Of a stretch of 64,000 nucleotides of DNA, positions 1 to 64,000 are shown piece after piece (positions within the stretch are counted from its first letter, which is position 1; every line of letters starts with the position of its first letter). The stretch lies in assembly GCF_044704955.1 (NCBI RefSeq), contig NC_092002.1:13702001-13766000 (forward strand). Direction: 5' to 3'. The stretch comes from Pristiophorus japonicus (lineage: Eukaryota). The position numbers were made by a program, and so were the translations under genes. The notes beneath the pieces are model-generated. The model was not told the DNA's origin, made no database searches, and saw nothing but the letters and a program-made list of their open reading frames with translations.

Positions 1-21
1 GAGGGACTGCCTATGATATGA

Positions 22-1092
22 ATATATTAGCATAGATAGAGGATTGGCTAACAGAAAGAGTCGGGATAAATGGAACATTTTCCGGTTGGCAAACAGTAAA
101 TAGTGGGGAACCGCAGGGATTGGTGCTGGAGTCTCAACTATTTACAATCTTTATTAATGACTTGGATGAAGGTACCGAGTGTAATGTTGCCAAGTTTGCT
201 GATGATACAGAAATTGGTGGGAAAGCAAATGGTGAGGAGGACAGAACAAATCTGCAAAAGGATGTAGACAGGCTAAGTGAGTGGGCAAAACTTTGGCAGA
301 TGGAGTATAATGTGGCCAAATGTGAGGTTATCCACTTTGGCAGAAAAAATAGAAAAGAAAATTATAATTAAAATGGAGAAAACTTGCAAAGTGCTGCAGT
401 ACAGAGGAAACACAAAAAGTGTGCAGGTACAGCAAGTAATCAGGAAGGCAAATGGAATGTTGGCCTTTATTGCAAGGGGGATGGAGTATAAAAGCAGAGA
501 AGTCCTGCTACAACTGTACTGGGTATTGGTGAGGCCACACCTGGAGTATTGCATACAGTTTTGGCCTCCATATTTAAGGAAGGATATACTTGCATTGGAG
601 GCTGTCAGAGAAGATTCGTTAGGTTGATTCCGGGGATGAGGGGGTTGACTTATGAAGATAGGTTGAGTAGGTTGGGCCTATACTCATTGGAGTTCAGAAG
701 AATGAAAGGTGATCTTATTGAAACATATAAGATAATGAGGGGGCTAGACAAGATGGGTGCAGGGAGGATATTTCCACTCATAGGGGAAACTAAAACTCGG
801 GGACATAGTCTCAGAATAAGGGGCTACCCATTTAAAAGTGAAATGAGCATGAATTTCTTCTCTGAGTATTGTAAATCTATGGAATTCTCTGCCCCAGTGA
901 GCTGTGGAGGCCTGGGTCATTGAATATATTTAAGGCAGAGATAGATTTTTCAGTGATAAGGGAATAAAGGGTTATCGGGAGCGGGCAGGGAAGTGGAGCT
1001 GAGTCCATGATCAGATCAGCTATGATCTTAAATCACGGAGCAGGCTCGAGGGGCCAGGTGGCCTACACCTGCTCCTATTTCTTATGTTCTTA
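22..1092 (+). mobile_element. CR1 (HER1-like) LINE, 5'-truncated RT/3' end, frameshifted
   Basis: ORFs 120-371, 277-627 and 549-923 give KFADDT, RPHLEYC and [10 protein letters not shown] motifs; 3' tail ttcttatgttcttat at about 1080-1092. Confidence 0.93.
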
Positions 1093-1735
1093 TCTACCCA
1101 ACAAAGTGGAAAATTGCCCAGGTATGTCCTATACAAAAAGGACAAATCCAATCCTTCAATTATCGTCCCATCAACCTACTCTGACTCATCAGCAAAGGAA
1201 GGTGTCATCGACAGTGCTATTAAATGGCACATGCTCATTGATAGCCTGCTCACCATTGCACAGTTTGAGTTCCACCAGGACCACTCGGCTCCAGACTTCA
1301 TTACAGCCTTGGTCCAAACATGGACAAAAGAGACGAATTCTAGAGGTGAGGTGAGAGTGACATCCCGATATCAAGGTAACATTTGTCCTAGTGTGGCATC
1401 AAGGAACCCTAGTAAAATTGAAGACTTGGGAATCAGTGATAAAGCTGGAGTCATAACTAGCACAAAGGAACATGGTTGCGGTTGTTGGGAGGCCAGTTAT
1501 CTCAGCCCTAGGACATTGCTGCAGGAGTTCCTCAGGGTAGTGTCCTAGACCCAAACATCTTCTGTTGCTTCATCAATGATCTTCAGTCCATTATAAGGTC
1601 AAAAGTGGGGACTGCACAGTGTAAACTTCCATTCACAGCCTCTCAGATAATGAAACAGTCCTTGCCCACATGTAGCAACCCTGGACAATATTCAGGCTGG
1701 GCTGATAAGTGGCAAGTAACACGCGAGTGCTAGAC
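1093..1735 (+). mobile_element. Old CR1/jockey-group LINE RT fragment (second family), part of the amplicon
   Basis: KWKIAQVCP..EGVIDSAIK..HSAPDLITALVQTWTKELNSRGEVRV; paralogous copies at 21340-22600 and 45270-46390. Confidence 0.8.
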
Positions 1736-1829
1736 AATGACCATCTTTTTCAGATGCACACGCACCCCTCACACATATAGGACAACACCTCGAATTTCAG
1801 ATCCCTTCACAGTCTCACCCTACCCTATC

Positions 1830-4800
1830 TCAACAACCTCTTCTAGCCATACATCCCTCCGAGAGCTCTATAATCTGCTGGAGCACAGATTGCTGGCCCC
1901 TTTCGACACTTGTAAACCCAGCGATGATGGCAGCAGTCTGAGCTTCCACTGCAGCAGTGAGACGTTGGGTTGCTTCTGCCTGTGCTGCAGTGGAAGCCGC
2001 AAGGTCTCCCATCACATCCACCATTATATTTGGGTCCACAAGGTCTCTCATGGAGCTGCTCATCATTTCCATCCCGGAAATCATGGGCTCCAAACTCTGT
2101 GCAAAACCCCGAGCAATGTTGGAGCTGGACTCCTCCATACTCCTTGACACTGACAAGAGGCTCTTTGGCAGGCTTGCCATTGCACCAAGCATTTCTGTGT
2201 GCATGCCCATCACTTTTCTTCTGAAGGCTGCCCCATCGAGGTCATCATCCGAGTCCTGTGGTGCAGCACCCGTGTGCAGACTCACTCTCCGGGGATCTGG
2301 AACTCGAACGACCCTTTCCCCCTGTCCTGGCTGCAGCCCACTCATGCCCGGTGACTCACCACGTGCAGATCCCGCCTCTGTAATACCCTCTAAAGTCTCT
2401 GCAGTGCCACTTACTGAGCTTGTGTCTACGGGTGTCAGACGTTGTTGCATTTTGTCGTCGTCGTCGTCGTCTTGTGCTTCTCCTCTTACATAAGTGTTTT
2501 CCTTATGTTCAGGATCAGTTGCTGGCGGTTCTTGGGTACCTGAAAACAGAAAGGCAAGGGAGGGGGAAGAGGAGGGATCAAGATATCCATGCCTACACCA
2601 TCAGCAGCTTATAACTGAGAAGTGATTATGGGATTAGGAGGAAGTGGGATGTGAGAAGGAGGATTGGGTATAAGCATACCGTCATCATCAGTGCTGCTTT
2701 CTGCTTCTCCGTCCTCCACGAACTCTGTCCCTGCCCCTTCGTTAATTTGGAACATTGATTCCTCCTGGTCAGTTAGGTCAGCCCTTGCTTGGTCGTCTCC
2801 CGCCTGCTGCTGCTCTCCGCGGTTATCAGCCACCTTTACCTGCAAGAGAAAGGGAAGTGTGTCAGTGAGTGCAGGGCAATGCATTTGGGCGATGCGCGTG
2901 CCTTGGTTGAATAGCTGGCAGTGTGTGCAAGCGTGAGATGTGGCTGCGAGTGTTGCAGCAGCGGTAAGGTTGTGAGGGTGAAGTGAAGCCGTGATTATGA
3001 GGTGTGGGTGGTAGGTGAATGAGGAATTGAGCAGTGTGTGAGGCTAGGAGGGGCAGATGATGGGGCATGGCATTGGTAGAAGAACCAAAGGTGACTTAAG
3101 GGAAAAACTTTTTAAAATTCAGCGAGTGGTCAGGATTTAAGAACATAAGAAATAGGAGCGGGAATGGGCCATCTGGCCCCTCGAGCCTGCTCCGCCATTT
3201 AATAAGGATCTGATCATATACTCAGCTCCACTTTCCTGCCCGCTCCCCATAACCCTTTATTCTCGTCGCTCAAAAATCTGTATCTCCGCCTTAAATATAT
3301 TCAATGACCCAGCCTCCACAGCTCTCTGGGGCAGAGAATTCCACAGATTTACAACCCTCAGAGAAGAAATTCCTCCTCATCTCAGTTTTAAATGGGCGGC
3401 CCCTTATTCTGAGACTATGTCCCCTAGTTTTAGTTTCCCCTATGAGTGGAAATATCCTCTCTGCATCCACCTTGTCGAGCCCCCTCATTATTTTATGTTT
3501 CAATAAGATCACCTTTCATTCTTCTGAACTCTAATGAGTATAGGCCCCACCTATCTTTATAAGTCAACCCCCTCATCCCCGGACCTTCTCTGAACAGCCT
3601 CCAATGCAAGTATATCCTTCGTTAAATACGGAGACCAGAACTGTACACAGTACTCCAGGTGTGGCCTCACCAATACCCTGTACAGTTGTAGCCGGACTTC
3701 TCTGCTTTTATACTCCATCCCCCCTTGCAATAAAGGCCAATATTCCATTTGCCTTACTTGCTGTACCTGCATACTAACTTTTTGTGTTTCATGCACAAGG
3801 ACCCCCTGGTCCCTCTGTACTGCAGCACTTATGCAATTTTTCTCCATTTCAATTATAATTTTCTTTTCTATTTTTTCTGCCAAAGTGGATAACCTTACAT
3901 TTGGCCACATTATACTCCATCTGCCAAATTATTGCTCACTCACTTAGCCTGTTTATATCACTTTGCAGATTTTGTGTGTCCTCCTCACAATTTGTTTTCC
4001 CACCCATCTTTGTATCATCAGCAAATTTGGCTACATTACAAAAGCAAATTTCTGCGGATGCTGGAATCTGGAATAAAAACAGAGAATGCTGGAAATCTCA
4101 GCCGGTCAGGCAGCATCTGTGGAGAGGAAGCAGAGTTAATGTTTCGGGTGGGTGACCTTTCGTCAGAACTGGTTCATGTTCGTCAGAACATCGACCCGAA
4201 TCTGCTTCTTCTCCACAGATGCTGCCTGACCTCAGATTTCCAGCATTTTCTGTTTTTATTGGCTACATTACACTCGGTTCCTTCATCCAAGTCATTAATA
4301 TAGATGGTAAATAGTTGAGGCCCCAGCACCGATCCCTGCGGCAACCCAACTAGTCACTGTTTGCCAAATGGAAAATGACCCATTTATCCCGACTCTCTGT
4401 TTTCTGTTAGTTAGCCAATCCTCTATCCATGCTAATATATTACCCCCAACCCCGTGAACTTTTATCTTGTTCAGTAACCTTTTATGTGGCACCTTATCGA
4501 ATGCCTTCTGGAAATCCAAATGCACCACATCCACTGGTTCCCCTTATCCACCCTGCTCGTTACCTCCTCAAAGAACTCCAGCAAATTTGTCAAACATGAT
4601 TTTTCTTTCATAAAACCATGCTGGCCTTGCTTGATTGAATTATGGTTTTCTAAATATCCTGCTACTGCTTCCTTCAGTATTTTCCCAACGATAGATGTTA
4701 GGCCAACTGGTCTACAGTTTCTTGCTTTTTGTCTGCCTCCTTTATTAAATAGGGGTGTTACATTTGCGATTTTCCAATCTGCTGGGACCGCTCCAGAATC

Positions 4801-7800
4801 CAGGGAATTTTGGTAGATTACAACCAATGTTGTATAGATAGTCCCACACTATCTATACAGCCATCTCTCTCAAGACCCTAGGATGCAAGCCAGCAGGTCC
4901 AGGGGACTTGTCCGCCTTTAGTCCCATTATTTTACCAAGTACTACTTCATTAGTGATAGTGATTGTATTACGTTTCTCCCTCATTATAGCCCCTTGGTCA
5001 TCCACTATTGGGATGTTTTTTGTGTTTTCTACCGTGAAGACTGATACAAAATATTTGTTCAACGTCTCTGCCATTTCCCTGTTCCCCATTATTAATTCCT
5101 CAGTCTCATCCTCTAGGGGACCAACATTTACTTTAGCCATGCTTTTTTTCTTTTTATGTACCTGTAGAAACTCTTACTATCTATTTTTATATTCCGTGCT
5201 AGTTTACTTTCATGATCTATCTTCCCTCTCTATCATTTTTTAGTTAACATAAGAACATAACATAACATAAGAATTAGGAACAGGAGTAGGCCATCTAGCC
5301 CCTCGAGCCTGCTCCGCCACTCAACAAGATCATGACTGATCTGGCCGTGGACTCAGCTCCACTTACCCGCCCTCTCCCCGTAACACTTAATTCCCTTATT
5401 GGTTAAAAATCTATCTATCTGTGACTTGAATACATTCAATGAGCTAGCCTCAACTGCTTCCTTGGGCAGAGAATTCCACAGATTCACAACCCTCTGGGAG
5501 AAGAAATTCCTTCTCAACTCGGTTTTTAATTGGCTCCCCGTATTTTGAGGCTGTGCCCCCTAGTTCTAGTCTCCCCTACCAGTGGAAACAATCTCTCTGC
5601 CTCTATCCTGTCTATCCCTTTCATGATTTTAAATGTTTCTATACGATCACCCCTCATCCTTCTGAACTCCAACGAGTAAAGACCCAGTCTACTCAATCTA
5701 TCATCATAAGGTAACCCCCTCATCTCCGGAATCAGCCTAGTGAATCGTCTCTGTACACCCTCCAAAGCCAGTATATCCTTCCTTAAGTAAGGTGACCAAA
5801 ACTGCATGCAGTACTCCAGGTGTGGACTTACCAATACCCTATACAGTTGCAACAGGACCTCACTGCTTTTGTACTCCATCCCTCTCGCAATGAAGGCCAA
5901 CATTCCATTCGCCTTCCTGATTACCTGCTGCATCTGCAAACTAACTTTTTGGGATTCATGCACAACGACCCCCAGGTCCCTCTGCACCGCAGCATGTTGT
6001 AATTTCTCCCCATTCAAATAATATTCCATTTTACTGTTTTTTTTCTAAGGTGGATGACCTCACACTTTCCGACATTGTATTCCATCTGCCAAACCTTAGC
6101 CCATTCGCTTAACCTATCCAAATCTCTTTTCAGCCTCTCTGTGTCCTCTACACAACCCGCTTTCCCGCTAATCTTTGTGTCATCTGCAAATTTTGTTACA
6201 CTACACTCTGTCCCCGCTTCCAGGTCATCTCTGTATATTGTAAACAGTTGTGGTCCCAGCACCGATCCCTGTGGCACACCACTAACCACCGATTTCCAAA
6301 CCGAAAAGGACCCATTTATCCCGACTCTCTGCTTTCTGTTCGCCAGCCAATTCTCTATTTATGCTAATACATTTCCTCTGACTCCGCGTACCTCTATCTT
6401 CTGTGTGGCACCTTATCGAATGCCTTTTGGAAATCTAAATACACCACATCCATCGGTACAACTCCATCCACCATGCTTGTGATATCCTCAAAGAATTACA
6501 GTAAATTAGTTAAACATGATTTCCCCTTCATGAATCCATGCTGCGTCTACTTGATTGCACTATTCCTGTCTAGATGTCCCGCTATTTCTTCCTTAATGAT
6601 AGTTTCAAGCATTTTCCCCACTACTAACTCAGCATTCAAAGGCCCTCGATGGGTTTCAGCAAATGGTAGCACATACTTGGTGTTCTCAAGACCGCCCCCG
6701 ATTGCTATGTAGGTGTGATTATGCCAAAACCATGCCAAAAATTGCTGGTCACGGGAATGTGGGAAGGGAGGACCTTGAGACAATCACTATCACTAGGGGG
6801 GTAGTGCTGAACAGGCTAATGGGACTCAAGGTAGACAAGTCCCCTGGTCCTGATGAAATGCATCCCAGGGTATTAAAAGAGATGGCGGAAGTTATAGCAG
6901 ATGCATTCGTTATAATCTACCAAAATTCTCTGGACTCTGGGGAGGTACCAGCGGATTGGAAAGCAGCTAATGTAACGCCTCTGTTTAAAAAAGGGGGCAG
7001 ACAAAAGGCAGGTAACTATAGGCCGGTTAGTTTAACATCTGTCTTCCACTGTGAAGACCGAAGCAAAACAATTGTTTAAGGTCTCAGCCATTTCCACATT
7101 TCCCATTATTAAATCCTCCTTCTCATCTTCTAAGGGACCAACATTTACTTTAGTCACTCTTTTCCGTTTTATATATCGGTAAAAGCTTTTAGTATCTGTT
7201 TTTACGTTTTGCGCAAGTTTTCCTTCGTAATCTATCTTTCCTTTCTTTATTGCTTTTTTAGTCATTCTTTGCTGTTGTTTAAAATTTTCCCAATTCTCTA
7301 GTTTCCCACTAACCTTGGCCACCTTATACGTCTTTGATTTGATACTCTCCTTTATTTCCTTGGTTATCCACGGCTGGTTATCCCTTCTCTTACCGCCCTT
7401 CTTTTTCACTGGAATATATTTTTGTTGCGCTCTATGAAAGAGCTCCTTAAAAGTCCTCCACTGTTCCTCAATTGTGCCACCGTTTAGTCTGTGTTTCCAG
7501 TCTACTTTAGCCAACTCTGCCCTCATCCCACTGTAGTCCCCTTTGTTTAAGCATAGTACGCTCGTTTCTGACACAACTTCCTCATCCTCAATCTGTATTA
7601 CAAATTCAACCATACTGTGATCACTCATTCCGAGAGGATCTTTTACTAGGAGATGGTTTATTTTTCCTGTCTCATTACAACTCAGCAAAGTTGTTCTTTG
7701 CTGGCTTTTAAAAGTTTCCCAATCCTCTGGCCTCCCACTGTTCTTGGCCACATTGTATGCCCCTGTTTTCAATTTTATACCATCCCTTATTTCCTTAGTT

Positions 7801-8642
7801 AGTCACGGATGGTTATCCCTTCTCTTAGTCTTTCCTTCTCATTGGGATATATTTTTGTTGCGAGTTATGAAATATCTTCTTAAATGTCTGCCACTGCTCA
7901 TCAACCGTCCCATACTTTAATCTACTTTCGCAGACCACTTTAGCCAACTCTGCCCTCATTCCTTTGTTGTCTCCTTTATTTAAGCTTAGGACATTGGTTT
8001 GAGAACCAACTTCCCCAGCCTTCCAACTGAATTTTATATCCAACCATGTTATGATCACTCATTCCTAGAGAATCCTTTACTAGATCATTTATCAATCCTG
8101 TCTCATTACAAAGTACCAGATCTAAAGTAGCCTGCTCCCTGGTTGGTTCTGCAACATACAGTTTGGAATGCTCTGCCTGAGAGGGTGGTACAGGCAGACT
8201 CTATCATGGCTTTCAAAAGGGAATTGGCTAAGTACCTGAAGGTAAAAAAAATTGCAAGGAAACGGGGAAAGGACAGGCGGAGAGGAAGGGAGTGGGACTA
8301 GCTAAAGTGCACTTGCAGTGAGCCAGCACGGGCCCCGACGGGCCGAGTGGCCTCCTTCAGTGCTGTAATCATTCTGCGACGTTTGCTGAAGTCCTCACTC
8401 ACCTTGACCAGCTGGATGAGGTCATCAAGCCTCTTCCGACACTGGATGCGCGTCCTGGGAACCACACTCGCCGCCGTGACAGCTTTGGCTATCTCCTTCC
8501 AGACTCGCCCGCACTGGAGTTTTGAAGGCTTCTCGCCATCTTGCGGAAATAGGATATCGCATCGGCGTTGGGCCCCGTCGACCAGGGCCTCGAGGGTCGT
8601 ATCCGAAAACCGCATCGCCCTTGACGGCTGGTGTCTCTCCAT
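1830..8642 (-). CDS. Myb/SANT-like (Harbinger-derived, NAIF1/MSANTD-type) gene copy A; intact 369 aa when spliced
   Basis: Exons 8642-8403 (240 nt; FSD..L..LV..LF..W..IA..V..RT..QCRKR..DL), 2839-2680 (160 nt) and 2539-1830 (710 nt); GT/AG sites; phases 0 and 1; no internal stops. Confidence 0.8.
4041..4258. mobile_element. Penelope pseudo-LTR-derived hairpin element with 14-bp TSD
   Basis: TSD ttggctacattaca at 4027-4040 and 4259-4272; internal inverted repeat (aaaaacagagaatgctggaaatc... / ...gatttccagcattttctgttttt); same sequence heads the Penelope fragments at about 18550 and 38945. Confidence 0.75.
4131..4170 (-). ncRNA. Candidate minimal hammerhead ribozyme (Penelope-associated)
   Basis: Minus strand agttCTGACGAaaggtcacccaccCGAAACattaactctg contains the CUGANGA...GAAA core; stem II is imperfect. 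Confidence 0.45.
5246..7680 (-). mobile_element. Younger CR1 nested in the older CR1, with an internal inverted segment (about 6721-7040, + strand)
   Basis: ORFs 5526-6029, 6014-6289 and 7032-7772 on minus; 6663-7079 on plus; aacataag tail repeats at about 5246-5272. Confidence 0.85.
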
Positions 8643-8788
8643 GCCTGGCAACAATTCACAACACCACAGATAATGAAACAGTCCGTGCCCACATACAACA
8701 AGACTTGGATAACATTCACTTGGGCTTCTTGTGCATCTCCTCCACCATAAGTATCTTCCTTATGTTGAGGTACAATTGCTGGCGGTTT

Positions 8789-9863
8789 TTAGGTATCTGA
8801 AAGCAAAAAGGCAGAAAGCAAGATATCCATGCATCCACCATCAGCAGCTTGTAAGTGAGGTGATTGTGGGATGAGGGGGAAGTGGGATGTGAGAAGAAGG
8901 ATTAGGTATAAGCATACCGTTGTCATCATCGGTGCTGCTTTCCAATTCTCCGTTCTCCACGGACTCTGTGCCTGTCTCTGCCCCTTCAATAATTTGGAAC
9001 ACTGATTGCTCCAGGTCAGTTAGGCCCACCCTTGCTTGGTCGCCTCCTGCCTGCTGCTGCTCTCCGCGGTTATCAGCCACCTTTACCTGCAAGAGAAAGG
9101 GAAGTGTGTCAGTGAGTGTAAGGCTATGCGTTTGGGTGATGTGACTGCATGGTATAATAGCTGGCAGTGTGTGTGCAAAGTGTGAGATGCGGGTGTGAGT
9201 GTTGCAGCAAGCGGTAAGGTTGTGAGGGTGAAGTGACGCCGTGGCTGTGAGGTGTGGATGGTGACAGCTAGAGATTGTGGGTAGGTGAGTGAAGCAGTGA
9301 CCAGTGTCTGATGGTGGGATGTGGCATTGGCAGAAGAACCAAAGGTGACTTGAGGGGGAAAAAAATTAAATGCGGTGAGTGGTTAGGATCTGGAATGCAC
9401 TGGAAAGGGTGGTGGAGGCAGACTCAATCGTGGATTTTAAAAGGGAATTGGATAAGTACCTAGCGGAATTTTTTTTTGCAGGGTTACAAGAAAAGAGTGG
9501 GGCAGGCAGGGGAGTGGGACTAGCTAAAGCGCTCTTGCAGAGATCCGGCATGGGCCCAGCGGGCTGAGTGGCTTCCTTCAGTGCTGTAATCATTATATGA
9601 TATTTGCTGTAGCTTTCGCTCACCTTGACTAGCCGGATGAGATCATGAAATCTCTTCCGGCACTGGATGGGCGTCCTGAGAAATGTACTCGCCTCCGTGA
9701 CGGCTTTCGCTATCTCCTTCCAGACCCGCTTGCGCTGACTAATTGAAAGCCTCTTGCCCCCTTGCGAAAATAGGACATTGCTTCGTCGTTGGACCCCGTG
9801 GACCAGGGCCGCCAGGGCAGTATCCGAAAACTGCTTTGCCTTTGACCGCCGGTGTCTCTCCAT
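8789..9863 (-). pseudogene. Myb/SANT-like gene copy B; truncated (about 138 aa, Myb domain plus exon 2)
   Basis: Exon 1 9863-9624 intact; exon 2 9086-8918; exon 3 starts at 8796 with an immediate TAA (DT*) and is deleted beyond about 8720. Confidence 0.78.
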
Positions 9864-9899
9864 GCCTGGCAAAAAAGTGCTTCGCCTTTACGGAGAGCC

Positions 9900-10490
9900 T
9901 AGGCCTAACTTTCCTGGGCTGGTAGGCTGCACCCGATATTGGGCACTGCTGCACCCTTCCACTCTTCCCCTGAGAGATCAGCGCTGCAATTGTGTGAACA
10001 AAATTCGTGCTGGCTGCACCACTCAAACGGGCGCAAGGCGAATGCCAGCGGTCGCTGCCTCCGCCGGTTTACGGCCTTAACTAATGTCGTTCGCCGTTCC
10101 AAAGACGAGCAGTGCGCAGGTGCCGGAGAGCCACGGGGTGGGCGGTGCTGACTAACGGTCTGATTGACACATTGCTACATTACGTCACCGAGTCCAGACT
10201 GGGAGTTTGCGCATTGGCGTCTGGCCGGCGGCAGGTTTGCGCGTGATGACGCCACAACCTCCGCCCCCTTACGAGCTGACGACATGCATACAAAATGTGA
10301 AATCGGCGGGAAGGTGGTGTCTGCTCGGCGCCGAGCTGCTGCTGCTGCTGTTGGTCGCCGGGATCTCGGAGCCCGGCAAATGGAGGCTGAATATCGCCGG
10401 GGTAAGTCCGCCGGTCGCCGTGTGAGCCGGAGCGGCGGGGAATCCGGGGCCGTAACTATAGCGACCGGCGGCTGGGCCGCGCTGAAAAAC
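9900..10490. promoter_or_regulatory. CpG-rich, probably bidirectional promoter copy 1 with a degenerate plus-strand signal-peptide exon
   Basis: CpG-dense; tgcgcaggtgc, gggcgg and ttacgtca motifs; exon remnant SAGRWCLLGAELLLLLLVAGISEPGKWRLNIAG followed by gtaagt at 10402; ATG lost. Confidence 0.65.
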
Positions 10491-10584
10491 GGGAAATATC
10501 CCGGTGTGCTGGCAAATGTTTATCCCTCAATCAACATAACAAAACAGATTATCTGGTCATTATCACACTGCTGTTTGTGGGAGC

Positions 10585-13500
10585 TTTTTTTAAATTTCAA
10601 AATATACTTTATTCATATAAAAATTTGCACAATACATTCGAAAGCAGTTAGAAACATAGAAAATAGATGCAGGAGTAGGCCATTCGGCCCTTCTAGCCTG
10701 CACCGCCATTCAATGAGTTCATGGCTGAACATGCAACTTCAGTACCCAATTCCTGCATTCTCGCCATACCCCTTGATCCCCCTAGTAGTAAGGACTACAT
10801 CTAACTCCTTTTTGAATATATTTAGTGAATTGGCCTCAACAACTTTCTGTGGTAGAGAATTCCACAGGTTCACCACTCTCTGGGTGAAGAAGTTCCTCCT
10901 CATCTTGGTCTTAAATGGCATACCCCCTTATCCTTAGACTGTGACCCCTGGTTCTGGACTTCCCCAACATTGGGAACATTCTTCCTGCATCTAACCTGTC
11001 TAAACCCATCAGAATTTTAAACGTTTCTATGAGGTCCCCTCTCATTCTTCTGAACTCCAGTGAATACAAGTCCAGTTGATCCAGTCTTTCTTGATAGGTC
11101 AGTCCCGCCATCCTGGGAATCAGTCTGGTGAATCTTCGCTGCACTCCCTCAATAGCAAGAATGTCCTTCCTTAGGTTAGGAGACCAAAACTGTACACAAT
11201 ACTCCAGGTGTGGCCTCACCAATGCCCCGTACAACTGTATCAACACCTCCCTGCCCCTGTACTCAAATCCCCTCGCTATGAAGACCAACATGCCATTTGC
11301 TTTCTTAACCGCCTGCTGTACCTGACTGATGTACCATGACATTCAGGTCTCGTTGTACCTCCCCTTTTCCTAATCTGTCACCATTCAGATAATAGTCTGT
11401 CTCTCTGTTTTTACCACCAAAGTGGATAACCTCACATTTATCCACATTGTACTTCATCTGCCATGCATTTGCCCACTCACCTAACCTATCCAAGTCACTG
11501 CAGCCTCATAGCATCCTTCTCGCAGCTCACACTGCCACCTAACTTAGTGTCATCCGCAAATTTGGAGAAACTACATTTAATCCCCTCGTCTAAATCATTA
11601 ATGTACAGTGTAAACAGCTGGGGCCCCAGCACAGAACCTTGCTGTACCCCACTAGTCACCGCCTGCCATTCTGAAAAGTACCCATTTACTCCTACTCTTT
11701 GCTTCCTGTCTGACAACCAGTTCTCAATCCATGTCAACACACTGCCCCCAATCCCATGTGCTTTAACTTTGCACATTAATCTCTTGTGTGGGACCATGTC
11801 GAAAGCCTTCTGAAAGTCCAAATATACCACATCAACTGGTTCTCCCTTGTCCACTCTACTGGAAACATCCTCAAAAAATTATAGAAGATTTGTCAAGCAT
11901 GATTTCCCTTTCACAAATCCATGCTGACTTGGACCTATCATGTCACCTCTTTCAAATGCGCTTCTATGACATCCTTAATAATTGATTCCATCATCTTAAC
12001 CACTACCGATGTCAGGCTGACCGGTCTATAATTCCCTGTTTTCTCTCTCCTTTTTTAAAAAGTGGGGTTACATTGGCTACCCTCCACTCGATAGGAACTG
12101 ATCCAGAGTCAATGGAATGTTGGAAAATGACACTCAATGCATCCGCTATTTCCAAGGCCACCTCCTTAAGTACTCTGGGATGCAGTTCATCAGGCCCTGG
12201 GGATTTATCGGCCTTCAATCCCATTAATTTCCCCAACACAATTTCCCGACTAATAAGGATTTCCCTCAGTTCCTCCTCTTTACTAGACCCTCTGACCCCT
12301 CTTATATCCGGAACGTTGTTAATGTCCTCCTTCGTGAATACCGAACCAAAGTACTTGTTTAATTGGTCCGCCATTTATTTGTTCCCCGTTATGACTTCCC
12401 CTGATTCTGACTGCAGGGGACCTACGTTTGTTTTTACTAACCTTTTTCTCTTTACATATCTATAGAAACTTTTGCAATCGTTCTTAATGTTCCCTGCAAG
12501 CTTCTCGTACTCCATTTTCCCTGCCCTAATCAAACCCTTTGTCCTCCTCTGCTGAGTTCTAAATTTCTCCCAGTCTCCGGGTTCACTGCTATTTCTGGCC
12601 AATTTGTATGCCACTTCCTTGGCTTTAATACTATCACTGATTTTCCCTGATAGCCACGGTTGAGTCACCTTCCCTTTTTTATTTTTACGACAGACAGGAA
12701 TGTACAATTGTTGTAGTTCATCCATGCGGTCTCTAAATGTCTGCCATTGCCCATCCACAGTCAACCCCTTAAATATCATTCGCCAATCAATCCTAGCCAA
12801 TTCACGCCTCATACCTTCAAAGTTACCCTTCTTTAAGTTCTGGACCTTGGTCTCTGAATTAACTGTTTCATTCTCCATCCTAATGCAGAATTCCACCATA
12901 TTATGGTCACTCTTCCCCAAGGGGCCTCGCACAACGGGATTGCTAATTAATCCTCTCTCATTACACAACACCCAGTCTAAGGTGGCCTCCCCCCTAGTTG
13001 GTTACTCGACATATTGGACTAGAAAACCATCCCTTATGCACTCCAGGAAATCCTCCTCCACCGTATTGCTTCCAGTTTGGTTAGCCCAATCTATGTGCAT
13101 ATTAAAGTCACCCATTATAACTGCTGCACCCTTATTGCATGCACCCCTAATTTCCTGTTTGATGCTCTCCCCAACATCACTACTACTGTTTGGAGGTCTG
13201 TACACAACTCCCAATAAAGTTTTTTGCCCTTTGGTGTTCTGCAGCTCTACCCATATAGATTCCACATCATCCAAGCTAATGTCCATTCTAACTATTGCAT
13301 TAATCTCCTCTTTAACCAGCAATGCTACCCCACCTCCTTTTCCTTTTATTCTATCCTTCCTGAATGTTGAATACCCTTGGATGTTGAGTTCCCAGCCTTG
13401 ATCATCCTGGAGCCATGTCTCCGTAATCCCAATCACATCATATTTGTTAACATCTATTTGCACAGTTAATTCATCCACCTTACGGATACTCCTTGCATTA

Positions 13501-15996
13501 AGACATAAAGCCTTCAGGCTTGTTTTTTTAACACCCTTTGTCCTTTTAGAATTTTGCTGTACAGTGGCCCTTTTTGTTTTTAGTCTTGGGTTTCTCTGCC
13601 CTCCACTTTTCCTCATCTCCTTTCTGTCTTTTGTTTTTGTCTCCTTTTTGTTTCCCTCTGTCTCCCTGCATTGGTTCCCATCCCCCTGCCATATTAGTTT
13701 AACTCCTCCCCAACAGCACTAGCAAACACTCCCCCTAGGACATTGATTCCGGTCCTGCCCAGGTGCAGACCGTCCGGTTTGTACTGGTCCCACCTCCCCC
13801 AGAACCGGTTCCAATGCCCCAGGAATTTGAATCCCTCCCTGCTGCACCACTGTTCAAGCCACGTATTCATCTGCGCTATCCTGCGATTCTTACTCTGACT
13901 AGCACGTGGCACTGGTAACAATCCTGGGATTACTACTTTAGAGGTCCTATTTTTTAATTTAGCTCCTAACTCCTTAAATTCGTTTCGTAGGACCTCATCC
14001 CTTTTTTACCTATGTCGTTGGTACCACGACAACTGGCTGTTCTCCTTCCCTTTTTAGAATGTCCTGCACCCGCTCCGAGACATCCTTGACCCTTGCACCA
14101 GGGAGGCAACATACCATCCTGGAGTCTCGGTTGCGGCCGCAGAAACGCCTATCTATTCCCCTTACAATTGAATCCCCTATCACTATTGCTCTCCCACTCT
14201 TTTTCCCGCCCTCCTGTGCAACAGAGCCAGCCACGGTGCCATGAACCTGGCCGCTGCTGCCCTCCCGCGATGAGTCATCCCCCCCAACAGCACTCAAAGC
14301 AGTGTATCTGTTTTGCAGGGGGATGACCACAGGGGACCCCTGCACCACCCCCCTTGCACTACTCTTCCTGCTGGTCTTCCATTCCCTATCTGTCTGTGGA
14401 CCCTTCACCTGCGGTAAGACCAACTCGCTACACATGCTACTCACGTCATTCTCAGCATCGTGGATGCTCCAGAGTGAATCCACCCTCAGCTCCAACTCCG
14501 CAACGCGGTCCGTCAGGAGCTGGAGGCGGACACACTTCCCGCACACGTAGTCGTCAGGGACACTGGAGTCGTCCCTGAGTTCCCACATGGTACAGGAGGA
14601 GCATAACACGTGACCGAGCTGTCCTGCCATGACTTAACCCTTAGATAGGCAACAACAATGCTAAAGTTTACTCACTGTTATAGAAGAGAAAAAAGATAAA
14701 CTACTCACCAATCACCAGCTAATCACCCACCCCTTTGGCTGTGACGTCACCTTTCTGTTTCTTTCTACTTTTTTGCTTTCTCCCTGTAGCTGCACAAGCA
14801 CGCCTCACCAACCCCGGACTCGCGCTGCTCCAAGTGCCATTTGGAGTTCAGTACATTTGGATGCGGTCAGCAATTCCATACATTACATTTGGATGCTGAC
14901 CGCAGTTCCGTTCAATACATTACTTTACATTTCAAGGTACAATTCATACAATCCAGGATACATTGTGGTACGTTCATCAAGTTACATTACATGTGTCACT
15001 ATACAGTACACAGTGAGGGTACAGTTACATTTCTTTCCAACATGCATTATACATGGCACTACATAGGTGTTTGCAGATCATGGTGCTCTAGGTATACAAA
15101 AGGTTTACCATTGCAGCCCGAGGGGAGTTTTATACTGATTCCAGCCCCTGGGTTTACCGTGGCGGAAGGGCTTTAAACTGTGGCTCTTCCCCACCGTGCC
15201 TTTGCGGCGGCTGCACCAATTTTTAGTGTGTCCCTCAGCACGTGGTCCTGGACCTTGGATTGCGCCAGTCTGCAACACGCAGACGTGGACATCTCCTTGC
15301 TCTGGAAGACCAGCAAGCTTCGGCATGACCAAAGTGCGTCTTTCACCGAGTTGATTGCCCTCCAGCAGCTGGTGATGTCTCTCTGTGTGTGTCCCTGGGA
15401 ACAACCCGTAGAGCACAGAGTCCTGTGTTACGGAGCTGCTCGGAATGAACCTCGACAGCAACCACTGCATCTCTTTCCAGACCTGCCTTGCAAAGGCGCA
15501 ATCTTGAAGGAGGTGGGTGACAGTCTCGTCCACCCCGCAGCCGACTCGGGGGCACCGTGCCGTGCTGCTGAGACGCCGGCTGTGCATGAAAGCTCTTGAC
15601 GGGTAGGGCCCTCCTCACCGCCAACCAAGCTACATCTTGGTGCTTGTGTGAAAGCTCTGGCGATGAGACGTTCTGCCAAACGAGTTCGACAGTCTGCTTG
15701 GGGAACCACCTGACAGGGTCCACCCTCTCCTTTCGTAGGGCGTCCAGGACCTTACGTGCTGACCACTGTTTTATGGCTTTGTGGTCAAAGGGGTTTTTTG
15801 TGAAAAACTTTTCCACGAAGGATAGGTGGACAAGCATGGTCCAGCTGGTGGGGCCGTTTCGCGGCAGCGTGGCCAGGCCCATCCTTCGCAACACCGGGGA
15901 CAGGTAGAACCTCAGCACGTAGTGACACTTGGTGTTTGCATACCGGGGGTCTGTGCAGCCGCACACAAACCTGAGGGCCACGTTCGGAGCATCCTT
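10585..15996 (-). mobile_element. Tx1-clade LINE 3' portion (zf-RVT end plus 3' UTR), interrupted by a full-length CR1
   Basis: RRALPVKSF..CPRVGCG..ETVTHLLQDC CCHC motif in 15105-15981; 16-bp TSD tgctgtttgtggg(a/g)gc at 10569-10584 and 15997-16012. Confidence 0.8.
10649..14840 (-). mobile_element. Near full-length CR1 LINE (ORF1 zinc finger plus SGNH esterase; ORF2 APE endonuclease plus RT), frameshifted
   Basis: ORF1 14630-13694 (CxxC..CxxC, IVIGDSIVR, DGLHL); ORF2 13616-10739 (LNARS, ITETW, GDFN, FADDT). Confidence 0.95.
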
Positions 15997-17314
15997 TGCT
16001 GTTTGTGGGGGCTGGCCGCGTTTGGCATATTACATCAGTGACTGCACTCCAAAATCTCTCAAAGGCCAGGTATCACAGAGAAGGCAACTGCAGCCTTTTC
16101 ACAGACTAGAACCATCTCTTCAACCCTCCTCCCCCCCCCCCCCCCTCAGACTTATCTGTCAGTTGCTTTCCCCGCCTTCATTCATGAGCTCACGACAGTG
16201 GAATGGCTTCACGCACAAGTTTGAAATGTTGGTGCATACTGTGAAAGTAAGAAAGAGCTTGTATTCATAGTGTATTATCACATCCTTGGGATGTCTTGAA
16301 GAGCTGTGCATCCAATAAGTTACTTTTTGATATGTATTATGTAGGTGAACGTGGCAGACAATCTGCAGACAGCGAAGTACCAAAGGCACCAAATCGCCTG
16401 ATCTGTTTCGTGTTCAATGCAGGACACCCAGAGGAGCTCCCCTGCCTCTCCAAGTTGAGACATAGGGTCTTTCATGTCTACCTGAAGCAGCAGGTGGGTT
16501 TTAATCTCCTGAAAGATGGCATCTCTGACTGCAGCACTCCCTACAGCCTTCTAATTTAGAGACGAGTGTGGCCGACTGAGGAACATAGGCCCCTTTCAGT
16601 CCCTTGAGCCTGTTCTGTCATTCAATTAGATCGTGGCTAATTATTAGAAGAGTATGTATTAGGGACCAGTTACATCACAGTTTCAGGCCAATATCTGTAG
16701 AATGCAATGTGGAGAAAGCTGAACTGAATGGCATGATGTATTCACGTTCAGAGCTCTGTTCAGCAGCGGGTTAAAGTCTAACGGGACCACTCATAACATT
16801 AATTGCATTTAACTTTCAAAATGTCCCAAATGGATTGCAACACACTAACGTGCAGCTGGGATGCAAACTCCATTATACTTACTGCTGCCTAGCAACCCTG
16901 GATAGGTTGCTCAGAATGGAATCATTATGAACGTCTGAGGTTGTTACGCGGGATGCCACTCCCCCAATTATATTTAACTGAAATACTGCCGTGTATTTCA
17001 GGAGACCCCATTACCGTTTTCCCCAGGAATGTGTGCGATTCAGTAGGTGGCCGTCTAACAGATGTTGGTCCACTTTTCCGATCGAGCCGGCTCAATTTCC
17101 GGCTGTAAATTGGGAAAACCAAATAAAGTGTTAGAAATTATACATTGATGAGGGGCTTTTTGCTGGAGCTCGCCTTAGAAAAATGAATAGTGTACAGTGC
17201 GCACACACCCATTCGTGGAATTGTTCCTACCCTGCAGCCACTCATGACATTGTATTATGTTTAAGGCAGTGTATAAGGTTGCATATATTGACACCGCCCG
17301 GTCCAGGCAGCAGG

Positions 17315-17490
17315 CGGTCGAGGGGGTCACTCAGTCCGACTGCCTGCCTCTTCCGCGGTTACATCTGAGCTAGCGTGTCCCTGGAGCTGGAGCACATGGT
17401 GTCCGCTGGTACACTCACAGCCTTCCGTGAGAGGTGGGCACTGGAGGGACTGGAGTGCATCATCACCCCAGGCAAACAAATTTTAATTTG
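17315..17490 (+). mobile_element. Tx1-like LINE 3' fragment
   Basis: Translates CLPLFRGYI*ASVSLELEH..TAFRERWA, typical of the Tx1 ORF2 C-terminus. Confidence 0.55.
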
Positions 17491-18544
17491 ATCCACGAAT
17501 GTTAAAAGTTTAATTTGTCAGTTTTAGTGCCCCTTTATTGTTTTACAAAAATAGTTATAATGACACTGCTGTTCCCAGCCAGAATGGAGATGATTGACAG
17601 GGCATTGCGCAATCACACCTGGACAGGGACTAATTTTACACACATAATTTGTCTGTAACTATCTTCCACACACTGCATTTTGCTGGTGAAATCACCTTGC
17701 TGTTTATCGGGAGACTTTGTTGTAGTTTGGTCATGAGTTCGCTTTGCTGTACTGGTAGAGACTTTATTGAAATAGATTGTCTGCTGTGAGTCCGACCATG
17801 AGTCCCACTCCACCTCCAAATCATTGCTTGACACAGTGGTGTCAATAGACTCAGTGATTCTAATGCTGGTTGTTTTGGGAAGGATAGCTGAATCATAGAA
17901 TCTCAGTCAGAAGGCGGCCATTTGCCTGTGCTGGTTCAGCTATCCAAGCAGTCCCACTCCCCTGCTCTCTCCGCACAGCCCTGCGAATCTCTGCTTTCTC
18001 TCCAGCTGCTAACATGACTTGACACTATTTGTTCTGCGGTTTGACTGCCTGGTGATTAGATCGGGAGTTAACTGATTTAGAATGAGCACTGCCTTTTGTT
18101 TAGTGATTTATACCCGATAAAGTGCGGCAGTTAAGGACAAGGCCGTTGAATAAAATAAACTTGTACTGGTTGAAAGAAATGCAAGTCTTGTGTGTTCTCC
18201 TGAGGCACAGAATGTCTCACAGTAGACCTTTACAGTAAATAAACCAAGCACTCAGGGTTAATTCTAGTGGGATAGATTTGAAAAGTAAACAAGTTATTCG
18301 AAACTTGTATTGCACCTTGGTTAGACTTCACATGGAGTACTGCGTACAATTCTGGATGCCATATTATAATGCGAGGTTAATACCTATCAGGAAAGGATAA
18401 ACAGGCTGGGTCTCTTTTTCTCTTGAAAAGAGAAGGCTGAGGGGTGACCTAGTAGAGATCTTTAAAATGATGAAAGGCTTTGAGCAGACGCAGAGAGGGT
18501 GTTTTCACTTGTGGGGAAGAGCAAAACGAGAGGCTACCAATATA

Positions 18545-19255
18545 AAATATAAACAGAAAATACTCAGCAGGTCAGGCAGCATCTGTGGAGCGAGAGAAAC
18601 AGTTAGCATTTCAGGTCGATGACCTTCAGAACTATAAAAAGTTAGAGATGTAACAGATTTTAAGCATGTGCAGGGTTAAGGGCGAGGGGAGGAAAGAGCA
18701 AAAGGGAAGGTCTGTGATGGGGTGGACGGCAGGAGTAATTAAATGACAAAAGGGATAATTGTTCAGAGCAATGGGGGATGGTAATAGTACAAGTAAAGAA
18801 GCAAAAGATGGGTCTAGAAGACGTGTAATTGGGAATGGCAGACTCATCAGCTGCTATCGGAAAAAATAGGGGTAGAGGTTATGATCTGAAATTGTTGAAC
18901 TCTATGTTGAGTCCAGAAGGCTGTAAAGTGACTAATTGAAAGATGAGGTGCTGTTCCTCGAGTTTACGTTGAGCTTTGTTGGAATAGTATAAGAGGCCGA
19001 GGTCAGAGTGGGAGTGGAGCGGATAATTATGTCAGGCGACCGGAAGCTCGGGGTCACGCTTGTGGACTGAATGGAGGTGTTCCGCTCAGTGGTCACCCAA
19101 TCTGCTTTTGGTCTCCCCAATGTAGAGGGCACTGGATTGTGAGCAGCCAATAGTGTACTAAATTGCAAGAAGTACAAATAAATCGCTGTTTCACCTGGAA
19201 GGAGTGTTGGGGACCCTGGGCAGTGGGAAGGGAGATGGTAAAAGGACAGGTCAAG
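18545..19255 (-). mobile_element. Degenerate Penelope fragment (GIY-YIG end plus pLTR); paralog at 38940-39490
   Basis: QGPQHSFQVKQRFICTS; similar to the element at 53890-55870. Confidence 0.75.
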
Positions 19256-19409
19256 AGGCCCAATGGTTGGGGCTGGGGGACTATGAGCAATGATGGAATT
19301 TAGTTTTGTCTTGTTTCTTTAGCCGGTATCCTGCTAGATGCCAATAGACACAATGCAGTGTCACTGATGCAGGCAGACTGATACCCAGACTGAAGGCTGA
19401 ACGATTCTA

Positions 19410-20170
19410 ATCTCTAGTTTTCCTCTTCCCCACAAGTGGAAACACTCTCTGTATCTACTCTTATCAAAACCTTTCATAATTTTGAAGACCTCTCTTAGGT
19501 CACCCCTGGGACTTCTCTTTTCAAGAGAAACCAAGCCGGTTCATCCTTTTCCGACAGATATACCCTCGTATTTCTGGTATCATCCTTGTAAACCTCCAGT
19601 GCTTCTATATCCTTTTTAGAATACAGCAACCAGAATTGTATGCAGTACTCCCAAGTGTGGTCTAACCAAGGTTCGATTCACGTTTAGCATAATTTCTCTG
19701 CTTTTCAATTCAAACCCTCTAGAAATAAACCCTGGTGTTTGGTTTGCTTTTTTATGGGCTTGTTAACCTGTGTCGTTCCTTTCAGCGATTTGTGTATTTG
19801 TACTCAGACATCCCTTTGCTCTTCTATTTGTATTTTGTATTTTCCAAGTAATATGTAACCTCCCTACTTTTATTACCAAAATGTAATACCTCATTTATCT
19901 GTGTTGAATTTAATTTGCCAATTATATGCCCATTCTGCAATTTATTAATGTATTCTTGTAATTTGTTGCAGCCCTCCTCAGTATTGACTATTCCTCAGTA
20001 TTGGTGTCATCTCCAAATTTAGAAAGTGTTTTGTTTCCAAAGTCTAAATCGCTAATCTTGAAGCCAGCTAGTTATCTATTCTGCTACTTGTCCCCTGACT
20101 CCACATGCTGTGACCTTATTCATTAGTCTATTATCTGGTACCTTATTGTAGGCCTTTTGAAAATCTAGAT
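19410..20170 (-). mobile_element. Old degenerate CR1 fragment (paralog at 42420-43120)
   Basis: CR1 RT/3' sequence (gtgtggtctaaccaagg, gtcatctccaaatt). Confidence 0.7.
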
Positions 20171-20676
20171 AAATCTGGAGTCATCAATCTCCACTGGGCT
20201 GTAAGGGAGATGGGATCAGGCAGGAGATAGACAGCGCAGGTGACTGTAGAATGGCACTGCCTGAGACCAGGGAGCAGGTTGTCCACATTTTATCTCTGTT
20301 GGGGAATGGGATAGGTTGTGTGCACCGATCTAAAGGCAAAATCACAAAGCAAGTAAGGAAAGAAAACTTAAATGGGTTCCTTAATAAATCCTATTTGTAA
20401 AATAAAGGCAGATAGTTCTTCCAATAAAATCTTTTTTTAATTCAAAAATTAATTTTCCAATAAGTGAGGTTGTAGCTTGATGCTGATGATAATTACAGCA
20501 GAATTTTTTCAAACAGAATTAGTGTACAAAATAGGGTAAAAATCCGACAACTGTATTTGGGACATTCGTGTTGTCTGTAGAACAGTTCAGGTTGTTTCCA
20601 TCGTGATGTTTTCCGCTTTTTGGCCTACGAATTCATCTACTTCAGACACGGTTCCAAACACAATACAAACAATGTT

Positions 20677-21274
20677 TTACAATGTTTTAGTTCTCATGGT
20701 ACCCAATGCATGTAGAGATATCACATCTTGTTTCCTTTCGTTCTTGCACATGATCTGACAGCAAGGCAATAATCTCGTCACGAATCTGACCTGCAGACTG
20801 TCATCTGTAATAATCTGGTGTTGCATTGTACATGAGGAAACCGAGGAATGACACTGCGTTTGCTCTGACCTCGGGTAGCACATTCCTAAAGAAGGTGACA
20901 CAGCTCCTTATGTACAAAGTGATCTGGTTGGGGAAGTCTTTGGTAATGTGCCTGGAGTTGTTGCGTAAATATTTCTCAAAATACAGGGTGGTCTCCTCCA
21001 AGGAAAGCTCTTGAAACATCTTGGACATGATTTCTGACTCCATTACTGGACTGTAGGAATTCAGCACGGATTTGCAGACTTTGATGACTTCATTGCTCTC
21101 ATCGTTGAGATGCAGCAGCAAGCTGATCAAGGTGGACTTGATGTGCTCAATATGTGCAGGGTTCATTTCCACAGTCCCAAATCTGATCAGCTTCCCAAGT
21201 ACATTAAAAGCCGTAGCTCTCACTTTCTCATGTTGATTTTCAAAGTAAGGCTGAACTGCCAGTGCAAACACCAA
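20677..21274 (-). pseudogene. MROH1: MROH1/maestro-like C-terminal HEAT-repeat fragment, intronless
   Basis: VQPYFENQHEKVRATAF..LISLLLHLND..VCKSVL..FPNQ..FFRNVLPEVRANAVSFLGFL resembles the MROH1 C-terminus; stop and frameshift near 20800. Confidence 0.75.
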
Positions 21275-21339
21275 GAATCGGATGTATTGCCAAGCAGCCG
21301 ATAACTTTATTTGAAAAAGGCCGTGTCATTATTTCCTGC

Positions 21340-22600
21340 TTGAGGTCATCATCAGCAGAAGAATTGTATGCCACCACAATCTGTAACCTCATGGCCCAGC
21401 AGATCCTCCACTCTACCATTACTATCAAGTCATGGAACCAATCATGGTTCAATGAGGAATGTAGAAGAGCATGCCAAGAGCAGCACCAGGCGTACCTAAA
21501 AATGTGGTACCAACCTGGAAGCTACAACACATGACTACATTTATGCTAAACAGCAGAAGCAGCATGCCATAGGCAGAGCTAACCAATCCCACAACTCAAC
21601 GGATCAGATCAAAGCTCTGCAGTCCTGCCACATCCAGTCGGGAATGGTGGTGGACAATTAGACATCTAATGAGAAGAGCAGACTCCATGAACACCCCCAT
21701 CCTCAATGATAACGCAGCCCAGTACATGAGTGCAGAAGACAAGGCTGAAGCGTTTTGCAACCATCATCAGCCAGAAGTGCCGAGTGGATGATCTATCTCG
21801 GCCTCCTCCTGAGGTCTCCATCACTAAAGCCGGTCTTCAGCCAATTTGATTCACTCCACGTGATATCAAAAAACGGCTGAGCGCACTGGATACAACGAAG
21901 GCAAAGGACCTCGACAACATTCCAGCAGTAGAGTTGAAGACTTGTGCTCCAGAACTAGCTGCGCCTCTGGCCAAGCTGTTGCAGTACAGCAACAACACCG
22001 GCATCTATCTAACAAAGTGGAAAATTGCCCAGGTATGTCCTGTCCCCAAAAAAGACAAAACCAACCCTGCAATTATCGCCCCATCAGTGTACTCTCAATC
22101 ATCAGTAAAGGAAGGAGTCATCGACAGTACTATTAAGCGGCACGTACTCAATAGCCTGCTCACCATTACACAGTTTGAGTTCCACCAGGACCACTCAGCT
22201 CCAGAACTCATTAGAGCTTTGGTCCAAACATGGACAAAAGAGATTAATTCTAGAGGCGAAGTGAGAGTGACTTCTCTTGATATCAAGGCAACATTTGACC
22301 AAGTAGTGAAATTGAAGTCTATAGGAATCAGGGGTAAAACCGCTGACTGGAGTTATATCTAGCACAAAGGACTATGTTTGTGGTTGGTGGCCAGTTATCT
22401 CAGCCCCAGGACATTGCTGCAGGAGTTCCTCAGACCCAACCATCTTCATCAATGATCGACAGTCCATTATAAGGTCAAAAATGAGGACTGCACAGTGTTT
22501 AGTTCTATTCGCAACCCATCAGATAATGAAACAGTCCGTGCCCACATTTAGCAAGCCCTGGACAACATTCAGGCTTGGGCTGATAAGTGGCAAGTAACAG
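21340..22600 (+). mobile_element. Old CR1/jockey-group LINE RT fragment (amplicon block)
   Basis: ORFs 21262-21534 (WFNEECRRACQEQHQAYL) and 21934-22362 (KTCAPELAAPLAKL..). Confidence 0.8.
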
Positions 22601-22694
22601 TCGCAGCACGCAACTCCTTTTTTGGACACGAGTATGCACACACAGGACAACACCTCGAATTTCAAATCTCTCCATGGCCTCACCCTACCATATC

Positions 22695-24422
22695 TCAGCA
22701 ACCTTTTCCAGCCCTACATGCCTCCGAGAGCTCTGCAATCTGTTGGAGTACAGATTGCTGGCCCCTTTCGACACTTGTAAACCCAGCGATGATGGCAGCA
22801 GTCTGAGCTTCCACTACTGCAGTGAGATGTTGGGACGCTTCTGCCTGTGCTGCAATGGAAGCCACAAGATCGCCCATCACATCCACCATCATATTTGGGT
22901 CAAGATCTCTCATGGAGCTGTCCATCATTTCCATCCCGGAAATCATGGGCTCCAAGCTCTGCGCAAAACCCTGTACAATGTTGGAGCTGGACACCTCCAT
23001 GCTCCTTGACACTGACAAGAGGCTTTTTGGCAGGCTTGCCATTGCACCAAGCATTTCTGTGTGCATGCCCATCACCTTTCTTCTGAAGGACGCCCCATCG
23101 AGGTCGTCATCGGAATCCTGTGGTGCAGAACTCGTGCACAAACTCGGCTTCCGGTGACCTGGCACCCGAGCGACCCTTTGCCCCTGTCCTGGCTGCAGCC
23201 CACTCATGCCCGGTGACTCACCACTTGTGGATCCGGCCTCTGTACTATCCTTTAAAGTCTGTGCAGTGCCACTTCCTGAGCTTGCGTCTACGGGTGTCAG
23301 ACGCAGTTGCATTTTGTCGAGGTCTTCTTGTGCTCCTCCTACATAAGTGTCTTCCTTATGTTCAGGTACAGTTGCTGGCGGTTCTTGGGTATCTGAAAGC
23401 AGAAAGGCGGTGGGGGGAGGGGGTAGCAAAATATCCATGCACACACCATCAGCAGTTTGTAAGTGAGAAGTGATTATGGGATGAGGGGGAAGTGGGATGT
23501 GGGAAGTATTGGGTATAAGCATACCGTCATCATCAGCGCTGCTTTCCACTTCTCCGTTCTCCGTGGACTCTGTCCCTGCCCTTTCGATAATTTGGAATAC
23601 TGATTGCTCCATGTCTGTTAGGTCAAACCTCGCCTGGCCGCTTCTCGCCTGCTGCTGCTCTCCGCGGTTATCAGCCACCTTTCCCTGCAAGAGAAAGGGA
23701 AGTATGTCAGTGAGTGTAGGGCTATGCGTTTGGGTGATGTGCCTGCCATGGTTGAATAACTGGCAGTGTGTGCAAAGTGTGGGATGTGGGTGTGAGTGTT
23801 GCACCAGCGGTAAAGTTGTGAGGGTGAAGTGTAGCTGTGAGGTGTGGGTGGTGACAGCGAGAGATTGTGGGTAGGTGAGTGAGGCTAGGAATGCAGATGG
23901 TGGGATATGGCATTGGCAGAAGAACCAAGGTGACTTGAGGAAAAACATCTTAATGCTGCAAGTGCCTGAGAGGGTGGTGGAGGCAGACTCAATTGATGCT
24001 TTCAAAAGGGAATTGGATAAGTACCTGCAGGAAAAAAAATTGCAGGGATACGGGGAAAAGGTGGGCGGGGGAGCGGGACTAGTTAAAGTGCACTTGCAGT
24101 GAGCCGGCACGGGCCCGACGGGCTGATTGGTCTCCTTCAGTGCTGTAATCATTCTACAACATTTGCTGAAGTCTTCACTCACCTTCACCAGCCGGATGAG
24201 GTCATCAAGCCTCTTCCGACACTGGAGGGGTGTTCTTGGAACCACACTCGCCGCCGTGACAGCTTTGGCTATCTCCTTCCAGACCCGCCCGCACTGGAGT
24301 TTTGAAGGCCACTTGCCGCCTTGCGGAAATAGGATATCGCGTCGTCGTTGGGCCCCGTCGACCAGTGCCTCGAGGGCAGTGTCCGAAAACCGCACCGCCC
24401 TTGACGGCCGGTGTCTCTCCAT
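22695..24422 (-). CDS. Myb/SANT-like gene copy C; intact 365 aa spliced (also open unspliced)
   Basis: Exons 24422-24183, 23684-23525 and 23392-22695; introns of 498 and 132 nt with GT/AG; the ORF track shows one 579-aa frame across everything. Confidence 0.82.
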   Translation of the reverse strand: MERHRPSRAVRFSDTALEALVDGAQRRRDILFPQGGKWPSKLQCGRVWKEIAKAVTAASVVPRTPLQCRKRLDDLIRLVKVSEDFSKCCRMITALKETNQPVGPVPAHCKCTLTSPAPPPTFSPYPCNFFSCRYLSNSLLKASIESASTTLSGTCSIKMFFLKSPWFFCQCHIPPSAFLASLTYPQSLAVTTHTSQLHFTLTTLPLVQHSHPHPTLCTHCQLFNHGRHITQTHSPTLTDILPFLLQGKVADNRGEQQQARSGQARFDLTDMEQSVFQIIERAGTESTENGEVESSADDDGMLIPNTSHIPLPPHPIITSHLQTADGVCMDILLPPPPTAFLLSDTQEPPATVPEHKEDTYVGGAQEDLDKMQLRLTPVDASSGSGTAQTLKDSTEAGSTSGESPGMSGLQPGQGQRVARVPGHRKPSLCTSSAPQDSDDDLDGASFRRKVMGMHTEMLGAMASLPKSLLSVSRSMEVSSSNIVQGFAQSLEPMISGMEMMDSSMRDLDPNMMVDVMGDLVASIAAQAEASQHLTAVVEAQTAAIIAGFTSVERGQQSVLQQIAELSEACRAGKGC

Positions 24423-24651
24423 GCCTGGCAACAATTCACAACACCACAGATAATGAAACAGTCTGTGCCCGCATTCAACAAGACCTGGACAACATTCAGG
24501 CTTGGGCTGCTAAGTGGCAAGTAACAGTCACGCCACACAAGTGCTGGTGAATGACCATCTTTTTCAGACACACACTCACACATTTAGACAGCACTCGCAC
24601 AGGACAACACCTCTAATTTCAAATCCCTCCACGGCTTCACCATACCCTATC

Positions 24652-26285
24652 TCAGCAACCTCTTCCAGCCCTACATCCCTCCGAGAGCTCTGCAATCTGT
24701 TGGAGTACAGATTGCTGGCCCCTTTCGACACTTGTAAAACCAGCGATGATGGCAGCAGTCTGAGCTTCCACTGCAGCAATGAGACGTTGGGTTGCTTCTG
24801 CCTGTGCTGCAATGGAAGCTGCAAGGTCTCCCATCACATCCACCATCATGTTTGGGTCCACAAGATCTCTCATGGAACTGCCCGTCATTTCCATCCCAGA
24901 AATCATGGGCTCCAAGCTCTGCGCAAAACCACGGGCAATGTTGGTGCTGGACACCTCCATGCTCCTTGACACTGACAAGAGACGCCTTGGCAGGCTTGCC
25001 ATTGCACCAAGCATTTCTGTGTGCATGACCATCACCTGAAGGCCACCCCATTGAGGGCATCATCCAAGTCCTGCATTGCAGAACTCATGCGCAAACTCGC
25101 CCTCCGGGGATCTGTCATGTGAGCGACCCTTTCCCACTGTCCCGGCTGCAGCCCACTCGTGCCCGGTGACTCACCATGTGCAGATCCCTCTAAAGTCTGT
25201 GCAGTGCCACTTTCTGAGCTTGCGTCTACGGGTATCATATGCTGTTCCGTCTTGTCGTCGTCTTGTGCTTCTCCTCCACCATAAGTGTCTTCCTTATGTT
25301 CAGGTACAATTGCTGGTGGTTCTTGGGTATCTGAAAGCAGAAAGGCGGGGGGGAGGGTAGCAAGATATCCATGCTTACTCCATCAGCAGTTTGTAAGTGA
25401 GAAGTGATTATGGGATGAGGGGGAAGTGGGATGTGAGAAGAACGATTAGGTGTAAGCATACTGTCATCATCTGCGATGCTTTCCGCTTCTCCGTTCTCCA
25501 TGGACTCAGTTACAGCCCCGTCGATAATTTGGAACACTGATTCCTCGAGGTCAGTTAGGCCCACCCTCGCTTGATCGCCTCCCTCCTGCTCTCCGCGGTT
25601 ATCAGCCACCTTTTCCTGCAAGAGAAAGAGATGTGGTTGCCATGATTGAATAGCTGGCAGTGTGTGCAAAGTGTGAGGTGTGGGTGGTGACAGAGAGAGA
25701 TTGTGGGTAGGTGAGTGAGGCAATGAGCAGTGTGTGAGGCTAGGGTTGCTGATGGTGGGAAAGGGCAGTGGCAGAAGAACCAAAAGGTGACTTGAAGGAA
25801 AAACATGTTTAAATGCAGCGAGTGGTTAGGATTTGGTATGCACTGCCCGAGAGGTTGGTGGAGGCAGACTCAATCGTGGCTTTCAAAAGGGAATTCACTA
25901 AGTACCTGAAGGAAAAATGAAAATTGCAGGGTTACAGGGAAGGGGCGGGGAGTGGGACTAGCTAAAGCGCTCTGGCATTGGCGTGACGGCTGCAATCCTT
26001 CAATGCTGTAATCATTCTACAACATTTGTTGAAGCCTTCACTTACCTTGACCAGCCGGATGAGGTCATGAAATCTCTTCAGACACTGGAGGGCCGTACTG
26101 GGAACTTCACTCGCCAATGTGACGGCTTTCGCTACCTCCTTCCAGACCAGCCTGGACTCCAATCTTGAAGGCCTCTTGCCACATTGCGGGAATAGGATAT
26201 TGCGTCGTCGTTGGACCCCATGGACCAGGGCCTTCAGAGCCATATCCGAAAATCGCGTTGCCCTCGACAGCCGCTGTCTCTCCAT
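24652..26285 (-). pseudogene. Myb/SANT-like gene copy D; frameshift in exon 3
   Basis: Exons 26285-26046, 25615-25462 and 25330 onward; a deletion of about 7 nt at about 25036 (ttcag|gtgatg vs ttcagaagaaaggtgatg) gives a stop at 25032-25034, before the helical C-terminal region. Confidence 0.78.
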
Positions 26286-27329
26286 GCCTGGTAACAATTC
26301 ACAACACCACAGATAATGAAACATACAAGACCTGAACAACATTCAGGCTTGGGCTGCTAAGTGGCAAGTAACAGTCGCGCCACACAAGTGCTGCATAATG
26401 ACCATCTTTTTCAGACACACAAACACACGCGCACAAATTTCACACAACACTTCAAGTCCCTCCAGGGCCTCGCCCTACCCTATGTCAGCAACCCTACATC
26501 CCTCCGAGATTGTCCATCACATCCACCATCATGTTTGGGTCAAGATCTCTCATGGAACTGCCCATCATTTCCATCCCGGAAATCATGGGCTCCAAGCTCT
26601 GCGCAAAACCCCGGGCAATGTTGGAGCCGGACTCCTCCATGCTTCTTGACACTGACAAAAGGCTCTTTGGCAGGCTTGCCACTGCACCAAGCATTTCTGT
26701 GTGCATGCCCATCACCTTTCTTCTGAAGGCCACCCATTGAGGTCATTATCCGAGTCCTGTGGTGCAGAACTCGTGCGCAAACTCTATGCAAGAAGAACGA
26801 TTAGGTACAAGCATACCGTCGTCATCATCAGTGCTGTTTTCCAATTCTCCGTTCTCCACGGACTCTGTCCCTGCCCCTTCCATAATTTGGAACACTAATT
26901 CCTCCAGGTCAGTTAGGTCAACCCTCGCTCGGTTGCCTCCCGCCTGCTGTCCGCGGTTATCAGCCACCTTTACCTGTAAGAGAAAGGGAAGTGTGTCAGT
27001 GAGTGTAGGGCTATGCGTTTGGGTGATGCGCCTGCCATGGTTGAATAGCTGGCAGTCCGTGTGAAGTGTGAGATGTGGGGGTGAGTGTTGCAGCAGCGGT
27101 AATGTGAGGGTGATGTGAAGCCGTGAGGAGTGGGTGGTGACAGCGAGAGATTGTGGGTAGGTGAGTGAGGCTAGAGGTGCAGATGGTGGGATATGGCATT
27201 GGCAGAAGAACCAAAGGTGACTGGAGGGATTTTTTTTTTAATGCAGCGAGTGGTTAGGATTGGGACTGCACTGCTTGAGAGGGTGGTAAAAGCAGACTCG
27301 ATTGTGGCTTTCAAAAGGGAATTGGTTGG

Positions 27330-27595
27330 TACATAAGAAATAGGAGCAGGAGTAGGCCATTTGGTCCCTCGAGCCTGCTCCGCCATTCATTAAGATCATG
27401 GCTGATCTGATCATGGGCTCAGCTCCACTTCCCTGCCCGCTCCCCATAACCCTTCACTCCCTTATCGTTCAAAATTCTGTCCATCTCCGCCTTAAATATA
27501 TTCAATGACCCAGCCTCCACAGCTCTGGTGTAGAGAATTCCACAGATTTACATATCTCTGAGAAGAAATTCCTCCTCATCTCAGTTTTAAGTGGG
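27330..27595 (-). mobile_element. CR1 3'-end fragment in intron 1 of copy E
   Basis: acataagaaataggagcaggagtaggcc.. HER1-type tail. Confidence 0.8.
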
Positions 27596-27599
27596 GTAA

Positions 27600-27832
27600 T
27601 CCCACTTCTTCAAAATATTACCATGGGATCTTTTACATCCACTTTAGGGCAGACGGGGCCTCGGTTTAACGTCTCATCCGAAAGACGGCACAGCCTGCAG
27701 TCCAGCACTCCCTCAGGACTGGCACTGGGTGTGTCAGCATGGATTATTGTGCCCAAGTCTCTGGAGTGTGACTTGAACCCACAACCTACTGACTCAAGAG
27801 AGGAGAGTGCCACTCACTGAGCCACTGGCTGA
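27600..27832 (-). mobile_element. DeuSINE/SacSINE1-like SINE (tRNA-derived head)
   Basis: gcctcggtttaacgtctcatccgaaagacggca Deu-type core; minus-strand tggctcagtg A-box and gggttcaagtc B-box. Confidence 0.65.
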
Positions 27833-27970
27833 ATCCTGATGGAAATGTTTTTTGCAGGTTTACGGGAAAAGGGCGGTGCGGGCGGGGGAGTGGAACTAGC
27901 TGAAGCGCTCTTGCAGAGAGCCGGCATGGGCCCAGCAGGTCGTGGCCTCCTTCAGTGCTGTAATATTCTA

Positions 27971-28209
27971 AAAGTGGAGGAAGTGCATCCGGGAGAGCGC
28001 TGAGCACCTCGAGTCTCATCGCCGAGAGCATGCAGAAACCAAGCGCAGGCAGCGGAAGGAGCGTGCAGCAAACCATTCCCACCCACCGTCTGTCCCACCT
28101 GTGACAGAGACTGTAATTCCCGTATTGGACTGTTCAGTCACCTGAGAACTCACTTTTAGAGTGGAAGCAAGTCTTCCTCGATTCCAAGGGACTGCCTATG
28201 ATGATGATG
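27971..28209 (+). mobile_element. RTE-clade LINE 3' end with (ATG)n tail
   Basis: CPTCDRDCNSRIGLFSHLRTH zinc finger; gactgcctatgatgatgatg tail; flanking aat(c)attcta repeat. Confidence 0.78.
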
Positions 28210-28519
28210 AATCATTCTATGACATTTTGCTGAAGCCTTCACTCACCTTGACCAGTCGGCTGAGGTCATGAAATCTCTTCCGGCACTGGAGGGGCGTCCT
28301 GGGGATCACACTCGCCTCCGTGACAACTTTGGCTATCTCCTTCCAGACCCGCTTGCGCTGGCGGATTGAAGGCCTCTTGCCCCCTGGCGGGAATAGGATA
28401 TTTCGTCGTCGTTGGACCCCGTGGACCAGGGTCTCCAGGGTCCGATCCGAAAAGCGCTTCGCCTTTGACCGTTGGTGTCTCTCCATGCCTGTCAACAAAG
28501 CGCCTCGTCTTTTTTATGG

Positions 28520-29110
28520 AGAGCCTGGGCCTAACTTTCCAGGAATGGTAGACTGCACCCGATATTGGGCACCTCCCCACCCTTCCTCTCTTCCCCTGAG
28601 AGATCAGCGCTGCAATCGTGTGAACAAGCGCCAGAAATCCGTGCAGGTTGCACCACTCCAACAGGCGAATACCGGCGGTCGCTGCCCTCGCCGGTTTGCG
28701 GCCTTAGTCAACGTCCGTCGCAAAGGCGGACACTGCGCAGGCGCCGGGGTGGGCGGGGCTTCCCATCCATCTGATTAACAGTTTGCGTCATGGCGCCACA
28801 ACGTCGGGTCCAGACTGGGAGTTTGCGCAGAGGCATCTGGCCACCGGAGGGGTTTGTGCGCGATGACGTGTCAAACTCCCCGCTCCCTTGCGCACTGACG
28901 TTCAGACGGAAAACAAGATGGTGGTGAGGTGGTGGCGACCGTGGTGGCGGAGCCCGGCAAATGGAGGCTGAGTGTCGCCGGGGTAGGTCCGTCGGTCGCC
29001 GTGTGAGCCGGAGCGGCGGGGAATCCGGGGCCGCAACTATAGCGACCGCGGCCTAGGCCGCAGCAGCGTGGACCCTGGGCCGCGCTGACCCGGCTCTCGC
29101 CGTCCCCTGA
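28520..29110. promoter_or_regulatory. CpG-rich promoter copy 2 with an internally deleted signal-peptide exon
   Basis: tgcgcaggcgc, gggcgggg and tgacgt motifs; aagATGg at 28918; EPGKWRLSVAG followed by gtaggt at 28983. Confidence 0.65.
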
Positions 29111-29187
29111 TAGCCGCGGCCCGGTTGGTGCTGTCAGCTCATAGCGAGTGCGAATTACAGAGGTATGCGGTACAGAAACAGGCCATT

Positions 29188-29765
29188 CAGCCAGTGGCTC
29201 AGCGGGCGGCACTCATCTGAGTCACAAGGTTGTGGGGAGAGACTTGAAAAAAGACTTGCATTTATATAGCGCCTTTCAAGACCACTTGATGTTCCAAAGA
29301 GCTTTACAGCCAATGAAGTACTTGAGCACAAAAATCTAGGCTGACACAGTGCTGAGGGAACGCTACACTGTCTGAGGTGCTGCCTTCCGGATGAGACGTT
29401 AAACTGAGGCTCCGTCTGCACTCTCAGGTGGATGTTAAAAATCCCATAGCACTATTTTGAAGAAGTGGGATTAGGATGAATAGTTCTTTGTTGGCCAGCG
29501 TGGACACGATGGGCTGATATGGGCTCCTTCCATACTGTAAATTGCTATGATTCTATGAAGAACAGGGGAGTTATCCCTGGTGTGCTGGCCAATATTTATC
29601 CCGCAACCAACATCGCTAAACAACATTATCTGGCCATTATCACATTGCTGTTTGTGTAATTTCCTACATTACAACAGTGATTACACTTTGAAAAGTATTT
29701 CATTGGTTATAAAGCACGTTGGGGCATCCAGTGGTCACAAAAGACGCTCTATAAATGCAAGACTT
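29188..29765 (+). mobile_element. DeuSINE-like SINE with small internal insertions
   Basis: cagccagtggctcagc head, gatgagacgttaaac core, ttgctgtttgtg..cctacattacaacagtga tail. Confidence 0.6.
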
Positions 29766-31097
29766 TTTTTTCTTTTATTCGGCCCAACCCGGCACTTATG
29801 CTCCCCTCGAGCCTCCTCCCATTCTTTCTTATCTAACCCCATCAGCATAACCCTCTCTTCCCCTTTTCATTCGTGCTTATCTGGCCTCCCCCCAACCCCC
29901 ATGCATTTTTACTCTTTGCCTCAACCACTCCCTGAGCCCAGAGGGGGAACCAGCTCTGTCACAGGCCAGGTAGCACAGAGAGGGCAATTGCAGCCTTTTC
30001 ACAGACAAGAACCATATCTTCAACCCTCCTTTTCCCCCCAACAGACTTGCTTTGCCTGTCAGTTGCTTTCACCACCTTCATTCATTTCTATGGAGTAGCA
30101 AACCATACCATTCAGCAAAACTAAAACCACCTTGGTTGGCTGCCATCAGCACCTCGATTATTTTGGTGCTAACTCCCATCAGTCTCTATGGCTGCTTGTT
30201 CGGGTTAAATCCAGTGGTGTGCAACCTCTAGGGAATAAGATTAATACTTGGAAGGAGAAAAAATTCCAGGGCAATTGGGAAAGAGTGGGGGAGTGAGACT
30301 AACTAGATTGTTCTTCGAAAGAGCCGGCACAGACTCGATGGGCTGAATGTCCTACTTCTGTGTTGTAATATTGTATGATTTACCTTTCTCCAATCCGCAC
30401 CACTCATTGCCTGTCCCATGCACTCTCATGAGCTCATGATAGTGGAATGATTTCAAACACAAGTTTCAAATGTTAGGACGTACTGCAAGTAAGAAAGGGA
30501 TTGCATTCATCGTGTATTATCACATTCTTGGGTTGTCTGAATGCACAGCACTTCGAATCAGTTACTTTTTGATATGTATTATGTAGCTGAACGTGGCAAT
30601 CTGCAGACAGCAAAGTACCAAAGGCACCAAATCGTCTGATCTGTTTTGGGGGAGCTCCCCTGCCTCTCTTCAAATTGTGACATAGGCTCTTTCATGTCCA
30701 CCTGAAGCAGCAGATGAGGTTTAATCTCCTGAAAGCTGGCATCTCTGACTCTGCAGCACTCACTAAGCATCTGCAGCCTCTAATTCAGAAACAGGTATTA
30801 CCAACTGAGCCAAACTGAGCAATATAGGAACAGGAGTGGGCCATTCAGCCCCTTGATCCTGTTTTGCCATACAATTAGATGATGGCTAAGTATGGCTAAA
30901 TATGTATTGGGGTCCAGTTACATCCAGTTTCAGGCCAGTATCTGTAGACTGCAATGTAGAGCCATCTGATCTGAATGACATGATGTATTTATGCTCAGAG
31001 CACTCTGTTCAGCAGCAGGTTAAAGTTGAAAGAGCTGATGCAACCACAGTTAACATTAATTACATTTAACTTTGAAAATGTCCTGAATAGTACCACT

Positions 31098-31200
31098 CTT
31101 TCTCTCGGACCCCCCCCCTTTCTCTCGGACTCCCCCCCCCCCCCCCTTTCTCTCGGACTCCCCCCCCCCCCCCCTTTCTCTCGGACCCCCCCCTTTCTCT
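31098..31200. repeat. C-rich tandem repeat (ctttctctcggac-polyC) x4
   Basis: Directly visible. Confidence 0.9.
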
Positions 31201-31786
31201 AGAGCTGGAAAGTGGGATTAGGCTGGATAGCCTCTTGTTGGCCGGCGCGGACACGATGGGCCGAAATGGGCTGTAAACGTCTAAGATTCTAAGATAGTGT
31301 ATATTACCTGGGCAAGTAGTTCCCTCAGTTACTCGCAATTAAAAATGGTAGTCGTACACAAGTCAGAATCTGATTCTTCTGACTCTCCATGTAGGAAGGG
31401 ACAGTATCGAGAAGGTGCTTCAGCATGGCCAGTGGCCCAAGTTGAACTTGGTCATTGTCAACTGCCAGTTGCATCTGAAGGAACTCTAGTATCTGGCTTG
31501 TAAAGGCCGCAGCTAGAATTCTGAAGCAGCAAAGGATTTCATTTAGCTGCTTCTCAGAAAAGAGGGTTACTTGATTGTTCCATCACAATACGAGATCTGC
31601 TTATGTAAATTGATCAACAAACTCTGCAGTTGTGTCACCAGTACTTCACTGTCCCTCTCTATGGCAGTGCGGATTGCACTGTGCAGACACTGAGTGACAC
31701 AAAGATCGTGAGAGGTTTCCTGGTACATGGAGAGAATGGTTGGAATTAAGTTGGGAAGCTCTTTGTCCAGTTTGTCATCGAGGAGT

Positions 31787-33682
31787 ACATAGAAAATAGG
31801 AGCAGTAGTAGGCCATTCAGCCCTTTGAGTCTGCACCGCCATTCAATATGATCATGGCTGATCCTCTATCTACACCATATTCCCGCTTTTTCCCCATACC
31901 CCTTGATGTCTTTTGTTTCTAGAAATCTATCTTATCTCCCTCTTAAATACTTGGACTTATCCGCGCTACTGCTTCTATTACTGCTGGGTTCACCTTGGGC
32001 TCTTTCATGGACAGCCTTGAATTCAAAAGCAGATTGTAAGCCACAGAAATCTCAAGTAGGTCCTTTGCAGTCAGAATCAGGTGAATTTATAATGGGGAAC
32101 AAAGAAATGGCAGACCAATTGAACAAATACTTTGGATCTGTCTTCACTAAGGAAGACACAAATAACTTTCCGGAAATACTAGGGGTTAGATGGTCTAGCG
32201 AAAAGGAGGAACTGAAGGAAATCCTTATTAGTCAGGAAATTGTGTTAGGGAAATTGATGGGATTAAAGGCCGATAAATCCCCAGGGCCTGATAGTCTGCA
32301 TCCCAGAGTACTTAAGGACATGGCTCTAGAAATAGTGGATGCATTGGTGATCATTTTCCTACATTCTACTGTAAGCACCAAAAACTAATTGCTGTAAGCA
32401 CAAGTGAGTTAAGTGGAACATTGTGAAAGGGAAATCATGCTTGACAAATCTTCTAGAATTTTTTGAGGATGTAACTAGTGGATGTGGTGTATTTGGACTT
32501 TCAAAAGGCTTTTGACAAGGTCCCACACAAGTGATTAGTGTGCAAAATTAAAGCACATGGTATTGGGGGTAATGTATTGACGTGGATAGAAAACTCGTTG
32601 GCAGACAGGAAGCAGAGAGTCGGAATAAACGGGTCCTTTTCAGAATGACAGGCAGTGACCAGTGGAATGCCGCAGGGTTCAGTGCTGGGACTCCAGCTAT
32701 TTACAATATACATCAATGATTTAGATGAAGGAATTGAATGTAATATCTCCAAGTTTGTAGATGACATTAAGCTGGCAGTGTGAGCTGTGAGGAGGATGCT
32801 AAGAGGCTGCAGGGTGGCTTGGACAGGTTAGATGAGTGGGCAAATGCATGGCAGATGCAGTATAATATGGATAAATGTGAGGTTATCCACTTTGGTGGCA
32901 AAAACAGGAAGGCAGAATATTATCTGAATGGTGACAGATTAGGAAAAGGGGAGGTGCAATGAGACCTGGGTGTCATGGTACATCAGTCATTGAAGGTTGG
33001 CATGCAGGTACAGCAGGCGGTGAAGAAGGCAAATAGCATGTTAGCCTTCATAGCGAGAGGATTTGAGTATAGGAGCAGGGAGGTCTTACTGCAGTTGTAC
33101 AGAGCCTTGCTGAGGCCACACCTGGAATATTGTGTTCAGTTTTGGTCTCCTAATCTGAGGAAGGACATTCTTGCTATTGAGGGAGTACAACGAAGGTTCA
33201 CCAGACTAATTCTCGGGATGGCAGGACTGACATATGAGGAGAGACTGGATCAAATGGGCTTGTATCCACTGGAATTTAGAAGAATGAGAGGGGATCTCAT
33301 AGAAACATATAAAATTCTGACGGGATTGGACAGTTTAGAAGCAGGAAGAATGTTCCCGTTGCTGGGGAGTACCAGAACCAGGGGTCACAGTCTAAGAATA
33401 AGGGGTAGGCCATTTAGGACCGGGATGAGGAGAAACTTCTTCACTCAGAGAGTGGTGAACCTGTGGAATTCTCTACCACAGAAAGTTGATGTCAGTTCGT
33501 TAGATATATTCAAAAGGGAGTTAGATATGGCCCTTATGGCCCAAGGGATCAAGGGGTATGGAGAGAAAGCAGGAAAGGGGTACTGAGGTTGAATGATCAG
33601 CCATGATCTTATTGAATGGCGGTGCAGGCTCCAGGGGCCGAATGGCCTGCTCCTGCACCTAATTTCTATGTTTTTATGTTTC
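31787..33682 (+). mobile_element. CR1 LINE (about 32030-33682, +) preceded by an inverted CR1 3' tail (about 31787-31955, -)
   Basis: ORFs 31903-32388, 32780-32962 and 32975-33586. Confidence 0.9.
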
Positions 33683-34113
33683 AAAGAACATCATCTTTAG
33701 TTTAGGTTTTCTGGTCCCCTCTGTGTTTGACAAGTATTTTAGAATCCTCTCACTAAAATGTCCCAATACAAGAGTCCACTTCATTTCCCCATCGGTTACT
33801 CTATATCCAGCATGGGGAGCATGTTTTTTAAGACAGGCTTGCCAGTGTCAGCATGCAGAAATGTGCTTGGGTCATGGTTGGCACACTGACTCTATGTGCT
33901 TGAAAATTTCAGTGGGAAACCTGGCACCCAGACTAAGCAGGAGGCAACTTGCCGCTTCTTGATGTTCAACATGCTCTGATCTGGTCATGTCCATCAAGCC
34001 AAGTTGGTCAGTTTTTTAGCCAGCTGTTTGCGTAAATGTTCAAGGTTATCCTTTATCACCAGCGTCATCGCCGTTAGTAAGTACCACCAGCAACTTGGTT
34101 TTGGTCAGATCCT

Positions 34114-34445
34114 ACATAGAAACATAGAAAATAGGTGCAGGAGTAGGCCATTCGGCCCTTCTAGTCTGCACCGCCATTCAATGAGTTCATGGCTGAACAT
34201 GCAACTTCAGTACCCCATTCCTGCTTTCTCGCCATACCCCTTGATCCCCCTAGTAGTAAGGACTTCATCTAACTCCTTTTTGAATATATTTAGTGAATTG
34301 GCCTCAACAACTTTCTGTGGCAGAGAATTCCACAGGTTCACCACTCTCTGGGTGAAGAAGTTTCTCCTCATCTCGGTCCTAAATGGCTTACCCTTTATCC
34401 TTAGACTGTGTCCCCTGGTTCTGGACTTCCTCAACATTGGGAACA
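34114..34445 (-). mobile_element. Young CR1 3' fragment
   Basis: Nearly identical to 10650-10980 and to the complement of 42100-42420. Confidence 0.9.
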
Positions 34446-34645
34446 ACAAAACACAAGTACATATTTATGATTGATCCTTCCCAGTTCTTGCAGTGACTCA
34501 GTTATTCTAATTTGAACAAATTTATCATCAGAAAGCAAATTGATATTCATGTTCATTGAACGTTTTATTCTGTTCGTCACCATTTTGCTGGAATTCAATC
34601 ACTTCTCTTGTATCAGACAATGTGCCCTAGTGATAAACACACTGT

Positions 34646-35025
34646 GTCATCATCATTACAGGCGGTCCCTCGAACGAGGATGACTTGTTTCACAATGAAG
34701 GACCCGATGTTCCAATTCTGAACTCCAGTTGAGGGGGTGGAAGATGCCTGTGAGTGAATTTTTTTAACGTGTGGTGACCGTTGTACATCAGCCACCACAC
34801 AGGCTTGACAGAGCTAGGCCTTTATCCAGTGGCAAGGATTAATCAGGATGACTGGAGACCTGCTCTGCTGCACGGACATATCGCACTGTGGGCAGGTCCG
34901 TGCTGCCCCTGGGCCGTTGGCTCTTCTGGGGCCCGTACCCTCATTCGCCGCACCTCCGCCACGATGTTTCAGGGCCCGGCACTCCAGCTCTATTTATAGC
35001 CCTGACCTGCGGTGGTGTTCTCACG
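34646..35025 (-). mobile_element. RTE-related non-autonomous element; relative at about 48510-49110 (+)
   Basis: catcatcat tail and shared internal sequence (ggcttgacagagctagg..gtggcaaggattaa). Confidence 0.65.
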
Positions 35026-35744
35026 GGCTAAATGTGCAACAACACAGAGCTCTCTGCTTTTACTCACGGATGATCACAAGTATTGCTGATATGTTGTCGA
35101 TTTGATATTTCGACGTTTATTTGTCTCCACCCTAACACGGGCTCTTTCCTGTGAATGGATGTTTTCACACATCGGGATGTCTGTCCTATGCAGACGTTTC
35201 CTTATAGATTCGTAATTCGATGGTCTTTAATTAGTTAAATGTTTTAAAGCATTTGGTTGGTTGCTTTAAAAAACTTCTTTTGAAAACTTGCTCACTCTTC
35301 CTCGTGGTCAGACACAAAGTTTAACTGCTGGATGACCAAGCAGCTGACAGCTTTATTTGAAAAAGGCGCTGTCATTATTTCCTGCTTTTGTGAAGTCACG
35401 AATTTCATTGTGACATCTTGTGGCTTGAGCTGTCACATGACCTGCCAGGTGATGACCTCTCTGGTGAGGGTGACCTCAAAATTAATTGATAAACTGCTTT
35501 TAAAATTATTTTTCGGAAAGCTAATAATACAGATTTAAGTGTAGATTGTATGAATTGGTTTTCCTGACGGGGTGCACTGACCCTCCAAGCCTCAGATTCT
35601 CATTGTGTGCTCCCAATGGGTGAAGCTCAGCTATGGGAGTCTGAGCTCGTAATGTCTCCCTTATACAGCATCATGGGATTCAGGTCCAATAATTAATTGT
35701 GAGTACATGGATTGCAGTCAGGTGTATCAGTAATACCAGGGCAT

Positions 35745-37010
35745 CATTTCGCCCCTGCCACAATACCAAAACTGCTCTCGTCAAAGTCACAAATTACGTC
35801 CTCTGTGACTGTATGCAGCCTTTGATACAGTTGACCACTCCATCCTCCAACAACGCCTCTCCACCATCGTCCAGCTGGGTGGGACTGCACTCGCCTGGTT
35901 CCATTCTTATCCATCTAATCGTAGCCAGAAAATTTCCAGTAATGGCTTCTCTTTCCACTCCCGCATCGTTACCTCTTGTGTCCCCCAAGGATCTGTCCTT
36001 GGTCTCCTTTTATTTCTCATCTATATGCTGCCCCTTGGCGACATCATCCGAAAATACGGAGTCAGTTTCCACATGTACGCTGATGACACCTGACTCTACT
36101 TCTCCATGACTTCTCTCGACCCCTGCTTGGTATCTAAATTGTCAGATTGCTTGTCCGACATCCAGTACTGGATGAGCAGAAATTTTCTCCAATTATATAT
36201 TGGGAAGACCGAAGCCATCATCTTTGGTCCCTGCCGCAAACTGCGTTCCCTAACCACTGACTCCATCCCTCTCTCTAGCATCAATCTGAGGGAGAACAAG
36301 ACTGTTCGCAACCTAGGTGTCATATTTGACCATGTAATGAGTTTCCAGCCACATCCGTGGCATAACTAAAACCGCCTTTTTCCACCTCCGTAACATTGCC
36401 TGCCTCTGCCTCAGCTCTTCTGCTGAAACCCTCATTCATGCCTTTGTTACCTCTAGACTTGACTACTCCAACTCATTCCTGGCCAGCCTTCCACATTCCA
36501 CACTACGTAAACTTGAGGTCATCCAAAACTCAGCAGCCCGTGTACTAACCCGCACCAAGTCAAGGTCACCCATCACCCCTGTGCTTTCTGACCTACATTG
36601 GCTCCCAGTTAAACAACGTCTCGATTTCAAAATTCTCATCCTTGTTTACAAATCACTCCATGGCCTTGCCCCTCCCTATCTCTCTAATCTTTTTCAGCCT
36701 CACAACCCCACAAGATGTCTGCGCTCCTCAAATTCTGGCCTCTTGAACATCCCTCATTATAACTGCTCAACCATCGGTGGCCATGCCTTCAGCTGCCTGG
36801 GCCCCAAGCTCTGGAACTCCTTCCCTAAACCTCTCCGCCTCTCTACCTCTTTCCTCCTTTAAGATGCTCATTAAAACCTACCTCTTTGAACAAGCTTTTG
36901 ATCATCTGCCTTAATGTGGCTCAGTATCAAATTTATCTGTCTGTAACACTGTAGTGAAGCGACTTGGGACGTTTTACTACATTGAAGGCGCTATTAAATT
37001 AAGTTATTAT
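35745..37010 (+). mobile_element. L2-clade LINE RT/3' end
   Basis: [38 protein letters not shown]. Confidence 0.85.
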
Positions 37011-37044
37011 TTCCTTTGCAGAATGACTACTGACAACGCGGCCG

Positions 37045-37190
37045 ACCTGCATCATCGGTAACAACTGATGGCTTCACAACGAGCACCGATGACATCACAA
37101 TAAGCTCCGGTTATGTCACAATGAGCTCCGATGATGTCATAATGACTATTGATATAGCAGCCGGCTCTGCATTGTGCTATTGACATCGCA
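37045..37190. repeat. Degenerate tandem of about 21-bp units with TGACATCA/TGATGTCA cores
   Basis: gatggcttcacaacgagcacc / gatgacatcacaataagctcc / ggttatgtcacaatgagctcc / gatgatgtcataatga. Confidence 0.7.
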
Positions 37191-37224
37191 TGATTTGGGG
37201 TTTAGGGTTTAAAAACTCTCTCCC

Positions 37225-38350
37225 AATTCACTTACAACGGCACTTTCAAAATCCCAACTGTCTAGCCTTTGGCCATCCATTCACCACGACATTTCTGCAG
37301 CTACCGATCTGCTCATCCACACTCTCACCTTTGATGCTCTAGTCCCCATTAAAAGCATTACTCTTTCCTACCCTGGCCGTTCCCCTCCCCCCCCCCCCCC
37401 ACCCGGTATGGCCCTCATCTCTGTTCCCTTAAGTCCAAGGGACGCAGACTTGAACAGATATGGCGAGCAACTGATTTAGCCTTTCACTGCCAGATCTGAC
37501 TAGACCAATAAAACACTATCGGGTCCTGCTTCCATCTGCCAAAACTTCTCACTTCACTCAAAATCATTCTGGAATGCAAAGTGTTATGTAATGATCTGTG
37601 TATCGTCCCAGTACCTTAAATGTAATGTAAGCACTATGCCACACCACAGAGGGCGCTGTGGTGGGAAACCTGGTAGTACCTGCAACAGGTGCTATATAAG
37701 GCTGACCACCACACCTGAGAGGCACTCTGGAGCTGAACAATAAAGGACGAAGGTCACAGCAGTTAGATTTACATCAGACCGTGTGGAGTCAGTGATTTGT
37801 GTGCTACATACACCACACAAAGATAATCCCAGACTTATTTTCGCCACTGCAAATTGTTGTCTCCCCCACCCTCACCTCCAGTAACAACCGCGAGGGGCTC
37901 TTGGACGTCTGTTTCTAACATTAAGACCATTCAATCAGCTGCCTCAGCCACTTACCCCTCCTTGAACTCGCATCTTTCTCCAATTTCTCTCTCATTTCCC
38001 CTCATGCCCTCTCCGAGCTCATCTTGTCCGTGAGCCCCACTTCCTGTTCCCTCGATCCTTTTCCCACTAAACTGCTGACCACCTAATGTCCATTCCTGGC
38101 TCCCATGTTAGCTGATATTGTAAACGGGTCTTTCTCCTCAACGACTGTCCCCCTCTCCTTCAAATCTGTCTTCCCCTCTTTTTTAAAAACCCACCCTTGA
38201 TCCCCTACATCCTTGCAAACTACCACCTCATCTCCAATCTTCCTTTCCTCTCCAAAGTTCTTGAACGCGTTGTTGCCTCCAAAATCCATGCCCATCTTTC
38301 CCGGAACTCCATGTTTGAATCTCTCCAATCAGGCTTCCGCCACTGCCACA
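37225..38350 (+). mobile_element. L2 LINE internal fragment
   Basis: LANYHLISNLPFLSKVLERVVA..FESLQSGFR. Confidence 0.75.
37582..37817 (+). mobile_element. Solo LTR (236 bp, probably Gypsy-type)
   Basis: TG...CA termini; 5-bp TSD caaag at 37577-37581 and 37818-37822; TATATAA and AATAAA inside. Confidence 0.8.
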
Positions 38351-40219
38351 GCTATCCAAGCAGTCCCACACCCTGCTCTCTCTGCACAGCACTGCCATTA
38401 CAAGCTGCTAACGTGACTCGACACTATTTTATTCTGTGTGTGGTGCGACTGCCTGGTGATTAAATCAATTTGTTACCTGATTTAGAATGAGCACTGCCTT
38501 TTATTTAATGATTTATACCCGAGAAAGTGGGGCAGTTAAGGACAAGTCTGTTGAATAAAATAAACTTGTACTGGTTGAAAGAAATGCAAGTCTTGTGTGT
38601 TCTCCTGAGGCACAGAATGTCTCACGGTAGACCTTTATGGTAAATAAACCAAGCACTCAGGGTTAATTCTAGTGGGATAGATTTGAAAAGTAGCCAAGTT
38701 ATTCTAAACTTGTATTGCACCTTGGTTAGACCTCACATGGATTACTGCGTACAATTCTGGACACCATATTATAAAAATACCAGAAATGTGAGGTTATACC
38801 TTTCAGGAAAGGATAAACAGGCTGGGTCTCTCTTTCTCTTGAAAAGAGAAGGCTGAGGGGTGACCTAATAGAGGTCTTTAAAATGATGAAAGGCTTTGCT
38901 TTCACTTGTGGGGAAGAGCAAAACTAGAGGCTATTAATATAAAATATAAACAGAAAATGCTGGAAATACTCAGCACGTCAGGCAGCATCTGTAGAGAGAG
39001 AAACCAGAATTAATGTTTCAGGTCGATGACCTTCAGAACTATAAAATGTTAGAGATGTTTCAGATTTTAAGCAAGTGCAGGGTTAGGGAAAGGAGCGAGG
39101 GGAGGAAAGAACAAAAGGGAAGGTCTGTGATGGGGTGGACGGCAGGAGTAATTAAATGACAAAAGGGATAATTGTTCAAAGTAATGGGAGATGGTAATGG
39201 GACAAGTAAAGACACAAAAGATGGGTCGAGAAGCGGTGTAATTGGGAATGGCAGAATCATTATCAGCTGCCATCTGGAAAAAATAGTGGTAGCGGTTATG
39301 ATCTGAAATTGTTGCACTTGATGTTGAGTCCAGAAGTCTGTAAAGTGTCTAATTGAAAGATGAGGTACTGTTGTGAGCAGCAAATAGTGTACTAAATTGC
39401 AAGAAGTACAAATAAATTGCTTTTTCACCTGGAAGGAGTTTTTGGGGCCCTGGACAGTGGGAAGGGAGATGGTAAAAGGACAGGTCAAGAGTCCCAATGG
39501 TGGGGGCTGGGATCACCCTCGGGAACTCTGAGCAATGATTGAATTTAGTTTTGTCTCGTTTCTTTAGCCAGTATCCTGCTAGATGCCAATAGGCACAATG
39601 CAGTGCCACTGATGCAGGCAGACCGGCAGGCAGACTGAAGGCTGAACGATTCTAATGAAAATTGATTGAGTGATAATCAATAGTTGATCAGGAAAACATA
39701 GTCAGCTGATCTATGAAGGGTATTGGTGTAAAGTTAGATTACACAATAAAAACTGAAAAAAAACAGACATCTGGCAAGTGATGGCTTGCAGCATTTTTGG
39801 ATACCGACTGAGAATAAACAGGGCAGTTCTCCCCATACAACCCACCAGCTCCTTGCAGATGTATATTAGGTTTTGAAATACAAGTAGTTCTTTGGGGAAT
39901 CTGCTTTTTGCTTCACCACACTGAGGAGAACAAAGAATTCACTGCGACAGGTGGGTGTAAATGTTGGCGGTTGAACAAACTGCACTAAGGAGTAGTGGCT
40001 ACAGGATTAGGTAGGATATACAGCACAGAACAAGGCCATTCAGCTCAAACAGGCCATTTTGCTGTTTATGCTCCACTCTAGCCTCCTCCCATCCCTCCTC
40101 ATCTAGCTATCAGCATAACCCTCTATTCCTTTCTCCCTGGTAAGCTTTTCTAGCCTTCCCTTAAATACACCTATACTTTTCGCTTCAACCAGCTTGTTCA
40201 TCCTTTCCTGATAGATATT

Positions 40220-42422
40220 AGGATGGAGAATGAAACAGTTAATTCAGAGACCATGGTCCAGAACTTGAAGGGTAACTTTGAAGGTATGAGGCGTGAATTG
40301 GCTAGGATTGATTGGCGAATGATACTTAAGGGGTTGACTGTGGATGGGCAATGGCAGATATTTAGAGACCGCATAGATGAACTACAACAATTGTACATTC
40401 CTGTCTGGCGTAAAAATAAAAAAGGGAAGGTGGCTCAACTGTTGCTATCAAGGGAAATCAGGGATAGTATTAAAGCCAAGGAAGTGGCATACAAATTGGC
40501 CAGAAATAGCAGCGAACCCGGAGACTGGGAGAAATTTAGAACTCAGCAGAGGAGGACAAAGGGTTTGATTAGGGTAGGGAAAATGGAGTACGAGAAGAAG
40601 CTTGCAGGGAACATTAAGACGGATTGCAAAAGTTTCTATAGATATGTAAAGAGAAAAAGGTTAGTAAAGACAAACGTAGGTCCCCCGCAGTCAGAATCAG
40701 GGGAAGTCATAACGGGGAACAAAGAAATGGCGGACCAATTGAACAAGTACTTTGGTTCGGTAGTCACTAAGGAGGACACTAACAACCTTCCGGATATAAG
40801 AGGGGTCAGAGGGTCTAGTAAGGAGGAGGAACTGAGGGAAAGCCATATTCATCGGGAAATTGTGTTGGGGAAATTGATGGGATTGAAGGCCGATAAATCC
40901 CCAGGGCCTGATGGACTGCATTCCAGAGTACTTGGAAATAGCGGATGCATTGACAGTCATTTTCCAACATTCCATTGACTCTGGATCATTTCCTATCGAG
41001 TGGAGGGTAGCCAATGTAACCCCACTTTTTAAAAAAGGAGGGAGAGAGAAAATGGAATTATAGACCGGTCAGCCTGACATCGGTAGTGGGTAAGATGATG
41101 GAATCAATTATTAAGGATGTCTTGGCAGCGCATTTGGAAAGAGGTGACATGATAGGTCCAAGTCAGCATGGATTTGTGAAAGGGAAATCATGCTTGACAA
41201 ATCTTCTGGAATTTTTTGAGGATGTTTCCAGCAGAGTGGATAAGGGAGAACCAGTTGATGTGGTATATTTGGACTTTCAGAAGGCTTTCGACAAGGTCCC
41301 ACACAAGAGATTAATGTGCAAAGTTAAAGCACATGGGATTGGGGGCAGTGTGTTGACATGGATTGAGAACTGGTTGTCAGACAGGAAGCAAAGAGTAGGA
41401 GTAAATGGGTACTTTTCAGAATGGCAGGCGGTGACTAGTGGGGCCCCAGCTGTTTACACTGTACATTAATGATTTAGACGAGGGGATTAAATGTAGTATC
41501 TCCAAATTTGCAGATGACAGTGTGAGCTGCGAGGAGGATGCTATGAGGCTGCAGAGCGACTTGGATAGGTTAGGTGAGTGGGCAAATGCATGGCAGATGA
41601 AGTATAATGTGGATAAATGTGAGGTTATCCACTTTGGAGGTAAAAACAGAGAGACAGACTATTATCTGAATGGTGACAGATTAGGAAAAGGGGAGGTGCA
41701 ACGAGACCTGGGTGTCATGGTACATCAGTCATTGAAGGTTGGCATGCAGGTACAGCAGGCGGTTAAGAAAGCAAATGGCATGTTGGCCTTCATAGCGAGG
41801 GGATTTGAGTACAGGGGCAGGGAGGTGTTGCTACAGTTGTACAGGGCCTTGGTGAGGCCACACCTGGAGTATTGTGTACAGTTTTGGTCTCCTAACCTGA
41901 GGAAGGACATTCTTGCTATTGAGGGAGTGCAGCGAAGGTTCACCAGACTGATTCCCGGGATGGCGGGACTGACCTATCAAGAAAGACTGGATCAACTGGG
42001 CTTGTATTCACTGGAGTTCAGAACAATGAGAGGGGATCTCATAGAAACGTTTAAAATTCTGATGGGTTTAGACAGGTTAGATGCAGGAAGAATGTTCCCA
42101 ATGTTGGGGAAGTCCAGAACCAGGGGACATAGTCTAAGGATAAGGGGTAAGCCATTTAGGACCGAGATGAGGAGAAACCTCTTCACCCAGAGAGTGGTGA
42201 ACCTGTGGAATTCTCTACCACAGAAAGTTGTTGAGGCCAATTCACTAAATATATTCAAAAAGGAGTTAGATGTAGTCCTTACTACTAGGGGGATCAAGGG
42301 GTATGGCGAGAAAGCAGGAATGGGGTACTGAAGTTGCATGTTCAGCCATTAACTCATTGAATGGTGGTGCAGGCTAGAAGGGCCGAATGGCCTACTCCTG
42401 CACCTATTTTCTATGTTTCTAT
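40220..42422 (+). mobile_element. Young 5'-truncated CR1 ORF2
   Basis: ORFs 40223-40978, 41086-41469 and 41438-42331; the paralogous site at about 19555-19565 is empty. Confidence 0.93.
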
Positions 42423-43289
42423 GTACCCTCATATTTCTGGTATCATGCTTGTAAATCGTTTTTTGCATCCCCTCCCGTGCCTCTATATTCTTTTTATATG
42501 GCAACCAGAATTGTACACAGCGCTCCAAGTGTGGTCTAACCAAGGTTTGATTCAAGTTTAGCATAACTTCTCTACTTTCCCATTCAAACCGTCTAGAAAT
42601 AAACCCTGGTGCTTGGTTTGCTTTTTTATGGGCTTGTTAACCTGTGTCGCTACTTTCAGCGATTTGTGTATTTGTACTCCAACCTTCTATCAGATTTGTA
42701 GTTCCTCCCTATTTTTCTAACCAAAATTTGACAATTATATGCCCATTCTGCAATTTATTAACGTATTGTTATAATTTGTTGCAGGCCTCCTCAGTATTGA
42801 CTATTTCCCCACCCTCCCACAATTTGGTGCTATCTACAAATTTAGAAATTGCATTTTTGATTCCAAAGTCTAAATTGCTAACATAAATTGGGAACAGTGA
42901 TCCCAGCACTGAGCCTTGTGGAATACCACTCTCCCCACCCCCCGCCCCTCCGGTCACTGAATAGCTACCCTTTACCCCAACTCTGCTTTCTATCTTAAAG
43001 CCAGCTTCAAGTTTCCAGCCACATATCTATTCTGCTATCTGTCCTCTGACTCCGCGTTCTCTGACCTTATGCATTGGTCTATTATGTGGTACCTTATAGT
43101 AGGCCCTTTGAAATTCCAGATAAATCTGGAGTCATCAATCTCCACTGGACTGTCGGGGGAGGGAAGCAGTCGGGGAGTAAAATGGGAGGGTAAGACAGCG
43201 CAGGTCACTGTCGAATGGCACCACCCAAGACCAGGGAATAAATTGTCCACATTTCATCCGGGTTAGGGAATGGGATAATAACAAATAAC

Positions 43290-44665
43290 AACTTTTATTA
43301 AAAACATCCCAAGGTGTTTCACACCAGTGTTAGAGACAAACAGATAAATTTGACACCGAGTCACAGAAAAAATTAAGGCAGATGATCAAAAGCTTGTTTA
43401 AAGAGGTAGGCTTTAACAAGCGACTTAAAGGAGGAAAGAGAAGTAGAGAAGCGTGGAGGGAGTTCCAGAGCTTAGGGCCCAGGCAGATGAAGGCATATCC
43501 ACCGATGGTTGTGTAGTTAAAATGAGGGATGTTCAAGAGGCCAGAATTTGAGGAGCGCAGACATTTCTTGTGGGATTGTGAGGCTGAAAAAGATTACAGA
43601 TAGGGAGGGGTAAGTCCATGGATGATAAACAAGGATGAGAATTTTGAAATCTAGGCGTAGTTTAACTGGGAGCTAATGTAGGTCAGAAAGCAGAGGTGTC
43701 ATGGGTGACCTTGACTTGGTGCGGGTTAGTACACGGGCTGCTGAGTTTTGGATGACTTCAAGTTTACGCAATGTGGAAGGCCGGCCAGGAGTGAGTTGGA
43801 GTAGTCAAGTCTAGAGGTAACAAAGGCATTGATGAGAGTTGCAGCAGAAGAGCTGAGGCGGAGGCAGGCAATGTTATGGAGGTGGAAAAGCCGGTTTTAG
43901 TTATGCCACGGATATGTGGCTGGAAACTCATTTCATGGTCAAATATGACACCTAGGTTGTGAACAGTCTTGTTCTCCCTCAGATTGATGCTAGAGAGAGG
44001 GACGGAGTCAGTGGTTAGGGAACGCAGTTTGCGGCGGGGACCAAAGATGATGGCTTCGGTCTTCCCAATATTTAATTGAAGAAAATTTCTGCTCATCCAG
44101 TACTGGATGTCGGACAAGCAATCTGACAATTTAGATACCAAGCAGGGGTTGAGAGAAGTCGTGGAGAGGTAGAGCTGGGTGTCATCAGCGTACATGTGGA
44201 AACTGACTCTGTGTTTTCGGATGATGTCGTAAAGGGGCAGCGTATAGATGAGAAATAAGAGGGGACCAAGGATGCAACGATGCAGGAGTGGGAAGAGAAG
44301 CCATTGCTGGAGATTTTCTGGATGGGGTGGTCAGCCGTGTGAAAAGGCTGCAGACAGGTCCAGAAGGACGAGGAGGGATAGTTTACCTTTGTCACAGTCA
44401 TTTGTGACTTTGATGAGAGCCATTTCGGTACTGTGGCAGGGGCGAAAGCCAGATTGAAGGGATTCAAACACTGAATTCATGGAAAGATGATCACGGATTT
44501 GGGAGGCAACAACACGTTCAAGTACTTTGGACAGGAAGGGAAGGTTGGAGATGGGGCGATAGCAAGCAAAGTGGGGCCAAGTGTTATTTTTTTGAGGAGT
44601 GGGGTGAGGACAGCAGATTTGAAGGAGAGGGGAACAGTACCTGAGGACAGAGAACCGTTAACATG
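43290..44665 (-). mobile_element. L2 LINE fragment
   Basis: MYADDTQLYLS..LQLNIGKTEA (43764-44195). Confidence 0.85.
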
Positions 44666-45038
44666 GGTTGTGTGCACGGATCTAAAGAGAAAAACACAAA
44701 GCAAGGGAGGAAAGGAAATTAAAAGGGTTTCCTTAATAAATCTTATTTGTAAAATAAATACAGACAGTTCTTCCAATAAAATCTTTTCTTTATTCAAAAA
44801 TTAATTTTCCAATAAGTGAGGTTGGAGTTGATGCTGATGATAATTACAGCAGAAATTTTTCGAACACAATTTATGTACAAAATAGGGTAAAAATCCAACA
44901 ACTGTATTTGGGACATAAGTGTTGTCTGTAGAACAGTTCAGGTTGTTTCCATTGTGATGTTTTCTGCCTTTTGGCCATTTTTGATCTACGAATTCTTCTA
45001 CTTCAGACATGTTTCCAAACACAATACAAACAAATCCC

Positions 45039-45270
45039 TTACAATGTTTTAGTTCTCATGGTCCCTAATACATGTGGATGTATCACATCTCCTTGTTTCC
45101 TATCTTTCTTGCACATGATCTGACAGCAAGACAATAATCTCGTCACAAATCTGACCTGCAGATTTTGATCTGTAATAATCCGGTGGTGCATTGCACATGA
45201 GGAAACCGAGGAATGTCACTGCGTTTCCTCAGACCTGAGGTAGCACATTACTGAAGAAGGCGGCACAGCT
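45039..45270 (-). pseudogene. MROH1-like extreme C-terminal fragment, second copy
   Basis: Clear paralog of 20677-20905. Confidence 0.7.
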
Positions 45271-46390
45271 GTATCTAAAAATGAGATGCCTACCTGGGAA
45301 GCTATAACACATGACTACAATTACGCGAAGCAGCATGCCATAGACAGGGCTAAGCGATCCCACATCTCAATGGATAAGATCAAAGCTCTGCAGTCCAGCC
45401 CCATCCAGTCGTGAACGGTGATGGACAATTAAACACTAACGGGAAGAGCAGGCTCCATGAACATCCCATACTCAGTGATAGTTAATCAAATGCCCAGCAC
45501 GCAAGTGCAAAAGACAAGGCTGAAGCATTTGCAACCATCTTCAGCCAGAAGTGCCAAGTTGATGATCTATCACCATCACTGAAGCCAGTCTTCAGCTAAT
45601 TTGATTCACTCTATGTGATATCAAAAAAAGTCTAAGTGCACTGGATACAACAAAGGCAAAGGGTCTCAACAACATCCTGGCAGTAGTGCTGAAGACTTGT
45701 GCTCCAGAACTAGCTGTGCCTGTAGCCAAGCTGTTCCAGCACAGCTACAACACTGGCATCGACCCAAAAAAGTGGAAAATAGCCCAGGTATGTCCTGTCC
45801 ACAAAAAAGGTCAAATCCAACCCTGCAATAATCGCCCCAGCTGCTACTCTCAATCATCAGCAAAGGAAGGTGTCATCGATAGTGCTATTAAGCAGCACAG
45901 ACTCATTAATAGCCTGTTCGCCATTGCACAATTTGAGTTCCGCCAGCATCACCCAGCTCCAGACCTCATTACAGCCTTGGTCCAAACATGGACAAAAGAG
46001 TTGAATTCCAGAGGTGAGGTGAGAGTGACTCAAGGCAGTATTTGACCGAGTGTGGCATCAAGTAGCCCCAGTAAAATTGAAGTCAATGGGAATCAGGGGT
46101 AAAACTCTACTGGCTGGAGTCATACGTAGTGCAAAGGAATATGGGACGGTTCTGGTTGTTTGTGGACAGTTTTGTCAGCCCCAGGACATTGCTGCGGGAG
46201 CTCCTCAGGGTAGTGTCCCAGGCCCAACCATCTTCAGTTGCTTCATCAATGACCTTCCCTCCATTATAAGATCAAAAGTGAGGACTGCACAGTGTTTAGT
46301 TCCATTTGCAACCTCTCAGATAATGCATACAACAAGCCCTGAACAACATTCAGGCTTGGGCTGCTAAGTGGCAAGTAACAGTCGTGCCGG
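45271..46390 (+). mobile_element. Old CR1/jockey-group LINE RT fragment (amplicon block)
   Basis: ORFs 45686-46045 and 46050-46367 (PQGSVPGP..FINDLP). Confidence 0.8.
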
Positions 46391-46477
46391 AAAATGACCA
46401 ACTTTTTCGGACACACGCAGGCACACAGGACAACTTCTCGAATTTCAAATCCCTCCATGGCCTCACCATACCCTATC

Positions 46478-49400
46478 TCAGCAACCTCTTGCAGCCCTAC
46501 ATCCCTCCGAGAACTCTGCAATCTTTTGGAGTACAGATTGCTGGCCTGCTGTGACACCCTGCAAGCCCCTTTCGACACTTGTAAACCCAGCGATGATGGC
46601 AGCAGTCTGAGCTTCCACTGCAGCAGTGAGCCGTTGGGTTGCTTCTGCCTGTGCTGCAATGGAAGCCGCAAGTTCGCCCATCACATCCACCATCATGTTT
46701 GGGTCCACAAGGTCTCTCATGGAGCTGCCCATTATTTCCATCCCGGAAATCATGGGCTCCAAGCTCTGCGCAAAACCCCGGGCAATGTTGGAGCCGGACT
46801 CCTCCATGCTCCTTGACAGGGACAAGAGGCTCTTTGGCAGGCTTGCCACTGCACCAAGCATTTCTGTGTGCATGCCCATCACCTTTCTTCTGAAAGCCGC
46901 CCCATCAAGGTCATCATCTGAGTCCTGCGGTGCAGAATTTGTGTGCAAACTCGCCCTCCGGGGATCTGGCTCCCGAGCTATCCTTTCCCCCAGTCCTGGC
47001 TGCAAGCCACTCATGCCCGGTGACTCACCATGTGCATATCCCGCCTCTGTACTACCCTCTAAAGTCTGCACGGTGCCACTTTCTGAGTTTGCGTCTACGA
47101 GTTTTAGATGCAGTGCTGTTTTGTCGTCTTCTTCTTCTTCTTGTGCTTCTCCTCCGCCATAAGTGTCTTCCTTGTGCTCAGGTACAGTTGCTGTCGGTTT
47201 TTGGGTATCTGAAAGCAGAAAGGCAGGGGAGGGGGGGTAGCAAGATATCCATGCACATACCATCAGCAGTTTGTAAGTGAGAAGTGATTATGGGATGAGG
47301 TGGAAGTGGGATGTGAGAAGTATTGGGTATAAGCATACCTTCATCATCAGCGCTGCTTTCCACTTCTCCGTTCTCCATGAACTCTGTCCCTGCCCCTTCG
47401 ATAATTTGGAATACTGATTGCTCCAGGTCAGTTAGTTCAAGCCTGGCATGGTCGCCTCCCGCCAGCTGTTGCTCTCCGCGGTTATCAGCCACTTTTACCT
47501 GCAAGAGAAAGGGAAGTGTGTCAGTGAGTGTAGGGCTATGTGTTTGAGTGATGCGCCTGCCTTGGTTGAATAGCTGGCTGTGTGTGCAAAGTGTGAGATA
47601 TAGGGGTGAGTGTTGCAGCAGCGGTAATGTGAGGGTGATGTGAAGCCGTGAGGTGTGGGTGGTGACAGCGAGAGATTGTGGATAGGTGAGTGGTGCATTG
47701 AGCAGTGTGTGAGGCTCGGGGTGCTGATGGTGGGATATGGCATTGGCAGAAGAACCAAAGGTGACTTGAGGGAAAAACTTTTTTAAAATGCTGCAAGTGG
47801 TTAGGATCTGGAATGTGCTGCTTGAGAGGGTGATGGAGGCAGACTCAATCGTGGCCTTCAAAAGGGAATTGGATAAGTGCCTGAAGGAAAAAAAATTTGC
47901 AGGGTAACTGGGAGAGGGTGGGAGGGAGAGAGGGACGAGCTGACGCGCTCTTGCAGAGAGCCGGCAAGGGCCCGAGTGGCCTCCTTCAGTGATGTAATCA
48001 TTCTATGACAGTGGTGGGCAAAATATGGCCCTGGGGCCATATGCAGCCCTCCAAGTTAATCTATCCGGCCTGCTGGATATGACAGAAATAGAACGCGAGC
48101 CAGGGCTCAAGATGCACATTTGTCTATCCACTTTTACTTCTCATGAGTCAGAGACAGACCCGAACTGCAGCGAAGGAGAAACTACAGCAAATACTTAATT
48201 CAAATCAGTAATTTGCAAAACGATTCTCCCAGGCCTGATCTTAAAAGGACTTTTTCCCGTGATTCTGGGCACCAGTGGTGGACGTCTGTACCCAGAATGC
48301 ACTGCGTACTCGAATAGGCCCTATCCATTTTAGAGTGGAGTCGTGGCTGCTTTTCGGGATGCAGAGGATAAATTAAAAGGATAAATTCCCCGCCCTGGTG
48401 GGACCTTGGTATAAGTGTGGAGGTTCCTTCATGCATCCAGATATGCTCACATGCTCTCGTGTGACCCGTATTCTCCACCCTGTATACTGGCGCTGGTTGT
48501 GATGTCCCACATGTGGAAGGAGCAACCTGGCAGCCTAGCCCAGCAGGCTCAGCGGCCCCCGGCCTGCGAGCACCATCGAAGCAGGCCGGGGAGCGGAAAG
48601 AGCAGCGTGGCAGCATACCACTCCAGGGAGCAGCACGTGCTGGGGCAGGAGAGCAACGGCAGCGAAGAGGGACGTCACCAAGATCAATGTCGCTGATTGG
48701 AGTGCGGGCAGATACAGCAGGAGCAGCGAGGTCGGGCGAAGAAGCGGCGAGAGGTTGTAGAGGGACGTGAACGGGGCCCAGGAGAGGCGTGAGTTTGGGG
48801 CCCAGAAGAGGCGAGGGCCCAGGGACAGCACGCGCCAGCCCACACATGCGCACTAGGTCCATGCAGCAGAGCTGGTCTCCAGTCGTCTTGGTTAATCCTT
48901 GCTACTGGACCAAGACCTAGCTCTGTCAAGCCCGTGTGGTGGCTGGTGTGAACAGTCACCACACATTAAAAAAATCCACGCACAGGCATCTTCCACCCTT
49001 CAATATGTAGTTCGGGACCTGGAATTTTAGGTCCTTCATTGAAATACCTGTGAACTTTTTGACGTGGAAGCAAAATCATCCTCGATTCGAGGGATTGCCT
49101 ATGATGATGATCTCCACAACTACTTTTCTGAAGAAAGTGACTGGTGCTGCATCTTTCCTCTCCTGAGTACGACAGGAGGGGAGTTTTCATCTGACACCAA
49201 TCGGGACAGCATTGGTAATCTTTGCAGAGGAGCATAAGGATGACTGAGGTGGGGAATTGATGCTGACACCAGGCTCTGAATAGTGTACAGTTCTTTTTCA
49301 TAGCACTGATTTACAGAGACCAGAAGCTACCTCAACATTTTCAACATTTATCTTTGATTCATTTCTAAGCAGTATCGAATACATGTTGTGTATGTAAGAT

Positions 49401-50035
49401 AGCATCTGACTACTATCTGAATTTGTGTTTATGCAGTGTTTATATTCCTATTCCCGCAAGGGGCAATTATTTGGGCTGGAGGGCCACTTAACAGGTTTTG
49501 GTGAGCTGTTGAGGGCCACTCACCAATGTTCCCTCTAATTTTTTTTGCACACGATCCCTTTAAATTTGCTGCACCACCGGCCGCTATGGAGTCGCACATG
49601 CGCAGTGTCTCTTCCAGCGGCAGGAGCTGGGGAGCGGCCTGCGCAGGACCGTGCGATTGTTGCGCGACCATGCAGCCACGCGCCTTAGGGAGGAACCTTG
49701 GTGGATGGCCCTCAACAGCTCACCAAAACTTGTTAAGTGGCCCTCCAGCCCAAATAGTTGCCTGTTCTACAACATTTGCTGAAGCCTTCACTTACCTTGA
49801 CCAGCCGGGTGAGGTCATTAAACTTCTTCCGGCACTGGATGGGCGTCCTGGGGACCACACTCGCCACCGTGACAGCATTCGCTATCTCCTTCCAGACTCG
49901 CCTGGTCTTCAGTATTGAAGGCTTCTTGCCCCCTTGCGGGAATAGGACATCGTGTTGTCGCCGGACCCCGTGGACCAGGGCCTTCAGGGCCGTATCCGAA
50001 AACCGCTTCGCCCTTGACCACCGGTGTCTCTCCAT
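46478..50035 (-). CDS. Myb/SANT-like gene copy F; intact 376 aa when spliced, directly downstream of its promoter
   Basis: Exons 50035-49796, 47498-47339 and 47208-46478; GT/AG sites; no stops. Confidence 0.83.
48009..49764. mobile_element. hAT-like non-autonomous DNA transposon in intron 1 of copy F, with nested elements
   Basis: Starts CAGTGGTGGGCAA and ends ttgcctg; imperfect 8-bp TSD ttctatga/ttctacaa; contains an RTE-like element and a MITE-like segment at 49524-49700 (caatgttccctctaa..ttagggaggaaccttg). Confidence 0.6.
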
Positions 50036-50049
50036 GCCTGGCAACAAAG

Positions 50050-50760
50050 CACCTTTAAGGAGAGCCTCGGCCTAACTTTATTGGGGCTGCTAGACTGCAC
50101 CCGATATTGGGCACCTTCCCCACCCTTCCTCTCTTCCCCTGAGTGATCAGCGCTGCAATTGTGTGAACAAGCGCCAAAAAATGAGTGCTGGCTGCGCCAC
50201 TCAAACAGGCGCAAGGCGAATATGGCGGACGCTGACTTCGCCGGTTTGCGGCCTTATCCAATGTCCCTCACCGTCGCAAAAACGGGCAGTGCGCAGGCGC
50301 CGGAGGGCTGCGGGGTGGGCGGGGCTTACGGACCGCCTGAATGACACCTTGCGTCGTGACATCACACAGAAGGCGTCTGGTCCAGCCTGGGAGTTTGCGC
50401 AGTGGCCGGCGTCTGGCCGGCGGAGGGTGTATGCGCGGTGACGTCACAATCCGCCAGCTTCTCCCTATTCCACCCGTTATGCGTTGACGTCGCAGACGCA
50501 AAATAAGATGGCAGCAGGAAGGCGGTGTCCGCTTGGTGCCCAGTTGCTGCTGTTGTTGGTCGGCGGGGTCTTGGGCCCCCAGCCGGCCCGCGGCATCTCG
50601 GAGCCCGGCAAATGGAGGCTGAGTATCGCCGGGGTAAGTCCGCCAGTCGCCGTGTGAGTCGGAGTGACGAGGAATCCGGGGCCGTAACTATAGCGACCGG
50701 CGCCTGGGCCGCAGCAGCGAGGACCCAGGGCCGCGCTGACCCAGCTCTCTCCGCCCCCTT
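50050..50760. promoter_or_regulatory. CpG island / bidirectional promoter copy 3 (best preserved)
   Basis: NRF1-like tgcgcaggcgc at 50290-50300; GC box at about 50317; perfect CRE TGACGTCA at 50439-50446; YY1-like AAGATGGC at 50505-50512. Confidence 0.72.
50508..50633 (+). CDS. Signal-peptide first coding exon resembling TMEM87A/B exon 1; no downstream exons recognised
   Basis: MAAGRRCPLGAQLLLLLVGGVLGPQPARGISEPGKWRLSIAG followed by phase-0 donor gtaagt at 50634; signal peptide plus a (V/I)SEPGKW-like motif recalled from TMEM87 N-termini. Confidence 0.55.
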
Positions 50761-51574
50761 TGAACATAAGCATTAGGAGCAGGAGTGGGCCTTTGGACTC
50801 CTCGGGCCTGCTCCGCCATTCAGCAAAATTATGGCTGATGATCTAAAAAGAAAGACTTGTATTTATATAGCGCCTTTCACGACCACCGGACATCTCCAAG
50901 CGCTTAACAGCCAATGAGGTCCCTCGATCTACCTCAACTCCACTTTCCTACACAATCCCCATATCCCTTGGTTTCCCCAAAGTCAAAAAATCTAGTGGTC
51001 TCTGTCTTGAATATACTTAATGACTGAGTCTCCAAAGCCCTCTGGGGTAGAGAATTTGGTTACAGTCCTCTAGTTTTGCTCTTCCCTACAAGTGGAAACA
51101 CACTCTCTGTGTCTACTCTCTCAAAACCTACCGTAAAGACCTCTATTCGGTCACCCCTCAGCCTTCTCTATTCTAGAGAAAAGAGATCCAGCCTGTTCAT
51201 CCTTTCCTGATAGGTATAACCTCAGTTCTGGTATCATCCTTTTAAATCTTCTTTGCATCCTCTCCAGTGTCTTTAGATCCTTTTCATAATGTGGTGACCT
51301 GAATTGTACACAGTACTCCACAAGTGTGGTATAACCATGATTCGATACTTGTTTAGCTTAACTTCACTACTTTTCTATCCCTCTCGAAATAAATCCCAGT
51401 GAAGATGTGGGAGGGGGAGGAAGAGGCTGTCGGGCAGTGTCTTAGTAGTGCAGAGAATAAAAGAGAAAAGACCAGAGAAACAATGAATGTCGTCATAGCA
51501 ATAACACAGAATGATAAGAAAGGGAATGAAGAACAGAATATTTCCTGAATCTTCCCCCTCCCCCCACCCCATCA

Positions 51575-52375
51575 GTTTGAAGCCTTCTCTATTGCTCTAG
51601 TTATTCTATTTGCTAGGACACTGGTTCAAGTCGAGTCCATCCTAACAGCACAACTCTCTTTTTCCCCAGTACTAGTGCCAGTGCCCCACGAAACAAAACC
51701 CCCTGCCTCCCACACCACTCTTTCGGCCGCACGTTTAGCCATCTAATCGGCTTATCCCTATGTCAAATGGTGCATGGCTCAGGTAACAATCCAGAGATCA
51801 TTACCTTTGAGGTTCTGCTTTTTAATTTGGACCCCAGCTCCTCAAACACTCTCAATAGAACCTCATTCCTAGTTCTACCAATGGCGTTGGTTCCTACATG
51901 GACCACAACAACTGGATCCTCCTTTCCCATTCCAAGTTCTTCTCCAGCCACGAGGAAACCGGACAAGCAATACAACCGTCGGAACTCCCAGTCATGAATC
52001 ACCGCTCGGTCAGTGTGGATGGGCCGCCATTTTGTATATTGCCCTCCTTTAGTTTGGGAGCGGTGTCCGGGACTGACCCACCTGTTTTTACGCCACGTTG
52101 TGCACGCGCCAACCCCTTACCGACCGGCGGCGACCCCCTTTCGGGACTTGCCCCGAGGGAGCGGTACAGCTGCTGGTCAGTATCACTGACAGCTTTTTCT
52201 GTCTGTACCCTTTTTGTGGCTGGGTGGTGTGGCCACCCTAAAAGGGGAGGTTGCACTGCCGGCGACTCCCTCTATCCCCCTGCCTGCACTGTCCCCTTCA
52301 CGGGCAGCAAAAACCTCATACCTGTTGGATAAGGGCAAAGGCTGAGGCTCCTCCGGCACTGCACCTGAGGTCCCC
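51575..52375 (-). mobile_element. CR1 ORF1 (SGNH) fragment, interrupted by a GC-rich insert of about 250 bp
   Basis: DPVVVVHVGTN..KLKSRTSKVMISGLLP; PLPLSNRYEV. Confidence 0.75.
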
Positions 52376-53401
52376 TTTTCACTCGTGCTTATCTGGCCTC
52401 CCTTTAAATGCATTTATACCATTCACATGAACCACTCCCGATCACCCTGTAGTTTGGGCTGAGAGAGGAAACCAGCTCTGACACAGGCCAGATAGCACAG
52501 AGAAGGCAACTACAGCCTTTCCAAAGACAAGAACCATCTCTTCAACCCTCCTTTTCTCTCTTCGCCCCCCCCCCCCCCCCCCAGACTTGTCTGTCAGTTG
52601 CTTTTTCCACCTTAATTCATTTCTATGGAGTAGCAAACCCTACCATTCAGCAAAACTAAAACCATCTCCGTTGGCTGCCATCAGCACTTAGATTATTTTG
52701 GTGCTAACTCCCATCAACCTCTGTGGCTGCTTGCCTGTGTTAAATCCAGTTGTGCAACCTCTGGGGAATTAGATAAATACTTGGAAGGAGAAAAAATTGC
52801 AGGGCTATTGGGAAAGAGCAGCAGAGTGGAACTAACTAGATTGCTCTTCGAAAGAGCCGGCGCAGACTCGATGGACTGAATGGCATCCTTCTGTGCTGTA
52901 ATATTGTATGATTTACCTTTCTCCAATCCGCACCACTCGTTGCCTGTGCCATGCACTCTCATGACAGTGGAATAGCTTCACACACAAGTTTGAAATGTTG
53001 GGTTGCACTGCAAAAGTAAGAAAGAGCTAAATAATAGTGTATTATTTTCGCCTGTGTCTATCTGTGTGCACATTTTGGCTGCCGCTTCGGACCCGAGTCT
53101 TTAACCTCGTTTTACGCTTTCTTCTCACGCTTTCTCTCTCTTTCCCTCATGTTGTAAAATTATTGTGAAGCGCCTTGGGATGTTTTACTACGTTAAAGGC
53201 GCTATAAATAAAATTTATTATTACCACGTCCTTGGGATGTCTCGAAGAGCTGTGCATCCAATCAGTATGTATTATGTAGGTGAACGTGGCAGACAGTCTG
53301 CCGAAAGCAAAGTACCAAAGGCACCAAATCGCCTGATCTGTTTTGTGTTCATTGAGGGGAAACCCGGGGGTGCTCCTTTGCCTCTCTCCAAATTGTGACA
53401 T

Positions 53402-53890
53402 TGGGGTCTGAAATTGCCCCTTTCTATAAGGGCTGTGACTGTTTCAGAGGTAATGACTCACCGCTCGGTCGGTGTGTTAGGGGCCACCATTTTGTATATT
53501 GCCCTCCTTTAGTTTGGGAGCAGTGTACGGGACCGACCCACCTGTTTTCACACCAAGTTGTGCATGCACCGACCCCTTACCGATCGGCGCTGACCCCCTT
53601 TCGGGAATTGCCCCGAGGGAGAGGTATCGCTGCTGGTCAGTGTCAGCTTTTTCTGTCTGTCCCCATTTTGTGGCTGGGCGGTGCAGCCACCTTTAAACGG
53701 GAGGTTGCGATTCCATTTTATTTGTTATTGTCGGCCGACTGCCAGTTGGGCTGACAATTATGCCTGCAGGTTCGGCCGGGCTGCCGACAGGCAGCTTGGC
53801 ACCCCCGTTTGGACCAGGCCACTGGCCTGGCCGAAACTTTCCCTGGTGGCCCAGTGTTTTCCACCAAAGTGGCTGCAGAGTTCGCAGTGA
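53402..53890. mobile_element. Probable Harbinger-type non-autonomous element fragment
   Basis: ggggtctgaaattg start resembles a PIF/Harbinger TIR; 53459-53710 is repeated at 51999-52255. Confidence 0.4.
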
Positions 53891-53894
53891 GCCA

Positions 53895-56090
53895 AAGATT
53901 GGCAGCGGTTAAGCTCTGAAATTTTTTAACTCTATGTTGAGTCCAGAAGGCTGTAAAGTGCCTAAACGAAAGATGAGGTGCTGTTCCTCGAGCTTGTGTT
54001 TCATTGGAACAATGTAGGAGACTGAGGTCAGAGTGGGAATGGAGAATTAAAGTGACAGGCGACCGGAAGCTCAGGGTCACACTTGCGGACTGAACGGAGG
54101 TGTTCCACAAAGCAGTCACCCAATCTACGCTTGGTCTCCTAAATTGAAAGAAGTACAAGTAAATCGCTGTTTCACCTGGAAGGAGTATTTGGGGCCCTGG
54201 ACAGTGGGAAGGGAGGTGGTAAAAGGGCAGGTGTTGCATCTCCGCTTGCACGGGAAGGGGAGGGGGTGCCGGGGGTGACTGCAGATTGGACCAGGGTGTC
54301 GCGGAGGGAGTGGTCCCTTCGGAATGCTGAGAGGGGAGGGGAAGATGTGATTGGTGGTGGGATCACGCTGGAGGTGGTGGAAATGGTGGAGGATGATCCG
54401 TTGAACGTGGAGGCTGGTGGGGTGAAAGGTGAGGACAAGGGGAACCCTGTTGTGGTTCTGAGAGGGAGGGGAAGGGGTGAGAGCAGAGGTGCGTAAAATA
54501 GAACAGACGCAGTCGAAGGCCATGTTAACCACGGCGGAGGGGAATCCTCTGTTGAAAAAGGTAGACGTCAGAGGCACTAGTGTGAAAGGTGGCATCGTCA
54601 GAGCAGATGCGACGGAGATGGAGAAACTGGGAGAATGGAATGGAGTCCTTACAGGATGCAGGATGGGAGGAAGTGTAGTCCAGGTAGCTGTGGGAGTCAG
54701 TGGGCTTATAGCGGATACTGGTTGAAAGCCTATCCCCAGAGATGGAGACGGAGAAGTCAAGGAAGGGAAGGGAAGGGAAGAGTCGGAGATGGACCATGTG
54801 AAGGTGAGGGAAGGGTGGAAATTGGATGCAAAGTGAATGAAATTTTCTAGTTCAGGGCGAGAGCAGGAAACGGCACCGATACAGGCATCAATGTACCGGA
54901 AAAAGAGGTGAGGGAGGAGACCCAAGTAGGACTGGAACAAAGAATGTTCCACATATCCCACGAAAAGGCAAGCATAGCTCGACCCATGCGGGTTCCCATA
55001 GCAACACCTTTAATTTGGAGGAAGTGAGTGGAGTTAAAGGAGAAGTTGTTCAATGTGAGAACAAGTTCAGCCAGGCAGAGGAGTGTGGTGGGGGGTGGGG
55101 ACTGGTTGGGCCTCTGCTCGAGGAAGAAGCGGAGCGCCCTCAGGCCATCCTGGTGGGGGATGGAAGTGTAGAGGGTTTGGACGTTCATGGTGGAAACTGT
55201 TCAAGAGACGGAGGGCGTTGGAGTCGTGGTGTAGGTGGGAAGAGAGTGGACAAGGGGAGAAAAAATAGAGTCGAGATAGGAAATAAGTTCTGTGGGGCAA
55301 GAACAGGCTGAAACGATGGATCTACCGGGCAGTCCTATTTTTGGATCTTGGGAACGAGGTAGAAGCGGGCTGTGTGGTGTTGGGGAACTATGAGGTTGGT
55401 GGCTGTGGAGGGAAGATCTCCAGAGGAGGTCAGGTCAGTGACGGTCTGGGAAATGATGGCTTGATGTTCAGTGGTGGGGTCGTGGTCCAGGGGGAGGTGT
55501 CAGAGAGTTGGCGATCAGCCTCTGCAAGGCAGAGGTTGGTTCGTCAAACAACAACAGCGCCACCCTTGTCGGCAGGCTTGATGACAAGTTTGGGGTTGGA
55601 TCTGAGAGAGCGGAGTGCTGCAAGTTCAGAGCGAGGGAGGTTGGAGTGAATGAGGGGAGCAGAGAAATTGAGACGGCCGATGTGCCGTCAGCAGTTTGCA
55701 ATGAAGAGATCCAGAGAGGGTTAGAGGCCAGAGGGAGCGGTCCAGGTAGAGCGAGAATTCTGAAAACGGGAGAACGGGTCAGCTGTGCAGGGGGAAGACT
55801 CCTGGCCGAAGAAGTGGGCATGGAGGCAAAGGCGGTGGAAAAATAGGTCAGCCTTGTGCCGAGCTCGAAATTCATTGGGGGGGGGGGGGGGGAAAGGTAA
55901 GGGGATGGAGCTCAGGCCTTTGCTGAGGACTGATCATTCGGGATCCGAGAGAGGGGAAGGTCAGAGGGCAGAGTGAGAACACAGCATGGGGTGAGATTGG
56001 AAGAAGGGATGGGATCAGTGGAAGTGTGGGGGAAGAAGGTTCCGGGGTGGGGGCATTGTGGACAAAGTTGGGTTGCGGTGATATCTGTCC
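53895..56090 (-). mobile_element. Penelope-like element (RT plus degenerate GIY-YIG), frameshifted
   Basis: MNVQTLYTSIPH..LNNFSF..QIKGVAMGTRMG, FFRYID, YKPTDSHSYL, PLVLTFHP. Confidence 0.9.
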
Positions 56091-56102
56091 GCCGTTTTAT
56101 GC

Positions 56103-56298
56103 ATGGGTGCAATAGTATTGTGGTTATGTTACTGGACTAATAATTCAGAGAATGAGAGTTCAAATCCCACTGTGGCAATTTGAGAATTTGAATTCGTTTT
56201 TTTTAAGCTGGAAATAAAAATCTGGTTCCGATAAAAGTGAACAAGTTGCTGTATTGTCGTAAAACCCAACTGATTTACCAATGTCCCTTTTAGGGCAG
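56103..56298 (+). mobile_element. tRNA-derived SINE, interrupted by the ERV
   Basis: tagtattgtggtta A-box-like and gagttcaaatccc B-box; sequence breaks off at the LTR edge. Confidence 0.55.
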
Positions 56299-56663
56299 TG
56301 TTAGATTTCTTAATTCCCCATGAAATACGAACTCCGATTGTAGTTTTAATTTCTTTATTTCTGGCAGAGAGCAACAACAAGCTTCTTGGCTTTAAGCCAG
56401 GTCTTTGTCCTTCTGAGACCACATGGTCAAAATGGCTGTACTTATACCTGGATCAATTTACAGAAAAGAACTCGCCTTCTTTGACCTTATTGGCTCAATT
56501 AATAGTCTTTTAACCTTTTAATTGGCTCGCTACCCAAGGGTCCTAAACTGTCAAGTTGATTGATGACTTAATGCAACATGCTGGACTGCATGTAGCAGCC
56601 TTGACTTGGGGTCTGTGAATTTTCACAGTCTGTCTAAATGCAGCCCGTTTGAATTCTCTATCA
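56299..56663 (-). mobile_element. ERV 3' LTR (365 bp)
   Basis: Termini TGATAGA...TCTAACA; polypurine tract AAAGGGGGGA immediately upstream (about 56665-56674); AATAAA at about 56354-56359. Confidence 0.8.
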
Positions 56664-56938
56664 ATCCCCCCTTTGATTCTTTCACAAACTGAATCATAAA
56701 ACATCAGGTATCACTGGTTAAACATTCTACAAAATAATTTAATACATGTTAATAGAGTTTCCTTCTAAAATTTTTTGCTGTGTTTCGCCACATGTCCGGA
56801 CTAGTAGCTTCCACACAAATTTACACCAACCCGAGTTCCATCGTGGCCACAATGGAAGTCTGGTTTTAGTAGGTTAATTAACCTTATTCCAATTTAATCC
56901 AAATCAATATCTTAATTCAACTGGTAAACAACCTTCCC

Positions 56939-58263
56939 TTAAGCATAACATACCCCTGTGCCACGTACAGATGGTCTACTGGGACCTGCAAGGTGTCTCA
57001 CATGCGGGACAGCAGCTACAGCCGCCTGGTCGCAACAACATTTAATCAACATAAACAAACAATATAAAAGTAAAATAATTACAACAAATAGAATTAAACC
57101 TTCCACCAATGAAGTTCCTATTGAACCTAGCCATTCAGTGGCTCCACTCCACAAAGTGAATGATGGGGGTTGCTTAAGTTTTTCTACCTCCTTTTGGATA
57201 TGCTCCGCTAAGTGGGTAGTTTCTTCGGAGCTATCTGGGATATATGTGCAACACTCAGTTCCGAGTAGGGCGTAAGTACCTCCCTTTTCAGCCAGGATGT
57301 AATCAAGGGACAGTCTATTCTGTAGGGCTACTGTGCGGATTGCTACCATTTCTGCATTGATTTTAACTAGGGCCTCTGAGGTATCATTGGCTACCCAATC
57401 CACAACGGATGCCATGTTAATGGATTCCCTTGCCAGTCTGGCGGTCCCATACCTGGGTATCAGAATGGCAAAGAACCTTTCTGTTTCTGTGATAGCTCTC
57501 TTAGGACGGTGTAAATGTTCCGACAGTGACTTTATATGATACATATAAGGCACAATGTAGGCTAAATAGCAGGATCCCATCCAATTCTGGGGCAGCCAAG
57601 GGTAGTGCCATTATGTGCAATGAATGTTAGCTGTTACTTTGTCAGCAACACTCCGGGACCTGTCCAGGCTTTTCCATCTGTTTTATTCAGAATCCCCGTT
57701 TCGTTAAAAATTCCCACATCGGCCCAGTTTGGATGGTTCCGTGGCTTGATTATATTATAATTCCGGGAGCAGTTACTATACCGCATATTTTGGCCTCTGA
57801 TGTTTCTAATCAGACAGACCGATTCCCCCGGTCTTCCTATTCCCGTTGTATTAGTGATAACAAAAAATGGGGGCCGTTCGGAATTATTGTAGCACGGTTG
57901 GTATCCCCCTTCAAAGGTAGTCAGATTATAACCTGCTGACTTCCATTTACGTGCCCAGTTTTCTGTATCCTGAAACACATTGCCTGTTTTGTTTTGATTA
58001 ATTATCCACTCAGCCATTTCCGAGATATTCAAGGGAACTGGCCTCAAGGGAATTCCTCCCTTTGAGTGAATAGGAATATGCGCACACACCCAACAACTAG
58101 AAATGTTACCTTGTTTGGCATAGATGTATGACATAAATAAAAAGGTATTTACATGTAATTCCTTTGCTACCCTACTATTTCCCTTTGGTGCAGAGGGTCG
58201 GCTAGTAAGAAGTAGGCCTATGCGTAGAATAGCTACAATCAATAATACAGTAAATTTATACAT
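56939..58263 (-). pseudogene. env: ERV env (gamma-type), disrupted at about 57600-57635
   Basis: Signal peptide; SU CWVC; furin site RPKR; ISD LQNRLSLDYILAEKGG; CX6CC with the first C changed to Y; TM helix. Confidence 0.9.
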
Positions 58264-58318
58264 TTTCGCAAAAAGTAATTGTCCTTATTAGATTTCAGCT
58301 TCAGTTACGGGTGCTCGT

Positions 58319-61300
58319 TTAACGTGTGAAGCGTGGATCCAGGCTTTCTTTCCTTGGACTTTTAACAGCTGCCTGGGTGGTCAATAACACTTGATAAGGT
58401 CCCTCCCACTTGGCACCCAAAGGTTCTTTATGCAACTTTTTCACATACACCCAGACTCCCGGGATGATGTCGTGTCCTCCTTCGGGTGGATTATCCCAAG
58501 CTGCCGATACCTGTCGGGAAACAGAACTAATAGCATTGGTTAAGTTCTGACAGTATGATAGCAAAGTGTCACTCATTAAGTGAACATCAGCTTTCCGTAA
58601 ATCGATAGTTTCTGGCAGCGACATGGGTCTTCCTGTTATAATTTCAAATGGGCTTAGACCTGTAGTTCTGTTCGGGGTTGCCCTAATGCTACATAGCACT
58701 ATTGGTAGTGCCTGGGGCCATGGTGTTCCTTCTTGGTGATATTTGGCAAGCAGTTGTTTCAAAGTTCGATTCATTCGTTCTACTTGTCCTGATGATTGTG
58801 GATGATAAGGACAGTGTAAATCCCACGTAATGTTCAGTAACCTACAGATTTCTTGGCAGACAGCACCTGTGAAGTGTGTTCCCTGATCTGAGTCAATGCT
58901 ACTCGGAACTCCCCATCGGGGAATGTAATCCTTACACAAGACCTTTGCAGTGTGATTGGCTGTGGCTCTTTTAGTTGGGACAGCTTCTACCCATCTAGAG
59001 AATCTGTCGACCATGACAAGAATGTTAGTATATCCTTGGCATGAAGGAAGAGATATATAATCAACCTGCAGATACTGGAATGGTCCGACAGGGGCAGGGG
59101 GCCTCAGTTGGGGCATTACCGTGATGGGTCCAGAATTATTTTTCTGGCAGACCACACAGCGGTCTGTTACCAGCTGGGCATGTTTTTTAAATCCCCGACC
59201 CCACCAGCTTTTCTGGAACCGTGCCGTCATCTGTTGTGAGGCCAAGTGTCCCCACGAGTGGATCTGTTGGGCTAAAAAAGGCATAAGCGCTTGTGGCGCG
59301 ACTGGCTTGTCGGTAACTCTTTGTCTCCAGACACCATCTTCACATAGCTTAATTCCTGCCTCAATCCATGTCCATTTTTCCTCTTGGGAGCACTCGCCTT
59401 GCATTGTTTGAAGGTCTCGTGTCAGAGTCCTGAGTGCTTTCAATCTGCACCTCTGTGTTGCTTCTTCAGGAGGAACGTCCTGTGAGGCGGCATCTTTAGC
59501 TGCCTGGTCGGCTAGGGCATTTCCCTGTGCTTCTGTGGTATTTTCCTTGGTATGGGCCTTGCACTTCAGGATGGACACTTCCTGAGGTAATTATATGGCC
59601 TCCAGTAAGTCTCGGACTTTTTTTCCATTTCGGATAGGTGTACCAGCATCAGTGAGGAATCCTCTTTTCCGCCATAACAGACCAAAGTCGTGAGCGACTC
59701 CAAAAGCATAACGCGAATCTGTGTAGATCTGTCTGTCCTTCTGCTATTCGACATGCTTCTGACAGGGCCCGTAACTCGGCCTGTTGTGCTGACGTTCCTG
59801 AGGGTAAACATCCTTTTGCCACTACCTCATATAAGATTGTAACTGCCCATCCTGCTTTTCTGGTACCATTGTCAACAAAGGAGGAACCATCTGTAAACAG
59901 GATGAGGTCTGGGTTGTGCAGAGGCTCCTCTGCTGCTAAGGCTGCTTCTGTTTCTTTTAAAATCTCCACACAGTCATGCTCTTCACATTCTCCCCCCTCT
60001 TGCTCTCTCGATTCTGACATCGAGAGCATAGTTGCGGGATTAACCGCGCTGGCCCGGACGATATGGAGATTAGGAGCTTCCAAAACTGCTGTCTAGCGGG
60101 TCCATCTTGTTGCTGTCACCTGAGACATTCTATTCATAGACAGCAAAGCGTGTACGGTGTGGGGACACTTGACAATCAGCTTTTGGTCGAGAACTAGACC
60201 CGCAGTGGTCATTACCGCTCGACATGTAGCTTCCATGGCCCTTGGGCAACTTCACCATCCGAGGGCTACCGCATCCAGTTTTGCCGAATAATAGCCAATA
60301 GGTCTTTGCCGATCCCCATGTTCTTGTGTCAGTATAGCTGTCATATATTCTTCTTTCTCATGGACAAACAGGGTAAATGGCTTACCACTGTCGGGGATTC
60401 CCAGAGCCGGTGCCGAACACAAAGCCTTTTTCAAACTCAGGAAGGCCTCTTGCTGTTCTTTAGTGAGGATGATGGCTTCTTTAGAGGCACGTTTCCCCTT
60501 TAAAATATCATTCAGTGGCTGAGCAAGCTGTGTGAAGGAGTCAATCCAATTTCTGTTAAAGTTACACAATCCCAAAAAAGACCTTAGTTCCTGAATAGTG
60601 GTGGGTTTTTTAGCAGCCTGAATGGCTGCAGTTCTATCCTGGGTAAGTTCTCTCTTTCCTTGTGAAATCTTTTGTCCCAGGTATACAACCTCTTCTTGGG
60701 ATATTTGTGCTTTGTCGATGCTGGCTTTATGTCCTTTCAGCCGAAGGTGGTCCAGCAAAGCTCGTAAATCTTGTTCATGCTGTTCCTCCGTGTTTGAAAC
60801 TAGCAAGATATCGTCTACATATTGGATGACTGTGGATGACAGGGGAGGTAATTCTCGCAAATGGCTTTGTAAAGCCATGTGGAATACTGTAGGGCTGTTG
60901 TGGAAACCCTGTAGTAACCAGGTCCAAGTATACTGTTGTCCTTGGACAGTGAAAGCAAACCACTGTCGAACCTCCGGTGCCAGAGACACCGACCAAAATC
61001 CATTGGCCATAATCTATAACCGAGAAATATTTATGTTCCAGTTTGAGGGCATTAAAAATGGTGGAGGGATCTGCGACCAAAGGAGCTTTTTGATCAATAC
61101 ACTGGTTAGCTTTCCTATAATCGACAATCAAACGGCAAGTCTCATTAGATTTCTGTACCGGCCACACGGGGCTATTGGAGGAGCTATGCATTTTAATAAG
61201 CACCCCTTGTTTCTCCAATTGCTGAATAACCGGTAAGATTCCCGCGATGGTAGTTGGACTGATGGGATACTGTTTAGTGCATGGAGGCTTGGTCCCGGTA

Positions 61301-61734
61301 AATGACGCAGGCTCCATCTGGAGTAGGCCACAATCGTTCATATCTTTAGCCCATATCAGGTGTTCCTTCAATTCTTCTTTCTTCAAAGTTCTAATTGACC
61401 ATGTCACCCGACCATCCTCGAAATGCAACGATGAATCTACTTGGATTAGAACGTCCATTCCCAAAAGGGGTTGATCTACTGGGCCTATCCAGACCGGCGT
61501 GGTTAGTTCATGTGGACCCAGCCCTATAAGTACCGGTGGTGTCCTTTTAATTTCCATTTTATGGCCCCCCAACTACCATCCAACGGCAAAAATTCTCCAT
61601 ATTGTAGGGATAAGCATGTTAATTCTTCCCCTGTGTCTAAAAGACAGTCCACATCCTTATCGCCCACCCTCAGTTATATATAGCCCATCTCCCCTTTGTT
61701 GTATTAGTGCGAGGAGGGGGGGCCAGGGTGGGCT
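58319..61734 (-). pseudogene. pol: ERV pro-pol (protease, RT, RNase H, integrase), frameshifted
   Basis: LLDTG at about 61630-61645; LQGFHNSP and YVDD; FTDGS and SAQQAEL; HHCC, DDE and GPY motifs. Confidence 0.93.
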
Positions 61735-62734
61735 CTAACCGTTTTTTGCTATCCCAAGTAACTCCTTCTGTTGTTGTATTGTCAGTCGCTTAAATGCTTC
61801 TATGAGGTTGTTATCTTGTGACAAGCCTGGTTTGTTGGCTGAATTGTATCCCTGGCTGCGTCCTCTTCCCCAGCCACGACCTTGCTGTTTTGCCCTGCAC
61901 GTCTTGGCCCAGTGACCTTCTTTCCCACAATAATTACATTTTCCGAGTAATTTTCCTAATGACTGTTTATCGGAATCCTGGGATTTCCATCCCATAGCCT
62001 GTACAGCTCGGACTTTAGCTCCCATATCCCTGTCTAATTGGTTACATTGATCCACCAATGCTGCAAAGGTAGTTCCTCTACCTTCCCAGTCCGGTAACAC
62101 TACCTTAAGCATTTTGGACAGTTCTGGCTTTAGACCTTCCACGAAAGCTGCTTTCAGGGGTCCAAACACTTGTTCATCCATTTCCTCATCCGTATTATTC
62201 ATACCCAAATGTTCTAGCCACGTGCATCTAAACCGCTCGTCATACTCCAGGACCTCCTCTGTTCCTTTCTGTTGGCAGGCTGCAATTTTTCCCCAGTCTG
62301 TCTTAGCTGGACTGAAGGCTTGCAGCCAGTGTTTAATCGCCTCCCATCCTGCGTTTAATTCTTGCTCATCCTGCCCCAAAGCAGCTTCTACCTTGTCGTG
62401 CAATTTTCTTCCCTGTGTTTTTGGCCAAAATTTATGGTCAAAATTTGCACTCCGTCCCAGTGATGAAGTTGATATATATTTCTTAATTGGTCCCACGTTT
62501 TTACTCCCCCTTTCTTTGGATTGGGCAATTCCTTGGACCATTTATCAATTTTCTCTGGGTCTGCCGGATCATGAAATAAGTATTCTGCATACACCCTTTT
62601 CTTCGTTTTTTTGGTTCCGCCCTCTTCCGCAGTCTCTTCTGATTTGACGAACAACTCGTCTTTTTTTAAATGGAGCAAAGCGCAGCCCTAATTCTTCATC
62701 CTCCGACACTGTATTGTCGGAGGATTCAGAATAC
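61735..62734 (-). pseudogene. gag: ERV gag, C-terminal part
   Basis: MHR-like QQKGTEEVLEYDERF; single zinc knuckle CNYCGKEGHWAKTC; TAG at 61735-61737. Confidence 0.85.
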
Positions 62735-64000
62735 GTGGCCCCAAATTTCGTGCCGCGGCGAAAACAGCGCACCTCCGAGCTGGGCACCTGTTTTTTGCGC
62801 CGAAAACTGTGCCTAAAAAAAAATCCGATATCAAGGAGCTCGATGTCTGCTTGGTGCGGCGCGCTCTTCGCAGCAGGGGGCGGAGCCTAACACTCGCGAC
62901 GATTTTCTAAGCAGTAGGGGGCGGATACAATTTAAATTAGCCTTCGTGGTGCCGGCAACCCTGCGCATGCGCTTTGGAGCGTGCGCGCATGCGCAGTCTC
63001 TCTCAAACATTGGCACTCAGCCATTTTTTAAAATACTGCAGAAAAAGTGAACATTTGTTTCTTGGACCCCTGCAAAGGCTTGTAATTTAATTTTTTTTGA
63101 TATTTCTGTGTGTGAGGGAGTGCTTTTAGCAGCACTGCTGAATAAATCACCTGCTGAAATCAGTGAGTTCAGCTTTTCACTGCTAAACTTGCAGAACCGG
63201 TGCTGCATTGGTGCATGCAAATTAAGGACTGTGTGTTTGGAGAAATAAGAGTGCCAATTCAACTTTGCAATAATATGTGGTTTTGACAATGCAGCACCCA
63301 TTCTGCAAATTTAAATATAAAACTGTCGATGTGGCTGCCTCTTCCTGTCCAAATGGCCTCAGTCCCCCTCACAGCTCGAAGGCTGCTGCTGTATCTTTGA
63401 CTGCCGGCCAGCCACTGACGCCGCTGATATCCTATGGCCGAATGGCCTCACGTCTGTCCGCTGCTGATTCTTTGGCTGCCGGCCAGCCACTGACGCCGCC
63501 CCTAAAGCATGGCAGAATGGCCTCAAGAACCTTAATGAGCTGCGTGTATCCTGTGTTGATTCTTCGGCTGCCAGTCAGCCACTGACGCCGCAGCTATCTC
63601 ATGGCCGAATGGCCTCGGGTCCGTCCGGTGCTGTTTCTTCGCGGCCAGCCAAGAAGAGAATGAAGGCCTGCCTCAAGCACTGCAGCTCAGCTCGAAGCTT
63701 GCTGCTGCTGCCGTCGAGACACTGACGCCACACCGCTGCCTGTCTCCAACATGAAAGGCCTGCCTGATGCACTTTCACACAGGTAGGAACATGGTTTATT
63801 TAATCTTTTCTTTGCTTATAAATTTTTATTCAGGTTGGATTTATTTGTATAAGTATAACTAAGGATTGATTGTAGAATTTAATGACTTCCCTCCCCCCCC
63901 CCCCCCCCCCCACCTTGTTCCCTACGCCTGATTTTCTAAAGTGTAGACAAGGTTTTTTCGAGCGTACAAAAATCTTCACTTACTCCATTCTAAGTTAGTT
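62735..64000. mobile_element. Insertion interrupting gag, probably a Harbinger-type DNA element, containing a GC-rich minisatellite
   Basis: Abrupt composition change at ggccccaaattt; three or more copies of gccagccactgacgccgc..atggccgaatggcctc at 63400-63740. Confidence 0.5.

What the first reader, a model, noticed from the sequence alone, without database searches (positions are those of the whole stretch)
1830..50035. Amplified array of six transposase-free Harbinger-type Myb/SANT genes
Seen: six co-oriented 3-exon genes. Each has a Myb/SANT-like exon 1 of exactly 240 nt, an acidic exon 2, and a low-complexity plus predicted helical exon 3. A, C and F splice to complete ORFs (369, 365 and 376 aa), although the surrounding LINEs of the same amplicon are riddled with indels. 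No HARBI1-like DDE transposase or flanking TIRs were seen. Known: PIF/Harbinger Myb/SANT proteins have been domesticated repeatedly (NAIF1, MSANTD family). Inference: a lineage-specific domesticated and tandemly expanded DNA-binding family, possibly a transposon repressor or germline regulator.
Basis: partly seen in the sequence, partly recalled or inferred. Interest (0 to 1): 0.8.

Follow-up and report, generated by a model that had tools for sequence, protein, structure and literature searches.

The report
Shark genes chaining transposon DNA-binding modules
In a sawshark, one broken DNA transposon that landed next to a host gene's promoter was copied into five genes, three of which splice two or three transposon DNA-binding domains into one protein, a rare view of a transposon gene turning into a repeated protein domain.

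Summary
The exons are real, but they are not six genes. Ten Myb/SANT units (six in the window, four just upstream) form five genes with 1, 3, 2, 3 and 1 Myb domains. In each cluster only the last unit keeps an intact exon 3. Inner units keep exons 1-2, have a broken exon 3, and splice in frame into the next unit. Public protein models agree (my 506-aa chain is identical to one), and one sequencing contig has exactly the length the chained splice predicts. All ten units descend from one 3'-truncated copy of a Harbinger family with tens of thousands of candidate matches in this 5.9-Gb genome. That copy lies head-to-head with a TMEM87A-like gene, whose CpG-island promoter and first exon were copied with it five times. 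Frames are kept (12 of 12 indels in frame, no stops) and dN/dS is about 0.5, so selection is real but moderate. No positive selection was found. What the proteins bind is untested. Verdict: a young domesticated Harbinger Myb family, a new variant of a known kind.

The parts
49796..50035 (-). Gene F exon 1 (single-module gene, 376 aa), Myb/SANT domain start
   Evidence: maps to public model P0001
47339..47498 (-). Gene F exon 2 (rest of the folded domain plus acidic tail)
46478..47208 (-). Gene F exon 3, intact (disordered linker plus two long helices)
50036..50262 (-). Retained Myb-side end of the Harbinger element, lacking the outer terminal-repeat bases; 28 nt shorter than dispersed copies just before the ATG
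50263..50760 (.). CpG-island promoter region shared head-to-head with the TMEM87A-like host gene
50508..50633 (+). First coding exon of the TMEM87A-like host gene (rest of the gene lies to the right of the window)
28247..28486 (-). Gene E-D-C, module 1 (E) exon 1
26817..26973 (-). Module 1 (E) exon 2; splices to D exon 1
26514..26784 (-). Dead remnant of E exon 3 (now intronic)
26046..26287 (-). Module 2 (D) exon 1 with the 2 nt before its ATG
25462..25615 (-). Module 2 (D) exon 2
25175..25330 (-). D exon 3a, linker ended by an internal donor, used in public models P0004 and P0005
24652..25174 (-). D exon 3b, frameshifted (now intronic)
24183..24424 (-). Module 3 (C) exon 1
23525..23684 (-). 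Module 3 (C) exon 2
22695..23392 (-). C exon 3, intact terminal exon of gene E-D-C
28487..29200 (.). Copy of transposon end plus TMEM87A-like promoter and first exon upstream of E
9624..9863 (-). Gene B-A, module 1 (B) exon 1
8918..9086 (-). Module 1 (B) exon 2; splices to A exon 1
8727..8796 (-). Truncated remnant of B exon 3
8403..8644 (-). Module 2 (A) exon 1
2680..2839 (-). Module 2 (A) exon 2, behind a 5.5-kb intron swollen by LINE insertions
1830..2539 (-). A exon 3, intact terminal exon of gene B-A (506 aa)
9864..10480 (.). Copy of transposon end plus TMEM87A-like promoter upstream of B
20681..21325 (-). Co-duplicated intronless MROH-like (HEAT repeat) piece downstream of gene E-D-C; one such piece follows each of the five genes
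44663..45312 (-). Broken MROH-like piece downstream of gene F
21492..22507 (+). Co-duplicated LINE fragment that follows the truncated 3' end of the Myb gene (further copies about 1092-1630 and 45271-46300)

Best explanation
Five host genes derived from one Harbinger Myb gene. Inferred history: a Harbinger element sat head-to-head with the CpG-island promoter of a TMEM87A-like gene. It lost its transposase and the last ~110 codons of the Myb gene. A 28-nt deletion put a splice acceptor 2 nt before the ATG. Because exon 2 (and an internal donor in exon 3) ends in phase 1, any tandem copy then splices in frame into the next one. Short tandem duplications built two- and three-module genes, inner copies of exon 3b decayed, and the whole block (promoter, Myb gene, LINE piece, MROH piece) was copied five times. 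Shown: gene structure, frames, origin, promoter sharing, moderate purifying selection. Supported indirectly: chained splicing. Inferred: the proteins are nuclear DNA-binding regulators with 1-3 trihelix domains and a C-terminal coiled coil for oligomerisation. Their most likely targets are motifs in the ends of the parent Harbinger family, which the genome holds in very large numbers and which also survive in their own promoters (about 0.4 for this target; otherwise new host targets).
For: Pattern: 5 of 5 last units have an intact exon 3 and 5 of 5 inner units a broken one. All 10 exon 2s have length 3n+1 and all 10 exon 1s have AG exactly 2 nt before the ATG; the chains E-D-C, B-A and U4-U3-U2 read open for 630, 506 and 634 aa. 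Public models chain the same units: P0155 is identical to my B-A chain; P0003, P0004 and P0005 map to U4-U3-U2 and E-D-C; Pfam finds 1, 2, 3 and 3 Myb stretches in P0001, P0155, P0005, P0003. Contigs of two runs lie on D exon 1 edge to edge with no differences and run on in letters that lie elsewhere (table 8). A de Bruijn simulation of the chained transcripts gives 447 nt with 53 letters before the ATG and 154 after the exon, exactly run X3 record 22; separate genes give 483/37/206. Frames: 12 of 12 indels in the used parts are in frame against 12 of 50 in intron 1 (p=1e-6) and 2 of 9 in dead exon 3b (p=3e-4); exon 1 has 0 indels against about 21 expected. dN/dS: exon 1 0.46-0.54 (p<=3e-4), terminal exon 3b 0.46 (p=5e-5), inner-module tips of exon 1 0.44 (p=0.002). 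28 of 28 neutral simulations gave 0.57-1.20 and stops in 2-10 of 10 units, against 0 seen. The upstream island occurs as long matches only five times, all here, and F's copy holds exon 1 of the TMEM87A-like gene. The ten units form one clade (100/100) among dispersed copies and sort by position in the gene.
Against: Constraint is weak: mean nucleotide identity of exon 1 (84.3%) is no higher than that of intron 1 (84.9%), and about 55% of exon-1 codons fit dN/dS=1. Dead exon 3b also gives dN/dS below 1 (0.57, p=0.008; tips 0.63 against 0.43 in terminal units, difference p=0.19). One of three co-duplicated controls is below 1 too (second LINE frame 0.61-0.64, p=0.02-0.03). Dispersed copies give 0.36 on their tips, not different from the array (p=0.16), though they were chosen by protein similarity. 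Several in-frame indels lie in triplet repeats. The junction letters were not seen: only 15 of 377 joint rows and 24 of 65,321 pieces were shown, and none of the 15 is an exon junction of these genes. The 559-nt contig of run X1 fits the chain by arithmetic (6+157+2+240+154) but no simulated transcript set reproduced it. The three runs come from one study and the public models may rest on the same data. No protein, tissue or binding evidence.
Confidence: 0.78

Rival explanations
1. Passively duplicated transposon debris that is transcribed only because it sits on a copied housekeeping promoter; the open frames and chained splicing are by-products.
For: The parent family is huge (56,140 first-look candidates for exon 1; 89,387 for DDE_Tnp_4), so some copies will look intact. 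Exon 1 is no more conserved than intron 1 in nucleotides. Dispersed copies and one LINE control also give dN/dS below 1.
Against: 0 of 10 exon 1s carry a stop or indel, against stops in 11 of the 20 best dispersed matches and in 2-10 of 10 units in all 28 neutral runs. Lesions fall only in parts the chained transcript skips. MROH and LINE pieces copied in the same blocks are all frameshifted.
Confidence: 0.12
2. Five or six separate single-Myb genes plus pseudogenes; chained forms are minor read-through.
For: A, C and F, and U1 and U2 upstream, each read as complete 365-377 aa frames alone. Dead exon 3b retains some signal of constraint.
Against: A, C and U2 have no promoter copy; only about 90-240 nt of LINE-like sequence separates them from the unit before. 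The island occurs only before U1, U4, B, E and F. Inner exon 1s are under selection. Contig lengths fit the chain and not separate genes. All public models found for these units start at the first unit.
Confidence: 0.05
3. The proteins work as transposase partners or decoys (NAIF1-like), holding Harbinger transposases or HARBI1 through the conserved helical C-terminus, with DNA binding secondary.
For: The helical exon 3b is as constrained as the Myb exon in terminal units. Harbinger Myb proteins and NAIF1 bind their transposases (PMC9710019, passages). At least one intact transposase frame of the same family remains.
Against: What was multiplied is the DNA-binding module, while the C-terminus stayed single in each gene. 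Most copies of the parent family are old and broken.
Confidence: 0.15

Closest known systems
Vertebrate Harbinger Myb-derived genes NAIF1 and MSANTD1-4 (also MYPOP, ZSCAN20, PRDM11, TSNARE1 as putative cases; PMC9392472, passages and section 13 read)
   Same: Derived from the Myb-like gene of a Harbinger element, fixed without transposase, Myb/SANT domain.
   Different: Those are single-copy, about 430-500 million years old and syntenic across vertebrates. This family is young (modules 82-92% identical), tandemly amplified, multi-domain, still 67-80% identical in DNA to dispersed copies of its parent, and not found at high identity outside this species.
Harbinger3_DR Myb-like protein of an active element (PMC9710019 and PMC9179366, passages)
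   Same: Same domain type; the parent family here has the two-gene convergent layout and short terminal repeats.
   Different: The array copies lack the transposase, the outer terminal repeat and the ~110-aa C-terminal tail, so they cannot move.
Older conserved elasmobranch Myb gene labelled MYPOP-like (P0009 in rays, P0011 in Heptranchias, P0012 in whale and zebra shark)
   Same: Same broad Harbinger Myb lineage, alignable over Myb domain and helical region.
   Different: 33-36% identical, single domain, separate clade (100/97) in the tree; not the ortholog.
Proteins with two Myb_DNA-bind_5 domains, some with KRAB or zinc fingers (P0030 from a frog, P0034, P0037, P0039, P0044)
   Same: Tandem Harbinger-type Myb domains in one chain.
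   Different: Only 25-33% identical, different architecture; here the steps of the build-up are still visible in the DNA.
Drosophila Zeste, plant GT-1 and fission-yeast Sap1 DNA-binding domains
   Same: Best structural neighbours of the predicted N-terminal domain.
   Different: All matches are weak (E 0.04 to 1.5); analogy of fold only.

Membership tests
PIF/Harbinger transposon (autonomous element) | DDE transposase gene paired with the Myb gene | tested here: not met
   None inside the array; present and convergent in 12 of 20 dispersed relatives and intact in L110.
PIF/Harbinger transposon (autonomous element) | Terminal inverted repeats at both ends | tested here: not met
   A shared Myb-side terminus is found in 10 of 20 dispersed loci and a similar inverted 12-mer at the far end of several. 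The array keeps only the inner part at one end (4 of 5 by motif scan, with 3 chance-level hits elsewhere in 264 kb; E seen in the alignment).
PIF/Harbinger transposon (autonomous element) | 3-bp TWA target-site duplication (recalled) | tested here: inconclusive
   No matching pair could be read at the old dispersed copies; not applicable to the truncated array.
Harbinger Myb-like protein | Myb/SANT-like trihelix domain | tested here: met
   Pfam PF13873 above cut-off in 6 of 6 window exons; predicted helices over residues 14-118, most ten-residue blocks at pLDDT above 90.
Harbinger Myb-like protein | Descent from the Myb gene of a Harbinger element | tested here: met
   Exons, introns and 5' end align to dispersed copies that carry a convergent transposase; the array nests among them.
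Harbinger Myb-like protein | Binds a subterminal motif of the element and binds the transposase | not testable with these tools
   Needs binding assays.
Domesticated Harbinger Myb genes (NAIF1/MSANTD kind) | Immobile, open frames under purifying selection | tested here: met
   selection is moderate
Domesticated Harbinger Myb genes (NAIF1/MSANTD kind) | Transcribed and spliced | tested here: inconclusive
   Contig edges and lengths fit spliced chains and public isoform models exist, but junction letters were not displayed.
Domesticated Harbinger Myb genes (NAIF1/MSANTD kind) | Orthologs at a conserved position in other species | not testable with these tools
   No other shark genome could be searched; protein searches gave no close hit outside this species.
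NAIF1, MSANTD1-4 or MYPOP orthologs | Single-copy ancient gene, distant from present transposon copies | tested here: not met
   Five tandem genes nested among dispersed copies of a family in the same genome; human sequences were not compared directly.

The most novel reading that the evidence does not exclude
An expandable array of transposon-derived DNA-binding modules, built by gene-to-domain conversion under a captured housekeeping promoter, whose position-specific recognition helices read the ends of the tens of thousands of Harbinger copies in a 5.9-Gb shark genome and regulate them or the genes beside them, in the way KRAB zinc-finger arrays do in tetrapods.
Probability: 0.2. Interest if true: 0.85.

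Novelty: new variant of a known kind. Interest (0 to 1): 0.62.

Why it matters
Known vertebrate Harbinger domestications are ancient and single-copy, so the steps are lost. Here each step is still readable: promoter capture from a host gene, truncation, one small deletion that made tandem copies splice in frame, decay of the skipped exons, and amplification of the whole block. It shows how a repeated DNA-binding architecture can arise from whole-gene duplicates, and it offers a direct test of whether a host turns a transposon's own binding protein against a family that has expanded hugely in its genome.

Tried and rejected
Sequencing-run search: no RNA holder listed; the three runs have no library type on record. 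Depth figures were not used to rank exons. Complex prediction of an intact family transposase (L110) with the helical C-terminus: no verdict. Positive selection: site model M2a gave no gain over M1a; stems of the three positional classes did not differ from background (p 0.14-0.86). Dispersed copies as a neutral dN/dS control did not discriminate. Inverted-repeat scan of nine dispersed loci showed no terminal repeat among the five longest pairs shown per locus; ends were found by alignment instead. Fold search gave no match at E<=0.001. Atlas search named only general Myb/SANT clusters, NAIF1 at 0.87, a lead only. A Myb-MROH fusion was considered and dropped: four of five MROH pieces are frameshifted and none of the eight public models mapped includes one. 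An upstream Myb exon at 29162 was considered and dropped: the edge is a plus-strand donor, not a minus-strand acceptor. Earlier-findings look-ups returned nothing. Literature searches and term searches inside PMC12318234 and bioRxiv 10.1101/2025.06.08.657570 found no description of this family; the library lacks most subscription papers, and no supplements were read.

Full report
Observation. The six units are in the window on the minus strand. Each exon 1 is 240 nt, open, and passes the Pfam Myb_DNA-bind_5 cut-off. A, C and F splice to 369, 365 and 376 aa. B, D and E have broken third exons. A genome search placed four more units 16-37 kb upstream (here U4, U3, U2, U1); the ten best matches are these ten local units, and the other 140 scored are dispersed. 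The genome is 5.9 Gb. Public protein names give the species as Pristiophorus japonicus.

Origin. The first look found 56,140 candidates for exon 1, 29,784 for exon 3 and 89,387 for the Harbinger transposase family; these are candidates, not copy numbers. Twenty dispersed loci were fetched. They share exons and introns with the array at about 67-80% DNA identity. Twelve of the 20 carry a convergent transposase, two carry one in another orientation, and six have none within the 10 kb. One locus of the family has an intact 395-aa transposase frame. No transposase lies inside the array. The ten units form one clade (100/100) among the dispersed copies, apart from an older conserved shark and ray Myb gene. 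All five terminal units stop at the same place, about 110 codons short of the transposon's frame, followed by LINE-like sequence. About 230 bp of the element's Myb-side end survives before each first unit, without the outermost terminal-repeat bases.

Five genes, not ten. The units fall in five clusters, 5' to 3': F; E-D-C; B-A; U4-U3-U2; U1. In all five the last unit has an intact exon 3, and all five inner units have a broken one. Every exon 2 has length 3n+1 and every exon 1 has a splice acceptor 2 nt before the ATG, so exon 2 joins the next exon 1 in frame. The chains read open for 630, 506 and 634 aa. An internal donor in exon 3, in the same phase, lies upstream of all lesions in D, U3 and U4. 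In most dispersed copies read, the same AG lies about 30 nt before the ATG, which would be out of frame; the array's ancestor lost 28 nt there (inference). I made the chain prediction before the search for longer proteins. That search returned models of 747, 726 and 682 aa that chain the same units, and a 506-aa model identical to my B-A chain. These carry names such as 'uncharacterized protein isoform X1'. Modules group by position in the gene: first (U4, B, E), middle (U3, D), last (U2, A, C), single (U1, F), so the multi-domain form was probably built once and then copied.

Transcript evidence. Three runs of one study hold the stretch as contigs; their library type is not on record. Contigs of X1 and X3 lie on D exon 1 from edge to edge with no differences and continue in letters that lie elsewhere; E exon 1 contigs of all three runs stop at its donor (24 of 65,321 pieces shown). 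Simulated unitigs of the chained transcripts give 447 nt, 53 before the ATG and 154 after the exon, exactly X3 record 22, while separate genes give 483, 37 and 206. The 559-nt X1 contig equals 6+157+2+240+154, but no simulated set reproduced it. The junction rows themselves were not among the 15 of 377 shown, so this is inference from edges and lengths.

Promoter. The CpG-rich region upstream of the first units has long matches only at five places in the genome, all here. In F's copy a plus-strand frame at 50508-50633 is the first exon of a TMEM87A-like gene, whose other exons lie 18-65 kb further right. So F is head-to-head with that gene, and the other four genes carry copies of its promoter and first exon. 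A LINE piece and an intronless MROH-like piece follow the genes and mark the fivefold block.

Selection. In the parts used by the chains, 12 of 12 indels are in frame, against 12 of 50 in intron 1 and 2 of 9 in dead exon 3b; exon 1 has none against about 21 expected. For these counts I removed large insertions from intron 1 of A, E and F, left out E's 186-nt end gap, and counted a 3-nt deletion shared by C and E with the terminal group. dN/dS from my own codon model is 0.46-0.54 for exon 1, 0.59-0.67 for exon 2, 0.84 for the linker exon 3a (not different from 1) and 0.46 for terminal exon 3b. Neutral simulations on the same tree gave 0.57-1.20 in 28 of 28 runs and stops in 2-10 of 10 units. 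Co-duplicated controls gave 0.78-0.81 (MROH), 0.98 (LINE) and 0.61-0.64 (second LINE frame, p=0.02-0.03), all with frameshifts. Against a strong reading: exon 1 is no more identical than intron 1 (84.3% and 84.9%); dead exon 3b also scores 0.57-0.63 and does not differ significantly from terminal copies; dispersed copies score 0.36 on their tips; no positive selection was detected. The frame evidence is stronger than the dN/dS evidence.

Protein. The model of F has a confident helical domain over residues 8-118, so exon 1 plus exon 2 is one whole folded unit, then a disordered linker and two long helices at 236-373. Fold matches are weak (Sap1, Zeste, GT-1). In the third helix, taken as the recognition helix from general knowledge of Myb domains, F and U1 keep the transposon's residues best, while modules of the multi-domain genes carry changes. 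A change of specificity is possible but untested.

Mechanism. Most likely these are broadly expressed nuclear proteins that bind DNA through one to three modules and oligomerise through the helices. Harbinger Myb proteins bind a subterminal motif and the transposase (PMC9710019, passages), so the parent family's ends are the first candidate targets (about 0.4). Expression breadth, binding and effect are all inferred.

Comparison and novelty. Harbinger Myb domestication is known: NAIF1, MSANTD1-4 and putative further cases, each single-copy and ancient (PMC9392472, passages and section 13). Proteins with two such domains exist elsewhere. The protein models are already public, unnamed. Seven literature searches found no description of this family. 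What is new is a young, amplified case in which whole transposon genes became repeated domains by read-through splicing under a captured promoter. New variant of a known kind; interest 0.62.

Noticed in passing
window 56299 to about 1.4 kb past the window's right end: An endogenous retrovirus with LTR-like direct repeats lies antisense in intron 1 of the TMEM87A-like gene; gag-, pol- and env-like frames are in pieces.
   Followed up: no
window 2415 and about 13.4 kb upstream of the window start: Public model P0006, an isoform of gene B-A, leaves exon 3 of A early and ends in an exon inside a neighbouring retroelement-like stretch.
   Followed up: no
window 28953-29162: Contigs of two runs end at a plus-strand donor-like site at 29162, suggesting a spliced divergent transcript from the promoter copy upstream of E.
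   Followed up: partly
window 20801-21325: One of five MROH-like pieces keeps an open 174-codon frame and is covered by contigs; probably a retrocopy in a long 3' region.
   Followed up: partly
L032 (G000:C4, about 146.78-146.79 Mb): The closest dispersed relative has an open exon 1 within a 344-codon frame, a GC-rich upstream region and a 390-codon open exon 3 frame; it may be a second domesticated copy.
   Followed up: no
proteins P0022 and P0008: Public models fuse sequence like this Myb gene's later exons to a PML-like RING/B-box/coiled-coil protein (this species) and to a SAMD1 winged-helix domain (Heptranchias).
   Followed up: no
proteins P0009, P0011, P0012: A conserved single-domain Myb gene of the same broad lineage in rays and sharks, labelled MYPOP-like or uncharacterized; possibly an undescribed older domestication.
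   Followed up: partly
whole genome G000: Harbinger elements are extremely abundant, with many transposase frames of 300-490 codons, whereas a paper found none in elephant shark (PMC9179366, passage).
   Followed up: no

Follow-up and report, generated by a model that had tools for sequence, protein, structure and literature searches.

Six copies of a Myb/SANT-like gene

On the minus strand of the 64,000-nt stretch of shark DNA analysed here (the window) lie six copies, A to F, of a Myb/SANT-like gene (PF13873) with three exons. Exon 1 is 240 nt long and ends in phase 0 in every copy, exon 2 runs from phase 0 to 1 and measures 160 nt in F, 157 nt in E, 154 nt in D, 160 nt in C, 169 nt in B and 160 nt in A, and cag|GC precedes the ATG (cag|GCATG) in 6/6 copies. 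Copies A, C and F are intact (369, 365 and 376 aa, respectively). In B, the third codon of exon 3 is a stop (138 aa product) and a large part of the exon is deleted; in D, exon 3 has lost 7 nt (read-through would give 230 aa), and in E its acceptor is missing. Copies A to E form two separate arrays, B-A and E-D-C, located about 12 kb apart.

Copies A, C and D start 11 nt upstream of the ATG at one common duplication junction to 3'-flank DNA, and upstream promoter DNA is absent from these 3 of the 6 copies. The 3' flank at the junction resembles what we take to be an old LINE fragment, and no Pfam match was obtained for its ORF. None of the three inter-copy spacers contains AATAAA or ATTAAA, because the duplicated unit stops short of the poly(A) signal. 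The intact copies have their first such motif only 1.4-1.7 kb past the stop (471, 21311 and 44794), and since they too are without a nearby signal, the missing signals were rejected as a special feature. The exon phases and lengths, the broken exon 3s of B, D and E, the motif at the ATG and the signal-free spacers are all as described in the initial annotation.

Three promoters are present in the window, at B, E and F. Copy F and TMEM87A lie head to head and have a common bidirectional promoter on a shared CpG island, and the promoters at B and E are duplicated remnants of the TMEM87A promoter. The initial annotation had drawn a single-promoter locus over 8403..28486; one promoter per array (B and E) is what we find as well, but that range spans two arrays in a window with three promoters, and the B-A array extends to 1830, beyond the range. 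Likewise, its claim that only the first copies have a CpG promoter holds for upstream promoter DNA at A, C and D, but a CpG-rich 400-nt window also covers exon 1 of A and of C (obs/exp 0.99 and 0.94).

46478..50035, minus strand: the single-Myb gene of copy F, which is intact (376 aa; exons 50035-49796, 47498-47339, 47208-46478) and 100% identical to P0001 (Pristiophorus japonicus)
50508..50633, plus strand: TMEM87A-like exon 1 (signal peptide), 42/42 residues identical to P0005/P0008
9864..10600, unstranded: CpG-island promoter of unit 1, duplicated from the TMEM87A promoter, with a decayed TMEM87A exon 1 on the plus strand at about 10303-10401
28487..29300, unstranded: CpG-island promoter of unit 2, in which a remnant of TMEM87A exon 1, frameshifted, lies on the plus strand at 28918-28982

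Copy F has the ancestral layout. A PDB sequence search with the TMEM87A exon yielded no match, and the alternative last exons of P0003 and P0006 were not found within the window.

Gene models and splice joints across copies

The database protein P0007 (506 aa, two Myb domains) corresponds residue for residue to B1+B2+(8644-8403)+A2+A3, and two shorter B-A isoforms in the database use an internal donor after 2415 in A exon 3. The parts of this two-Myb gene are:

9624..9863, minus strand: B exon 1, where the B-A gene begins, encoding its first Myb domain (profile match and database model)
8918..9086, minus strand: B exon 2, whose phase-1 donor the database models connect to A exon 1
8645..8796, minus strand: what is left of B exon 3 (stop, deletion), together with the duplication junction, which lies 11 nt ahead of the ATG of A; intron sequence according to the database models
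8403..8644, minus strand: A exon 1, here internal and encoding the second Myb domain (acceptor cag|GC, with the former ATG at 8642; P0007)
2680..2839, minus strand: A exon 2 (P0007)
1830..2539, minus strand: A exon 3, terminal coding exon of B-A, encoding an acidic linker and two long helices (P0007)

The second array matches, residue for residue along the E-D-C chain, the database protein P0011 (682 aa, three Myb domains):

28247..28486, minus strand: E exon 1, where the E-D-C gene begins, encoding its first Myb domain (profile match and P0011)
26817..26973, minus strand: E exon 2 (P0011 and contig joints)
26288..26816, minus strand: new intron, comprising the acceptor-less remnant of E exon 3 with further deletions, the 3' flank and the duplication junction (joint skips 529 nt)
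26046..26287, minus strand: D exon 1 as an internal exon, second Myb domain (joint 26817->26287 in 3/3 runs)
25462..25615, minus strand: D exon 2 (P0011 and contig joints)
25175..25330, minus strand: D exon 3, of which use of the cryptic donor CATG|GTGAGT leaves 156 nt, phase 1 to 1 (P0011 and contig joints)
24425..25174, minus strand: new intron, comprising the distal part of D exon 3 (7 nt deleted), the former stop, the 3' flank and the duplication junction (joint skips 750 nt, GT-AG ends on the minus strand)
24183..24424, minus strand: C exon 1 as an internal exon, third Myb domain (joint 25175->24424 in 3/3 runs; P0011)
23525..23684, minus strand: C exon 2 (P0011 and contig joints)
22695..23392, minus strand: C exon 3, terminal coding exon of E-D-C (P0011 and contig joints)

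The chained gene structures are not new to databases, where they stand as public automated models named 'uncharacterized protein'; literature searches retrieved no paper describing them. The B-A chain rests on these models, and the E-D-C stretch is covered by splice joints in contigs from three runs of one study, whose run kind is not on record. The joint from E exon 2 to D exon 1 has GT-AG ends and at least 31 letters on each side in all three runs (52/160/52), and that from the shortened D exon 3 to C exon 1, also with GT-AG ends, occurs in all three and reaches at least 31 letters in two (30/55/55). One single contig of 559 nt consists of E2, D1 and D2 with no other letters, and the paralogous exons differ by 8-20%. 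The joints represent adjacency in contigs, short of one molecule with all three modules, and as the three runs may underlie the database models the two lines may not be independent. Together, the models and joints support the suggestion that transcripts read through the copies from a single promoter per array.

At these joints, phase-1 donors are connected in frame to the acceptor (cag|GC-ATG) in the copy that follows, and the broken exon 3s of the upstream copies are now intronic. The AG before the ATG, which the initial annotation had singled out, is the key acceptor site for cross-copy splicing. The AG-free zone upstream of it measures 36-57 nt in A, C and D versus 12-13 nt in B, E and F, and the pyrimidine tracts of the new acceptors are weak (0.50 versus 0.80-0.90). 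Upstream of E's ATG the contigs continue unspliced. Of 13 exon-skipping paths tried, 11 reach the normal stop and the two that read into a dead exon 3 do not. The path from D2 to C1 is open (630 aa) and absent from the best-supported 15 of 52 joints. In a transcript that continues into the next copy, Myb-only products of B and D would end at premature stops located over 50 nt upstream of the final junction.

The initial annotation had proposed a cassette in which one upstream exon 1+2 is spliced directly to the last exon 3, giving single-Myb proteins with differing DNA-binding heads, as in UGT1 and the clustered protocadherins. The likeness is real in that tandem paralogous 5' exons of compatible phases precede one intact 3' end, and all six such joins tried are open on paper, without premature stops (363-372 aa). 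This is trivial for paralogous exons, and phase compatibility was rejected as evidence for a cassette. Direct joints from exon 2 to a distal exon 3 number none among the best-supported 15 of 52, where serial cross-copy joints number two, and none of the four multi-copy database isoforms contains one. Of the joints that had been predicted, 8918->2539 is missing from all three B-A isoforms, and 26817->23392 and 25462->23392 are absent from the best-supported 15 of 52, so that minor use of the latter two is possible. Instead, exons 1+2 of each copy chain to exon 1 of the next in the models and joints, with all Myb domains kept in one protein; use of the variable exons is not mutually exclusive, as seen in the contig joining E2, D1 and D2, the joint into C1, P0007 and P0011. 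At UGT1, a separate promoter serves every variable exon (PMC3325998), whereas A, C and D begin at the junction, although the CpG-rich exon 1 of A and of C may allow weak starts of their own. As the main mode of expression the cassette is hardly credible. It is also very improbable that A to E are decaying pseudogenes or independent single-copy genes and that the fused models and joints are artefacts of annotation or assembly, or a processed DNA copy. The models are automated, the kind of run is unrecorded and unitigs of paralogs can be chimeric, but the joints fall exactly at predicted GT-AG splice sites in 3/3 runs with copy-specific sequence, the coding exons avoid stops and frameshifts, and a processed copy would itself imply that spliced RNA once existed. 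Moreover, the promoterless A and C are intact while the promoter-bearing B and E have lost their own ends, which is the opposite of neutral decay.

Domain family and constraint on the modules

Exon 1 passes the PF13873 gathering cut-off (21.7 bits) in all six copies, with scores of 23.5-45.0 bits, and the profile matches suggest a domain of the SANT-Myb-trihelix type (PF13873, PF13837). The whole folded domain is encoded by exons 1+2 (residues about 7-120), and structure prediction gave a confident helical model for residues about 10-120. The best Foldseek matches were Sap1, SANT, TRF, Zeste and GT-1 domains, none of them at E 0.001 (best 0.019). Single-domain forms are F (P0001) and P0002, and Heptranchias, rays and whale shark have single-domain relatives whose C-terminus is similar. 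Among 157 proteins examined, 11 others have two domains, two of them named as frog proteins, and only E-D-C has three. The name 'MYPOP-like' is a mere database label.

For exons 1+2 of the six modules, about 234 substitutions would be expected to create 9.0 stops, and none was seen (P about 1e-4). All coding indels preserve the frame (9-11 events depending on the count, 10 used) compared to 12/31 in introns (P=0.0007), as do 4/4 after removal of those in triplet repeats (P=0.035), and exon 1 is free of any indel, in-frame ones included, in 6/6 copies. The dN/dS values for exons 1+2 were 0.51-1.27 over 15 pairs, with a median of 0.73 and values above 1 in 3 pairs, and those for exon 3 were 0.51-0.72 over 3 pairs. 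Amino-acid constraint on the modules is weak. The internal Myb modules have drifted, with Pfam scores of 23.5-35.3 bits as against 41.6-45.0 bits and net charges of +6 to +12 as against +15 to +17, and their DNA binding may be poor or absent.

Trees of exons 1+2 group (B,E) and (A,C), with bootstrap values of 87/93 for DNA and support of 0.91/0.98 for protein. This grouping is not repeated in the DNA tree of exon 3, which at 180 nt is too short to place D, and gene conversion or a chimeric origin of D is possible.

Origin of the arrays and comparison with known systems

The Myb domains were very probably multiplied by tandem duplication of copies followed by read-through fusion and splicing. 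The starting point would have been a single-Myb, three-exon gene driven from the opposite side of the CpG promoter of TMEM87A, a layout kept by F. A tandem duplication would then have copied the gene body between a point 11 nt upstream of the ATG and one about 200 nt past the stop, excluding both promoter and poly(A) signal; the junction is observed in A, C and D, and the order of events is our reconstruction. The junction would have placed a T-rich tract devoid of AG ahead of a latent cag|GC-ATG and thereby created an acceptor, whose use is shown for C and D and modelled for A, and the GC together with the phase-1 donor would restore the frame, turning the old ATG into an internal Met. The stop-bearing upstream exon 3s appear to have been bypassed in three ways: skipping in B, deletion of the acceptor in E and shortening by a cryptic donor in D. 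A second duplication, of the promoter and a two-module unit, would account for B-A and E-C, with D as one further module, as suggested by the trees. The predicted outcome is two- and three-Myb proteins with one common helical C-terminus, most likely nuclear DNA- or chromatin-binding regulators whose valence would be raised or whose target sites would be longer.

The same splicing model could also be a by-product, in which read-through and an in-frame join came about by chance (1/3 for phase), the extra Myb modules are useless and selection only keeps the frame for the last module and the C-terminus; the two explanations overlap and differ in function alone. Frame preservation by itself would explain the missing stops, and the dN/dS values near 0.7, exceeding 1 in some pairs, and the fall in charge and Pfam score in internal modules fit this reading. 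Yet exon 1 is indel-free and above the PF13873 cut-off in every copy, and the two-module layout was retained in both segmental copies, for which reasons we hold useless modules to be possible but rather unlikely. Beyond a fixed raised valence, the arrays might be valence-tunable DNA-binding genes, in which regulated splicing could determine whether a C-terminus carries one, two or three diverged Myb heads, and the helical tail could mix with single-head F and P0002 into combinatorial DNA readers, possibly aimed at transposon ends. Such tuning is conceivable because the exon-skipping paths mostly stay in frame, but we consider it a decidedly unlikely extension.

The origins of repeat-domain transcription factors, such as that of DUX from sDUX, are usually inferred long after the traces have vanished. 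Here, precursor, two-domain and three-domain genes are found together, with the junction and three stop-exon bypasses still legible, offering a snapshot of the birth of a repeat-domain protein. The DUX double homeobox is reported to have arisen from a single-domain gene by duplication and in-frame fusion with one C-terminal region kept (PMC13558733), and sDUX to bind in the form of a homodimer, which overlaps the tandem domains of DUX4 (PMC9882399). The sawshark arrays may be called DUX-like in logic: a single-domain precursor form exists, paralogous modules are joined in one open frame, and a single DNA-binding domain very probably became several by duplication and fusion, as described for DUX. 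They differ in that the domain is a Myb/SANT-like, putative trihelix domain and not a homeodomain, that the joining is by splicing to a junction-made acceptor with the discarded terminal exons still visible, and that 1-, 2- and 3-domain genes lie together within 50 kb. The set thereby makes the effect of an added DNA-binding module on affinity and specificity directly testable.

Domain gain by exon joining of adjacent genes after duplication (PMC2926785) and domain-repeat expansion through internal tandem duplication (PMC1553488) are both described. The arrays share this general route of duplication followed by exon joining between neighbouring copies, but here both partners of the join are paralogous copies of a single gene, nearly the whole gene body is duplicated and the steps can be read in the DNA. 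Harbinger Myb-like proteins and the domesticated NAIF1 and MSANTD1-4 have a SANT-Myb-trihelix-type domain (PMC9392472, PMC9179366), and the likeness to the sawshark copies lies in this predicted domain type. No DDE transposase family was matched by the 48 ORFs scanned (of 78 stop-to-stop ORFs of at least 130 aa), a scan that short or spliced remnants could escape, and the 25 longest of 75 inverted pairs fall in retroelement stretches, none bracketing a Myb copy as short termini. For annotation, the locus is a warning that seemingly broken pseudogenes and seemingly silent promoterless copies can be exons of longer genes.

Splicing between adjacent Myb copies

Repeat-rich vertebrate DNA extends throughout the window, and self-comparison identified three segmental units with one CpG island each, along with six copies (A to F, all on the minus strand) of a single gene body, a three-exon Myb/SANT-like gene. 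Unit 1 holds the array B-A, unit 2 the array E-D-C and the third unit copy F alone. The translation of copy F (376 aa) was identical to the Pristiophorus japonicus UniRef entry "myb-related transcription factor, partner of profilin-like". A seventh intact paralog (database protein P0002, 88% identical) had no locus within the window. In the tree, the seven close copies formed a group apart from other shark and ray proteins, a topology that fits a lineage-restricted expansion.

The coordinates, exon sizes and phases of the initial annotation were all confirmed on recheck, as were the lesions in exon 3 (a stop and a deletion in B, a 7-nt deletion in D and the lost acceptor in E), the AG ahead of the ATG in 6 of 6 copies and the absence of a canonical poly(A) hexamer from all three inter-copy spacers. 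Since the intact copies likewise lack this hexamer for 1.4-1.7 kb, the spacers merely end short of a poly(A) signal.

The proposal that copies are spliced to one another also held. The database protein of B-A (P0007, 506 aa) was an exact match to exons 1 and 2 of B, the segment 8644-8403 and exons 2 and 3 of A, and the join of B2 to A1 is also present in two shorter database isoforms. The protein of E-D-C (P0011, 682 aa) corresponded to E1, E2, D1, D2, the first 156 nt of D3, C1, C2 and C3, with a cryptic donor terminating D3 before the frameshift is reached. Isoform sets of this type are usually based on RNA alignments. For the E-D-C region (20300-29300), contigs from three runs of one study, the kind of run not being on record, were aligned. 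Among the best 15 of 52 joints, six had minus-strand GT-AG ends at exon borders, each in all three runs:

C intron 1, minus strand, contig joint
C intron 2, minus strand, contig joint
D intron 1, minus strand, contig joint
D intron 2, minus strand, contig joint
26817 to 26287, minus strand, contig joint of E exon 2 to D exon 1
25175 to 24424, minus strand, contig joint of the shortened D exon 3 to C exon 1

With 31 letters required on each side, the joints E2-D1 and D1-D2 were bridged in 3 of 3 runs, the joint of shortened D3 to C1 in 2 and C intron 1 in 1, while those of the second introns of C and D had 29-30 letters on the short side. A single 559-nt contig carried E2, D1 and D2 with zero mismatches. 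Upstream of the ATG of E the contigs run on unspliced. The remaining nine of the best 15 joints had no such GT-AG ends, a short side of 20-26 letters and mostly linked repeat fragments. Direct joints from exon 2 to the distal C3 (26817 to 23392 and 25462 to 23392), as initially predicted, were absent from the best 15 of 52. The contig joints represent adjacency rather than a single full-length molecule, and may have a common source with the database models; the two cross-copy joints together with the exact models of P0007 and P0011 (for B-A, the database models) indicate that splicing across copies is real. It is highly probable that the copies are spliced in series, yielding two multi-Myb genes from tandem duplication.

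The suggested analogy to the UGT1 and protocadherin clusters was rejected, as two of the features that define them (PMC3325998), a promoter for each variable exon and one variable exon per transcript, were not found here. The multi-Myb arrays share their working principle with the step from sDUX to DUX (PMC13558733 and PMC9882399). They also agree with domain gain proceeding mainly through the joining of exons from neighbouring duplicates (PMC2926785 and PMC1553488). Harbinger Myb-like proteins and the genes domesticated from them have the same domain class (PMC9392472 and PMC9179366), and no transposase was found near the Myb copies in the 48 ORFs scanned. Two copies of the domain occur in 11 other proteins of 157 examined, two of them frog, and its doubling is therefore not unique. 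A search of mainly open-access papers showed no published description of this locus.

An A-specific donor within exon 3 (2415) gives two database isoforms of 347 and 316 aa in which the C-terminal helices are dropped; their last exons were not found in the window. The cryptic donor of D has a counterpart of identical phase in exon 3 of F (47029), C (23222) and A (2360), which may therefore undergo truncating splicing as well. Intron 1 of A (3138-8110 region) is 5.6 kb long because of nested LINE-like insertions, compared to 430-540 nt in B, C and D, and database models still splice over it.

The duplication junction and the history of the copies

Copies A, C and D have one common junction, at which 3'-flank sequence starting some 200 nt beyond the stop abuts the 11 nt that immediately precede the ATG; the duplicated unit was therefore without promoter and without poly(A) signal. 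Ahead of cag|GCATG, the stretch free of AG has become longer through the junction, at 36-57 nt in A, C and D versus 12-13 nt in B, E and F, and T makes up half of the junction tract. The exon 2 donors are in phase 1, and since the donor G and the acceptor GC form one codon, the ATG of the next copy is in frame. Tandem duplication would thus have created a splice acceptor at the junction, and with it the two multi-Myb genes.

DNA and protein trees paired the first modules (B,E) and the last modules (A,C), from which it follows that a two-module gene predates the split of units 1 and 2 and that D, whose tentative place in the tree has 48% bootstrap, was gained in one unit or lost from the other. 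The exon 3 deletions of B and E differ and hence have separate origins. Flank divergence was 11-15%.

Constraint on the modules and the predicted protein

The tree of the six exon 1+2 modules contains approximately 234 substitutions, which in the absence of constraint should have produced 9.0 stops under a simple model that omits the CpG effect; the modules contain no stop (P about 1e-4). All coding indels, counted by hand, kept the frame (9-11 events depending on the treatment of shared gaps; 10 used) versus 12 of 31 intronic ones (P=0.0007), and 4 of 4 did so after removal of those in triplet repeats (P=0.035). In exon 3, changes that break the frame are confined to parts that are now intronic. 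Across 15 pairs, dN/dS in exons 1+2 ranged from 0.51 to 1.27; in exon 3 it lay between 0.51 and 0.72 (3 pairs). The internal modules have reduced positive charge and Pfam (PF13873) scores, and these losses, like the high ratios, count against strong function. The reading frame is protected, with rapid amino-acid change.

For F, the predicted structure (43 sequences; mean pLDDT 73) comprises a helical domain modelled with confidence at residues of about 10-120, followed by an acidic disordered middle and two long helices at 236-297 and 303-373. As the domain spans exons 1 and 2, the repeated unit is one whole domain. Its top fold matches were Myb/trihelix-type DNA-binding domains, none reaching the significance cut-off. 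We infer a putative nuclear protein that binds DNA or chromatin and whose valence would go from one to three. Three other database proteins (P0013, P0019 and P0026) carry related linker and C-terminal segments on unrelated-looking N-termini, hinting that members of this Myb family are frequently taken up by host genes, or else wrongly joined during annotation.

TMEM87A promoters and neighbouring elements

Three promoters were counted rather than the one initially annotated. Each of the three CpG islands contains a plus-strand divergent exon, which at F codes for 42 residues identical to the TMEM87A-like N-terminal start and is decayed at B and E (61% over 41 and 60% over 20 residues). The Myb gene therefore uses the reverse side of the TMEM87A CpG promoter, of which a copy is carried along into units 1 and 2. 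Common non-coding blocks (16055-16826, 29859-31083 and 52371-53400) are apparently TMEM87A intron 1 DNA moved with the segmental duplications. Just inside this first intron, a near-palindrome, which we take to resemble an RFX X-box, is conserved in all three units (about 10420-10440, 29030-29045 and 50685-50700). The TMEM87A-like isoforms X1 and X2 (P0008 and P0005) differ by the exchange of some 26 residues in the part that spans the membrane region, which suggests mutually exclusive exons lying beyond the window.

An intronless HEAT-repeat fragment with stops lies downstream of C and F (about 20450-21350 and 44780-45270, minus strand), with weak HEAT and MROH2B-like matches below the cut-off. 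It looks like a retrocopy and may be the source of a poly(A) signal; contigs cover 20516-20774 and 20984-21474 with 0-1 other letters. A broken endogenous retrovirus within TMEM87A intron 1 (56900-62650, minus strand) has separate ORF pieces matching zinc knuckle, reverse transcriptase, RNase H, integrase and env (TLV_coat) families. Intron 1 of F contains a MITE-like insertion (49462-49762) with 71-nt inverted ends that are 93% alike, and a near-full-length LINE with an endonuclease match (10650-14850, minus strand) shares 93% identity with another copy (40217-42421).
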